Part shown: positions 1 to 64,000 of the stretch, piece after piece | Numbering within the stretch: the stretch's first letter is position 1 | How the letters are laid out: every line of letters starts with the position of its first letter | Assembly (NCBI GenBank): GCA_032230695.1 | Contig: JAVXWP010000059.1 | Coordinates: forward strand, 36,080 to 100,079 | DNA length: 64,000 nt | Source of the DNA: Actinomycetota bacterium | GTDB lineage: Bacteria; Actinomycetota; Actinomycetes; Mycobacteriales; Pseudonocardiaceae | Reading direction: 5' to 3' | Translations under genes and position numbers: made by a program | The notes under the pieces: generated by a model | What the model saw: the letters and a program-made list of their open reading frames with translations, nothing else | Databases searched by the model: none | Told to the model about the DNA's origin: nothing

Positions 1-179
1 GTCCGGGATTAAGTTGACCAACGACCACACACCACGAGCAGTTGAAAACCCCAGCGAGGGGTACCGTCGAGGATCCCACGGCTGGTAAACATAACGGATG
101 CGCGCGACACAGGTAACCCACATTCGATCAGCGCGCAACCGAGTTTCCGAGAAGCAAAGACAATGTCAAGAGAGCAAAC

Positions 180-968
180 ATGCATCGTGAGACAAGAATT
201 GTCACCGCGTTCTCACAACTGTCGGATATCCAGGACCACGATTTCACCATAGCGTCGTACGCGAATACGCTGGCCCTCCACACGGTCCGGCTGCTCCAAG
301 TCGACGCGGCGGGCGTGCTGCTCGCCAGCGACACCGGCACCCTCGACCTGTACGGCGCCACGACCGACACCGCCCGGTTCCTGCAGCACACCCAGCTCGA
401 ACTCCAGGCCGGGCCGGGAATCGACAGCATTAGCGCGAACGAGATGGTCAGCGCTCCCGACCTGCGCACCGAAACCCGCTGGGGACGGCTCCCCCGGACA
501 GCGCTCAACGCCGGATTCGCCGCAATCTACGGCGTGCCCATGCGGCTGTGGTCGGACGCGATCGGATCCATTACCCTATTCCGGAAGTCCGCTGGCGATT
601 TCGGCGAAGACGAACTGATACTGAGCGAAGGGCTGGCGCACGTGGCTACCGCGTTCCTCCTGTCGCGACAGGCGATCGAACAAAGCGAGGACTCAAGTGT
701 GCGCCTGCAGCACGCGCTGGATACCCGCATCGCGATCGAGCAGGCCAAAGGCATCCTCGCCGAACGAGGTAAATGCACGCTGAACAGCGCTTTCAACGCG
801 ATACAGAACTTCTCCCGGCGCGACCGGCGGCCCCTGGTGGAGGTGGCACAGGCTGTCATCGACGACTCCCCCAGCGTGTCGGCGCTGACCATGCCGTCCA
901 CCGCACCCGCGCCTGGCCGGCACAGCGCGGTGCAGCGCAACCCGTCGCCGAGGCACCACCAACACTGA
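180..968 (+). CDS. GAF and ANTAR domain RNA-binding regulator (copy 1)
   Basis: GAF-like core (VDAAGVLL, AAIYGVPMRL, IGSITLF) followed by ANTAR signature TRIAIEQAKGILAER...AFNAIQNFSR. Confidence 0.9.
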   Translation: MHRETRIVTAFSQLSDIQDHDFTIASYANTLALHTVRLLQVDAAGVLLASDTGTLDLYGATTDTARFLQHTQLELQAGPGIDSISANEMVSAPDLRTETRWGRLPRTALNAGFAAIYGVPMRLWSDAIGSITLFRKSAGDFGEDELILSEGLAHVATAFLLSRQAIEQSEDSSVRLQHALDTRIAIEQAKGILAERGKCTLNSAFNAIQNFSRRDRRPLVEVAQAVIDDSPSVSALTMPSTAPAPGRHSAVQRNPSPRHHQH

Positions 969-1035
969 CCACCCACCAGCCCAGCAAATGCCCGCGTGTG
1001 AACCGGCCGCCGTAACCCGCACGGAAAGGTTCGCC

Positions 1036-1740
1036 ATGTCACCCGATCGGCGGCAGCAACTGCTGAGGTTACTCGGCCCCCGTGGCGATGACCAGACGTC
1101 GTTCCTGCGCCGGATCTGCGACCTGACCGTGAGCGAAACAGCCGTTTCCGGAGCCGCGGTGAGCGTTATGGGGCAACCCGGCGCACCAAATCACTACGCG
1201 CTCGTCTGCGCGACGGACGCGACGAGCATGGTGCTCGACGATCTGCGCCTGACCACGGGGGTCGGCCCCACCACGGAGGCGTTCACATCGGGAGGCCCGG
1301 TTCTCGTCTCCGACCTCGCCGCCAGCGGCTCCCGGTGGCCCGGGTTCACCGCTGAGGCCTGCGATTCGGGGGTCGCCGCCGTCTTTTCGTTCCCCTTGCA
1401 GATCGGCGCCGTCCGCATCGGCGTGCTCGAACTGCACCGAAGCACCGCCGGCGCCCTGCCGGACCACTCACTGAACGACGTGCTAACCCTGGCGGACATA
1501 GCGACACACATCGTACTGACCGATTTAGACGACGGCGGGGGGCTCACCGATGTCAGATGGCTCTCGGACATCCACGCGGTGGTCCACCAGGCCTCAGGAA
1601 TAGTCGCCGTGCAACTGAGCCTCAGCGTGCGGGACGCGCTGCTGCGCGTTCGAGCACACGCCTTCGCCAACCGGACACCGCTCAACGAAGTCGCTCGCCG
1701 CATCGTGACTCGAGAGCTTCGATTGGAGACCGAATCATGA
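1036..1740 (+). CDS. GAF and ANTAR domain protein (divergent HQASG-type, copy 2)
   Basis: Start taken at ATG 1036 after GGAAAGG (the track start at 988 is upstream). GAF core plus C-terminal VHQASGIVAVQL...ALLRVRAHAFANRTPLNEVARRIV. Its stop overlaps the next ATG (ATGA). Confidence 0.88.
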   Translation: MSPDRRQQLLRLLGPRGDDQTSFLRRICDLTVSETAVSGAAVSVMGQPGAPNHYALVCATDATSMVLDDLRLTTGVGPTTEAFTSGGPVLVSDLAASGSRWPGFTAEACDSGVAAVFSFPLQIGAVRIGVLELHRSTAGALPDHSLNDVLTLADIATHIVLTDLDDGGGLTDVRWLSDIHAVVHQASGIVAVQLSLSVRDALLRVRAHAFANRTPLNEVARRIVTRELRLETES

Positions 1741-2522
1741 CCGATATCAACAACACCACACTCGACACCGGGAGCACCGGCAGCAGCGCCGACCGGGTTT
1801 CCCGGGCTTTCGTGGAACTGGCGGACACGCTGGTCGACGACTTCGACACCATGGAATTCCTCGGCATGCTCGCCGAACGCTGCGTGGACCTGTTGGAGGT
1901 CGCGGCAGCCGGGGTGATACTGGTGGATTCCCGCGGTAATCTGCGAGTCGCGGCGGCGTCGTCGGAACGAGCCGAACTCCTGGAACTGCTGGCTATCCAG
2001 TCGCAGGACGGCCCCTGCATCGAGTGCGTCCACGACGGACAAGCTGTGAGCAGTCCGGACCTGACCCGGGAGACGGCTCGGTGGCCGGTGTTCGCGGAGG
2101 CGGCGCGGGCGGCCGGATTCAGGACAGCTCACGCGCTTCCGCTGCGGCTGAGGCGGCAGATCGTGGGCGTACTTACCCTGATGGGCCATTCGCCGGGTGA
2201 GATCGGCGCCGACAGCATCCGGCTGGGGCAGGCGCTGGCCGACGTCGCCACCATCGGCATTATCCAGCAACGCACAATCGAACGAGGAACGATACTTTCC
2301 GAGCAGCTGCAGACCGCGCTCAACAGTCGGGTCATCCTGGAACAGGCTAAAGGGGTGCTGTCGGAACTAGGCGGCAACCTGCCCATGAACGAGGCCTTCG
2401 AACTCCTGCGCAGGTACGCGCGCGCCCACGGCCGTCCCCTGACCGAACTCGCCCGGGCCATCGTGGAGCGGGTCACCGACGGGAACGCGATACTCGATTA
2501 TTCTGACAGCGCGACAAAATGA
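1737..2522 (+). CDS. GAF and ANTAR domain protein (copy 3)
   Basis: AFVELADTLVDDFD N-terminus, GAF core, SRVILEQAKGVL ANTAR motif; translationally coupled to copy 2. Confidence 0.9.
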   Translation: MTDINNTTLDTGSTGSSADRVSRAFVELADTLVDDFDTMEFLGMLAERCVDLLEVAAAGVILVDSRGNLRVAAASSERAELLELLAIQSQDGPCIECVHDGQAVSSPDLTRETARWPVFAEAARAAGFRTAHALPLRLRRQIVGVLTLMGHSPGEIGADSIRLGQALADVATIGIIQQRTIERGTILSEQLQTALNSRVILEQAKGVLSELGGNLPMNEAFELLRRYARAHGRPLTELARAIVERVTDGNAILDYSDSATK

Positions 2523-2888
2523 TTCCATCACCCTTTCGAGTGACCTAAAATAGGCACCCACATCTACTTTACCCCGATTGACACGCCGTTCGGTCAAATA
2601 GAGCGCACCATTCGGCGCAATACCGGAACACCGTGGCGATTCGCGCCGCAAGGAATTCCCGATGGATTCCCTGCACTCGAAGCACCGACATTTCCACTGG
2701 AGGCACCCGCTTAGGATTCCTTTGCGGGGTACGGTACTTTTACGAAGCACGCTGGCCCGCATAGAATACCGTTGCACAACCGGATCGGCACGGTATGTGT
2801 TTCCCGGAGCGCCCAGCGGATCCGTACCCCTGACCTCGGTACGTCGCAGTCCGATCGATCCAAGGACCAGCGTACCGAAAGGGGCGGC

Positions 2889-3089
2889 ATGGAAGTACTT
2901 TCGTCCTGCCTGGCAATCATCCTCGCCGCACTCGCCTCGGCCCCGTTACTGCTGCTCACGGCGTGCGGAGTACGCAGGATGACGCGGAAACGCGAGCGCG
3001 TCCGGATCGGAGGGCTCCCCTCCGATCCGGCCGACGACCAGGAGCGGGCGCCGAAGAACGGACCCCCTCCGGAAATGCGCGCACAATAG
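2889..3089 (+). CDS. small single-pass membrane protein (66 aa), hypothetical
   Basis: ATG 2889 after GAAAGGGG; hydrophobic VLSSCLAIILAALASAPLLLLTAC then basic RRMTRKR (positive-inside rule). Confidence 0.5.
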   Translation: MEVLSSCLAIILAALASAPLLLLTACGVRRMTRKRERVRIGGLPSDPADDQERAPKNGPPPEMRAQ

Positions 3090-3109
3090 CCGCTATCACA
3101 CCATGGGGT

Positions 3110-3143
3110 GAAATGTGTCCGGTTTCGATCCCGAACACATTTC
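3110..3143. promoter_or_regulatory. 13-bp inverted repeat with one mismatch, upstream of ANTAR copy 4 (hairpin or operator)
   Basis: GAAATGTGTCCGG (3110-3122) versus CCGAACACATTTC (3131-3143). Confidence 0.45.
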
Positions 3144-3201
3144 CGGGGTACCCCAATCGTTCGAACGCACCCAGGCGAGCAGCACCCGAGGAGGGTCGGC
3201 C

Positions 3202-3966
3202 ATGCACCGCGAGACTTCCATCGTTACCGCGTTCGTCGAACTGTCCGACATCCACGTCCAGGATTTCGCGATCGATGACTACGCAGACCTGTTGGTCCGC
3301 CATTCCATCTGGCTGCTGGGAGCCGACGCGGCGAGCCTACTCCTCATAGCCGAAGACGATCGGCTGTACGAATACGGTGCGACAGCGGCCGAAGTGAGAG
3401 ACCTCCAACTCCACCAGGTCCGGCACGACGCGGGGCCGAGCGTCGAGAGTTTTCGCAGCGGACGGCCAGTGGGCTCACCGGACGTTCACTCGGACCCACG
3501 CTGGGCAGAACTCAGTGGCACCCTGGCCGACACCGGGTTCGCCGCCATCCACGCCATCCCGCTGCGGATCCACGACGACGTGATCGGTTCGATCACGCTT
3601 TTCCGGCTGCGAACCGGTGCACTGACCGAAGACGAACTCGTCCTCGCCGAGGCGCTCGCGCACGTGGCCACGAGCTGCCTGCTCCTACGGCGGACCCTCA
3701 CCACCCACGACGTACTGGGCAAGCAGTTGCAGAAGGCATTGAGCAGCCGGGTGGCGATCGAGCAGGCTAAAGGCATTCTCGCCGAGCGCCGCGGTATCAC
3801 CCTCGTCGGCGCCTTCGAACTGATGCGAGCCTTCGCGCGGCGCGACCGGATCCTGCTCGACAAGGTGGCCCACGCCGTGATCGACGGCTCTCCCCAGGTT
3901 TCCGAACTGACCCTTCCCCGCGCGCAACCACCCGAACGTTCGGATCGGCACGGCCCTGCCCGGTGA
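3202..3966 (+). CDS. GAF and ANTAR domain protein (copy 4, closest paralog of copy 1)
   Basis: ATG 3202 after GAGGAGG; MHRETSIVTAF versus MHRETRIVTAF in copy 1; SRVAIEQAKGIL. Confidence 0.9.
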   Translation: MHRETSIVTAFVELSDIHVQDFAIDDYADLLVRHSIWLLGADAASLLLIAEDDRLYEYGATAAEVRDLQLHQVRHDAGPSVESFRSGRPVGSPDVHSDPRWAELSGTLADTGFAAIHAIPLRIHDDVIGSITLFRLRTGALTEDELVLAEALAHVATSCLLLRRTLTTHDVLGKQLQKALSSRVAIEQAKGILAERRGITLVGAFELMRAFARRDRILLDKVAHAVIDGSPQVSELTLPRAQPPERSDRHGPAR

Positions 3967-4020
3967 ACCAGGCGGCGCACGGGCTGTGAGGTGCCACCAG
4001 GGCCCACGTTGTGCGGGCAC

Positions 4021-4324
4021 GAACGGAACACCAACATCACTTCGGGAGAAGAACTTCGACCCCTTGGGGCCCAGGGAATGATTTCCCTTCAGCATGGACA
4101 CATGCTCACACCTGCTGGCCCGCGCTGTGGACGAAATCGTCACGAGCATCGCGGCGACACCCATGCCGGCAGGTGATCTGAAAATCACCGCCACGGTCAG
4201 CGGAGGTTGCGCCGTCGGCCAGAACGACTCACCTGACGACCTGGCACATGCCGCGGATGTCCGGTTGTACGAAGCCAAGGCTGCCGGACGGAATCGGATC
4301 GTCGCCGCGCCCGGCGTCCGCTGA
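4021..4324 (+). pseudogene. diguanylate cyclase (GGDEF) remnant
   Basis: C-terminal GGDEF half is intact in one frame (ITATVSGGCA...LAHAADVRLYEAKAAGRNRIV). A degenerate GGEEF, reading SGEEL, lies at 4042-4056 in another frame. No N-terminus. Confidence 0.75.
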
Positions 4325-4471
4325 CCCGCGCAGGTGTTTTCACCTCAAAGCTCCCGGACGGAACCCAAAGCGCACCAGATACCGCAACCGTCGCCATGGA
4401 CGGTGTTCGCGGGCGCGCGGTGAGATCCGCACTGCCAGCTACGCATCCGATGCGAACGGGGAAGTCAGCCG

Positions 4472-5737
4472 ATGACCAGTACCCTCACCGCCCAGGCAGC
4501 CAGCCGTGGCCTGCCCCGGGTACTGCTCGTGGACGACGAACCGTCGATACTGGCCATCCTGCGCCGGCAGTTGCGGAACCACTACGAAATAGTCACCGCC
4601 ACCGACGGCCCGACCGGACTCGAACTGCTTCAGCACGGCGGTCCCTTCGCCGCGGTCGTCAGCGACATGAGCATGCCGATCATGGATGGGGCGACCTTCC
4701 TCGCCGGTGCGCGCGCGGCGGCGCGCGACACCGTCCGGATACTGCTCACCGGACAGTCCGACATCGACGCCGTGGTCGACGCGGTGAACCGTGGCCAGAT
4801 ATTCCGGTTCCTGTCAAAGCCGTGCCCGGCCGAAGTGCTCCAGGCATGCCTTCGCGACGCCGTCGATCAGCACCACCTCAGTCAAGCCCGAACCGAGATC
4901 CTCGAGCGAGCCACCAGAACGGTGCCGTCGCCGAGGATCACCTCCAACACCGCTCAGGCGGTGGCCGCGCTGGAGCAGGCCCTCGCGACCCATCAGTTGG
5001 TGGTCTGGTATCAGCCCATCGTCGACCTGCACAGCCAGAGAATCGTCGGCGCGGAAGCGCTCATTCGCTGGCAGCACCCCGAACGGGGCCTTGTACCGCC
5101 GGCTGAGTTCCTCCCGCTCGCGGAACAGAGCGGCGTGATCGTGCCAATCGGCCGATGGATACTCGAGCAGTCGTTCGCCGACGCCGCGACCTGGCCGGAT
5201 TCCGGCGGCCTTCCCTATTTCCTGGCCGTCAACGTTTCGACCCGCCAAGTCTGTGATCCCGCCTTCGTCGACGACGTGCGCAATGCGTTGCTGAAGAGCA
5301 CGCTTGGCGCCGGTTCGGTCAAGCTGGAGATCACCGAGTCGACGCTGCTCGAAGATCCCCGCCAGGCCGGGCGGACTCTGCAGCGCTTGCGGGACTTCGG
5401 CATCGAGATCTCGGTCGACGACTTCGGCACCGGGATCTGCTCGCTGAGCAACATCCGGGATCTTCCGATCGACGAGTTCAAGATCGACCGTTCGTTCATC
5501 GAGTCCCTCCCGGAAGCCACCTCGGTCGCCGTGGCGGAAACCATCATCCACCTTGGCCGGAATCTCGGGTTGGGCATCATTGCCAAAGGCATCGAAACCA
5601 CCGTCCAGTGGGACGCGGTCCGCAATCTCGGCTGTCACCTCGGACAAGGCTTCCTATTCGGCAAACCCATGGATCACAAGAGTTTCAAGCGGGCTTTGAG
5701 TCCAGGTTCGAAGCGGATAAAGAAGCCGCGGAAATGA
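4472..5737 (+). CDS. REC-EAL response regulator (c-di-GMP phosphodiesterase family)
   Basis: REC motifs VLLVDDE, VVSDMSMP, FRFLSKP; EAL motifs EALIRW, LEITE, DDFGTG, KIDRSF, QGFLFGKP; the EGxE motif reads KGIE. Confidence 0.92.
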   Translation: MTSTLTAQAASRGLPRVLLVDDEPSILAILRRQLRNHYEIVTATDGPTGLELLQHGGPFAAVVSDMSMPIMDGATFLAGARAAARDTVRILLTGQSDIDAVVDAVNRGQIFRFLSKPCPAEVLQACLRDAVDQHHLSQARTEILERATRTVPSPRITSNTAQAVAALEQALATHQLVVWYQPIVDLHSQRIVGAEALIRWQHPERGLVPPAEFLPLAEQSGVIVPIGRWILEQSFADAATWPDSGGLPYFLAVNVSTRQVCDPAFVDDVRNALLKSTLGAGSVKLEITESTLLEDPRQAGRTLQRLRDFGIEISVDDFGTGICSLSNIRDLPIDEFKIDRSFIESLPEATSVAVAETIIHLGRNLGLGIIAKGIETTVQWDAVRNLGCHLGQGFLFGKPMDHKSFKRALSPGSKRIKKPRK

Positions 5738-5754
5738 CGGGCACCGAAGTCCGC

Positions 5755-5857
5755 CGGGACTGAAAGAAAGGGCCTTCGAACCATTCCTCGCCACCAAACC
5801 GATCCGTAAAGGAACCGGCCGAAAGGAAACTCTGCTTGAGGATTTCCCTCAGTCTCG
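5755..5857 (+). ncRNA. candidate structured cis-regulatory leader RNA of the polysaccharide operon
   Basis: Closing helix CGGGACUGA (5755-5763)/UCAGUCUCG (5849-5857) encloses hairpins CCG-A-UCC-GUAAA-GGA-AC-CGG, CC-GAAA-GG and GAGG-AUUUC-CCUC, joined by A-rich linkers. Folded by eye only. Confidence 0.45.
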
Positions 5858-6015
5858 CGAGCTAACTCCTAATATTTGGATCGGGACCCACCGGTAACTC
5901 GACCACATTCAGGTGACATCGACGTCGGCGAAGCGAGAGGTGTGTATCGTGTCGAAGCACCGGCCCGGTCCTTGCCGCGAGAACACCGCAAAAAACACGA
6001 CCGGGTTGAGGTGAA

Positions 6016-7557
6016 ATGTATCTACACGATTTTCTTCCAGTGGCGCGAGCGCGCTGGCGGCTCGTTCTGGCCGGCATGCTGATCGGTTTGGCGAGCGCCG
6101 CGGCGATCACCTGGGCGACACCTCGGCAGTATTCCGCTCAAGTAACCATCTATGTATCGGCTCAAGCCGGCGCGGACAGCACGACCGCGGCATACCAGGG
6201 AAATCTGCTGTCCGAGCAAAAGATGAAGTCGTACACACAACTGCTGACGAGCCGCGGCGTCGCTCAGGATATCGCCGACCGGCTTGGGGCAGCCGACAAG
6301 ACGGACGACATCCAGCAGGCGATCGCCGCATCCTCCCAGCCGGATACGGTTCTGCTCACCGCTGTCGCCACGGACCGGTCCCCGCTGCGCGCGCAGCAGA
6401 TCGCGGACGTCGCCGGGGTCGCGTTCACCTCACTGGTGGCACGGCTGGAGACCCCCGTGCCCGGCCGCCCACCCGCTGTGACCGCCCAGGTCGTCGAATC
6501 CGCCAGTTTGCCGACAGTTCCGGTGACCCCGAGGCCGGCGATCAATACCGGCCTGGGAATCCTGCTGGGCCTGCTCGCGGGCTGCACGGCGGCCGCCGTG
6601 CGCCACCGGTTGGACACTTCGGTCAAATCCGTCGATGACGTGCTCGAGGTCACCGGATCTCCGAATCTGGGCAATATCGCCCACGACGCGAGTATCCCGG
6701 AGCATCCGCTCACTGTTCACGAGCATCCGAATTCACCCCGATCCGAAGCGTTTCGGAAGATTCGTACCAATCTCCAGTTCATCGATGTCGACCGGCCGCG
6801 AAAGACAATCGTTATCACCAGTTCGATGCCCGAGGAGGGAAAGACCACAACCCTGTGCAATCTCGCGATCGCGCTGGCCCAGGCCGGCCGGAAGGTCGTC
6901 GTGGTCGAGACCGACCTCCGACGCCCTCGCGCGGCCGACTACCTCGGTCTGGAAGGCGCGGTCGGTGTCACCAGCGTGCTCGCGGGCCGTGTGTCCTTGG
7001 ACAGCGCGGTACAGCCGTGGGGATCGGACATGTTCGACGTACTGTCCAGCGGCCCGATTCCCCCGAATCCGAGTGAGCTACTGGCATCAAGGCAAATGAG
7101 CAATCTGCTCGCCGAACTGAGCAACCGGTACGACATCGTTCTTCTTGACGCGCCGCCACTTCTTCCTGTCACCGACGCCGCCATCCTGGGTGCGGAATGC
7201 GATGGCGCCCTCCTGATAGTCCGGCACGGCAGGACCACTCGAAATCAGCTCAAGTCGGCCGTGTCCGCATTGGAAAGCGCCTCCGTCCGCGTTCTCGGAA
7301 CCGTATTGTCGATGACGCCGGAATCAGGCTCGGACGACTACTACCACTACTATGCGAGACTCACTGACGGAGGCCCTCAAACCAGGCCCATCCGGCCGAT
7401 TCCAGCGGTCAAGAGCCAGGCCCGCGCGGACGCCGCTCCCGCTAACGACTGTCCGACGCGCGAAATCGCTCGCGACGCCTCCTCAAGGAACGGACGCGGG
7501 ACACTGACCAGGCAATCCATTGGAGTTCGCAAACCGCGTCCCGGCGGCACGCCATGA
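6016..7557 (+). CDS. wzc: polysaccharide co-polymerase / BY-kinase fusion (Wzc-like)
   Basis: Two TM segments flanking a Wzz-like loop; SEAFRKIRTNL, Walker A PEEGKTT, A' ETDLRRP, Walker B LLDAPP, Tyr cluster DDYYHYY; RBS GAGGTG. Confidence 0.92.
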   Translation: MYLHDFLPVARARWRLVLAGMLIGLASAAAITWATPRQYSAQVTIYVSAQAGADSTTAAYQGNLLSEQKMKSYTQLLTSRGVAQDIADRLGAADKTDDIQQAIAASSQPDTVLLTAVATDRSPLRAQQIADVAGVAFTSLVARLETPVPGRPPAVTAQVVESASLPTVPVTPRPAINTGLGILLGLLAGCTAAAVRHRLDTSVKSVDDVLEVTGSPNLGNIAHDASIPEHPLTVHEHPNSPRSEAFRKIRTNLQFIDVDRPRKTIVITSSMPEEGKTTTLCNLAIALAQAGRKVVVVETDLRRPRAADYLGLEGAVGVTSVLAGRVSLDSAVQPWGSDMFDVLSSGPIPPNPSELLASRQMSNLLAELSNRYDIVLLDAPPLLPVTDAAILGAECDGALLIVRHGRTTRNQLKSAVSALESASVRVLGTVLSMTPESGSDDYYHYYARLTDGGPQTRPIRPIPAVKSQARADAAPANDCPTREIARDASSRNGRGTLTRQSIGVRKPRPGGTP

Positions 7558-8666
7558 TCTCCCGGAAGCGGGGAAAGCCTGACACGGCGGTTCCCCCGGA
7601 TACCGATGACGACCTCACGCGCGGGGCGACCGAACCGGAAAGCACCACAGCGCGACACCGGCGCAAGCCGGCGCATCGGATACTGCTCGTCCTTTCCATT
7701 GTCCTCGTCGGTGCGGTCACCCTTGCCACGGTCGGTCTGTACGTACTCACCGATTCCGTCGCGAATCAGGTCGTCCGCACACCCAACGTCTTCACCGGAC
7801 TCGATGAGGCGGCACGGCCGCCTGCCACGGAAGCGATGACCTTCCTACTGATCGGGACCGACTCGCTCGATCCCGATCACTCGGCCGACGAACCCCCCAA
7901 GGTGACCTTCGAACCGGGCTCGCAACGCAGCGATGTGATCATGCTCGTCCGGCTCGACAAGGACAGGTCCAAGGCCACGGTCGTCTCCCTGCCGCGAGAC
8001 AGCTGGGTGACTGTTCCGGGCTACGGCAACGAGAAGATCAACGCCGCCTACTCCTTCGGCGGACCGTCACTCCTCGTCCGGACCGTGGAGGCACTGACCC
8101 ACATCCGGGTCGACCATTTCGGGGTGATCGACTTCGCGGGGTTCCAATCGGTGATCGATCTCGTCGGCGGAATCGACGTCACCATCGACGCGGCGACCAC
8201 GGCGGGCGGGGTTTCGTTCCACGAGGGTGTGAACCATCTGAGCGGACTGCAGGCATTGTCCTATGTGCGCCAACGCAAAGGCCTCCCCCGCGGCGATCTC
8301 GACCGGGTCCGGCGACATCAAAACGCGCTGCGCGCACTGGTGACCAAGATCGCGTCCAGCACCACTCTTTCGCACCCCGCCGACAGCTACCGGCTTCTCG
8401 ACACCCTCAGCCAGTGGGTAAGGGTCGACGACACGTTCACCAACAACGGCCTGCGCTCATTCGTCTTCGGTCTGCGCGATCTCCGTCCGACCCAGGTCAC
8501 CTTCCTCACTGCTCCGGTAGGCGGACTCGGACGTGAAGGCTCACAATCGGTCGTCTATCTCGAACTCGACCGGGGGAGCGCGCTCTGGCATGCCCTTGGC
8601 ACCGGCCAAATCGACGCCTACGTGGTCATGCACCCGGAGGGCATTCTGGGCGTTTCGAGCCCATGA
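7554..8666 (+). CDS. LCP (LytR-CpsA-Psr) family glycopolymer transferase
   Basis: N-terminal TM; RSDVIML, SLPRDSWV, KINAAY, YVRQR, GDLDRVRRHQ motifs. Confidence 0.93.
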   Translation: MISRKRGKPDTAVPPDTDDDLTRGATEPESTTARHRRKPAHRILLVLSIVLVGAVTLATVGLYVLTDSVANQVVRTPNVFTGLDEAARPPATEAMTFLLIGTDSLDPDHSADEPPKVTFEPGSQRSDVIMLVRLDKDRSKATVVSLPRDSWVTVPGYGNEKINAAYSFGGPSLLVRTVEALTHIRVDHFGVIDFAGFQSVIDLVGGIDVTIDAATTAGGVSFHEGVNHLSGLQALSYVRQRKGLPRGDLDRVRRHQNALRALVTKIASSTTLSHPADSYRLLDTLSQWVRVDDTFTNNGLRSFVFGLRDLRPTQVTFLTAPVGGLGREGSQSVVYLELDRGSALWHALGTGQIDAYVVMHPEGILGVSSP

Positions 8667-9280
8667 CCTCATTGCGCGCACCGGAAGACACCTTCCGGAT
8701 CCTTTTCGTCTGCACCGCCAATATCTGCAGATCGCCGGTCGCGGAGATTCTGATGCGCCGGATGCTGATGGTGGGCCTGGGCACCGACCGAGCGGCGAGA
8801 TTCGCGGTGGAAAGCGCCGGTACTCATGCCGTCACCGGCGCGGCGATGAGCCTGCGTAGTCGCGCAGCACTCGCACCATGGGGACTCGGCAGCGACGCGG
8901 CGGGATCCGCTGCACGCCAAGTGGACGCCGAAATGGTCCGACAGGCCGACATCGTGCTCACCGCCGACCGGAATCATCGATCCTTCATCGTCGCGCTCGA
9001 GCCGTCAGCACTGCGCACAACGTTCTGCATCCGCGAATGGGACCGCCTGCTCCGTGGAAAAGGTCGCCGGCAGTTGCCACCCGACCCTGTCGCGCGAGCG
9101 CGTTCCATTTCGGCCGGAGCGCATTTGAGCCGGGGGACACTCATATACGCGTCTGCCGCTGACGACAGCATTCCTGATCCGGCCGGACTGCCGATGTCGG
9201 CCCATCGCTCCGCGATGCGGATGATCGCATCGGCCGTCCAACGTACCGTCGACATTCTTACCATTGGAACAACCACTTGA
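8663..9280 (+). CDS. low-molecular-weight protein tyrosine phosphatase (Wzb-like)
   Basis: P-loop FVCTANICRS (CX5R), VESAGT, IPDP general-acid motif. Confidence 0.9.
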   Translation: MTSLRAPEDTFRILFVCTANICRSPVAEILMRRMLMVGLGTDRAARFAVESAGTHAVTGAAMSLRSRAALAPWGLGSDAAGSAARQVDAEMVRQADIVLTADRNHRSFIVALEPSALRTTFCIREWDRLLRGKGRRQLPPDPVARARSISAGAHLSRGTLIYASAADDSIPDPAGLPMSAHRSAMRMIASAVQRTVDILTIGTTT

Positions 9281-9318
9281 ATTTATCGATAGTATCCGAA
9301 CAGCTATTTTTGCCGACA

Positions 9319-9344
9319 CCGGCCGCTCGGCCGGCATTGCTCTT
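9319..9344 (+). terminator. possible weak intrinsic terminator after the phosphatase gene
   Basis: CCGGCC-GCTC-GGCCGG (9319-9334) followed by CATTGCTCTTTC. Confidence 0.35.
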
Positions 9345-9379
9345 TCATAAGGAAACATTCCATTTTTTCCTCAGAACAG

Positions 9380-9431
9380 CCTGAACCGGTGAAAGTTGCG
9401 CCGCCACCCAAGAGCGGTGCTACGGTTCAGG
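9380..9431 (+). promoter_or_regulatory. nested stem-loop in the 338-nt mid-operon gap
   Basis: CCTGAACCG (9380-9388)/CGGTTCAGG (9423-9431) enclose GCGCCGC/GCGGTGC with a GTGAAAGTT bulge. Confidence 0.45.
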
Positions 9432-9618
9432 GACAACAATTAATCTTCCCCGCGGATTCTCCATGGACCCTGCGGTATTCCGGGGCACTTCGAAGACAAT
9501 TGCCGAGCCGAAAGTTCAGTACGTCGACGTCAGGCTTCGGCCGGCTTCCTGGCGGTCCTGCGCTGCCGGATTCGCGGACGTCGCATGTGTAGTAAACGAA
9601 GAATACCGAGGTATCACA

Positions 9619-11478
9619 GTGCACGAATCCGCACGTAGAGCGACGCCTCCACGGATACGCCGGCTGATCACCGCCGCCTTCGACGGCGCGAGCTGGGCTG
9701 CTGCACTGACCGCGTCGAGCTGGCTGCGTTATGAATTCGACTTCACTGAGATCAATTTAGCCGAACTGGGCGGATTGATCTTTGCCGCCGTGGCCGCCGT
9801 TTGGCTGGCCGGCGCAGGAACCCACCTGTACTTCGGACGGTACTCGATGGGAAGCCTCGACGAGGCACTCGGCCTCGCTCGTGTCATGACGCTGACCGGC
9901 GCCACGATCTTCGCCATTGTGCTGCTGGGGGTCACCCCCGCGATTCCCCGCTCAGTACCGTTGATCGCGACGTTGCTCGCGCTGGCCACATCCGCCGCGG
10001 CACGGATCGTCGTTCGTGGATACGGCGAGCGTAGGGCGCGGCCGGATGCCCTCTCCGCGAAACGGGTGATCATCTATGGGGCGGGCGACCGCGGGCAAGC
10101 CCTCGTCCGCTCGGTGCTGTCAGGGAACGCCGGTCACTACGTCCCCGTCGCGCTGCTGGACGACGATCCAGCGCTGCGCCATGCCAGGGTGTCGGGAGTC
10201 GCCGTCCGTGGCACCGGATTGGATCTGGCGGGGCTCGTTCGCCGGATGAGCGCCGAGCTCCTCATCGTCGCGATCTCGAACCCCTCCCCGGCGGTCATGC
10301 GCCTTGTTGTGGCGGCCGCGAAGGAAAACGCGCTTGAGGTGAAGGTCCTTCCGCCGCTCGCCGAACTCCTCCGTCCTTGGGTTCGTTTTTCCGACCTCCG
10401 CGACCTCGATGTCACCGATCTGCTCGGCCGGAAGCCGGTGAATACCGATGTCGCGGCGATCGCGGGCTATGTCACCGGGAGGACGGTCCTCGTGACCGGT
10501 GCCGGTGGGTCGATCGGCACTGAACTGTGCCGTCAACTCCACCGGTTCGGTCCGGCCGAACTGATCATGCTCGACCGGGACGAGTCAGCCCTGCACGCGG
10601 TTCAACTGTCGATCTACAGCAGGGCGGAACTCGATTCCCCCAACGTCGTGCTGGCCGACATCCGTGACATCGAGACGATCCGGGCGCTACTGGCGGATCG
10701 GCGCCCGGACGTGGTATTCCACGCGGCGGCACTCAAACACCTGCCCTTGCTCGAGCGGTATCCCGAAGAAGCCTGGAAGACGAACGTGCTCGGGACGATG
10801 GGACTGCTCGAAGCGGCCATCGCCGCGAATGTCCGGACGTTCGTCAACATCTCCACGGACAAGGCCGCGAATCCCGGCAGTGTGCTCGGGCGTTCGAAGC
10901 GAATCGGCGAACGACTTGTCGCCGACGCCGCGGTGAAGACCAGTGGCACCTACCTGTCGGTGCGGTTCGGGAATGTACTCGGTAGCCGCGGTTCGGTGCT
11001 GACCACCTTCACCGAGCAGTTGGCGGCCGGAATGCCGCTGACCATCACCCATCCCGAGGTGACTCGGTTCTTCATGACCATCCCCGAGGCAGTGCAACTT
11101 GTCATCCAGGCGGCCGCGATCGGCAACTCGGGTGAGGCACTGGTCCTCGACATGGGCCGGCCCGAAAGCATCGTCGAGCTCGCCGAGACGCTGATGACGA
11201 TCTCCGGGCAGCGCTCCGAAGTCGTCTTCACCGGATTGTGCAAGGGAGAAAAGCTCCACGAGGTGCTGTTCGGAACCGGCGAAGAAGATCATCGCCCCAA
11301 GCATCCCGCCATCTCACATGTAACCGTGCCGCGACTGAAGGCGGCCGAGGTCCGCGCCCGCGCCGACGAGTTCGGCTGCGCCCAGGCGCTGGTGGATCTC
11401 ACCGACGAGCACAAGGCGTATGCGATCGCGGGCGTCCACCTGACCGCCAACGGTGCGAAAGCGGGAGAAATTCGATGA
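9619..11478 (+). CDS. capD: membrane-bound UDP-GlcNAc 4,6-dehydratase (CapD/PglF/WbpM family)
   Basis: Start taken at GTG 9619 after GAGG; four N-terminal TMs, IIYGAGDRG, VLVTGAGGSIGTELC, FHAAALKH, NISTDKA, VRFGNVLGSRGSV, RFFMTIPEA. Confidence 0.93.
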   Translation: MHESARRATPPRIRRLITAAFDGASWAAALTASSWLRYEFDFTEINLAELGGLIFAAVAAVWLAGAGTHLYFGRYSMGSLDEALGLARVMTLTGATIFAIVLLGVTPAIPRSVPLIATLLALATSAAARIVVRGYGERRARPDALSAKRVIIYGAGDRGQALVRSVLSGNAGHYVPVALLDDDPALRHARVSGVAVRGTGLDLAGLVRRMSAELLIVAISNPSPAVMRLVVAAAKENALEVKVLPPLAELLRPWVRFSDLRDLDVTDLLGRKPVNTDVAAIAGYVTGRTVLVTGAGGSIGTELCRQLHRFGPAELIMLDRDESALHAVQLSIYSRAELDSPNVVLADIRDIETIRALLADRRPDVVFHAAALKHLPLLERYPEEAWKTNVLGTMGLLEAAIAANVRTFVNISTDKAANPGSVLGRSKRIGERLVADAAVKTSGTYLSVRFGNVLGSRGSVLTTFTEQLAAGMPLTITHPEVTRFFMTIPEAVQLVIQAAAIGNSGEALVLDMGRPESIVELAETLMTISGQRSEVVFTGLCKGEKLHEVLFGTGEEDHRPKHPAISHVTVPRLKAAEVRARADEFGCAQALVDLTDEHKAYAIAGVHLTANGAKAGEIR

Positions 11479-12422
11479 AAGTGGTTGTCACCGGGGGTGC
11501 GGGTTTCATCGGCGCGAACCTGTGCCGGGAGCTCAAGAAACACCCTGGCCACGAGGTGGTTGTCCTCGATGATTTGAGCACGGGCCACCGCTCGAACATC
11601 GAGGGACTCGACGTCGAGCTCCGAGTGGGCACGGTGCTCGACGAAGCTGACGTCGCCGCCGCTTGCCGAGGTGCCCATTCCATCGTGCATCTGGCGGCGG
11701 TGCCGTCGGTGCCGCGATCGCTCGCCGAACCGCGCCGCAGCCACGACGTCAATGTCACTGGCACGCTGGTGGTCCTCGATGCGGCGCGATCGACCGGAAC
11801 GCATGTGGTGATCGCCTCGTCCAGCTCCGTGTACGGCCGCAACGAGGCACTGCCCAAAGCAGAGAACATGATCTGCCGGCCGGCAAGTCCCTATGCAGCC
11901 GGCAAACTGGCCGCGGAGTCGTACGCCATGGCCTACCGGACATCGTTCGGCCAAGCATCCGTCGCGTTCCGTTTCTTCAATGTGTTCGGGCCGTTGCAGG
12001 ATGGCGGCCATGCCTACGCCGCCGTGGTCCCCGCGTTCATTCTCGCGGCCTTGCAAGGAAAACCGCTGATGATCTATGGCGACGGTGAGCAGAGCCGCGA
12101 CTTCACCTTCGTGGACTCGGTCGTCGAGGTGCTGGCCAAGGCCACGGCCAGGCGGGTGGCGAGTGACAACCCGGTGAACTTGGCGTTCGGTACCCGAGTC
12201 TCACTCAACGAGCTCGTCGTTTCGCTCTCGGAGGTACTGGGACGCCGCCTCGACGTCGAATACCGCCCGCCTCGCACCGGCGATGTCCGGCACTCGCAGG
12301 CGTCTTTCGGCTCCTTGCGCGGTCTGTTCCCAGAGATCACTCCCGTGCCGTTGCGCTCGGGCTTGCACCGAACCGTTGAATGGATGATCAGGAAGGCCGA
12401 GTCGACCGGGGTGCTCGCGTGA
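11475..12422 (+). CDS. NAD-dependent UDP-hexose(NAc) 4-epimerase (WbpP/GalE-like SDR)
   Basis: TGGAGFIG, SSSSVYG, YAAGK, FRFFNVFGP, QSRDFT; ATGA overlap with capD. Confidence 0.92.
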   Translation: MKVVVTGGAGFIGANLCRELKKHPGHEVVVLDDLSTGHRSNIEGLDVELRVGTVLDEADVAAACRGAHSIVHLAAVPSVPRSLAEPRRSHDVNVTGTLVVLDAARSTGTHVVIASSSSVYGRNEALPKAENMICRPASPYAAGKLAAESYAMAYRTSFGQASVAFRFFNVFGPLQDGGHAYAAVVPAFILAALQGKPLMIYGDGEQSRDFTFVDSVVEVLAKATARRVASDNPVNLAFGTRVSLNELVVSLSEVLGRRLDVEYRPPRTGDVRHSQASFGSLRGLFPEITPVPLRSGLHRTVEWMIRKAESTGVLA

Positions 12423-13690
12423 CGGCGCCGCGCCAGGGCCCGCTTGTCATAGTCGGGCAGGGTTACGTCGGCTTGCCGATCGCGATGAGGGCGGTCGAAG
12501 CCGGCTTTTCCGTCGTCGGTCTCGACGTGGACAGCGTGCGCGTCTGGTCGTTGAAGGACGGGAAATCGTATGTCGACGACGTTTCGGACAGCGCTCTGAG
12601 GCAAGCGCTCTCGAGTGGACGCTACCTGCCTTCCTCCTCCTACGACGACGCGGCGGGATTCTCCGGAGCGATAATCACGGTGCCGACACCGTTGAAGGAT
12701 TCCGCCCCGGATCTGAGTTTCATCGAGTCCGCGACCGAAGGCATCGCGGTGCATCTACGGCGCGGAGCCACTGTCGTACTGGAGTCGACCACCTACCCCG
12801 GGACGACCGAACAGCTCGTGGTTCCGGCGCTGGAGGCGGGCAGCGGGCTGCGTGCGGGCATCGACTTCTCCGTCGGATACAGTCCCGAACGCCTCGACCC
12901 CGGCAATGACCGGTGGAACTTCGTGAATACCCCGAAAATCATCTCGGGAGTCAACAAATCGTCACTACTTGCGGTCCAGGCTCTCTACAACCAACTGGTC
13001 GACACCACCATCGCGGTTTCCGGTCCCAAGGAGGCCGAGCTCACGAAACTCCTCGAGAACACCTTCCGGCACGTGAATATCGCGCTCATCAACGAGATCG
13101 CGGTCTTCGCGCACGAACTCGAGGTGGACATCTGGGAGGCCATCGACGCCGCTTCCACCAAACCCTTCGGATACCTGCGGTTCACCCCTGGCCCCGGCGT
13201 CGGCGGCCATTGCCTGCCGGTCGATCCCACCTATCTCTCGTGGCAGGTTCGCCACGACCTCAACCGGAGCTTCCGTTTCGTGGCACTGGCCAACGACATC
13301 AACGATCACATGCCCGAATATGTCGTACAGCGCCTCACCACTCTGCTCAACCGGCAGCGGAAACCTTTGCAGGACAGCGTGATCATCCTGCTGGGTCTGT
13401 CCTACAAGCCGAACACGAGCGATATTCGAGAGTCTCCCGTTCTTCGCGTGATCGAGCTGCTCAACGAGCTCGGCGTGATCGTCGGGGTGGTGGACTCCCA
13501 CGTCGAACAGCATCGATGCCCGCCGGGTATCAAACTCATCGACTTGGCCGAACACAGCCTGAGCCAAGCCGACGCGGTGGTGCTGCTCACCGACCACGAC
13601 GATGTCGACTACGAACTGGTGGAGCGGGCGTCCCGCTGTGTCCTCGATACCCGCCACCGGCTGTCCGGCCCGAGAGTGGAGTTTCTGTGA
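12419..13690 (+). CDS. nucleotide sugar dehydrogenase (UDP-HexNAc 6-dehydrogenase, WbpO/WbpA/TviB family)
   Basis: GQGYVG, LESTTYPGTT, YSPER, KLLENTFRHVNIA, GPGVGGHC, GLSYKPNTSDIRESP; GTGA overlap. Confidence 0.93.
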   Translation: MTAPRQGPLVIVGQGYVGLPIAMRAVEAGFSVVGLDVDSVRVWSLKDGKSYVDDVSDSALRQALSSGRYLPSSSYDDAAGFSGAIITVPTPLKDSAPDLSFIESATEGIAVHLRRGATVVLESTTYPGTTEQLVVPALEAGSGLRAGIDFSVGYSPERLDPGNDRWNFVNTPKIISGVNKSSLLAVQALYNQLVDTTIAVSGPKEAELTKLLENTFRHVNIALINEIAVFAHELEVDIWEAIDAASTKPFGYLRFTPGPGVGGHCLPVDPTYLSWQVRHDLNRSFRFVALANDINDHMPEYVVQRLTTLLNRQRKPLQDSVIILLGLSYKPNTSDIRESPVLRVIELLNELGVIVGVVDSHVEQHRCPPGIKLIDLAEHSLSQADAVVLLTDHDDVDYELVERASRCVLDTRHRLSGPRVEFL

Positions 13691-16098
13691 CAAGGAATCG
13701 AGCCGGCCGGTTGGCGGGCGAAGAGCGGTCGCCCTCCCACCGCCCGCTGCGGATCGTGCTGGTAATGAAAACAAGCCGTGGCGGGCAGTTCACGCTTCCC
13801 CATATCGACGAACTCCGTTCGCGGGGGCATGAGGTGATCGCGGTGCTGCCACGGGGGGAGGGGAACTTCCGCACCGCGCTGACCGAGCGCGGCGTCACGA
13901 TCGTCGACAGCCCGTTCGAATTCAGGTTCCGGCCGACGTACTCGGCTGTCACCGGGCTTTTCGGGCTGCGCCGCGAACTCCGGGCGCTACGACCGGATGT
14001 CCTGCACTATCACCTCTACGCCTCGGCACTCGCCACCCGGCTGGCGAGCCTCGGACTCGGGATTCCCCGCGTGCACATGGTCGCCGGACCGCTGTACCTC
14101 GACTCACCGCTGATCCGGGCGGCCGAACGCGTGCTCGTCCGCCTTGACACGGTCACGATCTGCGGAAGCGAGTTCACCGCGCGGCGGTATCGCGAACTGG
14201 GCCGGACGGTGGCACAGTCGCCTGTCATCCCCTACGGCGCCGACACCGAGTACTTCCGTCCGCTCGATTCCGATGTCCGAACCCGCGTCCGTGCCGAAGT
14301 CGGCATCGAGCCCGGTGATTTCGTGGCCATCATGGTCGCACTGGTCTACAGCCCGAAACGGCTCGTTCACGCCGGACGCGACATCAAGGGCCACGACGTG
14401 CTGCTGGAGGCGTGGCGCGGCTTCCGGGCAGAACACCCAGCCAGTCACTTGATACTGGTGGGCGGCGGTTTCACCGACGCGGGTGAACACCAACGGCGCG
14501 AGATGATGGCCCGGTACCGCACCGGTTCTCCCGCTCATGGCGTGACCTGGCTGGACACGGTCGCGGACGTCAGGCCGTACTACGCCGCCGCGGACATCAG
14601 CGTCTCCCCCTCTCTGTCGGAGAACCATGGCGCGGCGCGCGAGGCCTGCGCGATGGGGGTGCCGAGCATCGTCAGCGATGCCGGCGGACTCCCTGAGACT
14701 GTCGAACCGCAATCAGGCTGGGTGGTCCCCCGCGGCGATTACGAAGAACTCGCCACCGCACTGCGCCACGCTCATGCCGAGCACCTTCGCGGGGAACTGC
14801 CCCACCGTGGCGCGCGAGCCCGGGCGCTCGCGCTCGAGCGCTTCGAAGACGCCCGGGTGACCTCGGAGGTGGCGGACGTGATCGAACGAGCGGCTATACC
14901 GGCCGTCGGCCGGATCCGGCGCGGACCGACCGTGTTCAGCGTCTTCACGGAGGCGAGATTGACCATCCAGGAAAGCGGCGGCTGGGCTCCGCTCGACCCC
15001 GCCACCCGCGGCCAGCAGTGGGATCGGTACACCCACGACGGCAGTCAGGTGCGCGTCGCCGCCAGGGCGCGACGCCGGCCCAGTGCCGAATCGGTCGCCA
15101 TGCCCGAGGGCCTCACAGTGGTGCCGCTCCCCTACTACGTCGGAGTCGCCGGCCTGGCCCGAACGCTCCTGCCGCTCGCCCGATCGGTGTGGCGAGCGGT
15201 CGCCGACGCGGAGACCATCCTGCTCCGAGTCCCGGGGGTGATGGGTTCGATCGCCGCTCTCGCGTGCCGGATCCTGAGGCGTGACTACGCGGTGGAAGTA
15301 GTCGGCGATCCGGGTGACGTGCTGCGAGCCGGCGTGCTCGGCGGGACCGGTCGCCGGCTGGCACCACTCGCCGAGGCCCACATGAGATGGCTCGTCCGCC
15401 ACTCCGCCGCCTCGCTCTTCGTCACCCGCGAGACCCTTCAGAACCGGTACCCCGGTCGCCGGGGAACCCCGACGACCGCGATGTCGAATGTCTCGCTAAG
15501 CCCCGGAATGATCGTGCCACGCGCCAGGACCTGGACACCCGGCCCGATCCGGATAGTGGCGATCGGCAGCCAGGAGAATCATTACAAGGGCCACGATGTG
15601 CTCCTGAAAGCACTGCGCGAACTGATCAGCAAGGGTATGGACGTCACAGTCACCCTTGTCGGCGGAGGGCGCGCGCACACCGAACTCGTCGAACTATCGC
15701 GGTCGCTCGGCATGACCGCGCATGTGTGTTTCACCGGCGCGGTGAACGATCGGGCGCACATCAACGAAATACTCGACTCCGCAACGGTTTTCGCCATGCC
15801 GTCGCTCACCGAAGGCATGCCCCGGGCCCTCATCGAGGCGATGGCCCGTGCACTCCCCGCCGTCGGCTCGCGCATCGGCGGCATCCCCGAACTGCTCGAA
15901 ACATCCTGCCTGGTGCCGGTTGGGGATCATCACGCGCTCGCGAGCGCATTGGGCGATCTGGTGTCGGACCCAGGCGCCTGGGAAGAGCAGTCCAGGAACA
16001 ACCTCAAGATCGCCCAAACCTATGAGAAGGCACTTCTCGACGATCGGTTCTCGACCTGGCTCGCCCGCGTGCCCCCGGCCCGGCGGCGGCCGGAATGA
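13687..16098 (+). CDS. fused double GT4 glycosyltransferase (~803 aa)
   Basis: Start taken at GTG 13687 (GTGA overlap); the ORF-track extension to 12913 overlaps the dehydrogenase. Two complete GT-B units: SPSLSENHGAAREA...SDAGGLPE and PSLTEGMPRALIEA...GGIPE. Confidence 0.87.
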   Translation: MTRNRAGRLAGEERSPSHRPLRIVLVMKTSRGGQFTLPHIDELRSRGHEVIAVLPRGEGNFRTALTERGVTIVDSPFEFRFRPTYSAVTGLFGLRRELRALRPDVLHYHLYASALATRLASLGLGIPRVHMVAGPLYLDSPLIRAAERVLVRLDTVTICGSEFTARRYRELGRTVAQSPVIPYGADTEYFRPLDSDVRTRVRAEVGIEPGDFVAIMVALVYSPKRLVHAGRDIKGHDVLLEAWRGFRAEHPASHLILVGGGFTDAGEHQRREMMARYRTGSPAHGVTWLDTVADVRPYYAAADISVSPSLSENHGAAREACAMGVPSIVSDAGGLPETVEPQSGWVVPRGDYEELATALRHAHAEHLRGELPHRGARARALALERFEDARVTSEVADVIERAAIPAVGRIRRGPTVFSVFTEARLTIQESGGWAPLDPATRGQQWDRYTHDGSQVRVAARARRRPSAESVAMPEGLTVVPLPYYVGVAGLARTLLPLARSVWRAVADAETILLRVPGVMGSIAALACRILRRDYAVEVVGDPGDVLRAGVLGGTGRRLAPLAEAHMRWLVRHSAASLFVTRETLQNRYPGRRGTPTTAMSNVSLSPGMIVPRARTWTPGPIRIVAIGSQENHYKGHDVLLKALRELISKGMDVTVTLVGGGRAHTELVELSRSLGMTAHVCFTGAVNDRAHINEILDSATVFAMPSLTEGMPRALIEAMARALPAVGSRIGGIPELLETSCLVPVGDHHALASALGDLVSDPGAWEEQSRNNLKIAQTYEKALLDDRFSTWLARVPPARRRPE

Positions 16099-17198
16099 CG
16101 GTGGAACCAGAGGTTCAGACCGTAGTCAACGTGCTGGGCACGCTCGACCGCGGCGGTGTGGAGACCGTCGCCCTCGATTTGTGCCGCGCGATCCCAGCCA
16201 CCGACACTCGCCAGATCTTTCTGACGATGGGTGATCGCGAGGGACGGCTGGCGTCTCAGTTCCGCGCGGTGGGAGCACTCGTGCGCCGCTGCCCGGTCAA
16301 GCCGAAGATTCTCTTTCCGTTCCGGCTGTGGTGGTGTCTGCGGCAGATCCGGCCCCAGGTAGTGGTGTCCCATGTCAGTGTCGTCAGCGGACTGGTGCTG
16401 GCGGCGGCGGCCGCCGCAGGGGTCCCGGTGCGCATCGCCCGGATGAGCAGCGAGGGTGACGGCCGCCGCGACACCTTCCCTCGGCGGCTGCAACGAGCCC
16501 TGCTGCGTGCGATGTTGCGGCGCTCGGCCACCGATGTCCTCGGTGTCACCGCCGGCTCTCTCGCCTTCGCGGCCCCGCGTGCGGGCGACCCGCGCTACCG
16601 GGTTCTGCCCAACGGTGTCGACGTCGAGCGGTTCGCCCGCATCCCCGGGACCAGGAACGGACGTCAGCTGCCGCCGTCGCTCCTCTACATCGGCCGCGCG
16701 GCACCGGAAAAGAACCGCGGTTTCCTGCTGCGAGTTCACACGGAGGCGAAAGCCCTGTGCGTGGGAACGACCCTCACCATCGCCGGCCCAGGTGGGATCG
16801 CAGACCTGGAGGCCGTCGATCCGGCGGTCTCGGCAAATTCGTCGGTGCGACTTGCCGGTGAGACCGACCAGGTCGAAGCGATCCTCGCCGACGGCGACGT
16901 GCTGCTGCTGCCGTCCCTCTGGGAAGGTCTGCCAGGCGTGGTCCTTGAGGCCCTGGCCGCGGGGATCCCGGTGCTCGCCACGGATCTCCCCGGTCTGCGG
17001 GATCTGGCCGAGGAGGTCGACGGCCTCACCTTGCTGCCACTCAGCGCGGGGCCGTTGGTGTGGGCTCGCCGGGCGCTGACCCTGTCAGGTCTGGCCGCGG
17101 GCGAGCGCGATCGGATCAGCGAGAGTGTGTGCGGTTCGCGGTTCACCCTGAACAGCTCGGTGGCGGCCTGGTCGGAACTGTGGACCGCTTCCCGATGA
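16095..17198 (+). CDS. GT4 glycosyltransferase
   Basis: RGGVET, IGRAAPEKNR, PSLWEGLPGVVLEA (EX7E). Confidence 0.92.
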   Translation: MTVEPEVQTVVNVLGTLDRGGVETVALDLCRAIPATDTRQIFLTMGDREGRLASQFRAVGALVRRCPVKPKILFPFRLWWCLRQIRPQVVVSHVSVVSGLVLAAAAAAGVPVRIARMSSEGDGRRDTFPRRLQRALLRAMLRRSATDVLGVTAGSLAFAAPRAGDPRYRVLPNGVDVERFARIPGTRNGRQLPPSLLYIGRAAPEKNRGFLLRVHTEAKALCVGTTLTIAGPGGIADLEAVDPAVSANSSVRLAGETDQVEAILADGDVLLLPSLWEGLPGVVLEALAAGIPVLATDLPGLRDLAEEVDGLTLLPLSAGPLVWARRALTLSGLAAGERDRISESVCGSRFTLNSSVAAWSELWTASR

Positions 17199-18547
17199 AC
17201 CGACGCACGGCTGTGTCCACGGCCATCGTACTCGTGGCCGTGATCACCGCCACGGTGCCGATGACGAGCGCGGGTATACCGGAACTGGCCGCGGCATTCT
17301 TTGCCGCCTGGACGCTGTGCCTGGCGCTGCTGGTGACCGGCGCGGGCGGGATCTACCGGCCCAGCGCGGCCTATCTCATCCTTTTTGGCTTCTTTCACGG
17401 GGGTCTGCTGCTCAGCATCGGCTTGCGCGGTCCCGACGGGTTCACCGCATACGACATCTCGTGGATTTACGACGGATATACCCCCGAGGCCGTCCGCTTC
17501 GCCATCCTGGGCATGGCCGCGTTCACGATCGTCGCCGACAGGGCGTGCGGGGGCGGAGGCACCGAACCCGGAGCCGTGCCCCCGCCGAGGGTGGCCGAAC
17601 ACTCCAGGCTGGTGATCGTGAGCATGAGTTGCCTGCTCGCCGGCATGGGGATCTTCGTGGTAGCGGTGGCCGACGCGGGCGGACTCCGGCTGTTGTCCGG
17701 GGGGTACCTCAGTTTCGTACAAGCGAGCGAATCCACCGGGACGCTGGGGTACGGCACCTTGCTCATCGGTCTCGGCGCGGTGTTCGGTGTCGCGGCGGGC
17801 GGCCTGGCGAGGATGGTGGCGTGGAGCACCTTCGCGGTCTACGCGACGGTCGCGTTCCTTATCGGCTCGCGTGGAGCGGTGCTCTTCCCGCTGCTGACGC
17901 TCTTGGTGGTCGAAGTACGCCAGCGACACCGGATCAGGCCTTTGTGGACAGTGGCGGGCACGCTGGGGGTGCTCACCCTGATCGGGCTCGTCCGCCAGAC
18001 ACGCTTGACCGGATTCAGCCAGCCTTGGGGCTCGCTGCTCGCTTCTCCCTTGGACGCATTGGCGGAAATGGGCTACTCGCTACGACCGACAGCGGTCGTC
18101 GTCGGCTGGCATTCGGCGGCTGAGCCGTTCCGTGACGGAACGACCCTCGTCGCCGTGCCGCTCCGGTTCATCGAGAAGATCACCGGCTGGCACGGCGGCC
18201 CGCCAGACTACGACGACCGGCTCTTCAACTCCGAAATCGCCGAACGGGTCGGTCCCATCGGGGGCTCACCGATCGCCGAGGGCTACCACAACTTCGGTAT
18301 CGCGGGAGTCGTCCTGCTGATGGCCGCCATCGGGCTGGTGGTGGGCCGCGTCGACCGGATCCCCTGGACTCCGTGCGGTAACGCGTTGGCCGGCGCCATC
18401 CTGCTGCCCCTGTTCGTGCAAGTACGCAACAGTTTCGCGCCGGTCCCGGTACAGCTCGCGCTGGGGCTGCTTCTGCTTTGGCTCGTCCGCGTCGAATCGC
18501 CCCGCGATACACCGCACCCGGCGAGACTCGGGGTGGGCGGCGCATGA
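17195..18547 (+). CDS. wzy: Wzy-type polysaccharide polymerase
   Basis: About 10-11 hydrophobic segments, GSRG and RQ motifs, large extracytoplasmic loop before PIAEGYHNFG; lies between a GT gene and the flippase. Confidence 0.8.
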   Translation: MNRRTAVSTAIVLVAVITATVPMTSAGIPELAAAFFAAWTLCLALLVTGAGGIYRPSAAYLILFGFFHGGLLLSIGLRGPDGFTAYDISWIYDGYTPEAVRFAILGMAAFTIVADRACGGGGTEPGAVPPPRVAEHSRLVIVSMSCLLAGMGIFVVAVADAGGLRLLSGGYLSFVQASESTGTLGYGTLLIGLGAVFGVAAGGLARMVAWSTFAVYATVAFLIGSRGAVLFPLLTLLVVEVRQRHRIRPLWTVAGTLGVLTLIGLVRQTRLTGFSQPWGSLLASPLDALAEMGYSLRPTAVVVGWHSAAEPFRDGTTLVAVPLRFIEKITGWHGGPPDYDDRLFNSEIAERVGPIGGSPIAEGYHNFGIAGVVLLMAAIGLVVGRVDRIPWTPCGNALAGAILLPLFVQVRNSFAPVPVQLALGLLLLWLVRVESPRDTPHPARLGVGGA

Positions 18548-19818
18548 ACCGATCGAGTCAGCACCGGCTGGCGACCCTTTTTGGAGCCAGCGCCGTGCAG
18601 ATGGCGTCGAACGCCGTGGCCGCTTTGATCGCGACCAGGGCACTGGGACCGGCGGACCGCGGAGTGATGGTGCTCGGGCTGACCGTCGGCAGCATTATCG
18701 GGATGGCCGGCGGGCTGGGTACCGGCACCGCCTTGCGTTCGAGGCTGCCCGTAGCCGCCGGCGACCACGCGCGACGTGACCTGCTGGCCGCCTACACCTG
18801 GTGCTCGATCGGCGCCGCAGTACTGGCCCCCGTCGTCGCGATCGCCGCGATGGCCGGGTCGGCCGGGTTCATCGACCCGGCGCTCGGCACGACGCCCTTC
18901 CTGCTGGCCACCGCGAGTTTCACCGTCGCCCAGACACTGTTGACACAGGTCGTCGAAGCCTGGTTCGCCGACGGTCGGTTCCGGCACGGCTCGATCGCCG
19001 CCGCGGCGATGAGTGTGAGCGGCCTTGCCTTAGTGGCTGTCGCCCTCGCCACCTCCCGGTCCGTGGCCGTCGTCCTGTCCGCACAAGCGGCCGGAATGCT
19101 GGTGGTCGCCCTGTTCGAGCTCGGTGCGCTGTACCGCGCCGGCCTGATTGTGCTGCCCTACCCCGGGATGCACGCGGTCCGTTGCCTGGTCTGCCGGGGA
19201 TTGCCGGCGTTGGGCCTGACGGTCGGCATGGTTCTGACCCTTCGAGCCGATCGCTACCTGCTCGGCGCACTGGCCGGAACCGCGGCGGTCGGCGTGTATT
19301 CACTGGCCGCCACGGTCAGTGAGGTTTCACGAATCCTTCCCACCGCACTCGGGCAACTGTTCCTGCGAGACGTCTCGATGGGCCGAGGCGCGGCCCGCCT
19401 GGCCAGGGTGAGCAGGTTCGCGATCGCGGCGGCGACCCTCAGCGGCGCGCTCGTCCTCGCCGGCGGCTGGCTGCTGATTGTGCCCATTTTCGGCGCCGAA
19501 TTCGCCGGTGCCCGCGAGTTGCTCCTGGTTCTCGTCCTCGCCGAAGTGTGCTTCGCGCCCTACGCGATCTCGAGCCGGGGCTTGCTGGGGGGCGGATGGG
19601 CACGAACGGCCTGCGTCTTCGGTATCGGGGGCAGCATCGCCGCACTCGCCGTCTACGCGGTCGCCGCGAGCATCGGAGGAGCCTTCGGGGTCGCCGTCGG
19701 GTCCGCGATCATGTACGGCGCGCTGTCGGCGGTGTCCTGGGTCCTGCTCGAGAAACATCTCACCAGAGACAAGCCACTGTCCCTGGCCGTCACCGGTCCG
19801 AATGGAGCTCAGCCATGA
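18544..19818 (+). CDS. wzx: Wzx-type oligosaccharide flippase
   Basis: About 12 TMs, RALGPADRG, RADRYLLG...VGVYSLA MOP-family motifs. Confidence 0.85.
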   Translation: MNRSSQHRLATLFGASAVQMASNAVAALIATRALGPADRGVMVLGLTVGSIIGMAGGLGTGTALRSRLPVAAGDHARRDLLAAYTWCSIGAAVLAPVVAIAAMAGSAGFIDPALGTTPFLLATASFTVAQTLLTQVVEAWFADGRFRHGSIAAAAMSVSGLALVAVALATSRSVAVVLSAQAAGMLVVALFELGALYRAGLIVLPYPGMHAVRCLVCRGLPALGLTVGMVLTLRADRYLLGALAGTAAVGVYSLAATVSEVSRILPTALGQLFLRDVSMGRGAARLARVSRFAIAAATLSGALVLAGGWLLIVPIFGAEFAGARELLLVLVLAEVCFAPYAISSRGLLGGGWARTACVFGIGGSIAALAVYAVAASIGGAFGVAVGSAIMYGALSAVSWVLLEKHLTRDKPLSLAVTGPNGAQP

Positions 19819-20372
19819 TCCTGCTTCGCGCGATGTCGGCACTACACCGGCAATACCTCATCAAACGGGACCCCATCGATTTCGCTCGGCGAATCGGCGT
19901 CACGGTGGGTGCGGGCTGCTGGTTTCCCGGGTTTCAAGCCGGGACATTTGGCTCCGAGCCCTACCTGGTGACACTCGGGCAGCGGGTTCTGGTTTCGAGC
20001 GGGGTTCAGTTCGTGACCCACGAAGGCGGGGTGTGGTTGTTCCGGAGTGAGATACCTGGCATCGACGTCGTCGCCCCGATCACAGTCGGCGACGACGTGG
20101 TGCTTGGTATCCGGACCATCGTGCTGCCGGGGGTCTCCATCGGATCGCGGGTGATCGTCGGTGCGGGGAGCGTGGTCACCAAGAACGTGCCTGACGGTGT
20201 GGTGGTGGCAGGTGTCCCCGCGCGGGTCCTGTGCGACATCGACGAATACCGGCTCCGGGCCAGCGCGAAGTCGGTCCCCGTCGCGGACCTCCCGCCGCGC
20301 GCGAAGCACATGGCGCTGAAGCAGCGGTTCGCCGGTGCGCCGGGCTCCGGCGATCGAGACAGGGCACGGTGA
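19815..20372 (+). CDS. hexapeptide-repeat O-acyltransferase (CapG/LacA-like)
   Basis: GSEPYLVTLG, ITVGDDVVLG...VSIGSRVIVGAGSVVTK..PDGVVVAGVPAR left-handed beta-helix repeats. Confidence 0.88.
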   Translation: MILLRAMSALHRQYLIKRDPIDFARRIGVTVGAGCWFPGFQAGTFGSEPYLVTLGQRVLVSSGVQFVTHEGGVWLFRSEIPGIDVVAPITVGDDVVLGIRTIVLPGVSIGSRVIVGAGSVVTKNVPDGVVVAGVPARVLCDIDEYRLRASAKSVPVADLPPRAKHMALKQRFAGAPGSGDRDRAR

Positions 20373-21079
20373 CCGTCCAAGACGCCCTCGGTGCCGACCG
20401 GGCGCCGAGGGCGGAGACCCCGGCCGCCGAGAATCCGGCGTGCCCTCCGGAGCGCCACTCCGAGCGCGTATACCGGCGAGCGTTCGACATCTCGGTCGCC
20501 GGCCTGGCCGTGGTCGTGCCGTTGCCGCTGGCCGCTCTCGCCGCGATGCTCATCCGCTGGCGGCTCGGCCGTCCGGTCCTATTCCAGCAGCAACGCCTCG
20601 GCTTGCACGGCGAGACGTTCTCGATCCTCAAGTTCCGGACCATGCACCCCGCCGCGTTCGACGGACAACCCGACTCCGAACGACTGTCGAAACTGGGTTC
20701 CGTATTACGCGCGGCGAGCATCGACGAGCTGCCTCAGCTGATCAACGTCCTTCGCGGCCAGATGAGCATCATCGGTCCTCGGCCAGGGCTTCCCGAGCAC
20801 TTCCAGCGATACTGCCCACGACAGCGAGGGCGGCTGGCGGTGCGACCGGGTATCACTGGCTGGGCGCAGGTCAACGGCCGCAATTCCCTGAGTATCCGGG
20901 ACCGGATCGAGCTCGACCTGTGGTACATCGAGCATCGTTGCTGGCGGCTCGACCTCCGCATTCTCGTGGCCACCCTCGCCCAGCTCGTCCGGCCGCGAAA
21001 CGTGGTGGGCCCCGGCGGGATCAATCCGGACTTTCCCCCTGTCGCCCCGTCGGACGGCCAGGAACCAGGCGGTCGTTAA
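20369..21079 (+). CDS. priming sugar transferase (monoPGT, PglC/WcaJ family)
   Basis: RAFDI, KFRTM, IDELPQLINVLRGQMSIIGPRP, RPGITGWAQVNGRN. Confidence 0.93.
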   Translation: MTVQDALGADRAPRAETPAAENPACPPERHSERVYRRAFDISVAGLAVVVPLPLAALAAMLIRWRLGRPVLFQQQRLGLHGETFSILKFRTMHPAAFDGQPDSERLSKLGSVLRAASIDELPQLINVLRGQMSIIGPRPGLPEHFQRYCPRQRGRLAVRPGITGWAQVNGRNSLSIRDRIELDLWYIEHRCWRLDLRILVATLAQLVRPRNVVGPGGINPDFPPVAPSDGQEPGGR

Positions 21080-21089
21080 GCGCCTTCAT

Positions 21090-21132
21090 GGTGTTCGCGG
21101 GGCTGTCCCTCCCCAGCGGTCCCGCGAACACC
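21090..21132. terminator. strong hairpin ending the coupled capD-to-PGT run
   Basis: GGTGTTCGCGGG (21090-21101)/CCCGCGAACACC (21121-21132), perfect 12 bp. Confidence 0.6.
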
Positions 21133-21182
21133 GCCCCTCGACCGGGCTAGGGTCTCGGGGCCAAACGTGAAGATCGGATCGC

Positions 21183-22121
21183 ATGCGCGTACTCGTGACC
21201 GGCGCCGGCGGATATGTGGGACAGGTCGTCGCCAGGCAGCTGCTCCGAAGCGGGCATAACCCGGTCGGGCTCGTCCACCGGAACGCACCACATATCGACG
21301 GCGTCACGTGGCGGCAGGGCGACATCCTCGTTCCCTCGTCGCTGCGACTCGCGACCGCGGACGTCGACGCCGTCATACATCTGAGTGCGCTGGCCGGGGT
21401 TCGAAACGCGTTCGAACGCCCGGCGCGCTGCTACCAGGTCAATGTGAGCGGGACGCTCAACCTGATCGAAGTCCTCGCGGAACGGCCTGATGACGCCCTG
21501 CGACTCGTGTTCGCCTCCACCTCGGGTGTTTATGGCACGCCGCGGCGGCAGCCGATCACCGAAAGCACGGCGACAGACCCGCAGAACCCCTACGCCGCGT
21601 CCAAACTCGCCGCCGAACAAGCGATCGCCTGGCAGGCACGTACCGGCACGCTGGGCGCCATCACGCTTCGTCTCAGCAACGTCGCGGGCGGGGTCGGCTC
21701 CCATGGCGACGCCGATGAAACGCGGCTCATCGCGCGCACTTGCGCGGTCGCGACCGGACGCTTACCGAGACTGGACGTCTATGGCGACGGCGGAGCCGTC
21801 CGGGACTTCATCCACGTCGCCGACGCGGCACGGGCCCTGGTAGCCGCCTTGGACATCTGCGAAGCCGGAACCCACCGAGTCCTCAACATAGGCGCGACCG
21901 CGGCGAGCGTGTCGGAAGTCATCACCACCGCACAACAGGTGACCGGGCGCGACATCACGGTCGCCTACCTTGCGCCGCACCCCAACGAGGTTCGAGAATT
22001 GCGCGTGGACAACACAAACGCGCGACGAATTCTCGGCTGGCGACCGGAATGTTCCGCACTCGCCCACCTCGTCTCCGACCAATGGACGGCCGAGCAGAGC
22101 TTCGCCACCAGAACGCCGTGA
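21183..22121 (+). CDS. UDP-glucose 4-epimerase-like SDR
   Basis: TGAGGYVG, ASTSGVYG, YAASK, RDFIHV. Confidence 0.88.
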   Translation: MRVLVTGAGGYVGQVVARQLLRSGHNPVGLVHRNAPHIDGVTWRQGDILVPSSLRLATADVDAVIHLSALAGVRNAFERPARCYQVNVSGTLNLIEVLAERPDDALRLVFASTSGVYGTPRRQPITESTATDPQNPYAASKLAAEQAIAWQARTGTLGAITLRLSNVAGGVGSHGDADETRLIARTCAVATGRLPRLDVYGDGGAVRDFIHVADAARALVAALDICEAGTHRVLNIGATAASVSEVITTAQQVTGRDITVAYLAPHPNEVRELRVDNTNARRILGWRPECSALAHLVSDQWTAEQSFATRTP

Positions 22122-22169
22122 AGGCCACTTTGAGGGACTCTGAGTCCCTCAATGTGGCCTTCACGGCGT
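22113..22169. repeat. long near-perfect palindrome (REP-like element)
   Basis: 28-bp arms ACGCCGTGAAGGCCAC(T/A)TTGAGGGACTC around a single T at 22141, with one mismatch; overlaps the stop of the preceding gene. Confidence 0.85.
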
Positions 22170-22273
22170 CATCGACGTTTGGCATGCCCAACCGGTAATG
22201 GCGGGTGGGCCGTTCGGCCCAAGTCGTTCCTAGCCGCAAGTCCCTGGTTCCCTCCCCCTTTTCATTGCAACCA

Positions 22274-22290
22274 TGAGTTGTACCAACTCA
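22274..22290. promoter_or_regulatory. candidate operator palindrome upstream of the beta-helix/LGFP gene
   Basis: TGAGTTG-TAC-CAACTCA, perfect 7-bp arms in an AT-richer intergenic gap. Confidence 0.4.
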
Positions 22291-22421
22291 GAATCACCAC
22301 CGAAGACGCTCCGCAATTGACCGATTCCCATGGGTGACAACGGAACGGTAAAAGCATCTTCAGGATGGCGACCGCGGCGTGCTCAAAAGCCCTGCCGCAC
22401 CGACATGAGAAGAGCAAGTGT

Positions 22422-24020
22422 GTGATCAAACGTCGAGCATGCCTCGTCGCGATAGCGGCCGCACTGCTGGCCGCCGGCTTCCTCAACGCCACGACGGCTA
22501 CGGCGGCCACAGACGATACGACACAAATTCAATCGCTGCTGGACCATCCGGTCAACGGGACCGTGGACCTTCCCCGCGGGGTCTTCACCGTCGCTCCCAC
22601 GCTGCGGCTTCACAACAGCGCTGCCATCGTTGGTCACGACACGACGTTGCGCGTGGCGGCACAGGCGGGCAACTACTACGCGATGCTGACCGCGGACACG
22701 CCCGGTCGTGACCTGTCAGGCCTGAAGATCACCGGCGTCACGTTCGACCAGAACGCCCCGAACAACCCGGTGGAGAAGAGCACACTGTTCAACGGATACC
22801 CGCGGTTCGCTATTTTCTTCTACGTCGGTTCCGGAATCGAGATAACGGGCAATTCATTCGTCAATTCGGACAACCTGAACACCGTAGTGACCGGTGCACG
22901 CGTCACCAAATCCACCATCAGTAATAACAGGTTCGAGACCATCGATATCGCGAAGCACGACCATTCCAGCGTGTACCTCCACAGCACCGAAGTCATCGTG
23001 TCGAACAACGTATTCATCGGCAGCAGCGTCTATGGCGCCGCGGTCGACACCCACGGTGAAAACATTCAAATACTAAACAACTCCGTTTCCGGATACTATC
23101 GCGGAATGAACGTCGTCAGCCCAAACACGCTGGTCGCGAACAATACAGTCTCGATGGCCGTGAACGTCGTCGATCTGTGGTCGGTGGCGAACGAAGGCCC
23201 CCTGCACGACGTGACGATCAAGGACAACACCCTTTACCCCGCCGTGGACTACTGGCTCGCGTTCCTGAATCTCAAGGTTCCGGCCTTGTATACGACACCC
23301 GTCATCTACGACTACACGTCGACAATGCCGTTCATCCGCATCACCGTGACCTACACCAGCCCGCTCGACCAACGCTACTACGCTGATCCGGCGTTACGCC
23401 GTCTGCTCGGCTGGTCGACCGGCCCGGAGGCCCATAACAGCGGCATCCGGTACCGCACCTATCAATTCGGCATGCTGTACTGGTCGGCGCAGACCGGCGT
23501 GCACGAGGTGCATGGCGCGATCCTTACCAGGTACCTGCGACTCGGCGGCCACAGCAGGTTCGGGCCGCCATCGACGGACGAGACAACGACGCCCGACCAG
23601 GTAGGCCGCTACAACCACTTCGCCGGCACGCCGGCAACGGGGCCGGCCTCCATCTACTGGTCACCGCGAACAGGGGCCAACGCGATCTGGGGAGCGATCA
23701 ACGCCCGCTGGTCCCAGCTCAGCCGGGAACAGGGACCCATGGGCTACCCCGTCACCGACGAATCCGTCACGCCTGACCAGGTAGGCCGCTACAACCACTT
23801 CGACCGCGCCGGCTCGATCTACTGGACGCCCGCCACCGGTGCACAAGAGGTTTACGGCGCGATTCGGCGCCAGTGGGCGGCACTTGGCTGGGAACGATCG
23901 TATCTCGGCTACCCGACGAGCGGCGAATTCAGTGTTTATCAGGGCCGAAGGAACAACTTCAGATACGGGTTCATCAACTGGAATGCCCTCACCGGCGCGA
24001 CCTTTCATCACCGTTACTAG
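22422..24020 (+). CDS. secreted right-handed beta-helix (pectin lyase-like) protein with C-terminal LGFP repeats
   Basis: Signal peptide IKRRACLVAIAAALLAAG..ATA; Asn-rich beta-helix repeats (ITGNSF, ISNNRF, VSNNVF, ILNNSV, VANNTV); LGFP-type repeats (MGYPVTDE, LGYPTSGE); 28-nt identical repeat at 23595 and 23775. Confidence 0.85.
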   Translation: MIKRRACLVAIAAALLAAGFLNATTATAATDDTTQIQSLLDHPVNGTVDLPRGVFTVAPTLRLHNSAAIVGHDTTLRVAAQAGNYYAMLTADTPGRDLSGLKITGVTFDQNAPNNPVEKSTLFNGYPRFAIFFYVGSGIEITGNSFVNSDNLNTVVTGARVTKSTISNNRFETIDIAKHDHSSVYLHSTEVIVSNNVFIGSSVYGAAVDTHGENIQILNNSVSGYYRGMNVVSPNTLVANNTVSMAVNVVDLWSVANEGPLHDVTIKDNTLYPAVDYWLAFLNLKVPALYTTPVIYDYTSTMPFIRITVTYTSPLDQRYYADPALRRLLGWSTGPEAHNSGIRYRTYQFGMLYWSAQTGVHEVHGAILTRYLRLGGHSRFGPPSTDETTTPDQVGRYNHFAGTPATGPASIYWSPRTGANAIWGAINARWSQLSREQGPMGYPVTDESVTPDQVGRYNHFDRAGSIYWTPATGAQEVYGAIRRQWAALGWERSYLGYPTSGEFSVYQGRRNNFRYGFINWNALTGATFHHRY

Positions 24021-24371
24021 GTGCCGTTTACAACAGTGGTCGTGAATATTGTTTCAATTTCAACTTCAACAAGGGCACCGGCGCGCCCCAGCCGAGAGAT
24101 TGTGTCATTCCACGCACGTACCGGGGTATCGTTCAAAGATTGGCCGGGCCGGAAACCTGAGGGCCCCCGGACCATGCGGGCCCAGGTACTGAAGCGGAGG
24201 CAGCCGCTTCCCCTTAGCGGCGACGTCGGCGGCGCTCCCTCGGACAGCCCGCATGCACCTCGCGACGAACCCTGTGCCGCGTTGTACATACAGGCACAGC
24301 GACAGACCCTGACAACAACGTTTCCGGGTTCACCAGCGGTCCAGGCCAGCTCGAGAACAACTGGAGGACTG

Positions 24372-25577
24372 ATGCACGAACTTGCGATAAGAGGCGGTCG
24401 CCCGATCCGGGCGTCGAGCATGCTCGACTGGCCCGCCTTCGACGACGAGGACATCGCGGCCGCGACCGATGTCCTGCGGTCGGGAAACGTGAACTACTGG
24501 GGAGGTACCCAGGGACGCGGATTCGAACACGAGTTCGCGCGCGCGGTCGGTTCCACCTACGCGGTCGCGCTGTCCAGCGGGACCGCTGCGTTGGAGCATG
24601 CATTGCACGCCATCGATACCAGCCCTGGCGATGAGGTGATCATCCCCGCGGCGGCGTCGATGGGGGTGGCGGGGGCGGTCGTCTCCTGCGGAGCACGTCC
24701 GGTGATCGCGGACGTCGATATCCATACTCAATGCCTCACCGCCGAATCCGTGTCAGCTCTGATTTCGGCCCGGACGACTGCGGTCATCGCGGTCCATTTC
24801 GCCGGCCATACCGCCGAAATGACCTCCCTGCGGAAACTCACCAAGGAACACGGAATCCGGCTGGTCGAAGACTGCGGCCACGCCCACGGCGCCCGCTACT
24901 TCGCGAAATCGGCGGGAAGCCTGGGAGATATCGCGGCGTGGTCGTTCTGCCGGGACGCGATCATGACGACCGGAGGCGAAGGCGGGGCCATCACCACCTC
25001 GGATCTCGAGCTTTGGCGTCGATGCTGGGAGCGGAAGGACCAGGGAAAAAGCGTGCTCGCCGTGCAGAGCCGACGGCGCTCCAACGGATTCCTGTGGCTG
25101 CATGACACATTCGGGACGAACGCGCGGATGACCGAGATCCAGGCGGCGATCGGGCGGGTGCAACTTCGCAAGCTCGACGCCTGGGTCGAACAGCGGCGGG
25201 CGAATGCCGGCACCCTCCTCACAGAGTTACGTCAACAGCCGGCGATCCGGGTGGAGGACCCACCCGCACACGTCGGGCACGCCTACTACAAGTTCTATGC
25301 CCATGTCAGGGCTGAGCGGCTCACCGGGGACTGGAACCGCGACCGCCTGGTCGCGGCGATCAACGCTGAGGGGATTCCTTGCGAGCACGGCGACTACACC
25401 GAGATCTATCGAGAGCCCGCCTTCGATTCGATCGTCGGCACACCCGCCACATTGCCCGCCGCGGCCACCTTGGGAAGTACCTCGATGACACTCCCGGTCC
25501 ATCCGAATCTCGGTGAGTCCGACATGGCGGATACCGTCGCGGCCGTGAAGAAGGTCCTGCGGGAGGCCACCAAATGA
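24372..25577 (+). CDS. DegT/DnrJ/EryC1/StrS (PglE-like) sugar aminotransferase with the PLP lysine replaced by Ala
   Basis: ATG 24372 after GGAGG; SSGTAAL, VEDCGHAHGA, WSFCRDAIMTTGGEGG, GTNARMTEIQAAIG. Confidence 0.92.
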   Translation: MHELAIRGGRPIRASSMLDWPAFDDEDIAAATDVLRSGNVNYWGGTQGRGFEHEFARAVGSTYAVALSSGTAALEHALHAIDTSPGDEVIIPAAASMGVAGAVVSCGARPVIADVDIHTQCLTAESVSALISARTTAVIAVHFAGHTAEMTSLRKLTKEHGIRLVEDCGHAHGARYFAKSAGSLGDIAAWSFCRDAIMTTGGEGGAITTSDLELWRRCWERKDQGKSVLAVQSRRRSNGFLWLHDTFGTNARMTEIQAAIGRVQLRKLDAWVEQRRANAGTLLTELRQQPAIRVEDPPAHVGHAYYKFYAHVRAERLTGDWNRDRLVAAINAEGIPCEHGDYTEIYREPAFDSIVGTPATLPAAATLGSTSMTLPVHPNLGESDMADTVAAVKKVLREATK

Positions 25578-25783
25578 CTCGCTCGCGGCCATGAACCGTA
25601 TTTCGCCTTCCGCAGATGCACCCGAGGGCGCACATGCACATGCGTTGACAAACGACGTAAGCGTCACTCGAACAGGTAAGCCCACCATAAACATGTATCA
25701 CGCCGGGCCGCGTCACCGATCAATAGTGTCGAGGGCTTTTGGCCACCGGACGGCCGAAGTACCCAGCGCCCAGAGAGGGGAAC

Positions 25784-26527
25784 ATGCGCCCCAAGGTAGG
25801 CCCGATGGGTCGTGAGCAGAACCTCGCTTTAGCGTTCAACAAACTCGCTGACATATTAGTCCGCGAATTCAATGTCGAGGAATATCTGAACGGACTGACC
25901 ACGAATTGCGTGCGAGTGCTGGACATCGACGCCGCAGGAGTACTGCTCACCGTCGACAACGCGCGACTCGAGTCGGTCTGTGCGACAACCGAAGCGGCTC
26001 GCCTGCTCGGAGTCCTGCAAGTCACTGCCGACGAGGGCCCGTGCGTGGAGACCGCTCGAACCGGCCAGACGATCAATGCATCTGACCTACGTTCCGAACA
26101 GCGGTGGAACAAATTCACGCCCGCGGCCCTCAATGCCGGGTTCGCGGCGGCGCACGCTATTCCGCTCCGGCTGCGCGGCCAGATGATCGGGGCGCTGAAC
26201 CTCTTCAGAAGGCGAGCCGGCCCACTCAGCAGGGAGGATCAAGCGCTCAGTCAAGCATTGGCCGAGGCGGCGACCGCCGGCTTGCTGTCCAAACGTGCCC
26301 TTGAGGACGCCGAGACCCTTGCCGGCCAACTGAAGAGCGCACTGACCACCCGAGTGGTGATCGAACAGGCGAAGGGCATCTTGGCCGCACGCCGGGGAAG
26401 CACGCTCGACGACGCATTCGAAGTCATGCGCTCCTTCGCCCGTAACGATCGCCGATTGCTTTCCGAAATCGCTCAAGCGGTCGTGAACGGATCTCCGACC
26501 GTCACGGCGTTGAACAGGGAGCACTGA
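25784..26527 (+). CDS. GAF and ANTAR domain protein (copy 5)
   Basis: Start at 25784 or 25805; AFNKLADILV, GAF core, TRVVIEQAKGIL...AFEVMRSFAR. Confidence 0.9.
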   Translation: MRPKVGPMGREQNLALAFNKLADILVREFNVEEYLNGLTTNCVRVLDIDAAGVLLTVDNARLESVCATTEAARLLGVLQVTADEGPCVETARTGQTINASDLRSEQRWNKFTPAALNAGFAAAHAIPLRLRGQMIGALNLFRRRAGPLSREDQALSQALAEAATAGLLSKRALEDAETLAGQLKSALTTRVVIEQAKGILAARRGSTLDDAFEVMRSFARNDRRLLSEIAQAVVNGSPTVTALNREH

Positions 26528-26590
26528 GACCGACCAAGCGCCGGTGACCGGGCACTGCGGCCAGGTCACCGGCCAAGCACAGAACGAGGG

Positions 26591-27274
26591 CTACCAACCA
26601 TCCTCGCGCGTGATCATGATCCTCAGCCGGGTCAGCGCCCGTTGCTGTATGGTCCTGACGTTTCCTGCGGTGAGCCCCAGGGTCTCCCCCGTCTCGATCG
26701 CAGAGAACCCGCCCGCCACGCGCAGTAGCAGGATTTCCTGATGCACCTGCGGAAGACAGTTCAGCAACTTGGTCAACCGCTGCCGGGAGTCCATCAAGAG
26801 GGCGTACCACTCCGGTCCGTTCCCGGCCACCGGCCGATCCGGAACCTCCGCCATGAGAATCGACCGATCACGTGCCCCGGCACGATAGGCGTCCGCGACC
26901 TTGTTCGACGCGATCACCCTCACCAGGTGCAGGAACGAAGCCCCCCGGTCCACGTATTCATGTAGAGCCTTCAGTACCGCCAGGCAAATCTCTTGCACGA
27001 CGTCGTCCACTGAGGCGTACGACTGACTACGGCGAGGAAGTCTGGAATGACAGTACTGCTCGACAATGGGCCTGATCACGGCCAAGGCGTCCTCGACAGC
27101 GCCCGGCCGGCCGACTGCCGCGTCGCGGACAAGGGCCTCCAACTTTTGCTGAGTCGCCAGTGGATCGGTGCCACTCGACGGCGTGTGCACGACCCGCTGG
27201 ACCGGCCATTTCCGCGCCGCTTCGATCGACTTCACCTCGCTGGTTTCGCTCGCACCCACCGCAACCGACCCCAA
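26591..27274 (-). CDS. ECF sigma factor, SigD/ShbA-like
   Basis: YCHSRL, SVDDVVQEICLAVLKAL, IASNKVADAYR, EILLLRV, GNVRTIQQRALTRLR; start codon uncertain. Confidence 0.85.
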   Translation of the reverse strand: MGSVAVGASETSEVKSIEAARKWPVQRVVHTPSSGTDPLATQQKLEALVRDAAVGRPGAVEDALAVIRPIVEQYCHSRLPRRSQSYASVDDVVQEICLAVLKALHEYVDRGASFLHLVRVIASNKVADAYRAGARDRSILMAEVPDRPVAGNGPEWYALLMDSRQRLTKLLNCLPQVHQEILLLRVAGGFSAIETGETLGLTAGNVRTIQQRALTRLRIMITREDGW

Positions 27275-27562
27275 TCAAGAATTGTCGGAACGAGCGGAGC
27301 CAACCGGAATCTGATCGATGGCGGCCCGCATCAGTCCGACTCCGAGTTCGAAGGCTTCGAACGCCCCCAATGCCACTACGATCGCAACCCATTCCGCCAT
27401 GGTGACGCCGTCTGACAGCGATTGCTCCTGCTCACGTGAGACAGAAGACGCATCAGGCGGCATAATCTTGTCGAAATCCAGCCCGGGACCCGCTCCGCCA
27501 TCGGTCGGTTGACTCGCGCTCCGCTCATCTTGGCGTGCCGCAACGTCACTCATGGTGCCCAA
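27275..27562 (-). CDS. small hypothetical protein directly upstream of the ECF sigma
   Basis: 95-aa ORF with one hydrophobic stretch (WVAIVVALGAF); its stop abuts the sigma ORF. Confidence 0.35.
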   Translation of the reverse strand: MGTMSDVAARQDERSASQPTDGGAGPGLDFDKIMPPDASSVSREQEQSLSDGVTMAEWVAIVVALGAFEAFELGVGLMRAAIDQIPVGSARSDNS

Positions 27563-27748
27563 TCCCCATTCCTAGCGAATATTCCGAAGAATCGTCCACC
27601 GAGGTCCAGGGCAACATAGATACGATACCGTAGATCCAGACAGAACCGTGAATGGCCCGGCGGTTCACTCGAAGAGATGACATGCACTGGCTATGGTTTT
27701 TCCTTTTTCACACCTGACATCTCAGTCTGGTTAAACCTGCGAAATCGC

Positions 27749-28384
27749 CTACGCACCGTGTTCAATGAGCCCGCAACGAACGCCGGTCATGAGCGCCTGC
27801 GCGCGGTTCGAGGCACCGAGTTTCACGTACAAGCGGGCGACGTAGGTCTTTGCGGTGGAATGGCTGAGAAACATCGAACGCGCGATCTCCGGCACGGACA
27901 TCCCGTCACCGAGCCTGCTCAGGACTTCCCGCTCGCGAGGACTCAGACCTGACTGATCACGCTCGTATGCCCGCCGGGACAGTGCAGGCGCGAGCCCTGC
28001 GGCGGAGAAGGAATTCGCGGACACCGCCGCATGCCGGATGGCGGCGAGAACCTCGGCCGTCGAAGCGGTCTTCGCGACGAACGCCGACGCGCCGGTTTCG
28101 AGAGAGCGGAAAAGCACCTCGTCCCCGGTGTTGGACGTGAGCACAACGATGCCGAGGCCGGGGTAGTGGTCACGGAGCGTCCGCGCGAACTGAAGCCCAT
28201 CGCCATCTGGCAACGTGACGTCCACAGTGACGACATCGGGCTGCGCGGCCGCTATGACTCGTGACGCATCGGTCACGGAACCGGTTTCCGCGAGGATTTC
28301 GATGTCGGGCTGCAGGGCGATCAGCCCGGCCAGACCATACCGGGTCAGGGTGTGGCCTCCGACAGCAACAATTCCAATTGCCAT
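27749..28384 (-). CDS. NarL/LuxR-family response regulator with atypical receiver
   Basis: ATG 28384 after GAGG; REC (PDVVTVD, VLTS, FVAK) plus LSPREREVL...STAKTYVARLYVKLG HTH; the acidic pocket reads VGGH instead of VDDH. Confidence 0.88.
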   Translation of the reverse strand: MAIGIVAVGGHTLTRYGLAGLIALQPDIEILAETGSVTDASRVIAAAQPDVVTVDVTLPDGDGLQFARTLRDHYPGLGIVVLTSNTGDEVLFRSLETGASAFVAKTASTAEVLAAIRHAAVSANSFSAAGLAPALSRRAYERDQSGLSPREREVLSRLGDGMSVPEIARSMFLSHSTAKTYVARLYVKLGASNRAQALMTGVRCGLIEHGA

Positions 28385-28632
28385 TTCGACAGCACCTCTA
28401 TTCTCCTGACACGGATCCGACGACGTCCGCCTCGCATTACCGCGATATTCACCCACTAGTAGAGGGAAACGGCGTATTTGGTTCGCGTCGGCTAGGTTCA
28501 AGGCTGGCGCTGTGGATAAAGCCCTGCACAGCACGTTAGCACCTGTGAGCCCGGTGCTGGCGTCCTGCAACCAATCGCGACCCGTTGTCGCCCACAGCCA
28601 ACATCGCTCCAACGCAGGAAAGTGGGAGCCCG

Positions 28633-29147
28633 ATGGTGATCTTGTTTTTTCTCACGGCGATTCTGAGCCTGACCGTTGGATCCTCTCTCAACGTCGTCAC
28701 CCACCGTGTTCTCCACAGGGCATCCGTGCTCGCCCCCCGCTCCGCATTGTCCGGCCTGTGGGCGGCACGCCGATCAGTTACCCGTACCCACTCATTGAAC
28801 TGACTGCCGGTGGGAGCTTGGCTCGCGCCGGGGGCGGGGCGGGCGCGTTGTTCGGGTTCTACCTGTTGCTGAGCTCCCCGCATCCGGCGGGCATGGGATT
28901 GGGGAGAGTCAGGCTTGCCGGCATCGTCGGCGCCTTGCTGGCATATCTATCCTTGCCTGCCCTGGTCATCGGCGCTTTCGGCGGCTTCCTGCTCGGGGCG
29001 GTCGCGGGTGTCATCACCATTGCCGGCGGCCGTGGATCACGCAAGACCGCACTACCGTTCGGCCCGTTCACGGTGAGGACGGCACCTCTGGCGGTCTTCG
29101 CCGCACGACCGATCACACACGCCTATCTCGACCTGCTCGCAACCTGA
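28633..29147 (+). pseudogene. pilD: prepilin peptidase (A24) pseudogene
   Basis: GSSLNVVTHRV..PRSA; a +1 shift at 28747 restores CPACG; another frame gives YPLIELTA and the C-terminal GMGLGRVRLAG...LPFGPF (catalytic Asp lost); central TMs deleted. Confidence 0.82.
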
Positions 29148-29281
29148 CCGGACCACCGAGCTACCGCTGGGTACTCCAGCTCAGCACGGTTACCGTCCGT
29201 GGCGCGCTACCGGAAACCCGGACTCTTTACCCGCAGTCGCAGTTTTCCCGAAGCCTGGACAAACGTAGACCTTCAAATACA

Positions 29282-29510
29282 TCAGATTCGGACCGAATAC
29301 CAAGCGTTGATCGAGACTTGAGCGGCCGCGTCGGCGTTGTAGGCGTTCGCGCCTTGCTCACGCAACGCGACCGTGGACCGGCGGCTCACGAAGGCGAACG
29401 ACAGGGGAGGCGACCGCCCCTGTCCCCACCACCGAGATTATGACAAGAGCGAGGATCAACACGGCGCCGTCGTCGTGACGAAAGCCACGACTGCGCGTTC
29501 TGCCGGTCAT
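29282..29510 (-). pseudogene. PilX-like minor pilin pseudogene
   Basis: GGAGG plus ATG 29510: MTGRTRSRGFRHDDGAVLILALVIISVVG; removing one base in the C4 run (29404-29407) restores LSFAFVSRRSTVALREQGANAYNADAAAQVSINA; truncated. Confidence 0.7.
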
Positions 29511-29512
29511 GT

Positions 29513-30055
29513 CTACCTCCGTCGACCGTCGAGATTGAGGACGTATGCGACCTGGCGTTCTTCGGGTCCTTGATCGAGAGCGACATCGTGACCCTGTTCG
29601 GTGCGGCCGCGACTGTGCAGGTCGACGAGCAGGTGAGGACGGGTGCGATGCCGGATTCTGGCTGTAGGCGCCACCCAGGTCCGAGACCGAAGTGACCGAA
29701 CCGGCACAGGCGAGCCGGTGCCGTTTCTGGCGTAGGCCAGCTCACGCTCGTGAGGATGCCCAGCTCGGCTGGTTTCTGGCCAGTTCGGCATCGACGATCA
29801 ACTCACCGATGTGCCTGCCGCTGCGGACGATCTCCGGCGCTTCCGCGGCGTCAGGACGATCCGCCACCGGTGCAACTCGCGCGTCCGATTGTCCGCGGCG
29901 GTGGCGCATCATGGCATCACACCCGCACGCGCCCTCGGACCATGCTCGATGTCCTTCGGAAAGAGGCAGCGGTGAGCAGCAGGTCCGTACCGCCAGCGCC
30001 CCACAGTACGGTCAAGGAGCGAATCCACCCGTGCGCCGATCGGGGGTGAGTACAT
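29513..30055 (-). pseudogene. heavily decayed prepilin-like (PilW/PulJ-type) gene
   Basis: Fragments across frames: DRRTGGF, LLLTAASFRRTSSMVRGRV..HDA, CSSTCTVAAAPNRVTMSLSIKDPKN and YVLNLDGRRR*; the stop sits next to the pilX-like RBS. Confidence 0.45.
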
Positions 30056-30103
30056 GCCTGCCTACGGGTTTGCGAGTGTGGCGACTCACTCGGCAGCAGG
30101 AAA

Positions 30104-30145
30104 CCGAGATGTCCCAGTGCGACGCGGTGCACTGGAACATCTCGG
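30104..30145 (-). terminator. 17-bp stem-loop immediately downstream of pilA
   Basis: CCGAGATGTCCCAGTGC (30104-30120)/GCACTGGAACATCTCGG (30129-30145), followed by TTT on the minus strand. Confidence 0.7.
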
Positions 30146-30150
30146 CGGGA

Positions 30151-30499
30151 TCAGGGACAGCCGCCCGCGCCGACGAGGGTGTAGCTCGTCGGCGGTGTGC
30201 CGGTCCCCACGGTGTAGGCGACCGTGGTCGGTAAGGAGTTCAGGAACTTGTTGGGGTCCGCCGTCAAGATGGTAAGCGTGGCGGGATAACCGGCATTCTT
30301 AGCGGTGTAGGCCTCGACAACGACCTGGGTCGTGGTCTTGTCGGCTTGGCATGCCGCTAACTTTTCCGCGATCGCTGAGCCCGTTGACCGCGAAGACGAG
30401 GACCGCGGCGAGTGCGCCCAGGATGACAACGACGATCAAGCGTTCGATAAGTGTGAAACCGGCATCGTCCTCCCGAGGTCCACGGCGCTTTCGAAGCAT
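30151..30499 (-). pseudogene. pilA: type IV major pilin, frameshifted
   Basis: GAGG plus ATG 30499: MLRKRRGPREDDAG|FTLIERLIVVVILGALAAVLVFAV; one extra A in an A4 run (30362-30365); the corrected frame continues LAACQADKTTTQVVVEAY...GAGGCP* (115 aa). Confidence 0.85.
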
Positions 30500-30511
30500 G
30501 ACTTTTCCTCT

Positions 30512-30543
30512 GATACGGCAGCCGACCAGATTGCCGTATCGGC
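30512..30543 (-). promoter_or_regulatory. 9-bp inverted repeat plus sigma-28-like -10 box upstream of pilA
   Basis: GATACGGCA (30512-30520)/TGCCGTATC (30532-30540); the minus strand reads GCCGATAC (30543-30536) versus the FliA consensus GCCGATAA; -35 is poor. Confidence 0.4.
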
Positions 30544-31072
30544 CGTCCGATTTCCGACAAATTGGCCGGCAACGTTCAACGAAAAAATCAACCGGATGCC
30601 CCTCACCGCGCGGGGCTTCCGATTGCTTCGTGTAACCCGGATTTCCATCTGGAAGCGTGACCGAACGCGAACAGCAACCACAGCAGGTGAATGGCCGACA
30701 CTGCGCCCCGTCGGGCGGACGGTTGTCGGCCAGACGGTCAGCCATTCGTATGACGTGTCGTCCGTTCGGCCGACAATGCATGGGTGATGTGGGCCTCCCC
30801 CCGCGAAATCGCGAGTGTTCTATGATCGACTGGGTTCGTGTTCGAGGTTGGCTTGCCAACGGCCCCGCAAGAAACACAAACCGGCAGATCACGGCCCAGA
30901 AACCCGCCGAGTGGTCGGCAATCGAGTGCAGGACCGGCATGCCGCACCTGCCCTGCACCTCAATTGAAACCGACATGCTCCTTTCAAGGATACGCATTCC
31001 TTCGCCAGCCGCGACCCGCGGATCGGTGAACGGAAGGAAATGCGGACACCTCGATGGTCAGGGAAGGAAATC

Positions 31073-31948
31073 GTGATAGCACAAGGAAACGATACGGATG
31101 CCTTGGTGCGCACCCACGTCCCGCTCGTGGCACACTACGTTTCGCAGTTGCTCTGCAAACTTCCCCCGCACATCGAGCGCGCCGATCTGACTTCGGCGGG
31201 CTTGACCGCCCTGGTGCTACTGGCGCGCACCTACAATCCTGCACAGGGCACCCCGTTCGCCCAGTTCGCCAGCGCCCGCATCCGTGGTGCGCTGATCGAC
31301 GAACTGCGCGGACTGGACTGGGTGAGCCGTTCGACCCGTGCCCGCACCCGGCAGGTGAAAGCCTGCCGGTCGGAGCTCGCTGTCAGCTTGTCGCGGACTC
31401 CGACCTCGGCTGAAATCGCGGCCTCACTGGGCTTCAGGGTCCGAGACGTCGAGACCGCGGAAAAGGACGAACGGCAGTCGGCCTTGCTGAGCCTGCACGA
31501 TCTGACACCCGAGTTCGTGGACAACCTGATCCGCGACCACACCCCGAGCCCTGAGGACCTCGTTCTGCGGCGCGAGCGGGTCGGCTACCTGTGCGCCGCC
31601 ATCGAGGCACTTCCCCGGCGGCTGCGAACGGTGGTCGTCGAATGCTTCATCCACGAACGGTCCCTGTCGGAGATCGCGAAGGAGTTGGCCGTGACCCATT
31701 CCCGTGTGTCGCAGATGCGGACGGAGGCGCTGACGCTGCTCCGTGATGGCATCAACGCCCAGCTGGATCCCGATCTGGTCGCCGCACGCCGTACGCCGTC
31801 GTGGCGTGCCGTCCCGACGAGGCGCGCCGCGTACTACGCGGAGATCGCCGCCAGCGGCGACCTCCGCAGCCGGCTCACGCCCGTCGATCTCGAAGAACTC
31901 CTCCCTTCCTCACCCATCGCGCTGGCCGAGCAGCGGGTCCACAGGTGA
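31073..31948 (+). CDS. fliA: FliA/WhiG-family (sigma-28) RNA polymerase sigma factor
   Basis: GTG 31073 after GGAAGGA; DLTSAG, FAQFASARIRGALIDELRGLDWVSRS, LSEIAKELAVTHSRVSQMR; C-terminal RRAAYYAEIAA tail. Confidence 0.9.
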   Translation: MIAQGNDTDALVRTHVPLVAHYVSQLLCKLPPHIERADLTSAGLTALVLLARTYNPAQGTPFAQFASARIRGALIDELRGLDWVSRSTRARTRQVKACRSELAVSLSRTPTSAEIAASLGFRVRDVETAEKDERQSALLSLHDLTPEFVDNLIRDHTPSPEDLVLRRERVGYLCAAIEALPRRLRTVVVECFIHERSLSEIAKELAVTHSRVSQMRTEALTLLRDGINAQLDPDLVAARRTPSWRAVPTRRAAYYAEIAASGDLRSRLTPVDLEELLPSSPIALAEQRVHR

Positions 31949-31950
31949 TG

Positions 31951-33141
31951 TCACCGGCCCGGAGCGACCACGACGACGGAGTTGTGGCCGCCCATTCCCA
32001 GCGAGGACTTGACCGTGATGCCACCGGTGATCGGGGTCGGTCCATTGAGCAGTCGCGCGTGACCGGGCGCGACCGTCGGCGGCACGGGCAGGACACCGCG
32101 TTCGTAGCCGAGGGCGGTGACAGCCAGTTCGACGGCAGACGCGGCGCCCTGGCAGTGACCGGTGAACGGCTTCACGGAATAGATTCCGACCTCTGGCCCG
32201 AAGAGTTCGTCGGCGATCGCCGCTTCGACGGCATCACATTGCCTGGTTCCCGGTCCGTGCGCGTTGAGAAATCTCACCGAGGAGGGTTCGGTCCGCGCGT
32301 TGCCGAGTGCTTCCCGGAAACACCGGGCGACCTGGATCGGATTCGGATCGATCGAGGTGACGTGGTATGCGTCGTGGGACATCGCGCCGCCGAGAACGGT
32401 CGCGTACGAGTCCGAGGCTCGGCTGGAAAGAACGAAACCCACCGACGCCTCTCCCATGATGAATCCTCGGCTACCTTCCTGGAACGGCCGGCACGCGTCC
32501 AGTGGCTCCGCATCGGTGATGGTGACCCCGAGCCTCGCGAAATGGAGCACGTTCTCCGGCGTCGCCGAAAGGTCGCTCGCGACGAACACCACGTCGTCGA
32601 CTACGTCCGCGTCGAGCCATGCCTTGGCGGTGAGCAGACCGGCGTTCCCGGAGGTGCACATCGCCGACACGGTCATCGCTGGGCCGTGGAAACCGTGCTC
32701 TTGCATGAGGGTCGACATCGAAGTCGACGGCATGAGTGCGAGATAATCGCGCATGGACACATTTCCGCGGTGCTCCAGGTAGAAATCACGCCACAGGTCC
32801 ACTTCGCTGAGCACGACCGCGTGCACCAAGCCCACTCTCCGGCCGGCCAGCCAGCCATGGCGACCGGCATCGGCGATCGCCTCCCGCGCGGCCGCCCGCA
32901 TCGCCCTGGCGAACCGGCCAGGCCCATCTGCCCGGTCTCCGCCATCCGGAACACGCGCCAGCCAAGCGGTCTGGTCGAAATCCGGTCCTTGACCGCCTAC
33001 CTCGACCGCAGCCGGCTTTCCCGCGATCAGACCGGCCCAAAAGGCTTCCCTCCCCCATCCGTATGCACTGACAACACCGACACCACAAATCCCGATCGGT
33101 TGCGACGACATACCGCTCGCACTCCGCTCCATACCCATCAT
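31951..33141 (-). CDS. stand-alone beta-ketoacyl synthase (KAS II/FabF-like)
   Basis: Catalytic Cys in SAMCTSG, His in NAHGPGT, K and H in SVKPFTGHCQGAA, C-terminal KSSLGMGGHN; start uncertain (33141 or 33111). Confidence 0.88.
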   Translation of the reverse strand: MMGMERSASGMSSQPIGICGVGVVSAYGWGREAFWAGLIAGKPAAVEVGGQGPDFDQTAWLARVPDGGDRADGPGRFARAMRAAAREAIADAGRHGWLAGRRVGLVHAVVLSEVDLWRDFYLEHRGNVSMRDYLALMPSTSMSTLMQEHGFHGPAMTVSAMCTSGNAGLLTAKAWLDADVVDDVVFVASDLSATPENVLHFARLGVTITDAEPLDACRPFQEGSRGFIMGEASVGFVLSSRASDSYATVLGGAMSHDAYHVTSIDPNPIQVARCFREALGNARTEPSSVRFLNAHGPGTRQCDAVEAAIADELFGPEVGIYSVKPFTGHCQGAASAVELAVTALGYERGVLPVPPTVAPGHARLLNGPTPITGGITVKSSLGMGGHNSVVVVAPGR

Positions 33142-33206
33142 TCGCGTCCGGGCGGTCCGTACCCAGGCCGCCGGTGACCCCTAGGGGCCCTGTCCCCCCA
33201 TCGACG

Positions 33207-33752
33207 TCATCGGCCTCGGCAGGATGCCGATCGCACAGCGATATGGGGTGAACTCGTGTTGCGAAGTAGCCGGCCCTCGGTCAGCCGGACGGCCACCTGC
33301 CAAACGGGCTCGCGTCCGGCGGCCGACTCGAACGCCGCCACGGCCGATGCGGCTGAGTCCCCTTGACCGCCTTGAAGATCGCAAAGGTACGGAGCCTCCC
33401 GCCTGAATTCGCGGAGCCAGTCCCGGACGGTCGTTTCCGGCAATCGCATGCGCAAAGCGATTCGCCGATAACCCAAGCCGCGGACATGTTCGGTGAGAAC
33501 CCGCCAGATGGTGGCTGCTTCATACGCCCGCCGGACCAGCGTCCAGCCCGGCAGCAGAACGTGGGTGACCTGACAATTCGAGCATCGTGTCCGCCGCGGC
33601 TGCACAATTCGATCCGGCCCCCAGAGGACGCGAATCGCACGCGCCCTCGCCACGCCCCACGGCCGCAGTCTCCCCTGACACACAGGGCACCGAAGTCGGC
33701 CGGACGCCAGCGTCAGTTCCAGCGCGCTACCCGATTCCATGGTCAGCCTCAT
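33207..33752 (-). mobile_element. transposon-associated Zn-finger/HTH protein (DUF6431-like), orphan
   Basis: CPVCQGRLRPWGVAR...RRTRCSNCQVTHVLLP...RRAY...GYRRIALRMRLPETTVRDWLR. This pattern normally precedes an actinobacterial DDE integrase/transposase; none is present here. Confidence 0.7.
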
Positions 33753-33911
33753 GTCAACCTCTCATTCATTCGGTCCGCGGGGCATCGTCACCGCACGCCC
33801 GAACCGAAAAGATCGAACTCGTCTCGTCGGCCTGTTTTGCTCAGGTCGAGCGATAATCTGCCGATATACACAACAGGAGCCCAACGACAGCGCAGCGGAA
33901 TCGGGCGACGC

Positions 33912-36671
33912 ATGGAGCGGAACGACGACGGCCTCTACAGCCTTGCAGTGGGCACAAGGCTCAGCCGTGAGCATATCGTCGAGCTCACGTTGTCGAGCGA
34001 ATCCACGGTGATGTGGCGATACGACTTCACTAATGGCGCAATCAGGTGGCTGCCCGGGATCGGCGATTTGCTGGGCTTGCCAGGCGGCCTCGAAGATGAA
34101 GTGAGCACCAAACTGCGCACGGCCCTCGAGCCCCTTACCACCTCCGCGCGAACGAGCGGCGTATGGCAGAAATTCGAACTCGAGCAGCAGTTCACCGAGC
34201 CGGTGGGACGGACGAGGTGGACCCAGTTCCGTGCCCGCACGTTCGACGGCGAATCGGGTAACGGCCTGATCGGTGTCGCGACTGACATCACCGAACGGCA
34301 TGAAAACCATCAAGCCCTGACCGACCTTGCGGAACGTTACCGCCTTCTTGTCGACTACAGCCCTGACGCCATCGTGGTCCATGCCTCCGGCGTCGTCACG
34401 TACGCGAATCCCACGGCGGTCGCCTTTGTCGGCGAGCGGTCCAGCACCGACATCGTGGGCCGTCCGATCACCGACTTCGTGCACCCGGACTCCATCCCTG
34501 AGATGCGGCATCGCATCAGGTCGCTGGGCGCTCAAGGCGCGGCTTCCGAAGCCGCGGAAGCGATCTTGAAGCGCCGGGACGGAAGCACCATGGTGGTCGA
34601 GTCGGTCTCGGTGCGGACGACATGGAACGGAAGTCCGGCTTTTCAGGTCATCATGCGCGACGTCACGGCGAAGAAGGCCATCGAAGCCGCCTTGCGCTAC
34701 CAGGCAGCGCTTGTCGAGCATGTCAGCGACGCGATCGTCGCGACCACGGACACCGGAGTGGTCGTCACCTGGAATCCGGCGGCGGAAATCGTCTACGGAC
34801 ACCCCGCGCTCGCCGCCATAGGAAGGCCCGTGAGCGAAGTCGTCGGTGCGACACTCGATCCCAAGGCGATCCAGAAGGCAGGCGGCGTCGTCCAGGACAT
34901 CCACCAGCGTTCCGACGGGTCCGCGCTGGCAGTGCGGGTGTCGGTCGCCGAGATGGGAACCGGGTACGTACTCGTCTGCGCGGACGAAACCGCGCAACGC
35001 CGGGCGGAACTGCATTTCGCCACCGTGGTGACCTCACTCGAGGAGGGTGTCATCGTCCTCGGGCGAGGAGGACTGATCGAGTCGGCCAACCCCGCGGCCA
35101 GGCGCATTCTGGACATCACGGCGGAACTAACGGGCTCATCCTTGTCACGGTTGCATTTCACCGGCGAGAAGGACGCACAAGAACCACAACCCGATGATCC
35201 ATCGGCCGAGACGCGAATGACCGGAATCCCCCAGAACGGACAAGTGCTGCGCGCGCACCGCCCAGGAGGAAACGAGGTCTGGTTGTCCCTGAGTTGCCGT
35301 TCACTCGACAGCGCAGCCGCAGCGCCCCATCCGGTCGTGGTGTCCTTCACAGATATCACGGAGCGAAGGAGCGCCGCGAATCGCCTGATCTACGCGGCCA
35401 CACACGACGGGTTGACCGGACTCGCGAGCCGAACGCTGATCGTGGACCGCCTGACCTCTGCCGTCGAGTCGGACCACCGAGCCGGAATGACTTCGGTGTT
35501 GTTCATCGACCTCGACAAGTTCAAGGTGATCAACGATTCACTAGGACATGCAATCGGCGACAGCGTGCTGCGCGTCGTGGGCGAACGGCTGCGGCACGGG
35601 GTACGCCGGAGCGACGTCGTCGGCCGGCTCGGCGGCGATGAATTCGCTGTGGTGTCGCTCGACGCCACCGATTCCTGCAGCGTTCGTTCCCTTGCCGAAC
35701 ACATCCAGGCATTGCTGTCCCAGCCGATCTTCGTCGAGGGCAAACATCTCCGCGTCAGCGTCAGCATCGGCATAGTCATGGCGGCCTCCGGCGATCCGCG
35801 GAGCGCCGAAGACCTGCTACGAGACGCGGACGTCGCCATGTACCAGGCCAAGACACGCGGGCCCGGGCGCTACGAACTCTTCGATGTGGCCTTGCGCGAG
35901 CGCGCTCAGCGTCGGCTGCAGCTGGAACAAGACCTCCGGAGCGGCCTCCCGTCCGGGGAACTTTCGATGGTCTACCAGCCGATCATCGACATATCGAGCG
36001 GCCACATGTCCGGGGTCGAGGCTCTCATTCGCTGGACCCATCCTCGCTTCGGAGCCATCTCCCCCGACGAGTTCATCCCGATCGCCGAAGAAAGCGAGCT
36101 TATCGATCTCATCGGCGCGTTCACAATGGAAACAACCACCCGTGAAATGGCCAAGCGTCGTACGGAACAGGGTCTCGACATCGAGCTCGCCGTGAATTTG
36201 TCTGCGCGGCAATTGGATGATCCCGAGCTGGTGACCGCAGTGGGGAATGCCCTTCGCACTACAGGGCTGCAGCCTGGCAAGCTGTGCCTGGAAGTCACCG
36301 AGACCGCACTGATGCGCGACCCCACCGCCGCTGCCGCAAAACTCAACGCGTTGCGCGAGGTCGGAATACGGTTGGCCATCGACGACTTCGGGACCGGCTA
36401 CTCCTCCCTCGCGAAACTTTTACAGCTTCCACTCGATATCCTGAAGATCGATCAGTCCTTCGTGTCGGCGCTGGACAATTCCAAAGACGGCGAGATAATA
36501 GTCACCAGCATTATTGCTATGGCGCACGCCGTGGGCCTGATCGTTATCGCCGAAGGAGTGGAGAACTCGAGCCAGCTCGCAGTTCTTCGCCGTCTGAAAT
36601 GTGACCAGGCGCAGGGGTTCTATTTCAGCAGACCGATCGCTCCCGAGGCTCTTTTCCGCCTCGTACTGTAG
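33912..36671 (+). CDS. multi-PAS GGDEF-EAL c-di-GMP turnover protein (919 aa)
   Basis: ATG 33912; at least three PAS repeats (YANPTA, WNPAAE, ANPAA); HDGLTGL, DLDKFK, RLGGDEF; EALIRW, LEVTE, DDFGTGYSSL, AEGVE all intact. Confidence 0.95.
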   Translation: MERNDDGLYSLAVGTRLSREHIVELTLSSESTVMWRYDFTNGAIRWLPGIGDLLGLPGGLEDEVSTKLRTALEPLTTSARTSGVWQKFELEQQFTEPVGRTRWTQFRARTFDGESGNGLIGVATDITERHENHQALTDLAERYRLLVDYSPDAIVVHASGVVTYANPTAVAFVGERSSTDIVGRPITDFVHPDSIPEMRHRIRSLGAQGAASEAAEAILKRRDGSTMVVESVSVRTTWNGSPAFQVIMRDVTAKKAIEAALRYQAALVEHVSDAIVATTDTGVVVTWNPAAEIVYGHPALAAIGRPVSEVVGATLDPKAIQKAGGVVQDIHQRSDGSALAVRVSVAEMGTGYVLVCADETAQRRAELHFATVVTSLEEGVIVLGRGGLIESANPAARRILDITAELTGSSLSRLHFTGEKDAQEPQPDDPSAETRMTGIPQNGQVLRAHRPGGNEVWLSLSCRSLDSAAAAPHPVVVSFTDITERRSAANRLIYAATHDGLTGLASRTLIVDRLTSAVESDHRAGMTSVLFIDLDKFKVINDSLGHAIGDSVLRVVGERLRHGVRRSDVVGRLGGDEFAVVSLDATDSCSVRSLAEHIQALLSQPIFVEGKHLRVSVSIGIVMAASGDPRSAEDLLRDADVAMYQAKTRGPGRYELFDVALRERAQRRLQLEQDLRSGLPSGELSMVYQPIIDISSGHMSGVEALIRWTHPRFGAISPDEFIPIAEESELIDLIGAFTMETTTREMAKRRTEQGLDIELAVNLSARQLDDPELVTAVGNALRTTGLQPGKLCLEVTETALMRDPTAAAAKLNALREVGIRLAIDDFGTGYSSLAKLLQLPLDILKIDQSFVSALDNSKDGEIIVTSIIAMAHAVGLIVIAEGVENSSQLAVLRRLKCDQAQGFYFSRPIAPEALFRLVL

Positions 36672-36682
36672 GCGAGCATTTG

Positions 36683-36718
36683 TGGGCGGCAGCCGCACAC
36701 ATGTGCCGCTACCGCCCA
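36683..36718. terminator. bidirectional terminator-like hairpin between convergent genes
   Basis: TGGGCGG/CCGCCCA outer stem, with AGC/GCT and GCAC/GTGC inner stems. Confidence 0.55.
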
Positions 36719-36754
36719 TTAGTGCCTCGGGCCGGAAACAGCCCGATCCCGGTT

Positions 36755-37522
36755 TCAGCCCACGTGGTAAATATTTCGCAGGCCAGCCAGGTCACCTGCC
36801 GCGAGAAAACGTTTGGAGATGTCGCAAGGCGAGGTACTCGGGCTCATCGTCTGTGCGGCGTGCGCGCCCTGGGCGACGTGCTCCAGGCCGGCAGTGTGAC
36901 CACGTTCGTGGGTCATGACGGAGCCGAGGTCGTAGGCCCCGACACAGTTGGCTTGTTTGGTGGTGAACCACTGATGCGCCTTGTTGTCGATCAGCACATC
37001 CGCACTGAGCACCACGCCCGTCGACACCCTGTAATACGCGCAGGTATAGGCGAGATAGGAAGAGGGCAGAGTTCCCCAGCTAACGACGCTGCGACCGTCG
37101 TTCCCGTTGCAGACGCTGTACGGCGAAACCTGCGCGACTCGGCCGGTTGTCCCCCCGTACTGCTGTGTGGTCGGCAGATTGGGCGCGCTCACACAACGGT
37201 TTTGCCCCGCTGCGACAACCTGCGATGACGCCGTGATCGTGCTCAGCGCGGTGGACGCGACCGAAGCCGGGGCGTTGGCAGGGTTGTAGTACCAGAGAAA
37301 GTTGGTGGCCAAGTGCCATGGCTTCAGCGCATACGAGAAGTCGCCGCACGCCGGGTCCACCGCCGCGGCCGCTGGGGCGGACGCACTGCCGGCTCCGGCA
37401 ACAATGCCTTCGGCCACCACACCGATATCGTTTTGGTCGGGACCTGCCCTGATCGGGCTAATAGCCATCACAATGGCGGCAGTGGAGATAACGCTGAGCC
37501 ACCTTTGAAAAATTCGACTCAT
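36755..37522 (-). CDS. secreted matrixin-like (metzincin) zinc metalloprotease
   Basis: ATG 37522 after GAAAGG; signal peptide; HERGHTAGLEH (HExxHxxGxxH) and Met-turn QTMSP. Confidence 0.85.
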   Translation of the reverse strand: MSRIFQRWLSVISTAAIVMAISPIRAGPDQNDIGVVAEGIVAGAGSASAPAAAAVDPACGDFSYALKPWHLATNFLWYYNPANAPASVASTALSTITASSQVVAAGQNRCVSAPNLPTTQQYGGTTGRVAQVSPYSVCNGNDGRSVVSWGTLPSSYLAYTCAYYRVSTGVVLSADVLIDNKAHQWFTTKQANCVGAYDLGSVMTHERGHTAGLEHVAQGAHAAQTMSPSTSPCDISKRFLAAGDLAGLRNIYHVG

Positions 37523-37772
37523 GGACAGCACCTTTCGCTGATAGTGAGGTGATCAGCGTCAGGTTTGCTGGTCGGCGGAGCGTTGCAGGCGCATACCAGG
37601 TGTGGTTCAGGAGCGTTCCGCGGATCGGTCACCCCCAGGGAACGACGCGTTCAGGTGAATGTGGTCAATCGCGGCTGAGGCGCCTGGAGCAAGACGATCA
37701 GTCCGACGTACCGTGAAGGGTCCACGTAAATGGCCATCTGGTCGCATTTGCCACGAACCGAAAGGAGTTGAG

Positions 37773-39599
37773 TTGCCCAATCCGCCGGCAAGTCCGCCCG
37801 ACCAAACCACGGAGGGAGCTGGACAACTCGCCGATCTTACCGTCGGCGCCGTCGAGCTGCTGTTCACCGGGACGGCGACGCATGAATCCGTTGATCGGTT
37901 CGCCAGGCAACTTCGAGCAACGGGCGGTATCCGTTCGGTTTTCCCCGTCGACCGCAGGAAACTCGACCGAAGACCAGGTGATCGCCGAACGCGCACCAAC
38001 ATCAGGATTCCGCTCCGATCCGAAGTTTCTCCACGTGGTCAGGCCCCGTTCCAGGAAGGCGCTGATTCCCTCATCGTCGAACTCGCGGAGCCAGGCGACT
38101 CTCGATGGTACGGCTCGGATCAGCGCCGACGCCTGGAATCGACCCTCGCACTGATCACGACCGCAGTCTCGAACTACTCACCGGTCGAACCCACATCGTC
38201 CTCGTCGCAGTTCGACGACGGGCGATCCGGCGTCGTCAGCTTTGACTGCCACGGGCGATCACTGATTTCCGGCCGGCTGGCTTCGATTCTCGGCTACCCG
38301 ATGGGCGGGGCGGTCAAGACGAGAGCACTTTCGCTGGTCGATCCCCGAGATCGAGGGGATGCGGTCCGGGGTTTCGCAGCCGCGCGCGACACATCTTCGG
38401 CCACGCGACCGCAGGACCTCCGCGTCCAAGGCGAGAACGGCACTTGGAAGGTGCTGGAAACGGTTTTCCTCCCAGTGTCGTCCGAACCCGATCCGCACGT
38501 CGTCGCCTACGCAATGGACGTAACAGAGAACAGGGCCGAAAGAGCGCGACTGTACGCGACGGTGATGACGTCAGGATGCATGGCGATGGTGACCGATGAG
38601 CGGGGGGAGCTCAGCCTGAGCAACGACACATTCATTCAGATGTTCCCCGGCCCCGGTACGCCTCGAATCGGCACTGCGCGTGACGCCGCTTTGCACGCGA
38701 TCTCCGATAGATGTCTCGACGAAGCGGGCGCGTACCGGCATCTGACCGACCTGGTGTCCCAGCCGGGCCTCCACGCGGAACGCTTCGAGCTGGCCGATGG
38801 GCGGATCGTCTCCCTGGATCTGATACCGCTGAAGGACGACCGACGTACGCTCGGCACCGCGTGGCATTTTCACGACGTTACGCCGGCCGAACCGACTACC
38901 ACGACCGAGATGCAGGCAGAATTCCTGTCCACATTGTCACACGAGCTCCGCACGCCGTTGACCGCGCTTCTCAGTTTCGTGGATCTCCTATCCGACCGGC
39001 GGCTGGGATCCTTGAACCGAGACCAACGGTCGGCGACCGACGTCATCTCCCGCAATACGAAGCATTTGCTAAGGCTTGTCGACGACCTGCTCCTGTTGAC
39101 GATGCTGGAAAGCAGGCAGGTGCCGATGAGGGCAACCGAGGTCGACGTGGGCCGGCTGGTGCGCGCTGCGGTCGCGGACCGCGAGCTCGACGCTCGCGCA
39201 GGCGGAATCACGATCACCGCGGAGATAGGGAAAGGGCCGCCCTTGCGCGGCGATGCGGAACGTCTGCATCAGGTCGTGTCGAACATACTTGGCAACGCCG
39301 TGAAGTTCACCCATGCCCAAGGCAAGATCAATGTCACCGCTGAATTCGACCATCACCATTGGACGATCAATGTCCATGACACCGGGATCGGTATTCCCGC
39401 TGAGGATTTGGGACGTATCACCAAGAGTTTCAGTCGAGGTGCCAACGCGCGACACGACGGCATCGCGGGCAGCGGCCTCGGCCTTGCGGTGACACGGCAT
39501 ATCGTGGAACTGCATCACGGTAGTCTCGACATTGACAGCATCCTCGATGTGGGCACCACGGTGCGAGTCTCGCTGCCCGTGGATTCGACGAGCTCATGA
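37773..39599 (+). CDS. PAS-containing sensor histidine kinase
   Basis: Probable TTG start after AAGGAG; H-box FLSTLSHELRTPL, N-box SNILGNAVKF, DTGIGI, GSGLGL. Confidence 0.9.
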   Translation: MPNPPASPPDQTTEGAGQLADLTVGAVELLFTGTATHESVDRFARQLRATGGIRSVFPVDRRKLDRRPGDRRTRTNIRIPLRSEVSPRGQAPFQEGADSLIVELAEPGDSRWYGSDQRRRLESTLALITTAVSNYSPVEPTSSSSQFDDGRSGVVSFDCHGRSLISGRLASILGYPMGGAVKTRALSLVDPRDRGDAVRGFAAARDTSSATRPQDLRVQGENGTWKVLETVFLPVSSEPDPHVVAYAMDVTENRAERARLYATVMTSGCMAMVTDERGELSLSNDTFIQMFPGPGTPRIGTARDAALHAISDRCLDEAGAYRHLTDLVSQPGLHAERFELADGRIVSLDLIPLKDDRRTLGTAWHFHDVTPAEPTTTTEMQAEFLSTLSHELRTPLTALLSFVDLLSDRRLGSLNRDQRSATDVISRNTKHLLRLVDDLLLLTMLESRQVPMRATEVDVGRLVRAAVADRELDARAGGITITAEIGKGPPLRGDAERLHQVVSNILGNAVKFTHAQGKINVTAEFDHHHWTINVHDTGIGIPAEDLGRITKSFSRGANARHDGIAGSGLGLAVTRHIVELHHGSLDIDSILDVGTTVRVSLPVDSTSS

Positions 39600-40330
39600 C
39601 GAGAATACTCGCGGTGGAGGACGACCGGGATATCGCTCTGGCACTGCGACTTGTATTCGAACGAGCAGGATACGACTTCGTTTCCGCACCGGACGGACGA
39701 TCCGGCCTCCGGCTGTTGCACGACAGGCGACCGGACCTCGTGATACTCGACATCGGCTTGCCGGGGATGGACGGCTGGGCAGTCCTGGAACGAATCCGGG
39801 ACCTAGCCGATGTCCCGGTGGTCGTGTTGAGCGCGCATAGCCTTGAAACCGACAAGGTCCGAGCTCTTCGCGGCGGCGCGGACGATTACGTGACCAAGCC
39901 GTTCGCCAATGACGAACTGCTCGCCAGGGCGGAGGCCCTGCTGCGGCGGTCGGACAACTCCCGCACATCCGGCGACGGCTGGGGAAGCGTCTACCGCGAC
40001 AGCGCGGTGCAGATCAATCCGAAGACCCGATCGGTCCACGTCACCTGCGGGACTGTCGACCGGGAGGTCTGTCCGACCAACACAGAATTCCGGTTGCTCA
40101 ATGTGCTCGTTCGGCATGCGGGCGCAGTCCTCACGGCGAGGCAACTGCTTGCCCTGGTGTGGGATGACCCGTCCGGCATGGGCCCGGAGAGGGTGAAATT
40201 CGCGGTACTCAGATTGCGCCGCAAGCTCGGCTGGGACACTGAGCACTCCCCCATTCGCGCAGTCCGCGGAGTCGGCTACCGGTACGTCCTCCCCGGTGGG
40301 GATCACCCGTCCGACGAAGTCCGCGACTGA
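39596..40330 (+). CDS. OmpR-family response regulator
   Basis: ILAVEDD, VILDIGLPG, DDYVTKPF, winged helix RLRRKL...AVRGVGYR; ATGA-coupled to the kinase. Confidence 0.93.
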   Translation: MTRILAVEDDRDIALALRLVFERAGYDFVSAPDGRSGLRLLHDRRPDLVILDIGLPGMDGWAVLERIRDLADVPVVVLSAHSLETDKVRALRGGADDYVTKPFANDELLARAEALLRRSDNSRTSGDGWGSVYRDSAVQINPKTRSVHVTCGTVDREVCPTNTEFRLLNVLVRHAGAVLTARQLLALVWDDPSGMGPERVKFAVLRLRRKLGWDTEHSPIRAVRGVGYRYVLPGGDHPSDEVRD

Positions 40331-40562
40331 TTTCTCCGCGGCCCGGCAGGCGCGCCCGGTGCAAGACGGGTGCCGGACGGTTGCAATTGAACCGGAATCA
40401 AGGATTTCTGTTACCGGTTGGCCACCGACAGCGATGGTAACCAGTAGACGCTCGTTGACCTCTGCTGAGGAAGTCACTGCGTACCGGCAGTGGCGACCGG
40501 GCACCGGCCGCTTCGCCCGGGACGAATTCACGGAAGGAGCGGCGTCTTGAACGCCGATCACC

Positions 40563-40826
40563 ATGCATGTATTGACCATAGTACTCGCGGGGATTTCGAT
40601 GGCAGGTTTTCTCGTCTGGTGTATCCACCATGCCAATAGGAAAGTCATGCAAATCATCCATGAGGAAGTGGACGCCCCCCGCTTGACAGCGGAGATCAGG
40701 CTACCGGAACCGCGCCCGGCCATGTCGACACCAGTCGTTGGCGGCGAATCGGGGAACAGCCGCCCGCCCTCGACGGACGAACACGACGATGCCAGGAAAG
40801 CCAGCCTGGGCAACAGAGCACAGTAA
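40563..40826 (+). CDS. small single-pass membrane protein (87 aa), hypothetical
   Basis: N-terminal TM VLTIVLAGISMAGFLVWCI, Pro/acidic tail; directly upstream of the DosS-like kinase. Confidence 0.5.
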   Translation: MHVLTIVLAGISMAGFLVWCIHHANRKVMQIIHEEVDAPRLTAEIRLPEPRPAMSTPVVGGESGNSRPPSTDEHDDARKASLGNRAQ

Positions 40827-40874
40827 ACACAAGCCACGCACTCACCAGCAGGGAGATCGCTGATCGAATCCTGG

Positions 40875-42509
40875 ATGCGAAAACTACTGGACGCCACGTC
40901 CTGCGTCCCGGCCGACTCGACGCTGCCCGATGTACTCCGGCGGATCGTAGCGTCGGCGTGCGAACTGACCGACGCCCGCCACGGAGCCATCGGCGTTCTC
41001 GACCCCGAGGGCGAATTATCGGACTTTGTCACCGTGGGTGCTGACCGGGAAGTGATCGGCAAGCTCCCCGCCGGTCATGGCATTCTCGGCCTGCTCATCC
41101 ACGATCCGAGACCGTTGCGCCTTGCCGACCTGCGGAGCCACCCCGACTCGTGCGGTTTTCCGCCGGGGCATCCGCCGATGCGCTCGTTTCTCGGCGTGCC
41201 GATCCGCACCCGCAAGTCGGTCCTCGGCAGCCTCTATGTAGCCGAGAAACGTCATGGCGCCGAATTCACCCTGCACGACGAAGAACTGCTCGCCGCGTTA
41301 GCCGCCGCGGCATGTGCGGCGATCGGAAACGCAATTCTGTTCAAGGAGATGCGCCTGCGTGAAGATTGGCTGGCGGCTTCCCATCAGGTGACCAGCGCAT
41401 TGCTCGACGGCGGCGCGCCCAACGCCACGTTTCGCCTGATCGCCGAACGCGCACGGGTGGTCGCCGGGGCTTCGCTCGCGGCCATCGCCCGGCCCATGGC
41501 CAGTCACCGCTCGACCCTCATGTTCGAAGTCGTCGACGCCGCGGATCCCCGCGAACACGACCGGATGGCCGGGATGACCGTCCCCGCCGACGGGACCGCG
41601 ACTGGACTCGCCTTCACCGGTGGACGTCCGGTGGCGATTCGTCACTACGGCGACGAAGTCGTGGCCCAGCAAGCCGGTTCCTCACTCCGGCTCCCTGCGA
41701 TGGTGAAAGACCTGGACTCCGCGGTAGCAGTCCCCCTCATCGTCGACACCGTCACGCTCGGTGTCCTCGTGGTGGCCAGGTTCAGGAAAGTCGACCCGTT
41801 CACCGATTCCGAGGTGCGGCTCATCCAGACCTTCGCGGGGCACGCGGCTCTTGCGTTGGAGTTCGCACGCCTCGACGAGGATCGCCAACGGCTCGCGGTC
41901 TTCGAGGACCGTGACAGGATCGCCCGTGACCTGCACGACCTGGTTATTCAGCGACTCTTCGCGACAGGCCTGGGCTTGGAGGGGCTCAGCAGGCTGATCG
42001 CGAAGGCGGAGATCGCGGACCGGGTCATCGGTTTCGTCCGTGACATCGACCGGGCGATTCACGACGTGCGCAACAGCATCTTTTCCTTGCAGGAACCGGC
42101 CGAGTCTCATGGCAGCCTCCGGTCCGAACTCCTGCGGCTGGCGATCGAATCCTCAGACGCACTGGGTTTCGAACCTCGGATCGGTTTCGAAGGCCCGCTG
42201 GACACCCTGGTGCCTGACAGTGTCCGTGCCGACCTGATCGCCACCGTGCGCGAAGCCTTGTCCAACGTGTCCCGGCATTCCGCAGCGACGACGGTCTCCG
42301 TCGAGGCCGTCGTCGATCCGCGCGGGCGTCAGCTGACCCTGACTGTCACCGACGACGGCGTCGGCATTTCCGACCAACCCGCACGGCGCAGCGGGCTTGC
42401 CAATCTCAGCGAGCGCGCCGACCGCTGGAGTGGAACGTTTTCCGTGCGACCGGGCGGAAAACTCGGGACGATACTGACTTGGTCGATTTCCTTGCCGGCG
42501 AGAAGATGA
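40875..42509 (+). CDS. GAF-GAF HisKA_3 sensor kinase, DosS/DevS-like
   Basis: GFPPGHPPMRSFLGVPI (heme-His region retained), RIARDLHDLVIQRLFA, EALSNV, DDGVG. Confidence 0.92.
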   Translation: MRKLLDATSCVPADSTLPDVLRRIVASACELTDARHGAIGVLDPEGELSDFVTVGADREVIGKLPAGHGILGLLIHDPRPLRLADLRSHPDSCGFPPGHPPMRSFLGVPIRTRKSVLGSLYVAEKRHGAEFTLHDEELLAALAAAACAAIGNAILFKEMRLREDWLAASHQVTSALLDGGAPNATFRLIAERARVVAGASLAAIARPMASHRSTLMFEVVDAADPREHDRMAGMTVPADGTATGLAFTGGRPVAIRHYGDEVVAQQAGSSLRLPAMVKDLDSAVAVPLIVDTVTLGVLVVARFRKVDPFTDSEVRLIQTFAGHAALALEFARLDEDRQRLAVFEDRDRIARDLHDLVIQRLFATGLGLEGLSRLIAKAEIADRVIGFVRDIDRAIHDVRNSIFSLQEPAESHGSLRSELLRLAIESSDALGFEPRIGFEGPLDTLVPDSVRADLIATVREALSNVSRHSAATTVSVEAVVDPRGRQLTLTVTDDGVGISDQPARRSGLANLSERADRWSGTFSVRPGGKLGTILTWSISLPARR

Positions 42510-42518
42510 GAGTGAAAC

Positions 42519-43163
42519 GTGACGATTTCCGTGTTCCTGCTGGATGACCACGAGATCGTCCGCGCCGGGCTGCGGACTCTGCTGGAAGCCGAGGGCGACA
42601 TCCGGGTGACCGGTGAGGCCGGATCGGTCACCGAAGCGCTGACCTGCCTTCCCGTGGTGCGACCGGATGTCGCGATCCTCGACATCCGGCTCCCCGACGG
42701 TGAAGGCGTCACAGTGTGCCGTGATATCCGCTCCTCCATGGTTCCTCCACCCGCCTGCCTGATGCTCACGTCCTTTGCAGATGACGACGCCTTGTTCGGG
42801 GCGATCATGGCCGGTGCGGCCGGGTACGTGCTCAAGCAGGTTTCCGGCTCCAGCATCGTTTCCGCGGTGCGCACGGTTGCCGCCGGCGGGTCGCTACTGG
42901 ACTCCAGCTTGATAACTTCCGTTCTCCGCAGGCTCAGAGGCGAAAGCGGTGGCGGAGACACTGGCTATTCCCGGCTGAGTCCCCAAGAACGCCGAGTGCT
43001 CGACCAAGTCGCCTGCGGTCGCACCAACCGGCAGATCGCATCCCGGCTCCACCTGTCCGAGAAGACGGTCAAGAACTACGTGTCATCCTTACTCCACAAG
43101 CTCGGATTCGAGCGTCGCACCGAAGCCGCGGTGTATGCGGCGAAACGTAGGGCCGACAACTGA
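42519..43163 (+). CDS. LuxR-family response regulator, DosR/DevR-like
   Basis: VFLLDDHEIVR, ILDIRLPDG, MLTSF, GYVLKQ, TNRQIA...EKTVKNYVSSLLHKLG. Confidence 0.93.
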   Translation: MTISVFLLDDHEIVRAGLRTLLEAEGDIRVTGEAGSVTEALTCLPVVRPDVAILDIRLPDGEGVTVCRDIRSSMVPPPACLMLTSFADDDALFGAIMAGAAGYVLKQVSGSSIVSAVRTVAAGGSLLDSSLITSVLRRLRGESGGGDTGYSRLSPQERRVLDQVACGRTNRQIASRLHLSEKTVKNYVSSLLHKLGFERRTEAAVYAAKRRADN

Positions 43164-43609
43164 CCTTGCCGGGTTCAAGTCCAGGAGCGGCATGGCGAGT
43201 CGTTCATCGATCATCCGGGACGATTTCGGAACAATTCCAGGAAAACATCACACATTGATTGCGATCACTGGCCATCGCGCCCTGGGCATGTAAAGTCAGT
43301 AACCGTCCGGCCAAGACCCTGCCGTTGGAAATGACGCATCAACTGGCCGGAGGTCGACAGTGACCCACCATGATCATTCATGGGTAGCGCACGCGAGATT
43401 GCACTCCAATGCAGTAGTGCGCTCATTGATTTTTATGCTATCATTCGCCGCGCGGGCGCGTCGCCAAACTGCGTTACCGCAGTCCGCGAGACCCTTTGCG
43501 ACGATCAGCACGCCTCCCAGGTTCGGCGCAGTACCGCAAGCCACCACCGCGGGCGGTCACCGGACGAGGCCGGGCCGCCATGCCATTATGCCGATCGAAG
43601 GATGATACC

Positions 43610-44257
43610 TTGACCGGCAATTTAACTGATCTGGTCCGCTCAGGTGAACTCACTCATTACGGAACATTGTTCACATTACACCGCGCAGCGGCTCAGCGAT
43701 TCGCGCGACGATACAATCGTGACCAATCCAATGTCAACGAGGTGGCGTCCCGCGCGTTCGAAAAGATACTGATGGCGTTGATCAATGGTCATGGACCCAA
43801 TGATGCCACTTTTTCGTCGTACCTATACATTGCGATCCGCAACGAGGCCGCCACCGTCGCGCGACGCGAGACACGAGAGCAGGCTTTGACTGAGAAGTTG
43901 GCGGCCCATCCACCCGACGGGAACGGCTGGGAACGTGCGGCATCCGACCTGGAGGACTCTTTGTGGTCACTTGCGGTGACCAGGGCATATCGTCGCCTTT
44001 CGGCGCGTCATCGATTCGTCCTATGGGCCACAGCTATCGACCGCCACAGCAAGACGGCGGTGTGCAAGGCGCTGGACCTGAGCCCCAATGCTGTTGATGC
44101 GCTGGCGTACCGCGCACGCAGGGCGCTGCGCCGACACCTCGCCATCGAACACCTGAGGGTGGAATCGGCACCACTTCCGGCACAGCGGGACGAATCATTT
44201 TTCCCTCATCCGGAAAAGGTCGAAAATTTCCCTTCACCCCGGATCGGGCACGAGTGA
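43610..44257 (+). CDS. ECF sigma factor, short or degenerate
   Basis: Probable TTG start after GAAGGA; AFEKIL...GHGP, FSSYLYIAIRN, LSARHRFVLW, LSPNAVDALAYRARRALRR; ends soon after LAIEHL. Confidence 0.72.
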   Translation: MTGNLTDLVRSGELTHYGTLFTLHRAAAQRFARRYNRDQSNVNEVASRAFEKILMALINGHGPNDATFSSYLYIAIRNEAATVARRETREQALTEKLAAHPPDGNGWERAASDLEDSLWSLAVTRAYRRLSARHRFVLWATAIDRHSKTAVCKALDLSPNAVDALAYRARRALRRHLAIEHLRVESAPLPAQRDESFFPHPEKVENFPSPRIGHE

Positions 44258-44286
44258 GATGAGATGGCCGGGAAGGCGCGCACGGT

Positions 44287-44323
44287 GCGTCCGCGTGTGG
44301 CCTACGCGTCCGCGTGTGGCCTA
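44287..44323. repeat. tandem duplication, 18-bp unit at 19-bp period
   Basis: GCGTCCGCGTGTGGCCTA at 44287-44304 and 44306-44323. Confidence 0.85.
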
Positions 44324-44362
44324 ACGGCATCTCGCCAACCTCCCAAAGGGCTATCACGCCGC

Positions 44363-44417
44363 GTCAAGGGGGCGACTATCCGACGGTGGTTCGGCTGGCC
44401 ACAGGGTGCCCCTTGAC
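44363..44417. repeat. 55-bp element bounded by 9-bp terminal inverted repeats
   Basis: GTCAAGGGG (44363-44371)...CCCCTTGAC (44409-44417). Confidence 0.5.
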
Positions 44418-44553
44418 CCGGCATGATCGGGCTACGCCAGGTCGACGAGATGCCGAACAGGCCACACACTTGTAGTTCGTCGTCACAAGCAACGCGTGAT
44501 CAGATGTCGGCCGTCTCCGCGCTTGCGGCACGCCGGGTCAAGGGAACCTTGGT

Positions 44554-44961
44554 TCAGCATTGATCCTTCGGGATGTAGCCCTGCTGACAGCCGTACTCAT
44601 GCTGAAGATCGCCCGAGGTCTTCTGTCGGCCTGCTCCTCCGGGATCGAGATAGCCTTGGTACTCGAGGCATTTGGCGTTGTACTTGCCCGCTTTGAGGGC
44701 ACGCTCTGCGCAACCCGGGCCGCTGGAAGAACTTGACTTCTTGACGGTGGATCGTGGCGCGCTGGTCGGTGTCGGTGTCGATATCGCTGGCGAGGCAGAT
44801 GGCTTCGATGGAGTAGCCGATGGAGTTTGCGGGACTTGTTGACTCGGCGACGCCGGGGGCGCCAGGGACTGGACGGGCGCAGGCGTGGACGGCTGCCCAC
44901 ACGCAGTCAGGGCAAGGCCCACAATGGCCGCTAGCAGCGTTCGAAAAGCCCGGCTCGTCAT
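44554..44961 (-). CDS. lipoprotein with Pro/Ser/Thr linker and small Cys-rich C-terminal domain
   Basis: MTSRAFRTLLAAIVGLALTA|C lipobox; low-complexity linker; four Cys in the last ~55 aa. Confidence 0.75.
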   Translation of the reverse strand: MTSRAFRTLLAAIVGLALTACGQPSTPAPVQSLAPPASPSQQVPQTPSATPSKPSASPAISTPTPTSAPRSTVKKSSSSSGPGCAERALKAGKYNAKCLEYQGYLDPGGAGRQKTSGDLQHEYGCQQGYIPKDQC

Positions 44962-45539
44962 GCATGGAAGTCGACTTGAATCGACCAAACGTTATAATTC
45001 CGCTTGGCTGACCGTCTGATTGTTACGCGCACAGCCCATCACGGAGAGGACCCCGGCTAGCTCGACAACTCAAGATCAATACCACGCTTTGTCCTCCATA
45101 ATCAACGCTTAAGCGACGCGTTCATGTTTTCGCTCGCGCCTGACAGCAGGGATGAATTGAACTTCTCCGCTATGGAACTCATCACTGCTGGCGTCGACCC
45201 TGCGAACAGTCAGCGGCCGTCTCGGTCTCGCAGGCGGCGGCTCGATAACACTTCGGGTCTCGCCACATATCGATGGCATCCTGGCCACCGGGCCGAACGG
45301 ACATCCACGGTCCGATGGCCAACTGCGGAGCGCACGGTCCCGGTAAGTGGCAGAAGTGCGGAGGACTCGACACCAGGCTTGAGTCGATGATCCGCAGATA
45401 CCGGTCGAAGACGGCCGGGAGGCCCGAAACACCAGATACCAGCCGCCCGTCCGGCCATGACTCACGGGAACGACTCATCGCGCGCTCATGCTGAGATAAC
45501 GTCGTGCACTCGGACACTTTGCTCGCATAGAGTTCGACT

Positions 45540-46016
45540 GTGCCTGATGACGAGATCGCGGTTGACGACCCACGTGCGGCGGATGTTTGGACATTGCTGG
45601 AGCACCACCTGGAGTTCACCAACTCCCAGAGCCCTCCTGAGGATGTCCATGCACTCGACGTGGAGGGTCTGCTCGACCCCGCCGTCACGTTCTTCAGCTT
45701 CCGCCTTGACGGGGTTCTTCTCGGAGTTGCAGCGCTGAAGCAGCTCAACGAACACCACGCCGAAGTGAAGTCCATGCACACCGCTTCGGCGGCGCGGGAC
45801 CGCGGGATCGGGCGAGCCCTGGTCGACCATCTCATCGATGTCGCCCGCGATCATGGCCTGGGGCGGTTGAGCCTTGAGACCGGGTCCATGGCAGCGTTCG
45901 CGCCTGCGCGCGCACTGTACGCAAATGCTGGATTTCAGCCGTGCGGGCCGTTCGGCAGTTATGTCCCCAGTCGTTACAGCACCTTTATGACGTTGGTGCT
46001 GGACGCCCAAAGGTGA
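45540..46016 (+). CDS. GNAT family N-acetyltransferase
   Basis: HAEVKSMHT..ARDRGIGRAL, LSLETGS..AFAPARALY...GF. Confidence 0.9.
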   Translation: MPDDEIAVDDPRAADVWTLLEHHLEFTNSQSPPEDVHALDVEGLLDPAVTFFSFRLDGVLLGVAALKQLNEHHAEVKSMHTASAARDRGIGRALVDHLIDVARDHGLGRLSLETGSMAAFAPARALYANAGFQPCGPFGSYVPSRYSTFMTLVLDAQR

Positions 46017-46095
46017 TGCGCGGCCGACGGTATTGATGCGCCATGTCAATGAGTCTGCATAGAGACTCCACCAACACACCACATGAGACAGGCTA

Positions 46096-47907
46096 TTAAG
46101 CGTGGCGGGTCATCACGTCCAGGATCGCGGTGTGGGAATCGCGGTGGGAATAGCCGCTGTAGACGGCGCCGATCTTGTGCACCGCTCCCCCGTGCAGGGT
46201 AAGGGTCGCCTTGATGGGCACGCTCCGATGCTTCTCGACCCGCGCGATCTCCTCATATGGCAGCCAAAGCGAGCCCTCACGGGCCGCCAGTGCCGTCGGT
46301 GAGTTCTCCATCAGCTGGAGTAGCACCGCTTTCCCGCTGTCGTTGTTCTTGGTCGTGCAGAGGACGAAGAGCAGGCCGAGGTCGGTGACGAACAGGTAGC
46401 CGAGCCGGTCGTCGATCTTGACGTGCGCGAGCGCGCCCGTGATCGTTGAACCCCGTGCCGACAACTGCGTGCTGCTTCCGGCGGCGGCCGCGGGGTCGAT
46501 ACCGAGCCCGGTAAGCGTGGCGCGGGCCCGGTCGGCACCCTCGGGAGTCGCCTCGAGCAGATCGTCGACGAACTCATAGCCGTCCACAGTGGACCCGTCC
46601 TGACGCTGGAACTCCGACACCTCGTCCCATCGGTGGGTATACCGGAGCGAACCGGCCTCGTACGCGGCGAGAAGCACGGCCGAGATGACCTCGTCCTCGA
46701 TGACGGCGACAGCCTGCTCGTCTCCGCCGCCGCAGAGGGCAAGGAGCATCTCCAAGCTTCCCTGTTCCTGCCGGGCGGACCGGGCGATCGACCGATACGC
46801 CTTGTCTGCGGACTCCCGAAGGAGCGCGAGCGTCGTTTCCAGCGGGTAAGTGTCCCAAGGGACCCGGCGGCGATCGCCGAAATCGAAGACGGCTGACTCG
46901 AGCCGCGTTGCGAGCAGGGCGGCGTCGGCCACCATGGCCAGCGCGGTCCGATCGTCCACATCGGACACCTCAGGCGCGGCTTCCAGCGCCCACAACCGAT
47001 CCGGGGTCGGCGGGTGAGTATCCCAGTGGGACGGCGGGCGGAACGGGACATCGGCCGTCACGAACCATTCGCGCCTGGCGTCGAGCAGTTCGGCGAAACC
47101 ACCGAAGATGTTGTCGGGCGCCAAGCCGACGGTGAGCCCTGCCTCGACGTAGGCGTGCAGATACCGGTCCCAGTCGCCGCCGAGCAGCGGCAGCGCTCGC
47201 AACGCCGACTGCGCCGCGGCACGGCCGGCGATCCGGCCCATGACCTTGTCCGCGTGGTACTCCTGGCGTCGGCTGGCCGCGCTCTGGGTGAGGATGAACA
47301 TCCTCGCGTAGCCGCGGAACAGCCAGGACAGCGGATTGAGCGTCGAGCGGGGAAACCGTTCGAGCATCCGGGCGACGGCCACGTGCCCCTGGTATCCGAG
47401 TGCGGTGAGCCTACCGTCTAGACGTCCATAGTGGCCGAACTCGTGGGCGAGCACGGCACGCATCTGCGGGTAGGACAAGCCCTGCAGCAGAGGGAAGCCG
47501 ATCAGCAGGATACGACGGCCGGGCAGGAGACCAAGAAGCCTTCGCCGTTCGACGACGGTCGCGTTCGGGACGGCGGTGATCCAGACCTGATCGGGCAGCC
47601 GCGTGCCGACCGTGTCCGCCAACTCGGTGAGCGTGCCCCACAGCCCGGGCGCGTCATCCCGGAGGAGCGGAATCCCCTTCGGTACGAATGGCTTCGCCTT
47701 GAACTGCAGCAGTGCAGCGACACCCGCGCCGAGCAGCAGGCCGAGTGTCAGACCGGCGAGAAGGAACAGCACGACGTTGTCGATGGCGCCCAGCAGCAGG
47801 CCTCCACCGAAGGCCAGCAGCACGAAGCACACGGCCACCACCGCGTAGAACCCCAGCAGGACGAGCAGGGCGAACATGGCCCTGACCACGGTCTTCCCTG
47901 GACGCAT
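46096..47907 (-). CDS. M48 (HtpX-like) membrane metallopeptidase with long C-terminal extension
   Basis: Two N-terminal TMs, VLAHEFGHY, RRQEYHAD, THPPTPDRL; start chosen at ATG 47907 (the track extension overlaps the marR remnant). Confidence 0.85.
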   Translation of the reverse strand: MRPGKTVVRAMFALLVLLGFYAVVAVCFVLLAFGGGLLLGAIDNVVLFLLAGLTLGLLLGAGVAALLQFKAKPFVPKGIPLLRDDAPGLWGTLTELADTVGTRLPDQVWITAVPNATVVERRRLLGLLPGRRILLIGFPLLQGLSYPQMRAVLAHEFGHYGRLDGRLTALGYQGHVAVARMLERFPRSTLNPLSWLFRGYARMFILTQSAASRRQEYHADKVMGRIAGRAAAQSALRALPLLGGDWDRYLHAYVEAGLTVGLAPDNIFGGFAELLDARREWFVTADVPFRPPSHWDTHPPTPDRLWALEAAPEVSDVDDRTALAMVADAALLATRLESAVFDFGDRRRVPWDTYPLETTLALLRESADKAYRSIARSARQEQGSLEMLLALCGGGDEQAVAVIEDEVISAVLLAAYEAGSLRYTHRWDEVSEFQRQDGSTVDGYEFVDDLLEATPEGADRARATLTGLGIDPAAAAGSSTQLSARGSTITGALAHVKIDDRLGYLFVTDLGLLFVLCTTKNNDSGKAVLLQLMENSPTALAAREGSLWLPYEEIARVEKHRSVPIKATLTLHGGAVHKIGAVYSGYSHRDSHTAILDVMTRHA

Positions 47908-48017
47908 GGGGCACATTACCCACTCCCCGCGTCCAAAGTGTCCCATTCCTGTGAAGACCTCCTTCCCCTTGTTTTGCCGTTTACTGCCGCCGGGCGTTCG
48001 AGGAATCTCGGGCGCGT

Positions 48018-48209
48018 TCCAGCGGTCAGCGAGATGATGTTGCGCCGCCGATCGGAGGGGTCCGGGGCGCGCTCGACCAGTTCGCGAGCGGCGAGCTCGT
48101 TGATCGTCGCGACCATGTCGCCGACGTGGATGCCGCGACGGCGACACAGCGCGGCCCGGCTGGCCGGGCCCAACTCCTCCAGCGTCCAACGAATCATTGG
48201 ATGCACCAA
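48018..48209 (-). pseudogene. MarR-family regulator remnant
   Basis: LEELGPASRAALCRRRGIHVGDMVATINELAARELVERAPDPSDRRRNIISLTA winged-helix core only; both ends missing; divergent from the epoxide hydrolase. Confidence 0.75.
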
Positions 48210-48289
48210 TGATTATGCTATCGTTGGTGGAGCCAACGTTAGTCGACCGAACATTTGGGCGCCGAATGAATCCCCCTGGAGTAGAGACC

Positions 48290-49447
48290 ATGATCAAGCC
48301 GTTCCGCATCGACATCCCCCAGGCCGACCTCGACGACCTGACCGACCGGCTCTCCCGCACCCGTTGGCCCAACGAGGTCGCCGACGCCGGGTGGGACTAC
48401 GGCTTCCCGCTGGCGCGGCTCAAGGAACTGGCCGAATACTGGCGCACCGGCTACGACTGGCGCGAGCACGAGGCCAAGCTCAACGAGCTTCCGCATTTCA
48501 CCACCGAGATCGACGGCCAGAACATCCACTTCGTCCACGTCCGATCTTCGAAACCGGACGCGCTCGCGCTGATCCTCACCCACGGCTGGCCCGGTTCGTT
48601 CCTGGAGTTCCTCGACGTGATCGAGCCGCTGTCGCGCGACTTCCACCTGGTGATTCCGTCCATCCCGGGTTACGGCTTCTCCGGGCCGACCCACGAGCGC
48701 GGCTGGGATATCGCCCGGGTCGCGCGGGCCTGGTCTGAGCTGATGCGCCGTCTCGAGTACGAGCGCTATGGCGCGCAGGGTGGCGACTTCGGCTCGGGCA
48801 TCTCAACGGCGCTCGGTGCGGTGGCACCCGAGCAGGTCGTCGGGGTGCACGTCAACTACCTGCCGACCCGGCCGGTCCCGGACGCCGACTTTGAACTGTC
48901 CGAAACGGATGAAGCTCGGCTGGACAAGGTCAGGCAGCTCATGGCGAATCGTCCGCCGTACCAGGCTCTGCAGGCCACCACCCCGCAGACCATCGGCTAC
49001 GCGCTGACCGACTCGCCGGTCGGCCAGCTGGCCTGGATCGCCGAGCGCTTCGCACAGTGGACGGACCCTCGCTCGCAGATCAGTGACGAGCGGATGCTCA
49101 CCGACATCTCGCTGTACTGGCTGACCGCCACCGCGGCTTCCTCGGCGCGGCTGCACCGCGAGACTCCGCGTCGGATCGAGCCGTGTCCGGTACCGGTTGG
49201 CGTGGCGGTGTTCGCGCACGACATCACGCAGTCGGTGCGACCGCTGGCCGAGCGGCTGTACGACATCCGGCACTGGTCGGAGTTCGAGCGCGGTGGCCAC
49301 TTCGCCGCGATGGAGGTGCCGGAGCTGCTCGCCGAGGACGTCCGAGACTTTTTCCTTACCCACGTCGAGTACGACGACCGGGTCGCAGCACCTGCCAGTC
49401 ATAGCGGCGTCGTCAGCGCACCTGACGACGCCAGATCGAGGGGCTGA
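48290..49447 (+). CDS. microsomal-type epoxide hydrolase (EHN plus alpha/beta hydrolase)
   Basis: PFRIDIPQADLDDL, HGWPGS, PSIPGYGFS, QGGDFG nucleophile, GGHFAAME. Confidence 0.93.
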   Translation: MIKPFRIDIPQADLDDLTDRLSRTRWPNEVADAGWDYGFPLARLKELAEYWRTGYDWREHEAKLNELPHFTTEIDGQNIHFVHVRSSKPDALALILTHGWPGSFLEFLDVIEPLSRDFHLVIPSIPGYGFSGPTHERGWDIARVARAWSELMRRLEYERYGAQGGDFGSGISTALGAVAPEQVVGVHVNYLPTRPVPDADFELSETDEARLDKVRQLMANRPPYQALQATTPQTIGYALTDSPVGQLAWIAERFAQWTDPRSQISDERMLTDISLYWLTATAASSARLHRETPRRIEPCPVPVGVAVFAHDITQSVRPLAERLYDIRHWSEFERGGHFAAMEVPELLAEDVRDFFLTHVEYDDRVAAPASHSGVVSAPDDARSRG

Positions 49448-49456
49448 CGCCGCGGG

Positions 49457-49672
49457 CGTCACATCGACGTCGATCCCGAGGTCTTTGTCGAGCGCCAGGT
49501 CGCCTACGGCGTCCCACCCGACGTCGTACGACTGCTCACCGGCCTCCTCGTGGCCGTCCGCGACGGCCGGAGCGCCACGCTCTCCGACGGCGTCGAACGA
49601 GCCCTCGGCCGCCCACCCAGGCCATTCGAGGACTACGTCGCCGAGACCGCCGCCGCGGGCGGCTGGGACTGA
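49457..49672 (+). pseudogene. 3' fragment of an NmrA-like NAD(P)-binding protein
   Basis: Frame without a start: RHIDVDPEVFVERQVAYGVPPDVVRLL...SATLSDGVERALGRPPRPFEDYVAETAAAGGWD*. Confidence 0.7.
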
Positions 49673-49815
49673 GGTGCGGGTGTGCCGACGCGACAACGTT
49701 CTCCTGGTGATATTTGTGTTTACTGTCCTCGCAGAATGATGTGGAGTTGTGTCCGGATAGGACGGTCAGCGACTCCTTGTGCAAGGGGCCAAACGTAATG
49801 TGAAAAACCTCCATA

Positions 49816-49849
49816 GCTGCGCAGCGTGAGCTGAGTCACGCTGCGCAGC
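49816..49849. promoter_or_regulatory. perfect 14-bp inverted repeat abutting the start codon of the BASS transporter
   Basis: GCTGCGCAGCGTGA-GCTGAG-TCACGCTGCGCAGC then ATG at 49850. Confidence 0.6.
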
Positions 49850-50737
49850 ATGAGCGATTCGATTCTGGGTTCCCTTCTACTGCCGCTCGCCGTCGCCGTC
49901 GTCATGCTCGGACTCGGGATGTCGCTGGTCCGGGACGACTTCGTGCGTGCTGTCCGGCGGCCCCGTGTGGTCCTGGTCGCGCTGGCATGCCAACTCGTGG
50001 TGGTACCGCTGATCGGGGTCGCGCTGATCATGATCTTTCGGCCGGAGCCCGCGCATGCGGTGGGGGTCATGCTGCTCGTCGCGACGCCCGGCGGCACCCT
50101 CGCCAACCTCTACAGCCACCTGTGCGGAGCCGACGTCGCGCTGAATCTCACGCTCACCGCTGTCACCTCGGTGATCTCGGTGATCTCCATTCCGCTCATC
50201 ATCAACGCGTCCATCGCCGCCATGCTCGACGACGGGCAGAGTATCGGGATGCAGCCGGACAAGGTGCTGCAGGTGATGGCCATCGTGCTCGTGCCCGTGG
50301 TGCTGGGCATGCTCGTGCGCCGAGCCTGGCCCGGCCTCGCGGAGCGGATGGCGCGTCCCGTGAAGGTGCTCTCGGTGATCACTCTGGCGACGGCGATCGT
50401 CGCGGCGATCGTGTCCGAATGGGCGCACCTCGCGGAGGCGTTCGCCAGCGTAGGCCTGGTCGTGACACTGCTCTTGGTGACGAGCCTGGCTGTCGGCTAT
50501 TTCGCACCCCGGTTGTTCGCCGTCCCCGAGCGTCAGGCCGTGGCGGCCTCCCTGGAGATCGGACTGCACAACACGCCCTTGGCGATTGCGATCGCGCTGA
50601 GCCCCCTTCTACTGGGTGATCCGCAAATGGCGTTCGCCCCCGCGACGTACTCACTGGTCGCGCTGCTTGTCGGCGGTGCGTACGCATGGGTGATGAGCCG
50701 GCGTCTCGCGACGACCAAGGAGACCACATCGGCATAA
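49850..50737 (+). CDS. bile acid:sodium symporter (BASS) family transporter
   Basis: MLGLGMSL, ATPGGTLANLYSHL..ADVAL, LEIGLHN; about 8-9 TMs. Confidence 0.92.
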   Translation: MSDSILGSLLLPLAVAVVMLGLGMSLVRDDFVRAVRRPRVVLVALACQLVVVPLIGVALIMIFRPEPAHAVGVMLLVATPGGTLANLYSHLCGADVALNLTLTAVTSVISVISIPLIINASIAAMLDDGQSIGMQPDKVLQVMAIVLVPVVLGMLVRRAWPGLAERMARPVKVLSVITLATAIVAAIVSEWAHLAEAFASVGLVVTLLLVTSLAVGYFAPRLFAVPERQAVAASLEIGLHNTPLAIAIALSPLLLGDPQMAFAPATYSLVALLVGGAYAWVMSRRLATTKETTSA

Positions 50738-50766
50738 TTCCGCCCAATGTGACATATCGTGCTTGC

Positions 50767-51927
50767 ATGTCGATGGAGACGGGTATGCAGCGTCTGTTCA
50801 CCCTCGTCGGCGAGCACCTCGACGAGGTGGTCGAGCGCTCGGTGGCACGCGTGCGGATCGACACCCCACAGTTCGCCGAGCTGCCGCCGGACGAGATGCG
50901 GCCCGCGATCCGTTCCGGATTCGTCGCCGCCTTGGCGGCGTTCCGTGAGGACAGGCCAGCTACCGTGGACGACCTCGCGGAGCTCCGCAAGCTCGGCGCC
51001 CGCCGGGCCGAGCAGGGCATCCCCCTCCAGGCCCTGGTGCACGGATTCCGGCTGGCGGCACGGGTCGCCATCGAGACCGCTCATGAGTACAACGACCGGT
51101 ACGAGCTCGCCGTGTACGAGGCGGACCTCCACTCGATGACACAACGCGTGTGGGAATGGGTCGTCGACGCGCTCGCCGTAGCGTCCCAGGCCCATCACCA
51201 CGTGGAGCTGGAAATGGCCCGGATGGGCTCCGGTCCGCGCGCGGATTTCATCAGACGTCTGCTGATGGGCTCGTTCAGCAGGGCAGACACGATGTCATTG
51301 GCGCCGCTGCACGGACTCGACCCGGAGCGGACCTATCGCGCGTTCCGAGCACCGCTCGACGGTCTGCGCGCTCGCCAGCGACTCGAGCACGTGCTCGGCG
51401 TCTCGGCGCTCCACGACGTCGTCGACGGGGACCTCGCCGGCGTCCTTCTCCACGCCCCGAACCGCAGTCCCGACCTGATCGCGTTCGGTCTCGCCGTCCC
51501 GCTGACCTCGATAGCCGATTCCTTCGCGCAGGCGACCATCGCGCTCAGGACCGCCCGCCTGTACTGCCTCGACGGTGCCGTCTCCATCAGCCACGTTGCC
51601 GCGCGCGCGGGAGCGGTCGCAGGCCACGCATTGGCGGAGATCGCCTACGAACGCTGCTTCGCCTCCCTCCCGCAGCCGCGTGACCAGCGGTGGACCTTCG
51701 AGGAGACCCTCAGCGCGCACCTCGAGCACGACCTGAGGTTCGACGAGACCGCCCGCAAGCTGCACATCCACCCGAACTCGTTGCGGTACCGCATCCGCAG
51801 GTTCGAGGAGCTGAGTGGCCTGCGTGTGGACCATGTCGAGGACACCGTCACCATCTGGTGGGCGCTACAGCATCTGCGCTACGCGGGCGACGATTCGGCG
51901 TTGGACAAGCCGACAAACGTGTTCTGA
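50767..51927 (+). CDS. PucR/CdaR-family transcriptional regulator
   Basis: N-terminal ARRAEQGIPLQALVHGFR domain; C-terminal ETARKLHIHPNSLRYRIRRFEEL HTH. Confidence 0.9.
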   Translation: MSMETGMQRLFTLVGEHLDEVVERSVARVRIDTPQFAELPPDEMRPAIRSGFVAALAAFREDRPATVDDLAELRKLGARRAEQGIPLQALVHGFRLAARVAIETAHEYNDRYELAVYEADLHSMTQRVWEWVVDALAVASQAHHHVELEMARMGSGPRADFIRRLLMGSFSRADTMSLAPLHGLDPERTYRAFRAPLDGLRARQRLEHVLGVSALHDVVDGDLAGVLLHAPNRSPDLIAFGLAVPLTSIADSFAQATIALRTARLYCLDGAVSISHVAARAGAVAGHALAEIAYERCFASLPQPRDQRWTFEETLSAHLEHDLRFDETARKLHIHPNSLRYRIRRFEELSGLRVDHVEDTVTIWWALQHLRYAGDDSALDKPTNVF

Positions 51928-51990
51928 ATCCTCACTGTGGTCCGGGCTCCCCGGCGTCGTCACGCTGGGAGCCCCACCCGAGAGGAAGAA

Positions 51991-53055
51991 ATGATCGCTC
52001 ACCGCAACGTTCTGCGCTCGGTCCTGACCGCGCTCGTCATGCTCTTCGGACTTCTCACTCCTGCCCTCCCCGCGGCGGCCGCCACTCCCGGCGTGCAGAT
52101 CCCGCAAGACGAGTCCCCCCACGACACGGCCCGCGAGTGGTGGTACTACACCGGCAACCTGACGGGAACCGACGCACAAGGCGGTCGCCACCAGTACGGC
52201 TACGAGCTCGTGGTGTTCCGCTCGCGGGTCGCCTACCCCGACCTCGCGGGTTACGCGGGGAACCTCGCGGTCACCGATCTGACCGACGACACGTTCACGT
52301 GGGAGGCGAAGGTCGACGTCCGGCCCGACACCCTGCCGTCCGGAGGTGGTTTCGACCTCACGGTCGTCGACTGGAAGACCTCGGGCAAGGGCGGCGCCGA
52401 CAAGATCGACGCCGGTTTCACCGACGGGTCCTTCCGGCTCCAGCTGAACCTGAGCCAGACCAAGCCGCCCGCCCTGCACGGGAACCTGCGCGGCGTCAAA
52501 GGCCTCATCCCGTACGGGCCCTGGGGCGAGTCTTTCTACTACTCCTACACCGACCTCAAGACCACGGGAACCATCTACGACCACGGCAAGCCCATAGCGG
52601 TGACCGGCCGCTCGTGGATGGATCACCAGTACGGCGACTTCAAGACCGGTTATGGACAGTGGGACTGGTACAGCATCCAGCTGACCAACGGAAGCCAGTA
52701 CATGGTTTACCTGATCGCCGATGAAACCGGGAAGTTGGTCGAGAAGATCGGCACCCTGATCCGGCCGGACGGGACCACGGTCGACCTGGACAGCTCGCAG
52801 CTGTCCGACAAGGCGTTGGGTTCCTGGACGAGCCCGGCGACCGGGCTGACCTACTCCAGCGGATGGAGGGTGAACGTACCCGGCGGCTTCTTCGTGGTGC
52901 TGCCCAAACGCGCGGACCAGGAAGTGGCGTGGCCCGGTGCGCCCGGCGGCGCGTACTGGGAAGGTGCGAGCCTGGTGACCGGCGTCATCAACGGCCAGCC
53001 CGTGGCCGGCCAGGGCTACACGGAGGTCACCACCCCCGGAATCGCCTTCGACTGA
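51991..53055 (+). CDS. secreted lipocalin-like / carotenoid 1,2-hydratase (CrtC/AttH)-like protein
   Basis: Signal peptide ..PAAAA; EWWYYTG, SFYYSY, WMDHQY, WDWYSIQL, YWEG, GQGYTE motifs. Confidence 0.85.
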   Translation: MIAHRNVLRSVLTALVMLFGLLTPALPAAAATPGVQIPQDESPHDTAREWWYYTGNLTGTDAQGGRHQYGYELVVFRSRVAYPDLAGYAGNLAVTDLTDDTFTWEAKVDVRPDTLPSGGGFDLTVVDWKTSGKGGADKIDAGFTDGSFRLQLNLSQTKPPALHGNLRGVKGLIPYGPWGESFYYSYTDLKTTGTIYDHGKPIAVTGRSWMDHQYGDFKTGYGQWDWYSIQLTNGSQYMVYLIADETGKLVEKIGTLIRPDGTTVDLDSSQLSDKALGSWTSPATGLTYSSGWRVNVPGGFFVVLPKRADQEVAWPGAPGGAYWEGASLVTGVINGQPVAGQGYTEVTTPGIAFD

Positions 53056-53263
53056 CGAGTAGCCGTCACGCTGATCGTCGGCCGGCCATTCGACCGTGCG
53101 CGGTCACATGGCTGGCCGACGACGCGCGGCACTGCGGGGGTCATCGGGGCGTTCGTTCCTGCCCGCTCATGGCTCACGGGACGTCGTAATTCCTCGGTTC
53201 CAGATGTCGGGACTTCGCCCACTAAGCCAGCCGGCGCCGTGTATACGGTCGCCGGGCCGCTCC

Positions 53264-53758
53264 TCAAAGGACCTGGGAGATTTTGTAGGCGATCCCGCCG
53301 TCGATCAGGTACCCCGAACCTACGCAGACGACGTCATTCAGCCACGCATAGTGCGGTGACCCTGTTTCGAAAAGCGGGTTCGTCCGGAAGTAGTAGCGGC
53401 CAGGATCTATCTGATGTCTTTTGACGGGATCGGACATGTCGGCCCGCAGACCGGATGGAGTGGTCCAGCGGCCCCCATAAGTCATCTGTACCAACGCGTC
53501 GTCGTGGGTGCGCAGTGTCAGCCGGACATCGAGTGTCATCGTTCCGTTGAGGCGGAACAATGCCCAGTCGCCACCACCTGCCAGGATTTCGCCGCGTAGC
53601 CTCGGGCCGTCGAACGATCCGCCGTCGGCGCCGAACAGTGTGCGCCGACCGAATGGACCGTCGCCGATATTCAGTGGTGGCTTCAGGTCGACGACCATGT
53701 CGAAAAGATGCTCCGTCTTGATCTCGCCGAGGGTCCTCACCCGGGCGTCGGACGTCAT
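53264..53758 (-). CDS. DUF3237 family protein
   Basis: GGSFDGPRLRGEILAGGGDW, LDVRLTLRTHD, YYFRTNPLFET...YAWLN. Confidence 0.88.
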   Translation of the reverse strand: MTSDARVRTLGEIKTEHLFDMVVDLKPPLNIGDGPFGRRTLFGADGGSFDGPRLRGEILAGGGDWALFRLNGTMTLDVRLTLRTHDDALVQMTYGGRWTTPSGLRADMSDPVKRHQIDPGRYYFRTNPLFETGSPHYAWLNDVVCVGSGYLIDGGIAYKISQVL

Positions 53759-54255
53759 GTGTCGCCGCCTTCGTTTCTCGGATATCGGGCAGGCACGGAG
53801 TGCGCGCCCGCGACGTCGCCGAACATCTTCAGTCGGACCGCGTCCGTCGAGACGCCTGATTGAGCGCAGAGCGCCGCGAGATCGAAGAAGAACCGCTCGG
53901 CGGCGATCAGGTCGTCCTTGAAGGCGAACTGGATGAATACGGGCAGCTCGGCGCGCCTGCCGTTGGGGACCACGCCGAACCGATCACCGGTCATGGTCAT
54001 CCGAGCGGTTCCCCAGCAGATCAGGGTGTCGTCGTTCTCGGCGTGGCCCTGCAGGATCACGTGGTAGTCCGGGAAAGACCTGAAGAACCGGGTCAGCGCC
54101 TTCTTGTTCTCAGTGGGGCCCCTGGCGGTGGTCCCGAAGGCTGGGGTCTCGAGCACCATGTCTGGGTGGAAGAGCTTCATCGCGGCCGGCGTGTCCTGTC
54201 GGCTCTTGGCGTCGGCCAGCGCTTGCGCCTGCTCGAACATTCGATGGCCATTCAT
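53755..54255 (-). CDS. SnoaL-like ester cyclase / nuclear transport factor 2 family protein
   Basis: FFRSFPDY, AERFFFDLAALCAQSG; ATGA-coupled to the DUF3237 gene. Confidence 0.8.
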   Translation of the reverse strand: MNGHRMFEQAQALADAKSRQDTPAAMKLFHPDMVLETPAFGTTARGPTENKKALTRFFRSFPDYHVILQGHAENDDTLICWGTARMTMTGDRFGVVPNGRRAELPVFIQFAFKDDLIAAERFFFDLAALCAQSGVSTDAVRLKMFGDVAGAHSVPARYPRNEGGDT

Positions 54256-54340
54256 GTGCGCATTCCTCCAGCGGACGTCAGACGGGTTCCACGTACGAGA
54301 GGTTTGGCTCTCCGGTGTGGACAGGCGAGCAATCTAAACG

Positions 54341-54354
54341 TACGACCGGTCGTA
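54341..54354. promoter_or_regulatory. TetR operator candidate
   Basis: Perfect palindrome TACGACCGGTCGTA between the divergent snoaL-like and tetR genes. Confidence 0.65.
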
Positions 54355-54387
54355 TGGTTTTGCAAGGATTGTGGCACGATATAGCTG

Positions 54388-55044
54388 ATGAGTGAGCTTG
54401 CGCAGCGTCTCGGTTCGGACAGGGCCACCCGCGAAGGCGATCGAGCCGATGTGGCGGTGTCGGACCAACGCCTGCTGCGGGGGGCTCGATCCCGGCGGGC
54501 GATCGTGCGCCATGCCGTTGATGTGGCGTCGTTGGAAGGGCTCAACGGGCTCAGTCTTGGCCGGCTGGCCATCGACCTGGGGATCAGCAAGAGCGGTGTG
54601 CAAACCCTCTTCGGAACGAAGGAGAACTTGCAGGTCGCCGTGGCCGAGTCCGCGCGTGATGCGTTCAATGACGCCGTCATTCTCCCCGCGCTGGCGGCGC
54701 CTCGTGGCGCAGCGCGGCTGCGGGCCCTGGTTGAACAGTGGATCGTGTACGCGGAGACGCCACTGTTCCCCGGTGGCTGTTTCTGGGCGGCAACCCTCGC
54801 CGAATTCGACAGTCGGCCAGGGCAGGTCCGTGATGCGTTGGTCCGCCACCAACGGGACTGGCGCGGCCTCATCGCCGCGGAACTGCGAGAGGCCGGCGAG
54901 ATCGCCGACGTCGATGCAGACCTCGCGGCTTTCCAGATCGACGCGGTGCTCATCGCGGCGAACATCGCATTGCGGCTCGGCGACCAAGAAGCTGTGGACA
55001 AGGTCCGCCGTATTGTCGACGGGTTCCTCGCATCCCCACGCTGA
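54388..55044 (+). CDS. TetR/AcrR-family regulator
   Basis: SLEGLNGLSLGRLAIDLGISKSGVQTLFGTKENLQ, FPGGCF; the start may be a few codons downstream. Confidence 0.92.
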   Translation: MSELAQRLGSDRATREGDRADVAVSDQRLLRGARSRRAIVRHAVDVASLEGLNGLSLGRLAIDLGISKSGVQTLFGTKENLQVAVAESARDAFNDAVILPALAAPRGAARLRALVEQWIVYAETPLFPGGCFWAATLAEFDSRPGQVRDALVRHQRDWRGLIAAELREAGEIADVDADLAAFQIDAVLIAANIALRLGDQEAVDKVRRIVDGFLASPR

Positions 55045-55091
55045 TGCAAGAAGCCTGAGCCGCTGATTTTCAGCGGGGGCTCTGCGAGCGG

Positions 55092-55436
55092 CTACCAGGG
55101 AAGCGGCACCTCGGCTACCAGTTCCTCCGGAGCGGAAAGCCGCCAGGCTTCGTAGACCAACTCGGACAGCTCGTCGACCTCGACTCCGTCCAGGTGGACG
55201 ACCACCCAGCCGAATCCACCGGAGGTGAACTGCTCCTCGAAGACATCCGGCCGCTCGGAAACCAGCGCCTTCTGTTCGGTCAACGTCTGCTTCAGGCCGA
55301 CGGTCTCGGTCCGCGGCCAGTAGTAGCCGAACCGCTTGCCGCGCACGCTGAACGACGTGTACTCGCCACCCTCGGCGCGCTGGACGTCGACGAGCGAGTC
55401 CACCAACCGCTGGAACTCACTGCTCCGCACACTCAT
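55092..55436 (-). CDS. MmcQ/YjbR family protein
   Basis: ATG 55436; FSVRGKRF, GFGWVVVHL...ELSELVYEAWRLSAP. Confidence 0.82.
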   Translation of the reverse strand: MSVRSSEFQRLVDSLVDVQRAEGGEYTSFSVRGKRFGYYWPRTETVGLKQTLTEQKALVSERPDVFEEQFTSGGFGWVVVHLDGVEVDELSELVYEAWRLSAPEELVAEVPLPW

Positions 55437-55582
55437 TCCTGCCCCCAAACTCCCAACGCCACGCAGTTTAGGCGCCGACCAACAATCCTCGCGTGGGCAG
55501 TGGGGGCTCTTTCTCGCCGGTCCCGCAGTAAGCACCTTCCTCGTCCCGCCGTAAACGAGCACCCAGAGGTGGCAGCCGGGGC

Positions 55583-55613
55583 TTGACCCTGACACGGTGT
55601 CAGACCGTAGAAG
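55583..55613 (+). promoter_or_regulatory. MerR-type promoter (19-bp spacer with dyad)
   Basis: -35 TTGACC (55583), 19-bp spacer containing CTGACAC-G-GTGTCAG, -10 TAGAAG (55608), directly upstream of the MerR gene. Confidence 0.75.
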
Positions 55614-55622
55614 GGAGGCGTC

Positions 55623-56456
55623 ATGTTCAGTATCGGAGATTTCGCCAGACACGGACGGGTTTCGGTGCGGATGCTGCGGCACTACGACGCGATCGACCTG
55701 CTGCGGCCCGCGCAGGTCGATGGTGCGTCGGGCTACCGCTCGTATGACGCGTCGCAGTTCTCCCGGCTCAACCGGATCGTGGCGCTGAAGGATCTCGGCT
55801 TCACGCTGTTCCAGGTGCGGTCGATCCTCGACGACACAGTGAGCGCGGAGGAGCTGCGCGGGATGTTGCGGCTGCGGCTGGTCGAGCTGCGGTCGCAGAT
55901 CACCGCGGATACCGCGCGGCTTGCCCAGGTCGAGGCGAGGCTCCAGGTCATCGGAAGTGAGGGCGTCATGCCTGCAGACGACGTGCAGATCAAACGTATC
56001 CCCGCGGTGCGGGTCGCGGAGCTGACCGCGATCGCCGCGGGGTTCGATCCCGGCTCGATCGGACCTGTCATCCAGCCGCTGTACGACGAACTGATGCGCG
56101 AGCTGGAGCGCGCGGGGTTGGTTCCGGCTGGGCCTGCCATCGCCTATTACGAGGATGCCCCTGGCGGGGAGGGTGCAGTGGTCGTGCACGCGTCCGTGCC
56201 GGTCAACACGGAGCCGGGGGACTGCCACGGATTCGCGATCGTGGATCTTCCCGAGGTGGCACAGGCCGCCACGATCGTGCACCGAGGACCGATGGACACC
56301 GTGCTGTCGACGATTCAGACGCTGGCCAGGTGGATGGACACGAACGGCTGTCGCTCCGCCGGGTACAACCGGGAGCTGTATCTCGACTACGGGCACGGTG
56401 ACAACCCCGAGGCCTGGGTGACCGAACTGCAGGAGCCGATCGCGGGGAAGGGGTGA
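55623..56456 (+). CDS. MerR-family regulator with GyrI-like effector domain
   Basis: MFSIGDFA...VSVRMLRHYD...GYRSY...LKDLGF; C-terminal YNRELYL...WVTELQEP. Confidence 0.93.
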   Translation: MFSIGDFARHGRVSVRMLRHYDAIDLLRPAQVDGASGYRSYDASQFSRLNRIVALKDLGFTLFQVRSILDDTVSAEELRGMLRLRLVELRSQITADTARLAQVEARLQVIGSEGVMPADDVQIKRIPAVRVAELTAIAAGFDPGSIGPVIQPLYDELMRELERAGLVPAGPAIAYYEDAPGGEGAVVVHASVPVNTEPGDCHGFAIVDLPEVAQAATIVHRGPMDTVLSTIQTLARWMDTNGCRSAGYNRELYLDYGHGDNPEAWVTELQEPIAGKG

Positions 56457-57835
56457 CGGGGATGGTGTTCCGATCAGCCGCCGACACGGCGGAAAGCCTG
56501 CGCCGCGGGGAAATCTCGTCGCGCGAGCTCACCGAACTGCTGCTGGCCCGCATCGACGCAGTCAATCCGGCGGTGAACGCGGTCGTCGAGTTACGGCGCG
56601 AATTCGCATTGCGCGCCGCGGTCGACGCGGACGCAGCCCTCGCTCGTGGCGACGACGTGGGGCCGCTGCACGGCATTCCGATGACCGTCAAGGACAGTTT
56701 CAACGTCGCCGGGCTGCACACCACTTGGGGCAATCCGGCGTTCTCGGACTACATCGCGGACTGGGACGCCACCGTCGTGCGGCGGCTCAGCGCCGCCGGC
56801 GCCATCATCGCCGGTAAGACCAATGTGCACTTCATGCTCGCGGACTTCGGGCAAACGGCCAACGACCTGTATGGCGCGACCAGCAATCCGTGGGACACGA
56901 CGCGCTCACCCGGTGGTTCCAGCGGAGGCGGGGCCGCCGCGCTGGCCGCCGGGATGACCTATCTCGAATACGGGTCGGACCTCGTCGGCTCGATCCGGAT
57001 CCCGGCGAGCTTCTGTGGGGTGTACGGCCTCAAGCCCAGCGTCGGCACCGTTCCGCTGACCGGCTTCCAGCCACCGGGGCCGCCGGCCGGCCCCAGCGAC
57101 GCAAGGTACCTGTCCGCTGTCGGCCCGCTCGCCCGATCGGCGGGAGACCTGCGGACCGCCTTGCGCGTCACCGCAGGACCTGAGGGCCCGGCCGCGAAGG
57201 CGTACTCCTGGACACTGGCGACGCCACGGCACACCCGGCTGGCGGACTTTCGCGTCGGTGTCGTGCTCGACCATGAGCGCGCACCGGTTTCCAGTGACGT
57301 GGGCGCGGCACTGTCCGACGCCGTCGACGCACTCGGCCGAGCGGGTGCGACGATCGTCAAAGGCTGGCCGGAAGGCGTCGACCCAGGTGCACAAGCCGAG
57401 TCGTTCGGCTTCCAGGTCGGCCTGTTCTTCGCTCATCAGCAACCCGGTGACGACTTCGCGAAACTCACGGAGGTCGTCGAGCAGGAAAATCTGCGCATGG
57501 CGTCCCGTGCTGCCTGGACACGGTACTTCGAGGACGTCGACGTCTTTGTCTGCCCGGCGAACTTCACCGCGGCGTTCCCCCACGACACCAGGCCGTTCGC
57601 CGAACGCACCATCACCACCCCCGAAGGCGAACGTCCCTACGACAACCAGGCCTTCTGGATCTCGCACGCGTCCCTGCCCGGCCTGCCCGCGGTGACCGCA
57701 CCGATCGGTCGGACATCCGGCGGGCTGCCCGTCGGCGCCCAGATCATCGGGCCCCTCCACGAAGACGACACCGCGATCACGTTCGCCGAGCTCGCCGCCG
57801 ACGTCATCGGCGGGTACGAACAGCCACCCGGCTGA
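56453..57835 (+). CDS. amidase signature family enzyme
   Basis: PMTVKD, GKTN, PGGSSGG, GSDLVGSIRIPA (Ser-cisSer-Lys triad); GTGA overlap. Confidence 0.93.
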   Translation: MTGMVFRSAADTAESLRRGEISSRELTELLLARIDAVNPAVNAVVELRREFALRAAVDADAALARGDDVGPLHGIPMTVKDSFNVAGLHTTWGNPAFSDYIADWDATVVRRLSAAGAIIAGKTNVHFMLADFGQTANDLYGATSNPWDTTRSPGGSSGGGAAALAAGMTYLEYGSDLVGSIRIPASFCGVYGLKPSVGTVPLTGFQPPGPPAGPSDARYLSAVGPLARSAGDLRTALRVTAGPEGPAAKAYSWTLATPRHTRLADFRVGVVLDHERAPVSSDVGAALSDAVDALGRAGATIVKGWPEGVDPGAQAESFGFQVGLFFAHQQPGDDFAKLTEVVEQENLRMASRAAWTRYFEDVDVFVCPANFTAAFPHDTRPFAERTITTPEGERPYDNQAFWISHASLPGLPAVTAPIGRTSGGLPVGAQIIGPLHEDDTAITFAELAADVIGGYEQPPG

Positions 57836-57976
57836 CACGGCAGCTCACCGAGCCGGCCCACGGTCACCGAAATGCGGCGGGGGCGAAAAGAGCGCGGGAG
57901 GATGTCCGGACGGAGCCGGCGGCCTCGACGTCTCTGATGAAAGGCACAACAACGTGCCGGCCGAGAGGAGATCCCC

Positions 57977-58393
57977 ATGAAGTACATGATCTTGACCTAC
58001 GCCTCGCAGCAGGACTACGACGGTATGGCGGGCAAGCCCACGGACAAGCCGGCCTGGGCCGCGGAGGACTTCGCGGCGATGGCTGAGTTCATGGAGGCGT
58101 TCAACGCCGAACTCGAGGAGTCCGGCGAACTGGTCGAGACGCGCGGGTTGACGGCGCCGGTCCACACCAGGCGACTGGCGTCGAAAAATGGGGCTTCGGT
58201 CGTCACGGACGGGCCCTACGCCGAGACCCAGGAGGTCCTCGCCGGGTATTGGATCGTGGAATGTGAGAGTTTCGACCGGGCGACCGAGATCGCGGGGCGG
58301 TTCGCGAAGTGCCCGGCGCCGGATTTCGTCGCGGCGAGTGCTTACGCGGACGTGCGGCCGATCGCCGAATCCCGGCACGAAATGGATGTCTGA
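57977..58393 (+). CDS. YciI/DGPF-family protein
   Basis: MKYMIL, VTDGPYAETQEVLAGYWIV; standard partner of ECF42 sigma factors. Confidence 0.9.
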   Translation: MKYMILTYASQQDYDGMAGKPTDKPAWAAEDFAAMAEFMEAFNAELEESGELVETRGLTAPVHTRRLASKNGASVVTDGPYAETQEVLAGYWIVECESFDRATEIAGRFAKCPAPDFVAASAYADVRPIAESRHEMDV

Positions 58394-59636
58394 CACCGAG
58401 GTCGAGGGCCTGCTGCGCCGGTTGGCGCCGCAGGTGCTCGGCGCGGTGGTGCGCAGGTACGGGCATTTCGACACCGCGGAGGACGCCGTGCAGGAGGCGC
58501 TGCTGGCGGCCGCGAGCCAGTGGCCGACCGACGGCGTCCCGGACAGCCCCCGGGGCTGGCTGATCACGGTCGCTTCACGCAGGTTGACCGATCTGCTGCG
58601 CAGTGAACAGGCCCGCCGACGTCGTGAAGACACCGCCTGGGCGCTTCCCGAGCCGACAGGCCGGACAGAACAGTCCGACGACACGCTCGTCCTGCTGTTC
58701 CTGTGTTGTCATCCGGCGCTGTCGCCGGCCTCGCAGATCGCGCTGACGTTGCGGGCGGTCGGTGGATTGACCACAGCGGAGATCGCGCGGGCGTTCCTGG
58801 TGCCGGAGCCGACGATGACCCGACGGATCAGCCGGGCGAAGCAGGCCATCAAGGCCAGCGGGATCCCGTTCGGCATGCCCCCTGCCGACGAGCACGCCGA
58901 GCGGCTCGGCGCAGTGCTGCACGTGATCTACCTGGTCTTCAACGAGGGCTACGCCACGACGTCAGGGCCGAGTCTGCGACGCGGTGATCTGTCGGCCGAG
59001 GCAATCCGGCTGGGGCGCATGGTTCGCGCGCTGCTTCCCGGCGACAGTGAGGTCACGGGGCTGCTCGCGCTCATGGTGCTGACCGATGCGCGCCGAGCCG
59101 CGCGTACGGGGACGAACGGCGAGTTGATTCCGATGGCCGAGCAGGATCGGAGCCGGTGGAACACCGTCGACATCGCCGAAGGGGTCGCACTCATCACCGA
59201 AGCGCTTCCCCGGGGACCTGTCGGTCCGTACCAGCTCCAGGCGGCGATTGCGGCGATCCATGACGAAGCCGCCGGCCCCGAGTCGACCGATTGGCCGCAA
59301 ATCGTTGCCCTGTATGGACTTCTGCTACGGATCGCCGACAACCCGGTGGTTTCGCTGAATCACGCCGTCGCGGTGGCCATGGCCGAGGGCGCGGCAGCCG
59401 GCCTCGAACTGCTCGGCGAGCTCGAGGCCGACGAACGGATCTCGGAAGACCATCGCCTGTACGCGGTCCGCGCACACCTACTGGAAATGGCCGGGGACCG
59501 CGCGGCCGCTCACAAGGCCTACCTGGCGGCGGCCGACCGGACCAGCAGCGTGGCGAAGCAGCGCTACCTGCACGCCCGGGCCGCCCGGCTCAGCGCTCTT
59601 CCGGCAGTGCCACCCACAGCACCAGGTACAAAATGA
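58386..59636 (+). CDS. ECF42-type sigma factor with C-terminal DUF6596/TPR extension
   Basis: AEDAVQEAL, LLFLCCHPAL, LTLRAVGGL, YLVFNEGY, GPYQLQAAIAAIH, DWPQIVALY. Confidence 0.92.
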   Translation: MSDTEVEGLLRRLAPQVLGAVVRRYGHFDTAEDAVQEALLAAASQWPTDGVPDSPRGWLITVASRRLTDLLRSEQARRRREDTAWALPEPTGRTEQSDDTLVLLFLCCHPALSPASQIALTLRAVGGLTTAEIARAFLVPEPTMTRRISRAKQAIKASGIPFGMPPADEHAERLGAVLHVIYLVFNEGYATTSGPSLRRGDLSAEAIRLGRMVRALLPGDSEVTGLLALMVLTDARRAARTGTNGELIPMAEQDRSRWNTVDIAEGVALITEALPRGPVGPYQLQAAIAAIHDEAAGPESTDWPQIVALYGLLLRIADNPVVSLNHAVAVAMAEGAAAGLELLGELEADERISEDHRLYAVRAHLLEMAGDRAAAHKAYLAAADRTSSVAKQRYLHARAARLSALPAVPPTAPGTK

Positions 59637-59778
59637 ACTGCGGCCCCGGCAGGATGCAGGAAAGCACCGCCAGCAGGCGGACCGTGTTCGGCTTCATTCC
59701 GAAGCGGTGGGCGATTCCGGCGCACACACCGCCGATCATGCGGCCGTGACGCGGGCGAGCGAGCGTTGCGGTCTTCAT
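59590..59778 (-). CDS. PspC domain protein
   Basis: LARPRHGRMIGGVCAGIAHRFG...YLVLWVALP; its 3' end overlaps the convergent ECF42 gene. Confidence 0.88.
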   Translation of the reverse strand: MKTATLARPRHGRMIGGVCAGIAHRFGMKPNTVRLLAVLSCILPGPQFILYLVLWVALPEER

Positions 59779-59871
59779 GGGATTGCCTCCTGGGGTCGTC
59801 TCGGTAAGAACAAGCTTGCCGCGCCCCCCGCCGAACCGCATCGGGCTCAGTACTGATCTTTCCCCTAGGGG

Positions 59872-61236
59872 TCAGGCGATCCAGACGGTCTTCGCGTTGA
59901 CGAACGAACGCGGTCCGAACGCCGCGAGTTCACGGCCGTAGCCGGAGTTCTTGACACCGCCGAACGGCACTTCGGGGGTCGACTCGGTGAACTTGTTGAT
60001 GTACATCATCCCTGTCTCGACTTCGTTGACGAACCGCTGCTGTTCGGCCGGGTCGGTGGTCCAGGCGCTGCCGCCGAGGCCGAACGGGGAGTCGTTGGCG
60101 ATGCGGATCGCGCTGTCGGCGTCGGCGACCCGCCACAGAAGGGCGACCGGGCCGAAGAACTCCTCGCGGTGACCCGGCGAGCCGTCCGGGATGTCGGCGA
60201 GAACAGTCGGCGGGTAGTAGTTGCCAGGGCCGTCGAGTGGCTTTCCGCCGGTCAAGAGCGTGGCACCGGCGGCGACGGTGTCGTTGACCTGCTGGTCGAG
60301 GGTCTCGACGGCGTCCTGCGAGGACAGCGGGCCGAGGTCCGTCCCGGAGTCCATCGGGTCGCCCACCGTCAACCCGGCCATCCGCTCGACGAACCGCCGG
60401 GTGAATTCGTCGGCGACGTTTTCGTGCACGACGAAGCGTTTGGCGTTGACGCAGGATTGCCCGTTGTTGAGGGTCCGAGACGTCACGGCGCCATCGACGG
60501 CCGCGTCGAGGTCGGCACTGGGCATCACGATGAACACGTCGCTGCCGCCGAGTTCCAGCACGCTCGTCTTGATGTTGCGCCCGGCGGCCTCGCCGATCTT
60601 GCGGCCGGCCGGTTCACTGCCGGTCAGCGTCACCGCGCGCACTCGCTCATCACCGACGAGGGCTTCGACAGCCGAGGACGGGATCAGCAGGGTCTGGAAC
60701 ACGCCGTCGGCGAATCCCGCGCGGCGGAAGACATCCTCGATGGCGAGCGCGACCTGCGGAACATTGGAGGCGTGCTTGAGCAGGCCGACATTGCCCGCCA
60801 TCAACGCCGGCGCCGCGAACCGGAAGACCTGCCAGTAGGGGAAGTTCCACGGCATCACGGCGAGCACCGGGCCGAGCGGCTCGTAGCGGGTGTAGGCCTT
60901 CCCGTTCTTCACCGGCCACGGCTCGTCGGCGAGCATTTCTTCCGCGTGGTCGGCGTACCACCGGCAGCCGGTTGCGGATTTGTGCACTTCAGCCACCGCG
61001 GAGGCGAGCGTCTTGCCCATTTCGAGCGTGGCGATCCGGGCGAGCTCGTCGGCTTCGCCGTCGAGGATCTCCGCCGCCCGGCTCAGCAGCCGGGCACGCT
61101 CGCCGTAAGAAGTCCGGCGGTATTCACGAAAGGCTTCGGCCGCTTTCGACAATTTGCCAGCCACCTCGGCGTCGGTGAGCGCTTCGAATGAACGCACCCG
61201 CTCGCCGGTAGCCGGATCGATCGTCGCGATAGCCAT
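59872..61236 (-). CDS. gabD: NADP-dependent succinate-semialdehyde dehydrogenase
   Basis: MPWNFPYWQ, LKHASNVPQ, LTGSE, LELGGSD, NGQSCVNAKR, EEFFGPV, PFGGVKNSGYGREL. Confidence 0.93.
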   Translation of the reverse strand: MAIATIDPATGERVRSFEALTDAEVAGKLSKAAEAFREYRRTSYGERARLLSRAAEILDGEADELARIATLEMGKTLASAVAEVHKSATGCRWYADHAEEMLADEPWPVKNGKAYTRYEPLGPVLAVMPWNFPYWQVFRFAAPALMAGNVGLLKHASNVPQVALAIEDVFRRAGFADGVFQTLLIPSSAVEALVGDERVRAVTLTGSEPAGRKIGEAAGRNIKTSVLELGGSDVFIVMPSADLDAAVDGAVTSRTLNNGQSCVNAKRFVVHENVADEFTRRFVERMAGLTVGDPMDSGTDLGPLSSQDAVETLDQQVNDTVAAGATLLTGGKPLDGPGNYYPPTVLADIPDGSPGHREEFFGPVALLWRVADADSAIRIANDSPFGLGGSAWTTDPAEQQRFVNEVETGMMYINKFTESTPEVPFGGVKNSGYGRELAAFGPRSFVNAKTVWIA

Positions 61237-61378
61237 GCGCTGCTCCGTTCCCGATGTTCGGACTCCTCAGCACAAGCGTTCCCTGCCCCCGGATGGCTCA
61301 AACCGGGCGGTTGAGTCCACTGGCGTACGGGTACTTCACCGGAGAATGCTGAGCAACGATGGGGAGGCCTGACCACGT

Positions 61379-61819
61379 ATGCACCTCGAACGAGGTGACA
61401 ATCCCTCTCCCAGACCACGGACACCTGATTTGCGCTATCGGGATGTCCCGGCCGACGCGCACTACCTGAGCGCTCTGCGGCACGCACTGACCCGATGGGC
61501 GAGACGCGCAGGAATGCTTCCCGAGCAGGTCGAAGCCCTGACGCTGGCCAGCTACGAAGCACTGGCCAACGTCGTCACCCACGCCTATCCCGACGGCGGC
61601 GGCGCGTTCGACCTGCACGCCAGGGCCGCGACCGGGCGGATCGAAGTCACCGTGACCGACCACGGCCGGTGGCGCCAGCCTTCGCCCGACCCTCTGTCCC
61701 TGCATGGCCGCGGCCTGCCGTTGATCCGCACATTGACCGATGACGCCGAGATCAAGCGCGGCCCGGAGGGCACGGTTGTGCAGCTGGGATGGCTGCTCTC
61801 CCAAGCCAGTCTGACCTGA
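61379..61819 (+). CDS. RsbW-like anti-sigma / HATPase_c_2 ATP-binding protein
   Basis: LASYEALANVVTHAY, VTDHGRW, HGRGLPLI, GTVV. Confidence 0.87.
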   Translation: MHLERGDNPSPRPRTPDLRYRDVPADAHYLSALRHALTRWARRAGMLPEQVEALTLASYEALANVVTHAYPDGGGAFDLHARAATGRIEVTVTDHGRWRQPSPDPLSLHGRGLPLIRTLTDDAEIKRGPEGTVVQLGWLLSQASLT

Positions 61820-61853
61820 GGACCGCTGCCGGCATCACCTAGACCACGGCCTA

Positions 61854-63038
61854 GTGTCGTGCGCCGAACGGCGCGGACATGGCGGTGAGCAGACTGTGCT
61901 GGGGGTCGTCCTCGGACAGTTCCCACATGAACGAGCCGAGCAGCCCGCTCTGTTTGGCGTAGGTCGACCGGATGCCGATCGACGCCGGGTTCTCGAAGCT
62001 CGCGAACTTGCGCTCGGCGGCGTTGTACAACCACGGCGATTGGGCGACGGGGTTCCAGTACTGCTTCCAGGCGGGATCGGCCAGCAGGGTCTTCACGTTC
62101 TGCCACGCGCCGACGTCGAAAGTGGCGTCGTACGGTTGGTAGAGGCCGTGGTCCGGACCCTCCTGCTCGACCTGGAAACCGCGGCCGTAGAACGGGACAC
62201 CGAGCACGAGCCGGTTGGCCGGGACACCGTGCTGCCGGTAGTACTCGACCGCGGAGGTGACGTTGTTCCAGCGTCGCATCGGCTGGCCGAGCGGGTCCTG
62301 GCCGACCTCACGCATCGGCGCGTTGAACGTCGACACCGCGGAAAACCCCGTGCCCATGTCGTAGGTCATCAAGTTGATGAAGTCGAGGATCTTGCCGAGC
62401 GCGCCGAGGTCGAAGCTCGCGGCCGGGTCGTACGGCCCGTCGGTCTGCAGGCGCCCGGCCGGTAGCGCGGCCGTGAGCAGGAACCGCGAATCGCGGTTGT
62501 CGAGCTGGCGGCGGAACTCCTGCGAAAGCAAGGTCATGTTCCGCTTGTCCTCGGGCCGGTCGGTGATCTCCGTCGGCCCCCCGGAGACAGGGAACTCCCA
62601 GTCGAGATCCACGCCGTCGAAGCTGCCGCGGTATTTCGTGAAGAACGTGTCGAGGCAGGAGCCGACGAACTGCTGGCGCGACGCCGGCGTCAGCGCCGCG
62701 TCGGAGAAGCCGCCCGCTCCCCAGCCGCCGATGGAGATCAGCGTGCGCAGCTTGGGGTGGGCGCGCTTGAGTTCGGCGAGCGCGGCGAAGTCGGCGGCCG
62801 CGCTGGGCTGGACCACGCAGGTGCCGTGGTCGATGGTGGCGAACGCGTAGAACAGGTGCGTGATGGTGTCCGCGGGGACCTGGGAGATCGGGTAGGTCGA
62901 GCTGTTCCAGCCCGCGTAGTACGCCCCGATCACCGGCCGCGGCGACGACGTCGCGGCGGCTTCACCGGTGCCGGCGACCGTGCCCGCCAACGCGAGGCAG
63001 GCGAGCCCTAGTACTCGGAGACGGCGGAACCTCGACAT
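61854..63038 (-). CDS. secreted GH18 chitinase
   Basis: Signal peptide; SIGGW, FDGVDLDWEFP (DxDxE intact), MTYD, VPFYGRG, FMWELSED. Confidence 0.93.
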
Positions 63039-63124
63039 GAATCTCCTCCACAAGGGCAGCCTTGGCAGTTTTTTTCAGGCTTGATCAAAGTACTGACGCC
63101 GGGCCGCTCAGGCAAGCGTCTCTC

Positions 63125-64000
63125 TCAGCAGGCGCGGCCGGTGTTGAGACAACCGACGACCGTCGACATCAGACTCTCCGGCATGACGTTGATGAAGTCG
63201 CCGTGGTCCGCGAGGGCACTGTGCCGGTCCTCGGGAAAGGTGTCGATGGTGTAGTCCACATCGGACGGCACGCGGTAGGAAAGTTCCATGTGCAGCTGCG
63301 GCACCGGGAACGTCCCGCCCGGGCAGGCACCCAGCGAGTTCGGGAAAACGATGTGCGTGCGGTGGTTGGCGCTGTCGATGGTCAAGCCGTTCCAGCAGCT
63401 CGGGAAGTCGAGGATCCGGATGGTCCGCTGCCCGCCATCGCACCGCGGGTAGGTGATGAGCACCTTGTCGCGAGTGCCCGAGCAGGTCCACTGCACGTGC
63501 TCGGTGTTGACGCCGCCGCTGGAGTACCCGTGCGCGTTCCCGGTGCTGGCACGCAGGAACTCCGGCATGCTGATCACGTTGCCGACCGGGCTTCCGCGGA
63601 ACTCCAGCAGCACCGCGTCGGGTACCAGGATACGGCCGTGGTTCCCGTCTGCGACATCGTGCGGCGAGACGACGTCGCCGGTCCCGTCAGGCACCCGCAG
63701 CACGGGCCAGTAATAGGTGGACCGATCGTCGTCCTGGCAGGTCGTCGCTGCCGCGGCGAGGGTCTCGTCGGTGGAGAACGCGTTGGTGGACACGTTGCCG
63801 ACGTAGTCATGGACGTGGTGCGCCTGCCCTGGCAGGCCGGGGCTGGCGACGACGTTGTCCGAGTTCCGGATGCCGAGCTCGTTGCGGCCGCATTGGGACC
63901 GCCAGGTGCCCGTCGACGCGCCCGGCAGCACGGGAGGCGGTACCGGCGCCGCGGGAGCTTGCGCGATATCCACGTAAACGGCCACCGACCCCGACGGGTG
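63125..64000 (-). CDS. DUF1996 domain protein, 5' end outside the window
   Basis: HHVHDYVGN, TTCQDDDRSTYYWP, FPSCWNG, DHGDFIN; the frame stays open to position 64000. Confidence 0.85.
   Translation of the reverse strand, partial: HPSGSVAVYVDIAQAPAAPVPPPVLPGASTGTWRSQCGRNELGIRNSDNVVASPGLPGQAHHVHDYVGNVSTNAFSTDETLAAAATTCQDDDRSTYYWPVLRVPDGTGDVVSPHDVADGNHGRILVPDAVLLEFRGSPVGNVISMPEFLRASTGNAHGYSSGGVNTEHVQWTCSGTRDKVLITYPRCDGGQRTIRILDFPSCWNGLTIDSANHRTHIVFPNSLGACPGGTFPVPQLHMELSYRVPSDVDYTIDTFPEDRHSALADHGDFINVMPESLMSTVVGCLNTGRAC

Follow-up and report, generated by a model that had tools for sequence, protein, structure and literature searches.

A probable genomic island beside tRNA-Arg(TCT) carries a mosaic of surface and signalling modules in an actinomycete genome

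Positions 180-43163 of the window, meaning the whole 64,000-nucleotide stretch of DNA analyzed, are probably cargo carried by a genomic island measuring some 47 kb (~47.5 kb) that adjoins a tRNA-Arg(TCT) gene, and form a mosaic of surface and signalling modules otherwise missing from the host genus; the same confidence covers the readings of its decay history, of its sigma factor and promoter, and of its ANTAR genes given below. Four modules may be distinguished. The first is a c-di-GMP front end, REC-GGDEF plus REC-EAL, which lies directly 5' of a Wzx/Wzy locus and in the sister lineage receives input from a Che-type pathway. A NarL-type regulator accompanies the second, a DegT-like/GAF-ANTAR/ECF-sigma trio. 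In the third, a type IV pilus operon and a flagellar-type sigma-28 diverge from each other, and genes for a ketoacyl synthase and a PAS-GGDEF-EAL enzyme come next. The fourth comprises two-component systems, a DevS/DevR-like haem sensor among them. Sequence comparison shows that deletions in the host and its nearest relatives took away the machinery of the pilus, the greater part of REC-GGDEF and a Che-type gene found upstream in the sister, while the sigma, the two EAL proteins and the polysaccharide genes remained intact. The inventory (Table 1) comes from Pfam and NCBIfam scans, which recovered every item on the gene list of an earlier note on this DNA.

The left end of the island lies 2.2 kb left of the window, at the tRNA-Arg(TCT) gene (C165:33801-33876) and a decayed integrase 3' of it, which is frameshifted and internally deleted, matches PF00589 weakly, and is collinear with an intact integrase on contig C105. 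The segment is bracketed by a direct repeat (~150-200 bp) that stems from the 3' end of the integrase; blastn aligns the right-hand copy with C165:34829-35025, within the integrase remnant, in two stretches, one of 42 nt at 93% identity and one of 100 nt at 84%. This places the right end near window position 45.3 kb, a boundary for which composition and the repeat are the sole evidence. The right flank shows no synteny with relatives. Overall GC is 64.1% in the island and 67.2% in the flanks, and gene GC3 is 0.750 against 0.831 (Mann-Whitney p=1e-8). Synteny within the genus (G033, G038 and G046; collinear, 57-94% amino-acid identity) breaks off exactly at the tRNA. The bracketing repeat is integrase-derived, and no tRNA-derived attR repeat was found; no transfer or replication genes were seen in the segment. 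Three marker genes are absent from, or rare in, other genomes of the genus: REC-EAL (0/100, with only EAL-domain matches at ~40% identity to GGDEF-EAL proteins, and no orthologue elsewhere in the host contigs), the FliA-like sigma (0/24, the only matches being WhiG proteins at 33-36% identity) and Wzc (2/60). On these grounds of tRNA, integrase remnant, repeats, composition and missing markers, the earlier claim of an island holds. Of the 12 ANTAR genes above the Pfam threshold in the 6.65-Mb, 190-contig draft genome (a 13th, weak match falls below the cut-off), five lie in the region, as do two of the six EAL genes, a clustering above chance (Poisson P 6e-4 for ANTAR loci, with the tandem array counted once, and 4e-4 for EAL genes).

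Table 1. Features of the island by window position
Feature	Position	Strand	Basis and remarks
GAF-ANTAR tandem array (4 genes, ANTAR1-4)	180-968, 988-1740, 1737-2522, 3115-3966	+	Pfam
GGDEF C-terminal stump of REC-GGDEF (WspR-like) gene	4094-4324	+	GGDEF profile positions 103-161 only
REC-EAL response regulator	4472-5737	+	Pfam
Wzx/Wzy-dependent polysaccharide locus	6016-22121 (6016-25577 with LGFP and DegT-like genes)	+	Pfam, NCBIfam
LGFP-repeat beta-helix surface protein	22365-24020	+	Pfam
DegT-like protein	24021-25577	+	Pfam
GAF-ANTAR ANTAR5	25739-26527	+	Pfam
SigD/ShbA-like ECF sigma	26591-27274	-	Pfam, NCBIfam; 200.6 bits vs cut-off 209
Small membrane ORF	27275-27562	-	region 25739-27562, beside ANTAR5/ECF
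NarL/LuxR-type response regulator	27749-28387	-	Pfam; divergent from pilD remnant
Type IV pilus wreck	28639-30499	mixed	ORFs, N_methyl motif, comparison with intact operon L140+L048
pilD remnant	28639-29144	+	middle portion gone; GxGD aspartate to arginine
Fragments of 520-aa gene and minor-pilin gene	29164-29726	-	vs intact sister operon
pilB scrap	29778-29840	-	vs intact sister operon
pilT scraps	29921-30103	-	vs intact sister operon
pilA	30151-30499	-	+1 frameshift in A-run 30362-30365
FliA/WhiG-like (sigma-28 type) sigma, intact	31040-31948	+	Pfam; NCBIfam
Ketoacyl synthase	31951-33111	-	Pfam; 96% identical in L048
DUF6431/HTH gene	33207-33752	-	Pfam; 89% identical in L048
Candidate sigma-28-type promoter CTCA-N16-GCCGATAT	33840-33867	+	pattern scan
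PAS-PAS-GGDEF-EAL protein, 919 aa	33912-36671	+	Pfam
M10-like peptidase	36755-37531	-	Pfam; 83% identical in L048
HisKA histidine kinase	37659-39599	+	Pfam
OmpR-type regulator	39596-40330	+	Pfam
DevS/DosT-like GAF-GAF-HisKA_3 haem-GAF histidine kinase	40875-42509	+	Pfam
NarL-type regulator (DevR-like)	42519-43163	+	Pfam
ECF sigma	43496-44257	+	Pfam; among final low-GC3 genes
Small lipoprotein gene	44554-44988	-	ORFs; among final low-GC3 genes
Integrase-derived direct repeat, right-hand copy	45110-45260	+	blastn; marks island right end

The earlier state of the region is preserved in sister metagenome contigs of about 90% identity. L051 and L052 carry a gene with a CheW-like C-terminal domain overlapping the start of an intact 305-aa REC-GGDEF, then REC-EAL, with the polysaccharide locus after it. 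CheW domains are absent from the host genome, and the intact REC-GGDEF aligns with the window from 4143 onward only: roughly the last 60 codons are left and ~245 are deleted, and the same stump occurs in L055 and L056. REC-EAL reads AKGIE in place of the conserved AEGIE. The polysaccharide genes are intact, of the same lengths as in L051 and 91% identical to them, with no paralogues in the host genome; they encode Wzc/BY-kinase, LCP, LMW-PTP, CapD, an epimerase, UDP-glucose dehydrogenase, a double GT4, a GT4, Wzy, Wzx, a hexapeptide acetyltransferase, a Bac_transf priming transferase and an epimerase (in total two epimerases and three GT4 genes). Farther on, L140 and L048 together run from the polysaccharide end through ANTAR5, ECF and regulator to an intact pilD-to-pilA operon, followed by the sigma, KS and GGDEF-EAL genes; the host genome contains neither a T2SSE ATPase nor a flagellin. 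The intact sister versions show directly that the losses of REC-GGDEF and of the pilus are real deletions, bearing out the earlier proposal that one c-di-GMP partner and the pilus arm had decayed beside intact polysaccharide genes. That proposal also had the whole as a co-inherited module. It stands to the extent that polysaccharide, ANTAR5/ECF, pilus, FliA and GGDEF-EAL genes are contiguous in the sister lineage too; an old and wide co-inheritance does not, the linkage being lost in relatives at or below 72% identity, where REC-EAL homologues (72% in L144; 52-55% in L053 and L054) have different neighbors. Since the modules are linked only among close relatives, the region is a recently assembled mosaic.

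The intact sigma factor groups, by sequence, with the flagellar-cluster FliA (WhiG1) of zoosporic actinomycetes. Its best family is TIGR02479, at 173 bits and below the 189.6 cut-off; it shares 51-56% identity with sigmas in Pilimelia and Planobispora flagellar clusters and only 34% with the host's own WhiG on contig C187, and a 90% identical copy lies beside intact pilA in L048. The analogy with RsiG-controlled WhiG drawn in the earlier note is not supported, the sigma belonging to the flagellar-type group and the genome's RsiG-type WhiG lying elsewhere, on C187. A scan with the sigma-28 consensus (PMC12871210) found a candidate promoter whose -10 box has its last base 45 nt before the start codon of PAS-GGDEF-EAL; both boxes are identical in L048, with 5 of the 16 spacer bases changed. 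Counted on single strands, the genome holds 135 matches to the pattern in 13.3 Mb, and this is one conserved match only, with a rough chance of 0.01-0.04; no such motif was found before pilA, sister lineage included. The enzyme downstream retains the GGDEF, RxxD I-site, EALxR, DDFGTG, KID and EGVE motifs and has the same start codon and length in L048. We infer that the sigma may have been retained because it still drives this gene from the sigma-28-type promoter. If so, the island would now act on the c-di-GMP level and matrix production only, and not on pilus-mediated adhesion.

Within the second module, the DegT-like protein is missing its Schiff-base lysine, and all four relatives examined have A or R at that position. 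The DegT-like/ANTAR/ECF order is kept in L140 (89%), L143 (99%) and L141/L142 (72%), and the adjoining NarL/LuxR-type regulator is 88% identical to its L140 counterpart. As for the haem sensor, GAF-A of the kinase matches DevS (E=3e-40, PDB phmmer) with the haem His and distal Tyr retained. Several island genes have counterparts elsewhere in the host: a KS and PAS-GGDEF-EAL pair on contig C94 (65% and 57% identity), DevS/DevR-like paralogues on C35 (53% and 69%), a pair that is probably native, and a second ECF and ANTAR pair on C139.

Could the region instead be an old, variable chromosomal neighborhood that other species have lost, its low GC reflecting gene function, its tRNA and integrase incidental, and with no horizontal acquisition? 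This reading is improbable. Integrase remnants at both ends, a sharp change in GC3 at the tRNA and at ~46 kb, the scarcity of marker orthologues in the genus and the closest named relatives of the sigma, which lie in other, zoosporic families, all speak against it, as do the native paralogues of the KS/GGDEF-EAL pair, the DosS/R-like pair and the ECF sigma. In its favor, a tRNA-derived attR repeat was sought and not found, relatives likewise carry unrelated, variable DNA 3' of the same tRNA-Arg, most of the block is present in the sister lineage, and the central polysaccharide genes are near-native in GC (0.68). Far less credible is that the pseudogenes and junctions are artefacts of a 190-contig draft. 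The GGDEF stump and the pilus losses, kilobases in scale, recur in L055, L056 and L143, which are independent assemblies of 97.7-98.8% identity sharing the island deletions, and the integrase remnant stays collinear with its intact counterpart across position 34828. In favor of artefacts, one surplus A in a homopolymer run accounts for the pilA frameshift (in L143 pilA is damaged otherwise, by a 22-nt deletion), and L055 parts from the island contig precisely where the left repeat has its outer edge, which leaves the tRNA-to-island junction without confirmation from a second assembly.

The earlier note went further than an acquired mosaic, proposing a possible lifestyle-switch island. Spelled out as an integrated regulon, this would have GAF-ANTAR proteins bind leader RNAs of polysaccharide sub-operons and, with c-di-GMP and sigma-28, set matrix production. 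Some observations favor it: ANTAR genes flank the polysaccharide locus on both sides, ANTAR5 is the last co-directional gene 3' of the LGFP and DegT-like genes in an order kept down to 72% identity, wzc and capD have long leaders (that of capD ~88% conserved in L051), and tandem GAF-ANTAR genes adjoin GGDEF-EAL genes in G023 and G026, from other families. We nevertheless consider it unlikely. Dual hexaloop hairpins of the ANTAR type number 6, against 4.9 +/- 2.7 in shuffles, with none in the polysaccharide leaders; Rfam gave no match; and L051 lacks the 56-nt segment that makes a hairpin in the wzc leader. In L051 the gene before REC-GGDEF carries a CheW domain, not ANTAR, which makes the ANTAR1-4 junction a derived one; the deletion or rearrangement that took away the Che-type gene and most of REC-GGDEF probably also moved the array beside the c-di-GMP/polysaccharide module. 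Further, 80 ANTAR-homologue loci elsewhere (401 kb) have no polysaccharide-gene or DegT neighbors, and L141 has the trio at 72% identity with the polysaccharide locus absent, leaving DegT-like/ANTAR5/ECF sigma as the only ANTAR-linked recurrence. Control of the polysaccharide locus by ANTAR proteins is thus not supported. The four tandem proteins (32-49% identical to one another, the second with a marginal ANTAR domain at 27.0 against a cut-off of 27.3) have best outside homologues of at most 52% identity, and the array is also present in L055, at 97.7% contig identity; most likely they regulate other RNA targets.

The closest known systems compare with the island as follows. In actinomycete tRNA-associated genomic islands and integrative elements, a tyrosine integrase adjoins a tRNA gene. 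The present island resembles them in its tRNA-Arg with an integrase directly downstream, atypical composition, patchy occurrence in the genus, and surface and regulatory cargo, but differs in its damaged integrase, in being bracketed by an integrase-3'-end repeat with no tRNA-derived attR found, and in having no transfer or replication genes seen. Gram-positive capsule and exopolysaccharide loci such as Streptococcus cpsA-D and Bacillus epsA-O have LCP, phosphotyrosine phosphatase and BY-kinase regulators; here too chain-length determinant/BY-kinase, LCP and phosphatase come first, before CapD, sugar-nucleotide enzymes, glycosyltransferases, Wzy, Wzx and priming transferase, although one fused, Wzc-like protein serves as the kinase, the phosphatase belongs to the LMW-PTP type, c-di-GMP response regulators precede and an LGFP beta-helix protein follows. 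In the Pseudomonas Wsp chemosensory system, c-di-GMP made by WspR (REC-GGDEF) drives Pel/Psl matrix polysaccharide. The sister contigs recall it in running from a CheW-like-domain gene overlapping REC-GGDEF through REC-EAL to the polysaccharide locus, a resemblance of gene order only, whereas the host has a REC-GGDEF cut to ~60 codons and no Che genes. DevS/DosT-DevR (DosR) is the mycobacterial hypoxia/redox two-component system; the island pair shares its GAF-GAF-HisKA_3-HATPase architecture, haem-binding GAF-A residues and adjacent NarL-type regulator, but is an extra, island-borne copy, and a closer, native-looking pair sits on C35.

Among the FliA-family (WhiG1-clade) sigma factors of zoospore-forming actinomycetes, FliA1-3 of Actinoplanes missouriensis govern flagella and the type IV pili of zoospores. 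The island sigma is like these in having its best named homologues within flagellar clusters, a sister copy divergent from an intact pilus operon, and a sigma-28-type promoter before a GGDEF-EAL gene; it is unlike them in its sub-threshold TIGR02479 score, in a host that lacks flagellin, pilus ATPase and CheW, in the failure to find a sigma-28 motif before pilA, and in being a second sigma besides the host's own WhiG. A further parallel is the Rubrobacter WhiG regulon, which includes pili and DGC/PDE genes (PMC12871210). Finally, ANTAR RNA-binding regulators (EutV, AmiR, NasR and mycobacterial PdtaR) act on dual-hairpin target RNAs (PMC8164766). The island offers no target RNA motif above chance, and the partners of its ANTAR proteins, a lysine-less DegT-like protein and an ECF sigma, are odd; the likeness lies in the ANTAR output domain of five island proteins and in an N-terminal GAF as sensor, the architecture of most relatives searched.

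The region is a genomic island, as the earlier note had proposed, and that claim is upheld by a tRNA gene, an integrase remnant, a shift in composition, the end of synteny and the presence of marker genes foreign to the genus. On C165, the contig of the studied genome of which the window spans C165:36080-100079, a tRNA-Arg(TCT) gene (C165:33801-33876) is directly followed by the frameshifted ORFs of an integrase remnant (C165:33881-35100), collinear at 41-59% translated identity (tblastx) with an intact tyrosine integrase elsewhere in the genome (C105:87815-88995). The remnant itself gives a weak Phage_integrase match (PF00589, E=6.5e-4) in a genome-wide scan with that profile; a Pfam search of its fragments returned no significant match, and tblastn of the fragments against plasmids returned none. 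A stretch of it (C165:34829-35025) is repeated at window 45110-45260, pointing the same way and matching over 42 nt (93% identity) and 100 nt (84%), so that the low-GC segment is bracketed by integrase-derived direct repeats; a search for a tRNA-derived attR found no copy of the tRNA-Arg 3' end. The GC and codon-usage scan for island ends places shifts in GC3 near C165:32.5 kb and at window ~46 kb, with values of 0.80-0.93 to the left of the former and to the right of the latter and of 0.63-0.82 between. Within C165:33877-81339, GC is 64.1% versus 67.2% in the flanks (the standard deviation of 5-kb GC across the genome being 1.6%), and mean GC3 is 0.750 versus 0.831 (Mann-Whitney p=1e-8). The right border is placed by composition together with the repeat.

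Comparison with relatives also bears on the left border. Three other genomes of the genus (G033, G038 and G046) align collinearly with C165:441-33561, their proteins being 57-94% identical, and collinearity stops at the tRNA-Arg gene, which in G046 occupies the same place and is followed by unrelated DNA. Further, a 97.7% identical metagenome contig, L055, departs from C165 precisely where the left repeat has its outer edge, an IS5-type transposase (DUF4096 plus DDE_Tnp_1; L055:816-1653) standing where that integrase-derived repeat begins (C165:34828). This breakpoint is common to three sequences, to the base; given that L055 diverges there, the junction between tRNA and island is visible in a single assembly. 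Genes that mark the island are scarce or absent within the genus: a search for REC-EAL in 100 of its genomes gave no orthologue, nor did one in 185,579 species genomes, which yielded distant EAL proteins alone, in 24 other genomes of the genus the island sigma matches only WhiG (33-36% identity), and Wzc occurs in 2 of 60 genomes. To the right of the island, an M48 peptidase (window 46096-48372) and an ECF-DUF6596 sigma (58188-59636) are matched in G033 and G038 by homologues at 60% identity, which there adjoin one another at the other end of the 33-kb block of synteny, a placement that points to rearrangement or paralogy. An ARAGORN call of tRNA-SeC at window 59664-59753 is probably a false positive, since Rfam gave no tRNA or tRNA-Sec match there up to E 5.

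With genes called by GC3 and then scanned with Pfam and NCBIfam, every item of the gene list in the earlier note was recovered. Beyond the DegT-like region come a SigD/ShbA-like ECF sigma (whose homologues bear Amycolatopsis names), a NarL-type regulator, about 1.9 kb of broken pilus genes and the FliA/WhiG-like sigma, followed by a ketoacyl synthase, a DUF6431 gene, a 919-aa PAS-GGDEF-EAL protein, an M10-like peptidase, a HisKA/OmpR pair and a GAF-GAF-HisKA_3/NarL pair. In the studied assembly (6.65 Mb, 190 contigs, 93.6% complete), the ANTAR genes above the Pfam cut-off number 12, with one further weak match, and the EAL genes six; of these, five and two, respectively, lie in this region. 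Such clustering is unlikely by chance (P about 6e-4 for ANTAR and 4e-4 for EAL, the tandem array being counted once). The ANTAR domain scores 54-61 bits in four of the five proteins and 27.0 bits, just below the cut-off of 27.3, in the second tandem protein. The hallmark proteins of a Wzx/Wzy-dependent polysaccharide pathway are present: a Bac_transf priming transferase, Polysacc_synt (Wzx), O-ag_pol_Wzy and a Wzz plus P-loop kinase protein (TIGR01007, 171.8 bits versus a cut-off of 108). The first GAF domain of the GAF-GAF-HisKA_3 kinase is predicted to be of the haem type: it matches GAF-A of DevS and DosT (phmmer, E=3e-40), its GHPPMR and LYV motifs align to theirs, and the haem histidine is kept. 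With a predicted haem GAF-A bearing its proximal histidine, a HisKA_3 core and an adjoining NarL-type regulator, the pair would class with DevS/DosT-DevR.

Features of the island in window coordinates
Feature	Position	Remark
GAF-ANTAR tandem array, four genes (ANTAR1-4)	180-3966	
GGDEF stump	4094-4324	76-codon ORF; only the last third of the GGDEF profile matched
REC-EAL	4472-5737	
Wzx/Wzy polysaccharide locus	6016 (Wzc) to 22121 (epimerase)	co-directional
LGFP/beta-helix protein, then DegT-like protein	3' of polysaccharide locus	DegT-like, 24021-25577
GAF-ANTAR, fifth gene (ANTAR5)	25739-26527	
FliA/WhiG-like sigma	31040-31948	

That the pilus arm and one c-di-GMP pair have decayed, another element of the earlier note, is borne out for the pilus and for one member of the pair, REC-GGDEF, by intact versions in metagenome contigs of a sister lineage about 90% identical, which is represented in JGI samples 3300053229 and 3300020060 and in ENA ERZ27268008, and comparison with these contigs reveals the undecayed arrangement (L051/L052 for the left part, L140 plus L048 for the right). 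L051/L052, whose DNA is 90-91% identical to window 4143-15236, carry in order a gene ending in a CheW-like domain (E=1.4e-9), an intact 305-aa REC-GGDEF whose start that gene overlaps, REC-EAL and the polysaccharide locus. In the window REC-GGDEF is cut down to its last ~60 codons, and to the left of 4143 lie ANTAR4 and unrelated sequence. L140 and L048, from one sample and joined by 127 identical bases of overlap, run from epimerase, LGFP, DegT-like, ANTAR5, ECF sigma, a small ORF and the NarL regulator into an intact pilus operon (prepilin peptidase, a 520-aa gene, minor pilins, PilC, PilB, PilT and PilA), and thence to the FliA-like sigma, the ketoacyl synthase, DUF6431, PAS-GGDEF-EAL and the M10-like gene. 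Scored against this template, pilD in the window has lost its middle part and the catalytic aspartate of GxGD (GMGLGRVRL versus GMGPGDVRL), both ends alone of the 520-aa gene survive, pilB and pilT are scraps of 20-60 codons, pilC is gone, and pilA is frameshifted by one extra A at 30362-30365. The window thus has no intact type IV pilus system, the pilin, the prepilin peptidase, both ATPases (assembly and retraction) and the platform protein each being damaged or gone; nor were a T2SSE-family ATPase, a CheW domain or flagellin found anywhere in the genome. Each polysaccharide gene is as long as its counterpart in the sister contigs, and none has a paralogue in the genome.

Losses of this kind might have been artefacts of assembly, the more so as they are read from a draft of many contigs. 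For the truncation of REC-GGDEF and the large deletions among the pilus genes this is excluded by three independent assemblies of close relatives (L055, L056 and L143, 97.7-98.8% identity), in which both recur. In L143, pilA is without the extra A and instead has a 22-nt deletion; independent lesions are expected for a pilin gene left without its machinery. Whether the modules form a co-inherited unit, as the earlier note had it, depends on the depth of comparison: linkage is kept within the lineage at about 88% identity or more, and is not found for REC-EAL homologues at 72% or below, or for the sigma homologues of G026 and G023, genomes of other families. The neighbours of REC-EAL homologues at 72% (L144) and 52-55% (L053, L054) are a luciferase-like gene and PAS histidine kinases, and the DosS/R-like pair of the island has closer, native-looking paralogues on contig C35. 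Given that the neighbours of the modules differ in distant relatives, co-inheritance is confined to a narrow lineage (about ≥88% identity), which agrees with an island put together recently as a mosaic and not with an ancient conserved unit.

The two c-di-GMP enzymes that remain differ in their catalytic residues. In the PAS-GGDEF-EAL protein the motifs are intact (RxxD-N5-GGDEF, EALxR, DDFGTG, KID and EGVE). In REC-EAL, AKGIE replaces AEGIE (window 5480-5500, residues ~340-350), a substitution of K for the conserved E that is restricted to the clade at ≥88% identity, homologues at ≤73% having AEGIE. In the EAL domain of RocR, the E of AEGIE is needed for catalysis. Consequently, the REC-EAL domain may be catalytically impaired, binding c-di-GMP and not hydrolysing it. 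Elsewhere in the genome, C94:1247-5319 holds a divergent pair of ketoacyl synthase and PAS-GGDEF-EAL, 65% and 57% identical to the island pair, and the genus at large has 982-aa GGDEF-EAL proteins that share 56-57% identity with the island protein, much as the C94 copy does.

The suggested link between ANTAR proteins and polysaccharide synthesis finds no support for ANTAR1-4, which are tied to the polysaccharide locus by adjacency and nothing else. That adjacency is derived, having been created in the event that truncated REC-GGDEF. The signature of ANTAR targets consists of two stems of at least 4 bp with ANNGNN hexaloops and a linker of 2-25 nt (PMC8164766); a dual-hairpin descriptor scan gave 6 matches versus 4.9 +/- 2.7 in dinucleotide shuffles, hence no enrichment, and none in the polysaccharide leaders. 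The sole dual hairpin near a gene start (33165-33198, before the ketoacyl synthase) is not kept in L048, and Rfam gave no match, either at its gathering thresholds or with E relaxed to 5. In the wzc leader, a hairpin-rich segment of 56 nt (about 5803-5858) is missing from the 90%-identical L051; the 135 nt nearest wzc are almost invariant. Likewise, 80 metagenome loci with ANTAR4 homologues (401 kb), none closer than 52% identity, hold no Wzc, glycosyltransferase or DegT neighbours, and GGDEF-EAL genes occur in 2 of the 80. Among other families, two tandem GAF-ANTAR genes lie directly beside GGDEF-EAL in G023 (C10, 8808-12441 of locus L027), as does one in G026 (C82, 11951-14007 of locus L026); adjacency of ANTAR and c-di-GMP genes may recur independently. 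In the studied genome, a GAF-ANTAR gene 54% identical to ANTAR4 lies about 4-8 kb from a DosR/DosS-like pair (C138:48719-57162).

ANTAR5 belongs to a different context. The trio of DegT-like gene, ANTAR5 and ECF sigma recurs, being kept at 89%, 99% and 72% identity, in the last case with the polysaccharide locus absent, and a second ECF/ANTAR pair (C139:51174-52239) sets a SigD/ShbA-like ECF sigma beside an ANTAR gene. The DegT-like protein is without its Schiff-base lysine (SFCRDA...GEGG); all four relatives inspected (72-99% identity) have A or R at that position, so that loss of the lysine is conserved and not a recent decay. A speculative and rather improbable reading is that the trio forms a conserved sensory unit, in which the DegT-like protein, a dead aminotransferase, would bind an intermediate of the nucleotide-sugar kind and thereby signal the state of the envelope polysaccharide to ANTAR5 and the ECF sigma. 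If true, this would be an ANTAR circuit coupled to cell-surface glycan synthesis, of which we know no described example; as a recurring arrangement, the trio is worth testing.

The island sigma contains all three Pfam sigma regions (r2, r3 and r4), and its best family is TIGR02479 (FliA/WhiG), at 173.2 bits, below the curated cut-off of 189.6. The bona fide WhiG of the genome, conserved across the genus, is encoded on contig C187 (273 bits). The nearest named homologues of the island sigma (51-56%) come from Planobispora, Planomonospora, Pilimelia, Dactylosporangium, Spirillospora, Spirilliplanes and Cryptosporangium; in Pilimelia and Planobispora (53-55%) the gene lies between flgN and flagellin genes, and in Planobispora a GGDEF-EAL gene is a few kb away. 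The homologues in G026 and G023 have no pilus, ketoacyl synthase or GGDEF-EAL neighbours. Denis et al. 2026 described a flagellar-associated, RsiG-independent WhiG1 clade and predicted pili and c-di-GMP enzymes as frequent targets (PMC12871210), and the island sigma, judged by its homologues and their setting, matches this clade. A scan of the window with their consensus, CTCA/TMAA-N16-GCCGA (PMC12871210), gave one exact match at a promoter position, CTCA-N16-GCCGATAT (33840-33867), which ends 45 nt before the start of PAS-GGDEF-EAL at 33912. Both boxes are identical in L048, in which 5 of the 16 spacer bases differ. Such motifs number 135 per 13.3 Mb of single strand in the genome, giving a chance expectation of about 0.0015 per 150-nt upstream region and 0.01-0.04 over the promoter regions of the island. 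Upstream of pilA and of the polysaccharide genes the motif is lacking, both in the window and in the sister contigs.

Upon the observed structure, gene content and deletions of the island, and the intact motifs of PAS-GGDEF-EAL, a working may be proposed. In the sister lineage, a Che-type pathway would phosphorylate REC-GGDEF and REC-EAL and so set c-di-GMP for the adjacent polysaccharide locus, and sigma-28 would serve the pilus operon and PAS-GGDEF-EAL; in the studied genome, all that would be left is the polysaccharide arm, the EAL proteins and the putative link from sigma to GGDEF-EAL. The island does not establish a new regulatory principle. It provides a dated, stepwise picture of the trimming of an acquired surface-behaviour island in a non-motile actinomycete, in which the pilus machine and the Che-fed cyclase were lost first and the orphan pilin decayed later, independently in sister strains. 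What was retained is the polysaccharide genes, the flagellar-type sigma-28 and its probable GGDEF-EAL target. More broadly, this retention offers a natural test of the recent proposal that sigmas of the WhiG/FliA family in Actinomycetota commonly drive c-di-GMP enzymes.

Follow-up and report, generated by a model that had tools for sequence, protein, structure and literature searches.

Zoospores of Actinoplanes missouriensis have type IV pili (T4P) (Kimura et al. 2019, J Bacteriol 201:e00746-18, as cited in PMC13083903). The likeness to the locus described here is that an actinobacterium combines a T4P system with FliA-family sigma factors; our genome (93.6% complete), however, has no match to FlhA. 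Within Amycolatopsis, A. mediterranei, A. rifamycinica and A. tolypomycina (genomes G005, G007, G002 and G010) carry a cluster, annotated at NCBI under such names as prepilin peptidase, whose genes are ordered and oriented like those of the ancestor of our locus: pilA, pilT, pilB, pilC, a 146-aa pilin, a 250-aa prepilin, a 709-aa GspK-like protein and a convergent pilD. This cluster differs from ours in its other flanking genes and in the lack of an adjoining FliA-family sigma factor, and its core proteins share only 65 to 74% aa identity with those of the parent lineage of our locus. Moreover, these copies are intact, whereas the copy that we describe has been destroyed. A literature search found no paper on Amycolatopsis pili and none that mentions the sample identifiers.

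Once constraint on a bacterial gene is lost, the resulting pseudogene tends to accumulate many deletions and few insertions (deletion bias); the work of Mira, Ochman and Moran (2001) is reportedly one example. The locus described here does not differ in kind from deletional decay in general. Deletions dominate, 8-bp direct repeats border the one deletion that can be dated, and substitutions have accumulated at the synonymous rate.

Results

The stretch of DNA that we analyzed (64,000 nucleotides, hereafter the window) represents contig C165 of an uncultured Amycolatopsis metagenome-assembled genome (MAG; G000) of 6.65 Mb in 190 contigs, with a GC content of 67.2%. Between positions 28633 and 30499 the window holds the remnants of six broken pilus genes (pilD, a GspK/PilX-like minor pilin gene, a GspH/J-like minor pilin gene, pilB, pilT and pilA) and not one intact pilus gene. 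Both ends are exact, the pilD ATG being at 28633 on the plus strand and the pilA ATG at 30499 on the minus strand. The initial annotation, made from the sequence alone, was therefore right that every remaining pilus gene in this interval is broken. When the MAG was searched by tblastn with the nearest intact proteins, matches for pilD (E value, 1.6e-37), pilA (4e-31), the minor-pilin C terminus (1e-12), the pilT stub (1.2e-9) and pilX (3.6e-8 and 2.7e-7) were found at this locus only, in the order and orientation of the intact cluster. The pilin and A24 peptidase similarity first read from the fragments thus holds at E values of 1.6e-37 to 2.7e-7 when the whole MAG is searched.

Searches with PilB, PilC and PilT by tblastn gave no match elsewhere in the MAG, and neither PF00437 nor PF00482 was matched in it, although the MAG is only 93.6% complete. 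The PF00437 result in particular should not be overread, because the genus has a conserved tadA-like locus that, in our MAG, runs off the end of contig C60; all five genus genomes searched (G126, G137, G138, G158 and G005) have one tadA-like ATPase each. The MAG has one other A24 peptidase gene, on contig C66, which adjoins aroC and shows no link to pilus genes; we regard it as a housekeeping gene. Domain searches of single fragments were too weak here, with only the pilin N terminus exceeding a Pfam cutoff, and the short open reading frames (ORFs) between the pilD and pilA remnants had no domain matches. Comparison of the window with its relatives' loci by tblastx yielded high-GC noise, and tblastn with intact proteins was used instead.

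The pil locus between luxR and fliA is absent from the genomes nearest by RpoB (G126, G137, G138, G158 and G053), and metagenomic contigs were therefore needed as a reference. Our first reference, the same-genus clusters (G005 and others), gave the overall picture but left the pilT and pilB stubs marginal (E value, 7e-4); a closer metagenomic reference rendered both significant. This reference consists of two contigs from one metagenome, L059 and L060, whose ends overlap by 127 nt at 100% identity and whose flanking genes are ca. 90% identical to the window at the nucleotide level. The intact locus comprises 8 pilus genes in 7.9 kb, the order including its two anchors being LuxR regulator, pilD, convergent pilX, minor pilin, pilin147, pilC, pilB, pilT, pilA and divergent fliA. 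It encodes PilD (262 aa), a GspK-like protein (520 aa) and, on L060, a GspH/J-like minor pilin (201 aa in total), a GspI-like minor pilin (147 aa), PilC (401 aa), PilB (591 aa), PilT (392 aa) and PilA. The gene assignments in the same-genus intact cluster are backed by NCBIfam models; its PilT, for instance, scores 441 bits against TIGR01420 (cutoff, 319). The large GspK-like homologue, which is longer in G005 (709 aa) than in L059 (520 aa), has a weak match to the NCBIfam GspK model.

A search of a large protein collection with the read-through PilD returned 775 homologues at an E value of ≤1e-10, among them intact 262-aa PilDs, 79 to 80% identical, on contigs L055, L056, L057 and L059. On all four, pilD follows genes for an LGFP beta-helix protein, DegT, a GAF-ANTAR protein, a sigma factor, a small ORF and a LuxR regulator; this is the left context of the window, at 85 to 90% nucleotide identity. 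On the other side, FliA as the query led to L060, whose homologue is 90% identical and on which pilA, divergent fliA, KAS, DUF6431 and PAS-GGDEF-EAL genes reproduce the right context of the window at 90% nucleotide identity. Relatives with the intact cluster beside fliA, which the initial annotation had suggested looking for, thus exist in L059 and L060.

Aligned with this intact locus, the relic resolves into five collinear blocks of 71 to 86% nucleotide identity (78 to 86% for the pil remnants, against 89 to 94% for the flanking genes), separated by gaps of 321, 1,279, 3,671 and 946 nt of the intact locus. At least five deletions have removed about 6.05 of the 7.9 kb (ca. 76%), and there are at least eight frame changes (two each in pilD, pilX and the minor pilin gene and one each in the pilT N-terminal stub and pilA; the pilB stub has none). 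The first block (28350-28766) includes pilD codons 1 to 44 and precedes a gap in which 321 nt are missing and 46 are present, where two pilD deletions surround a retained GTPISYPYPLIELTAG piece. The second (28813-29251) covers pilD codons 152 to 262 and the 3′ end of pilX, and is followed by the loss of the pilX interior (1,279 nt missing, 52 present). The third (29304-29725) carries the 5′ end of pilX and the 3′ end of the minor pilin gene. At the junction of the largest deletion (29726-29776, minus strand), 51 nt replace 3,671 nt that in the intact locus encode minor-pilin aa 1 to 127, pilin147, PilC and PilB aa 44 to 591. The fourth block (29777-29971) comprises pilB codons 1 to 43 and pilT codons 372 to 392 and abuts, with 946 nt missing and none present, a fifth (29969-30644) that holds pilT codons 1 to 56 and pilA, beyond which there is no further gap.

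The pilD pseudogene (A24 prepilin peptidase; 28633-29147, plus strand) begins with a recognizable N terminus (MVILFFLTAILSLTVGSSLNVVTHRV...), codons 1 to 35 being in one frame, and ends at 29147 (...PFGPF...ITHAYLDLLAT). The first frame change is a +1 shift in the C6 run at 28733-28738. An HCPACG motif follows at 28745-28762, and the second frame change, at 28762-28764, coincides with a deletion of ca. 68 nt (roughly aa 44 to 67). A second deletion, in frame and of ca. 205 nt, has removed roughly aa 84 to 150, and the two deletions together cost the gene 275 nt net. The C-terminal 111 codons lie at 28812-29144. Over 95 residues the remnant is 79% identical in amino acid sequence to the 262-aa PilD of L059, and 79% is also the identity of its C terminus to that protein. 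Both catalytic aspartates are lost, since the GPGD of L059 reads GLGR and the first-Asp region (LIDLDFHRLP in L059) falls within deleted aa 84 to 150. The two frameshifts, internal deletion and lost catalytic Asp originally described for pilD are accordingly borne out, and to them are added a second deletion and the loss of the first Asp. The remnant scores 11.1 bits against PF01478, below the cutoff of 26.5, and PF06750 was not matched on the pilD fragments; intact homologues carry both domains.

The GspK/PilX-like pseudogene (29161-29510, minus strand) was delimited by tblastn and alignment to the composite of L059 and L060. Its N-terminal ca. 65 codons lie at 29510-29303, with a frame change near 29405, and its C-terminal ca. 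50 codons lie at 29294-29164, with another near 29226; the interior (aa 66 to 471, ca. 1.23 kb) has been deleted. Hence, the gene is indeed broken, as first reported, but is not truncated, both ends having survived. Upstream of it is the GspH/J-like minor pilin remnant (29513-29725, minus strand), which retains the C-terminal ca. 74 of 201 codons in three frames and whose prepilin N terminus went with the 3.6-kb deletion; this is the third prepilin-like gene that had been reported, correctly, as fragmented.

The initial annotation listed pilB, pilC and pilT as missing. This is true of pilC, which together with pilin147 is wholly gone from the window, but stubs of the other two are present. The pilB stub (29777-29912, minus strand) consists of the first ca. 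43 codons (MMRHRRGQ...RSGRHIGELIVDAELA), with 81% identity over 21 aa and 71% nucleotide identity over 195 nt. The overlap between the pilB start and the pilT stop that marks the intact locus is preserved here. The assembly ATPase PilB and the platform protein PilC are therefore absent as working genes. The pilT stubs (29909-30055, minus strand) are N- and C-terminal pieces that a 946-nt deletion, removing aa 57 to 371, has joined. The first comprises ca. 29 N-terminal codons at 30055-29968 (MYSPPIGARVDSLL, a frame change and then LTVLWGAGGTDLLLTA), and the second comprises the last ca. 20 codons at 29980-29912 (...LFPKDIEHGPRARAG). The N-terminal stub, lying between pilA and the other remnants, first surfaced in tblastn searches with G005-type proteins.

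The pilMNO genes are also missing, as had been reported, but we do not count this as decay. PF11104 (PilM_2) was matched neither in our MAG nor in G005, G007 and G010, three genomes that carry the intact cluster and are complete or nearly so. The cluster is PilMNO-less by design, and the absence of pilMNO from the relic is a property of the system rather than a lesion.

The pilA pseudogene (major pilin; 30151-30499, minus strand) is full length save for one extra base. It begins with a textbook prepilin sequence (MLRKRRGPREDDAG|FTLIERLIVVVILGALAAV...), in which a G-1/F+1/E+5 motif leads into a hydrophobic helix of ca. 20 residues (DDAG|FTLIERLIVVVILGALAAVLVFAV, 30469-30386), and it retains both Cys codons. 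No other fragment is above a Pfam cutoff (PF07963, 25.6 bits against 21.2). The +1 frameshift noted at the outset is real; its cause is a surplus base within the T4 run (30362-30365), so that the frame shifts following ...DRGK, and this base is absent from both the intact L060 and a sister contig, L058.

L058 comes from another sample (3300044807) and is 98 to 99% identical to the window. Every large deletion recurs in it, as do both frame changes of pilD, and the major lesions of pilD, pilX, the minor pilin gene, pilB and pilT are common to the two. The pilA lesions differ: where the window has +1 base at 30362, L058 lacks 22 nt (window 30250-30271), and its pilA is truncated. Because all else that is broken is shared while pilA is not broken in the same way, by parsimony pilA was open in the common ancestor and was the last gene to break, twice independently, after the rest had been wrecked. 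The claim that the assembly genes were deleted first is thus half shown. pilA did go last, but the shared lesions cannot be put in order, and the earliest of them may have struck pilD or a minor pilin gene. Since the split, the window has also lost 3 nt at 29465 and 108 nt at 29738, the latter between 8-bp direct repeats (AGCTCACG) and encoding, in L058, which keeps it, PilB aa ca. 85 to 120; decay through microhomology-mediated deletion is therefore still under way. Between the window and L058 the relic has 29 substitutions in 1,865 nt (1.55%), and six adjacent intact genes have 24 synonymous changes in ca. 1,472 synonymous sites (1.63%; 42 in 5,703 nt, or 0.74%, overall), a comparison that spans only the time after the loss. 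The match between the two rates indicates that the relic drifts at the neutral rate.

Both anchors of the locus are intact: on the left, a gene for a LuxR-type response regulator of 211 aa (27749-28384, minus strand) and, on the right, the FliA-family sigma factor gene (31040-31948, plus strand), which differs from its L058 counterpart by only 3 substitutions (too few for dN/dS). The divergent pilA-fliA intergenic region (30500-31039), aligned among the window, L058 and L060, is more conserved with respect to the intact relative than are the pil remnants, with long invariant blocks (e.g., 30691-30649). A scan of this region for sigma-70 promoters and a search against Rfam gave no match, and no promoter was identified in it. 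A candidate sigma-28-type promoter 5′ of pilA, GCCGATAC at 30543-30536, was rejected, as it has no convincing -35 element and is not kept in L060.

To our knowledge, Amycolatopsis is a non-motile genus and is not known to form zoospores. No orthologue of the window FliA was found in 60 same-genus genomes, which have only a paralogue at 33 to 36% identity. Its closest named homologues (51 to 56% identity) belong to zoospore-forming genera such as Planomonospora, Planobispora, Dactylosporangium, Pilimelia and Spirillospora. T4P genes were found within 10 kb of fliA in none of the named genomes that we fetched (Planomonospora, Actinomadura hibisca, Pedococcus and others).

Discussion

We are highly confident that this locus is a non-functional relic of a chromosomal T4P operon that decayed in place in one uncultured Amycolatopsis lineage. 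The initial annotation had proposed that either this lineage or the donor of an island once made T4a pili. At the gene level, the first part is strongly supported by an intact, syntenic 8-gene cluster with a PilT-family ATPase. No donor is needed, because that cluster lies between the same luxR and fliA genes in a relative that is ca. 90% identical. The ancestor carried pilA, pilT, pilB, pilC, three minor pilin genes and a convergent pilD between the LuxR regulator and the divergent FliA-family sigma factor, a state preserved in L059 and L060, and this gene content suggests that it actually assembled pili. Presumably, the machine fell out of use and selection lapsed, after which microhomology-mediated deletions and small indels built up. 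pilA, as the smallest target, stayed open longest and was then hit separately in each lineage. The loss was probably neutral rather than selected for.

An alternative that we consider improbable is that the cluster arrived by horizontal transfer within an accessory region of ca. 45 kb and was never used, in which case the relic would represent a failed acquisition rather than the loss of an ancestral trait. The relic does lie in an accessory region, since none of G126, G137 and G138, the genomes closest to the MAG, has anything that corresponds to window positions 1 to 45500; the closest of them, G126, has rpoBC genes 97.9% identical to those of the MAG at the nucleotide level. Consistent with transfer, too, just 36 of the 146 genus genomes have a T4P-type pilD, and these all fall within the clade most remote from the MAG by RpoB (93 to 95% identity) and have the gene in a genomic context other than that of the window. 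Between the two types of cluster, moreover, the core proteins have the low identity given above. Against this, the GC content and codon bias of the window are not anomalous, and the intact version in the same context in the ca. 90%-identical relative implies that both the region and a working-looking operon were resident in the common ancestor.

It is equally doubtful that some function has been retained, either because selection kept pilA (as a moonlighting pilin) or because the stubs or the intergenic region serve fliA expression. That pilA was still open at the lineage split, when the rest of the cluster had been destroyed, would fit such a function, as would the intact fliA and the conservation of the intergenic region beyond that of the remnants. 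However, neither lineage now has an open pilA, its prepilin peptidase partner is gone, and Rfam found no match. Moreover, the rest of the cluster bears a lesion roughly every 500 nt, a density at which a gene of 350 nt would escape about half the time, and no selection is needed to account for its survival.

We give almost no credence to the idea that the frameshifts and gaps are metagenome assembly errors or collapsed repeats in a genome that really has working pil genes; although the genome is a 190-contig MAG, two lesions fall in short homopolymers (the C6 and T4 runs) and the single-base lesions are known from assemblies only, base-calling errors cannot produce four gaps of 0.3 to 3.7 kb, a JGI metagenome contig (3300044739) and a Logan contig (SRR24887413), which may share the MAG's reads, match the window at 100% identity, the independent sample behind L058 has the same lesions plus private ones, and the relic substitutions run at the synonymous rate.

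Returning to the operon that decayed in place, we found nothing to uphold the link to motile actinobacteria that the initial annotation had drawn, given that FlhA was not matched in the MAG and that the genus is known as non-motile. The adjoining FliA-family sigma factor is most likely pilus linked here rather than flagellar, and it may once have driven the pilus operon. One tentative possibility, which we hold to be rather unlikely, is that it was the dedicated regulator of that operon in a nonflagellated lineage and has been kept for targets acquired since (e.g., the neighboring cyclic di-GMP and exopolysaccharide genes), with control elements in the 540-nt intergenic region. The case draws attention to a FliA-family sigma factor that has outlived its sole obvious adjacent target in an organism without flagellar genes.

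The relic itself is ordinary in kind. It is a pseudogenized operon shrinking under deletion bias, and it does not change our understanding of pili. What sets it apart is only that a single locus can be followed through an intact, a sister and a decayed copy. This makes it a clean natural series from which to derive the deletion spectrum and the sequence of gene losses in an actinobacterium of high GC content. The analysis also documents an unstudied, PilMNO-less, PilT-containing T4P cluster that is patchy across Amycolatopsis, an antibiotic-producing genus, and occupies at least two genomic contexts there. For annotators there is a practical warning, in that the relic surfaces under another guise: gene callers split it into five or six “hypothetical proteins” and add a spurious ORF of 213 to 232 aa.

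Genomic context of the pilus relic

The three nearest genomes that were searched, G126, G137 and G138, contain no DNA orthologous to the first 45.5 kb of the window (1-45500). Beyond about 45.5 kb, patchy homology (86-94%) is found again, spread over several different contigs of G126. Within the clade, the region of the EPS, ANTAR, pilus and sigma genes is accessory, yet several soil-type metagenome contigs keep it at 85-90% nucleotide identity. In genomes of the Amycolatopsis mediterranei group, what lies upstream of pilA is not fliA but three genes whose secreted products have alternate-type signal peptides (15019-17188 of L015, from G005). The genus thus holds the pilus cluster in at least two distinct genomic contexts.

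The FliA-family sigma gene of the window (31040-31948) retains an intact open frame and is 90% identical to the copy adjoining the intact pilus operon on L060, a metagenome contig from a close relative. We found no orthologue of it among 60 same-genus genomes; its nearest named homologues belong to zoospore-forming actinomycetes, at 51-56% identity. The metagenome-assembled genome (MAG) that carries the gene gave no match to FlhA.

Remnants of the operon and related genes elsewhere

Although 76% of the DNA has been lost from the relic itself (28633-30499), four gene boundaries out of the original seven remain. The deletions tend to take out gene interiors and to leave gene ends, a tendency that is not significant by a rough binomial estimate (near p = 0.07). 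Elsewhere in the MAG, a second A24-family peptidase, encoded by a 231-aa open frame (contig C66, 30356-31051) immediately upstream of the chorismate synthase gene (aroC), appears to be intact and to have no relation to the relic. A tadA-like PF00437 ATPase locus was present in all five of the other genus genomes searched (G126, G137, G138, G158 and G005). Homology between MAG contig C60 and the G126 locus (L063; contig C71, 52000-68000) starts only at base 34 of C60, so that the lack of a PF00437 match in the MAG may reflect an assembly gap.

The pilA-fliA intergenic region (30500-31039) is more highly conserved with respect to the intact relative than are the pil remnants, and it includes invariant blocks (e.g., 30691-30649); searching it for Rfam families and for sigma-70-type promoters gave no match. 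Directly upstream of pilA lies a 9-bp inverted repeat, GATACGGCA-N11-TGCCGTATC (30512-30540), whose upstream arm is not kept in L060. A 232-aa minus-strand open reading frame (30299-30997), in the pilA frame, spans the pilA N-terminus and the entire intergenic region and is given as a 213-aa protein by the gene caller of the Logan metagenome assembly set; it is almost certainly spurious.
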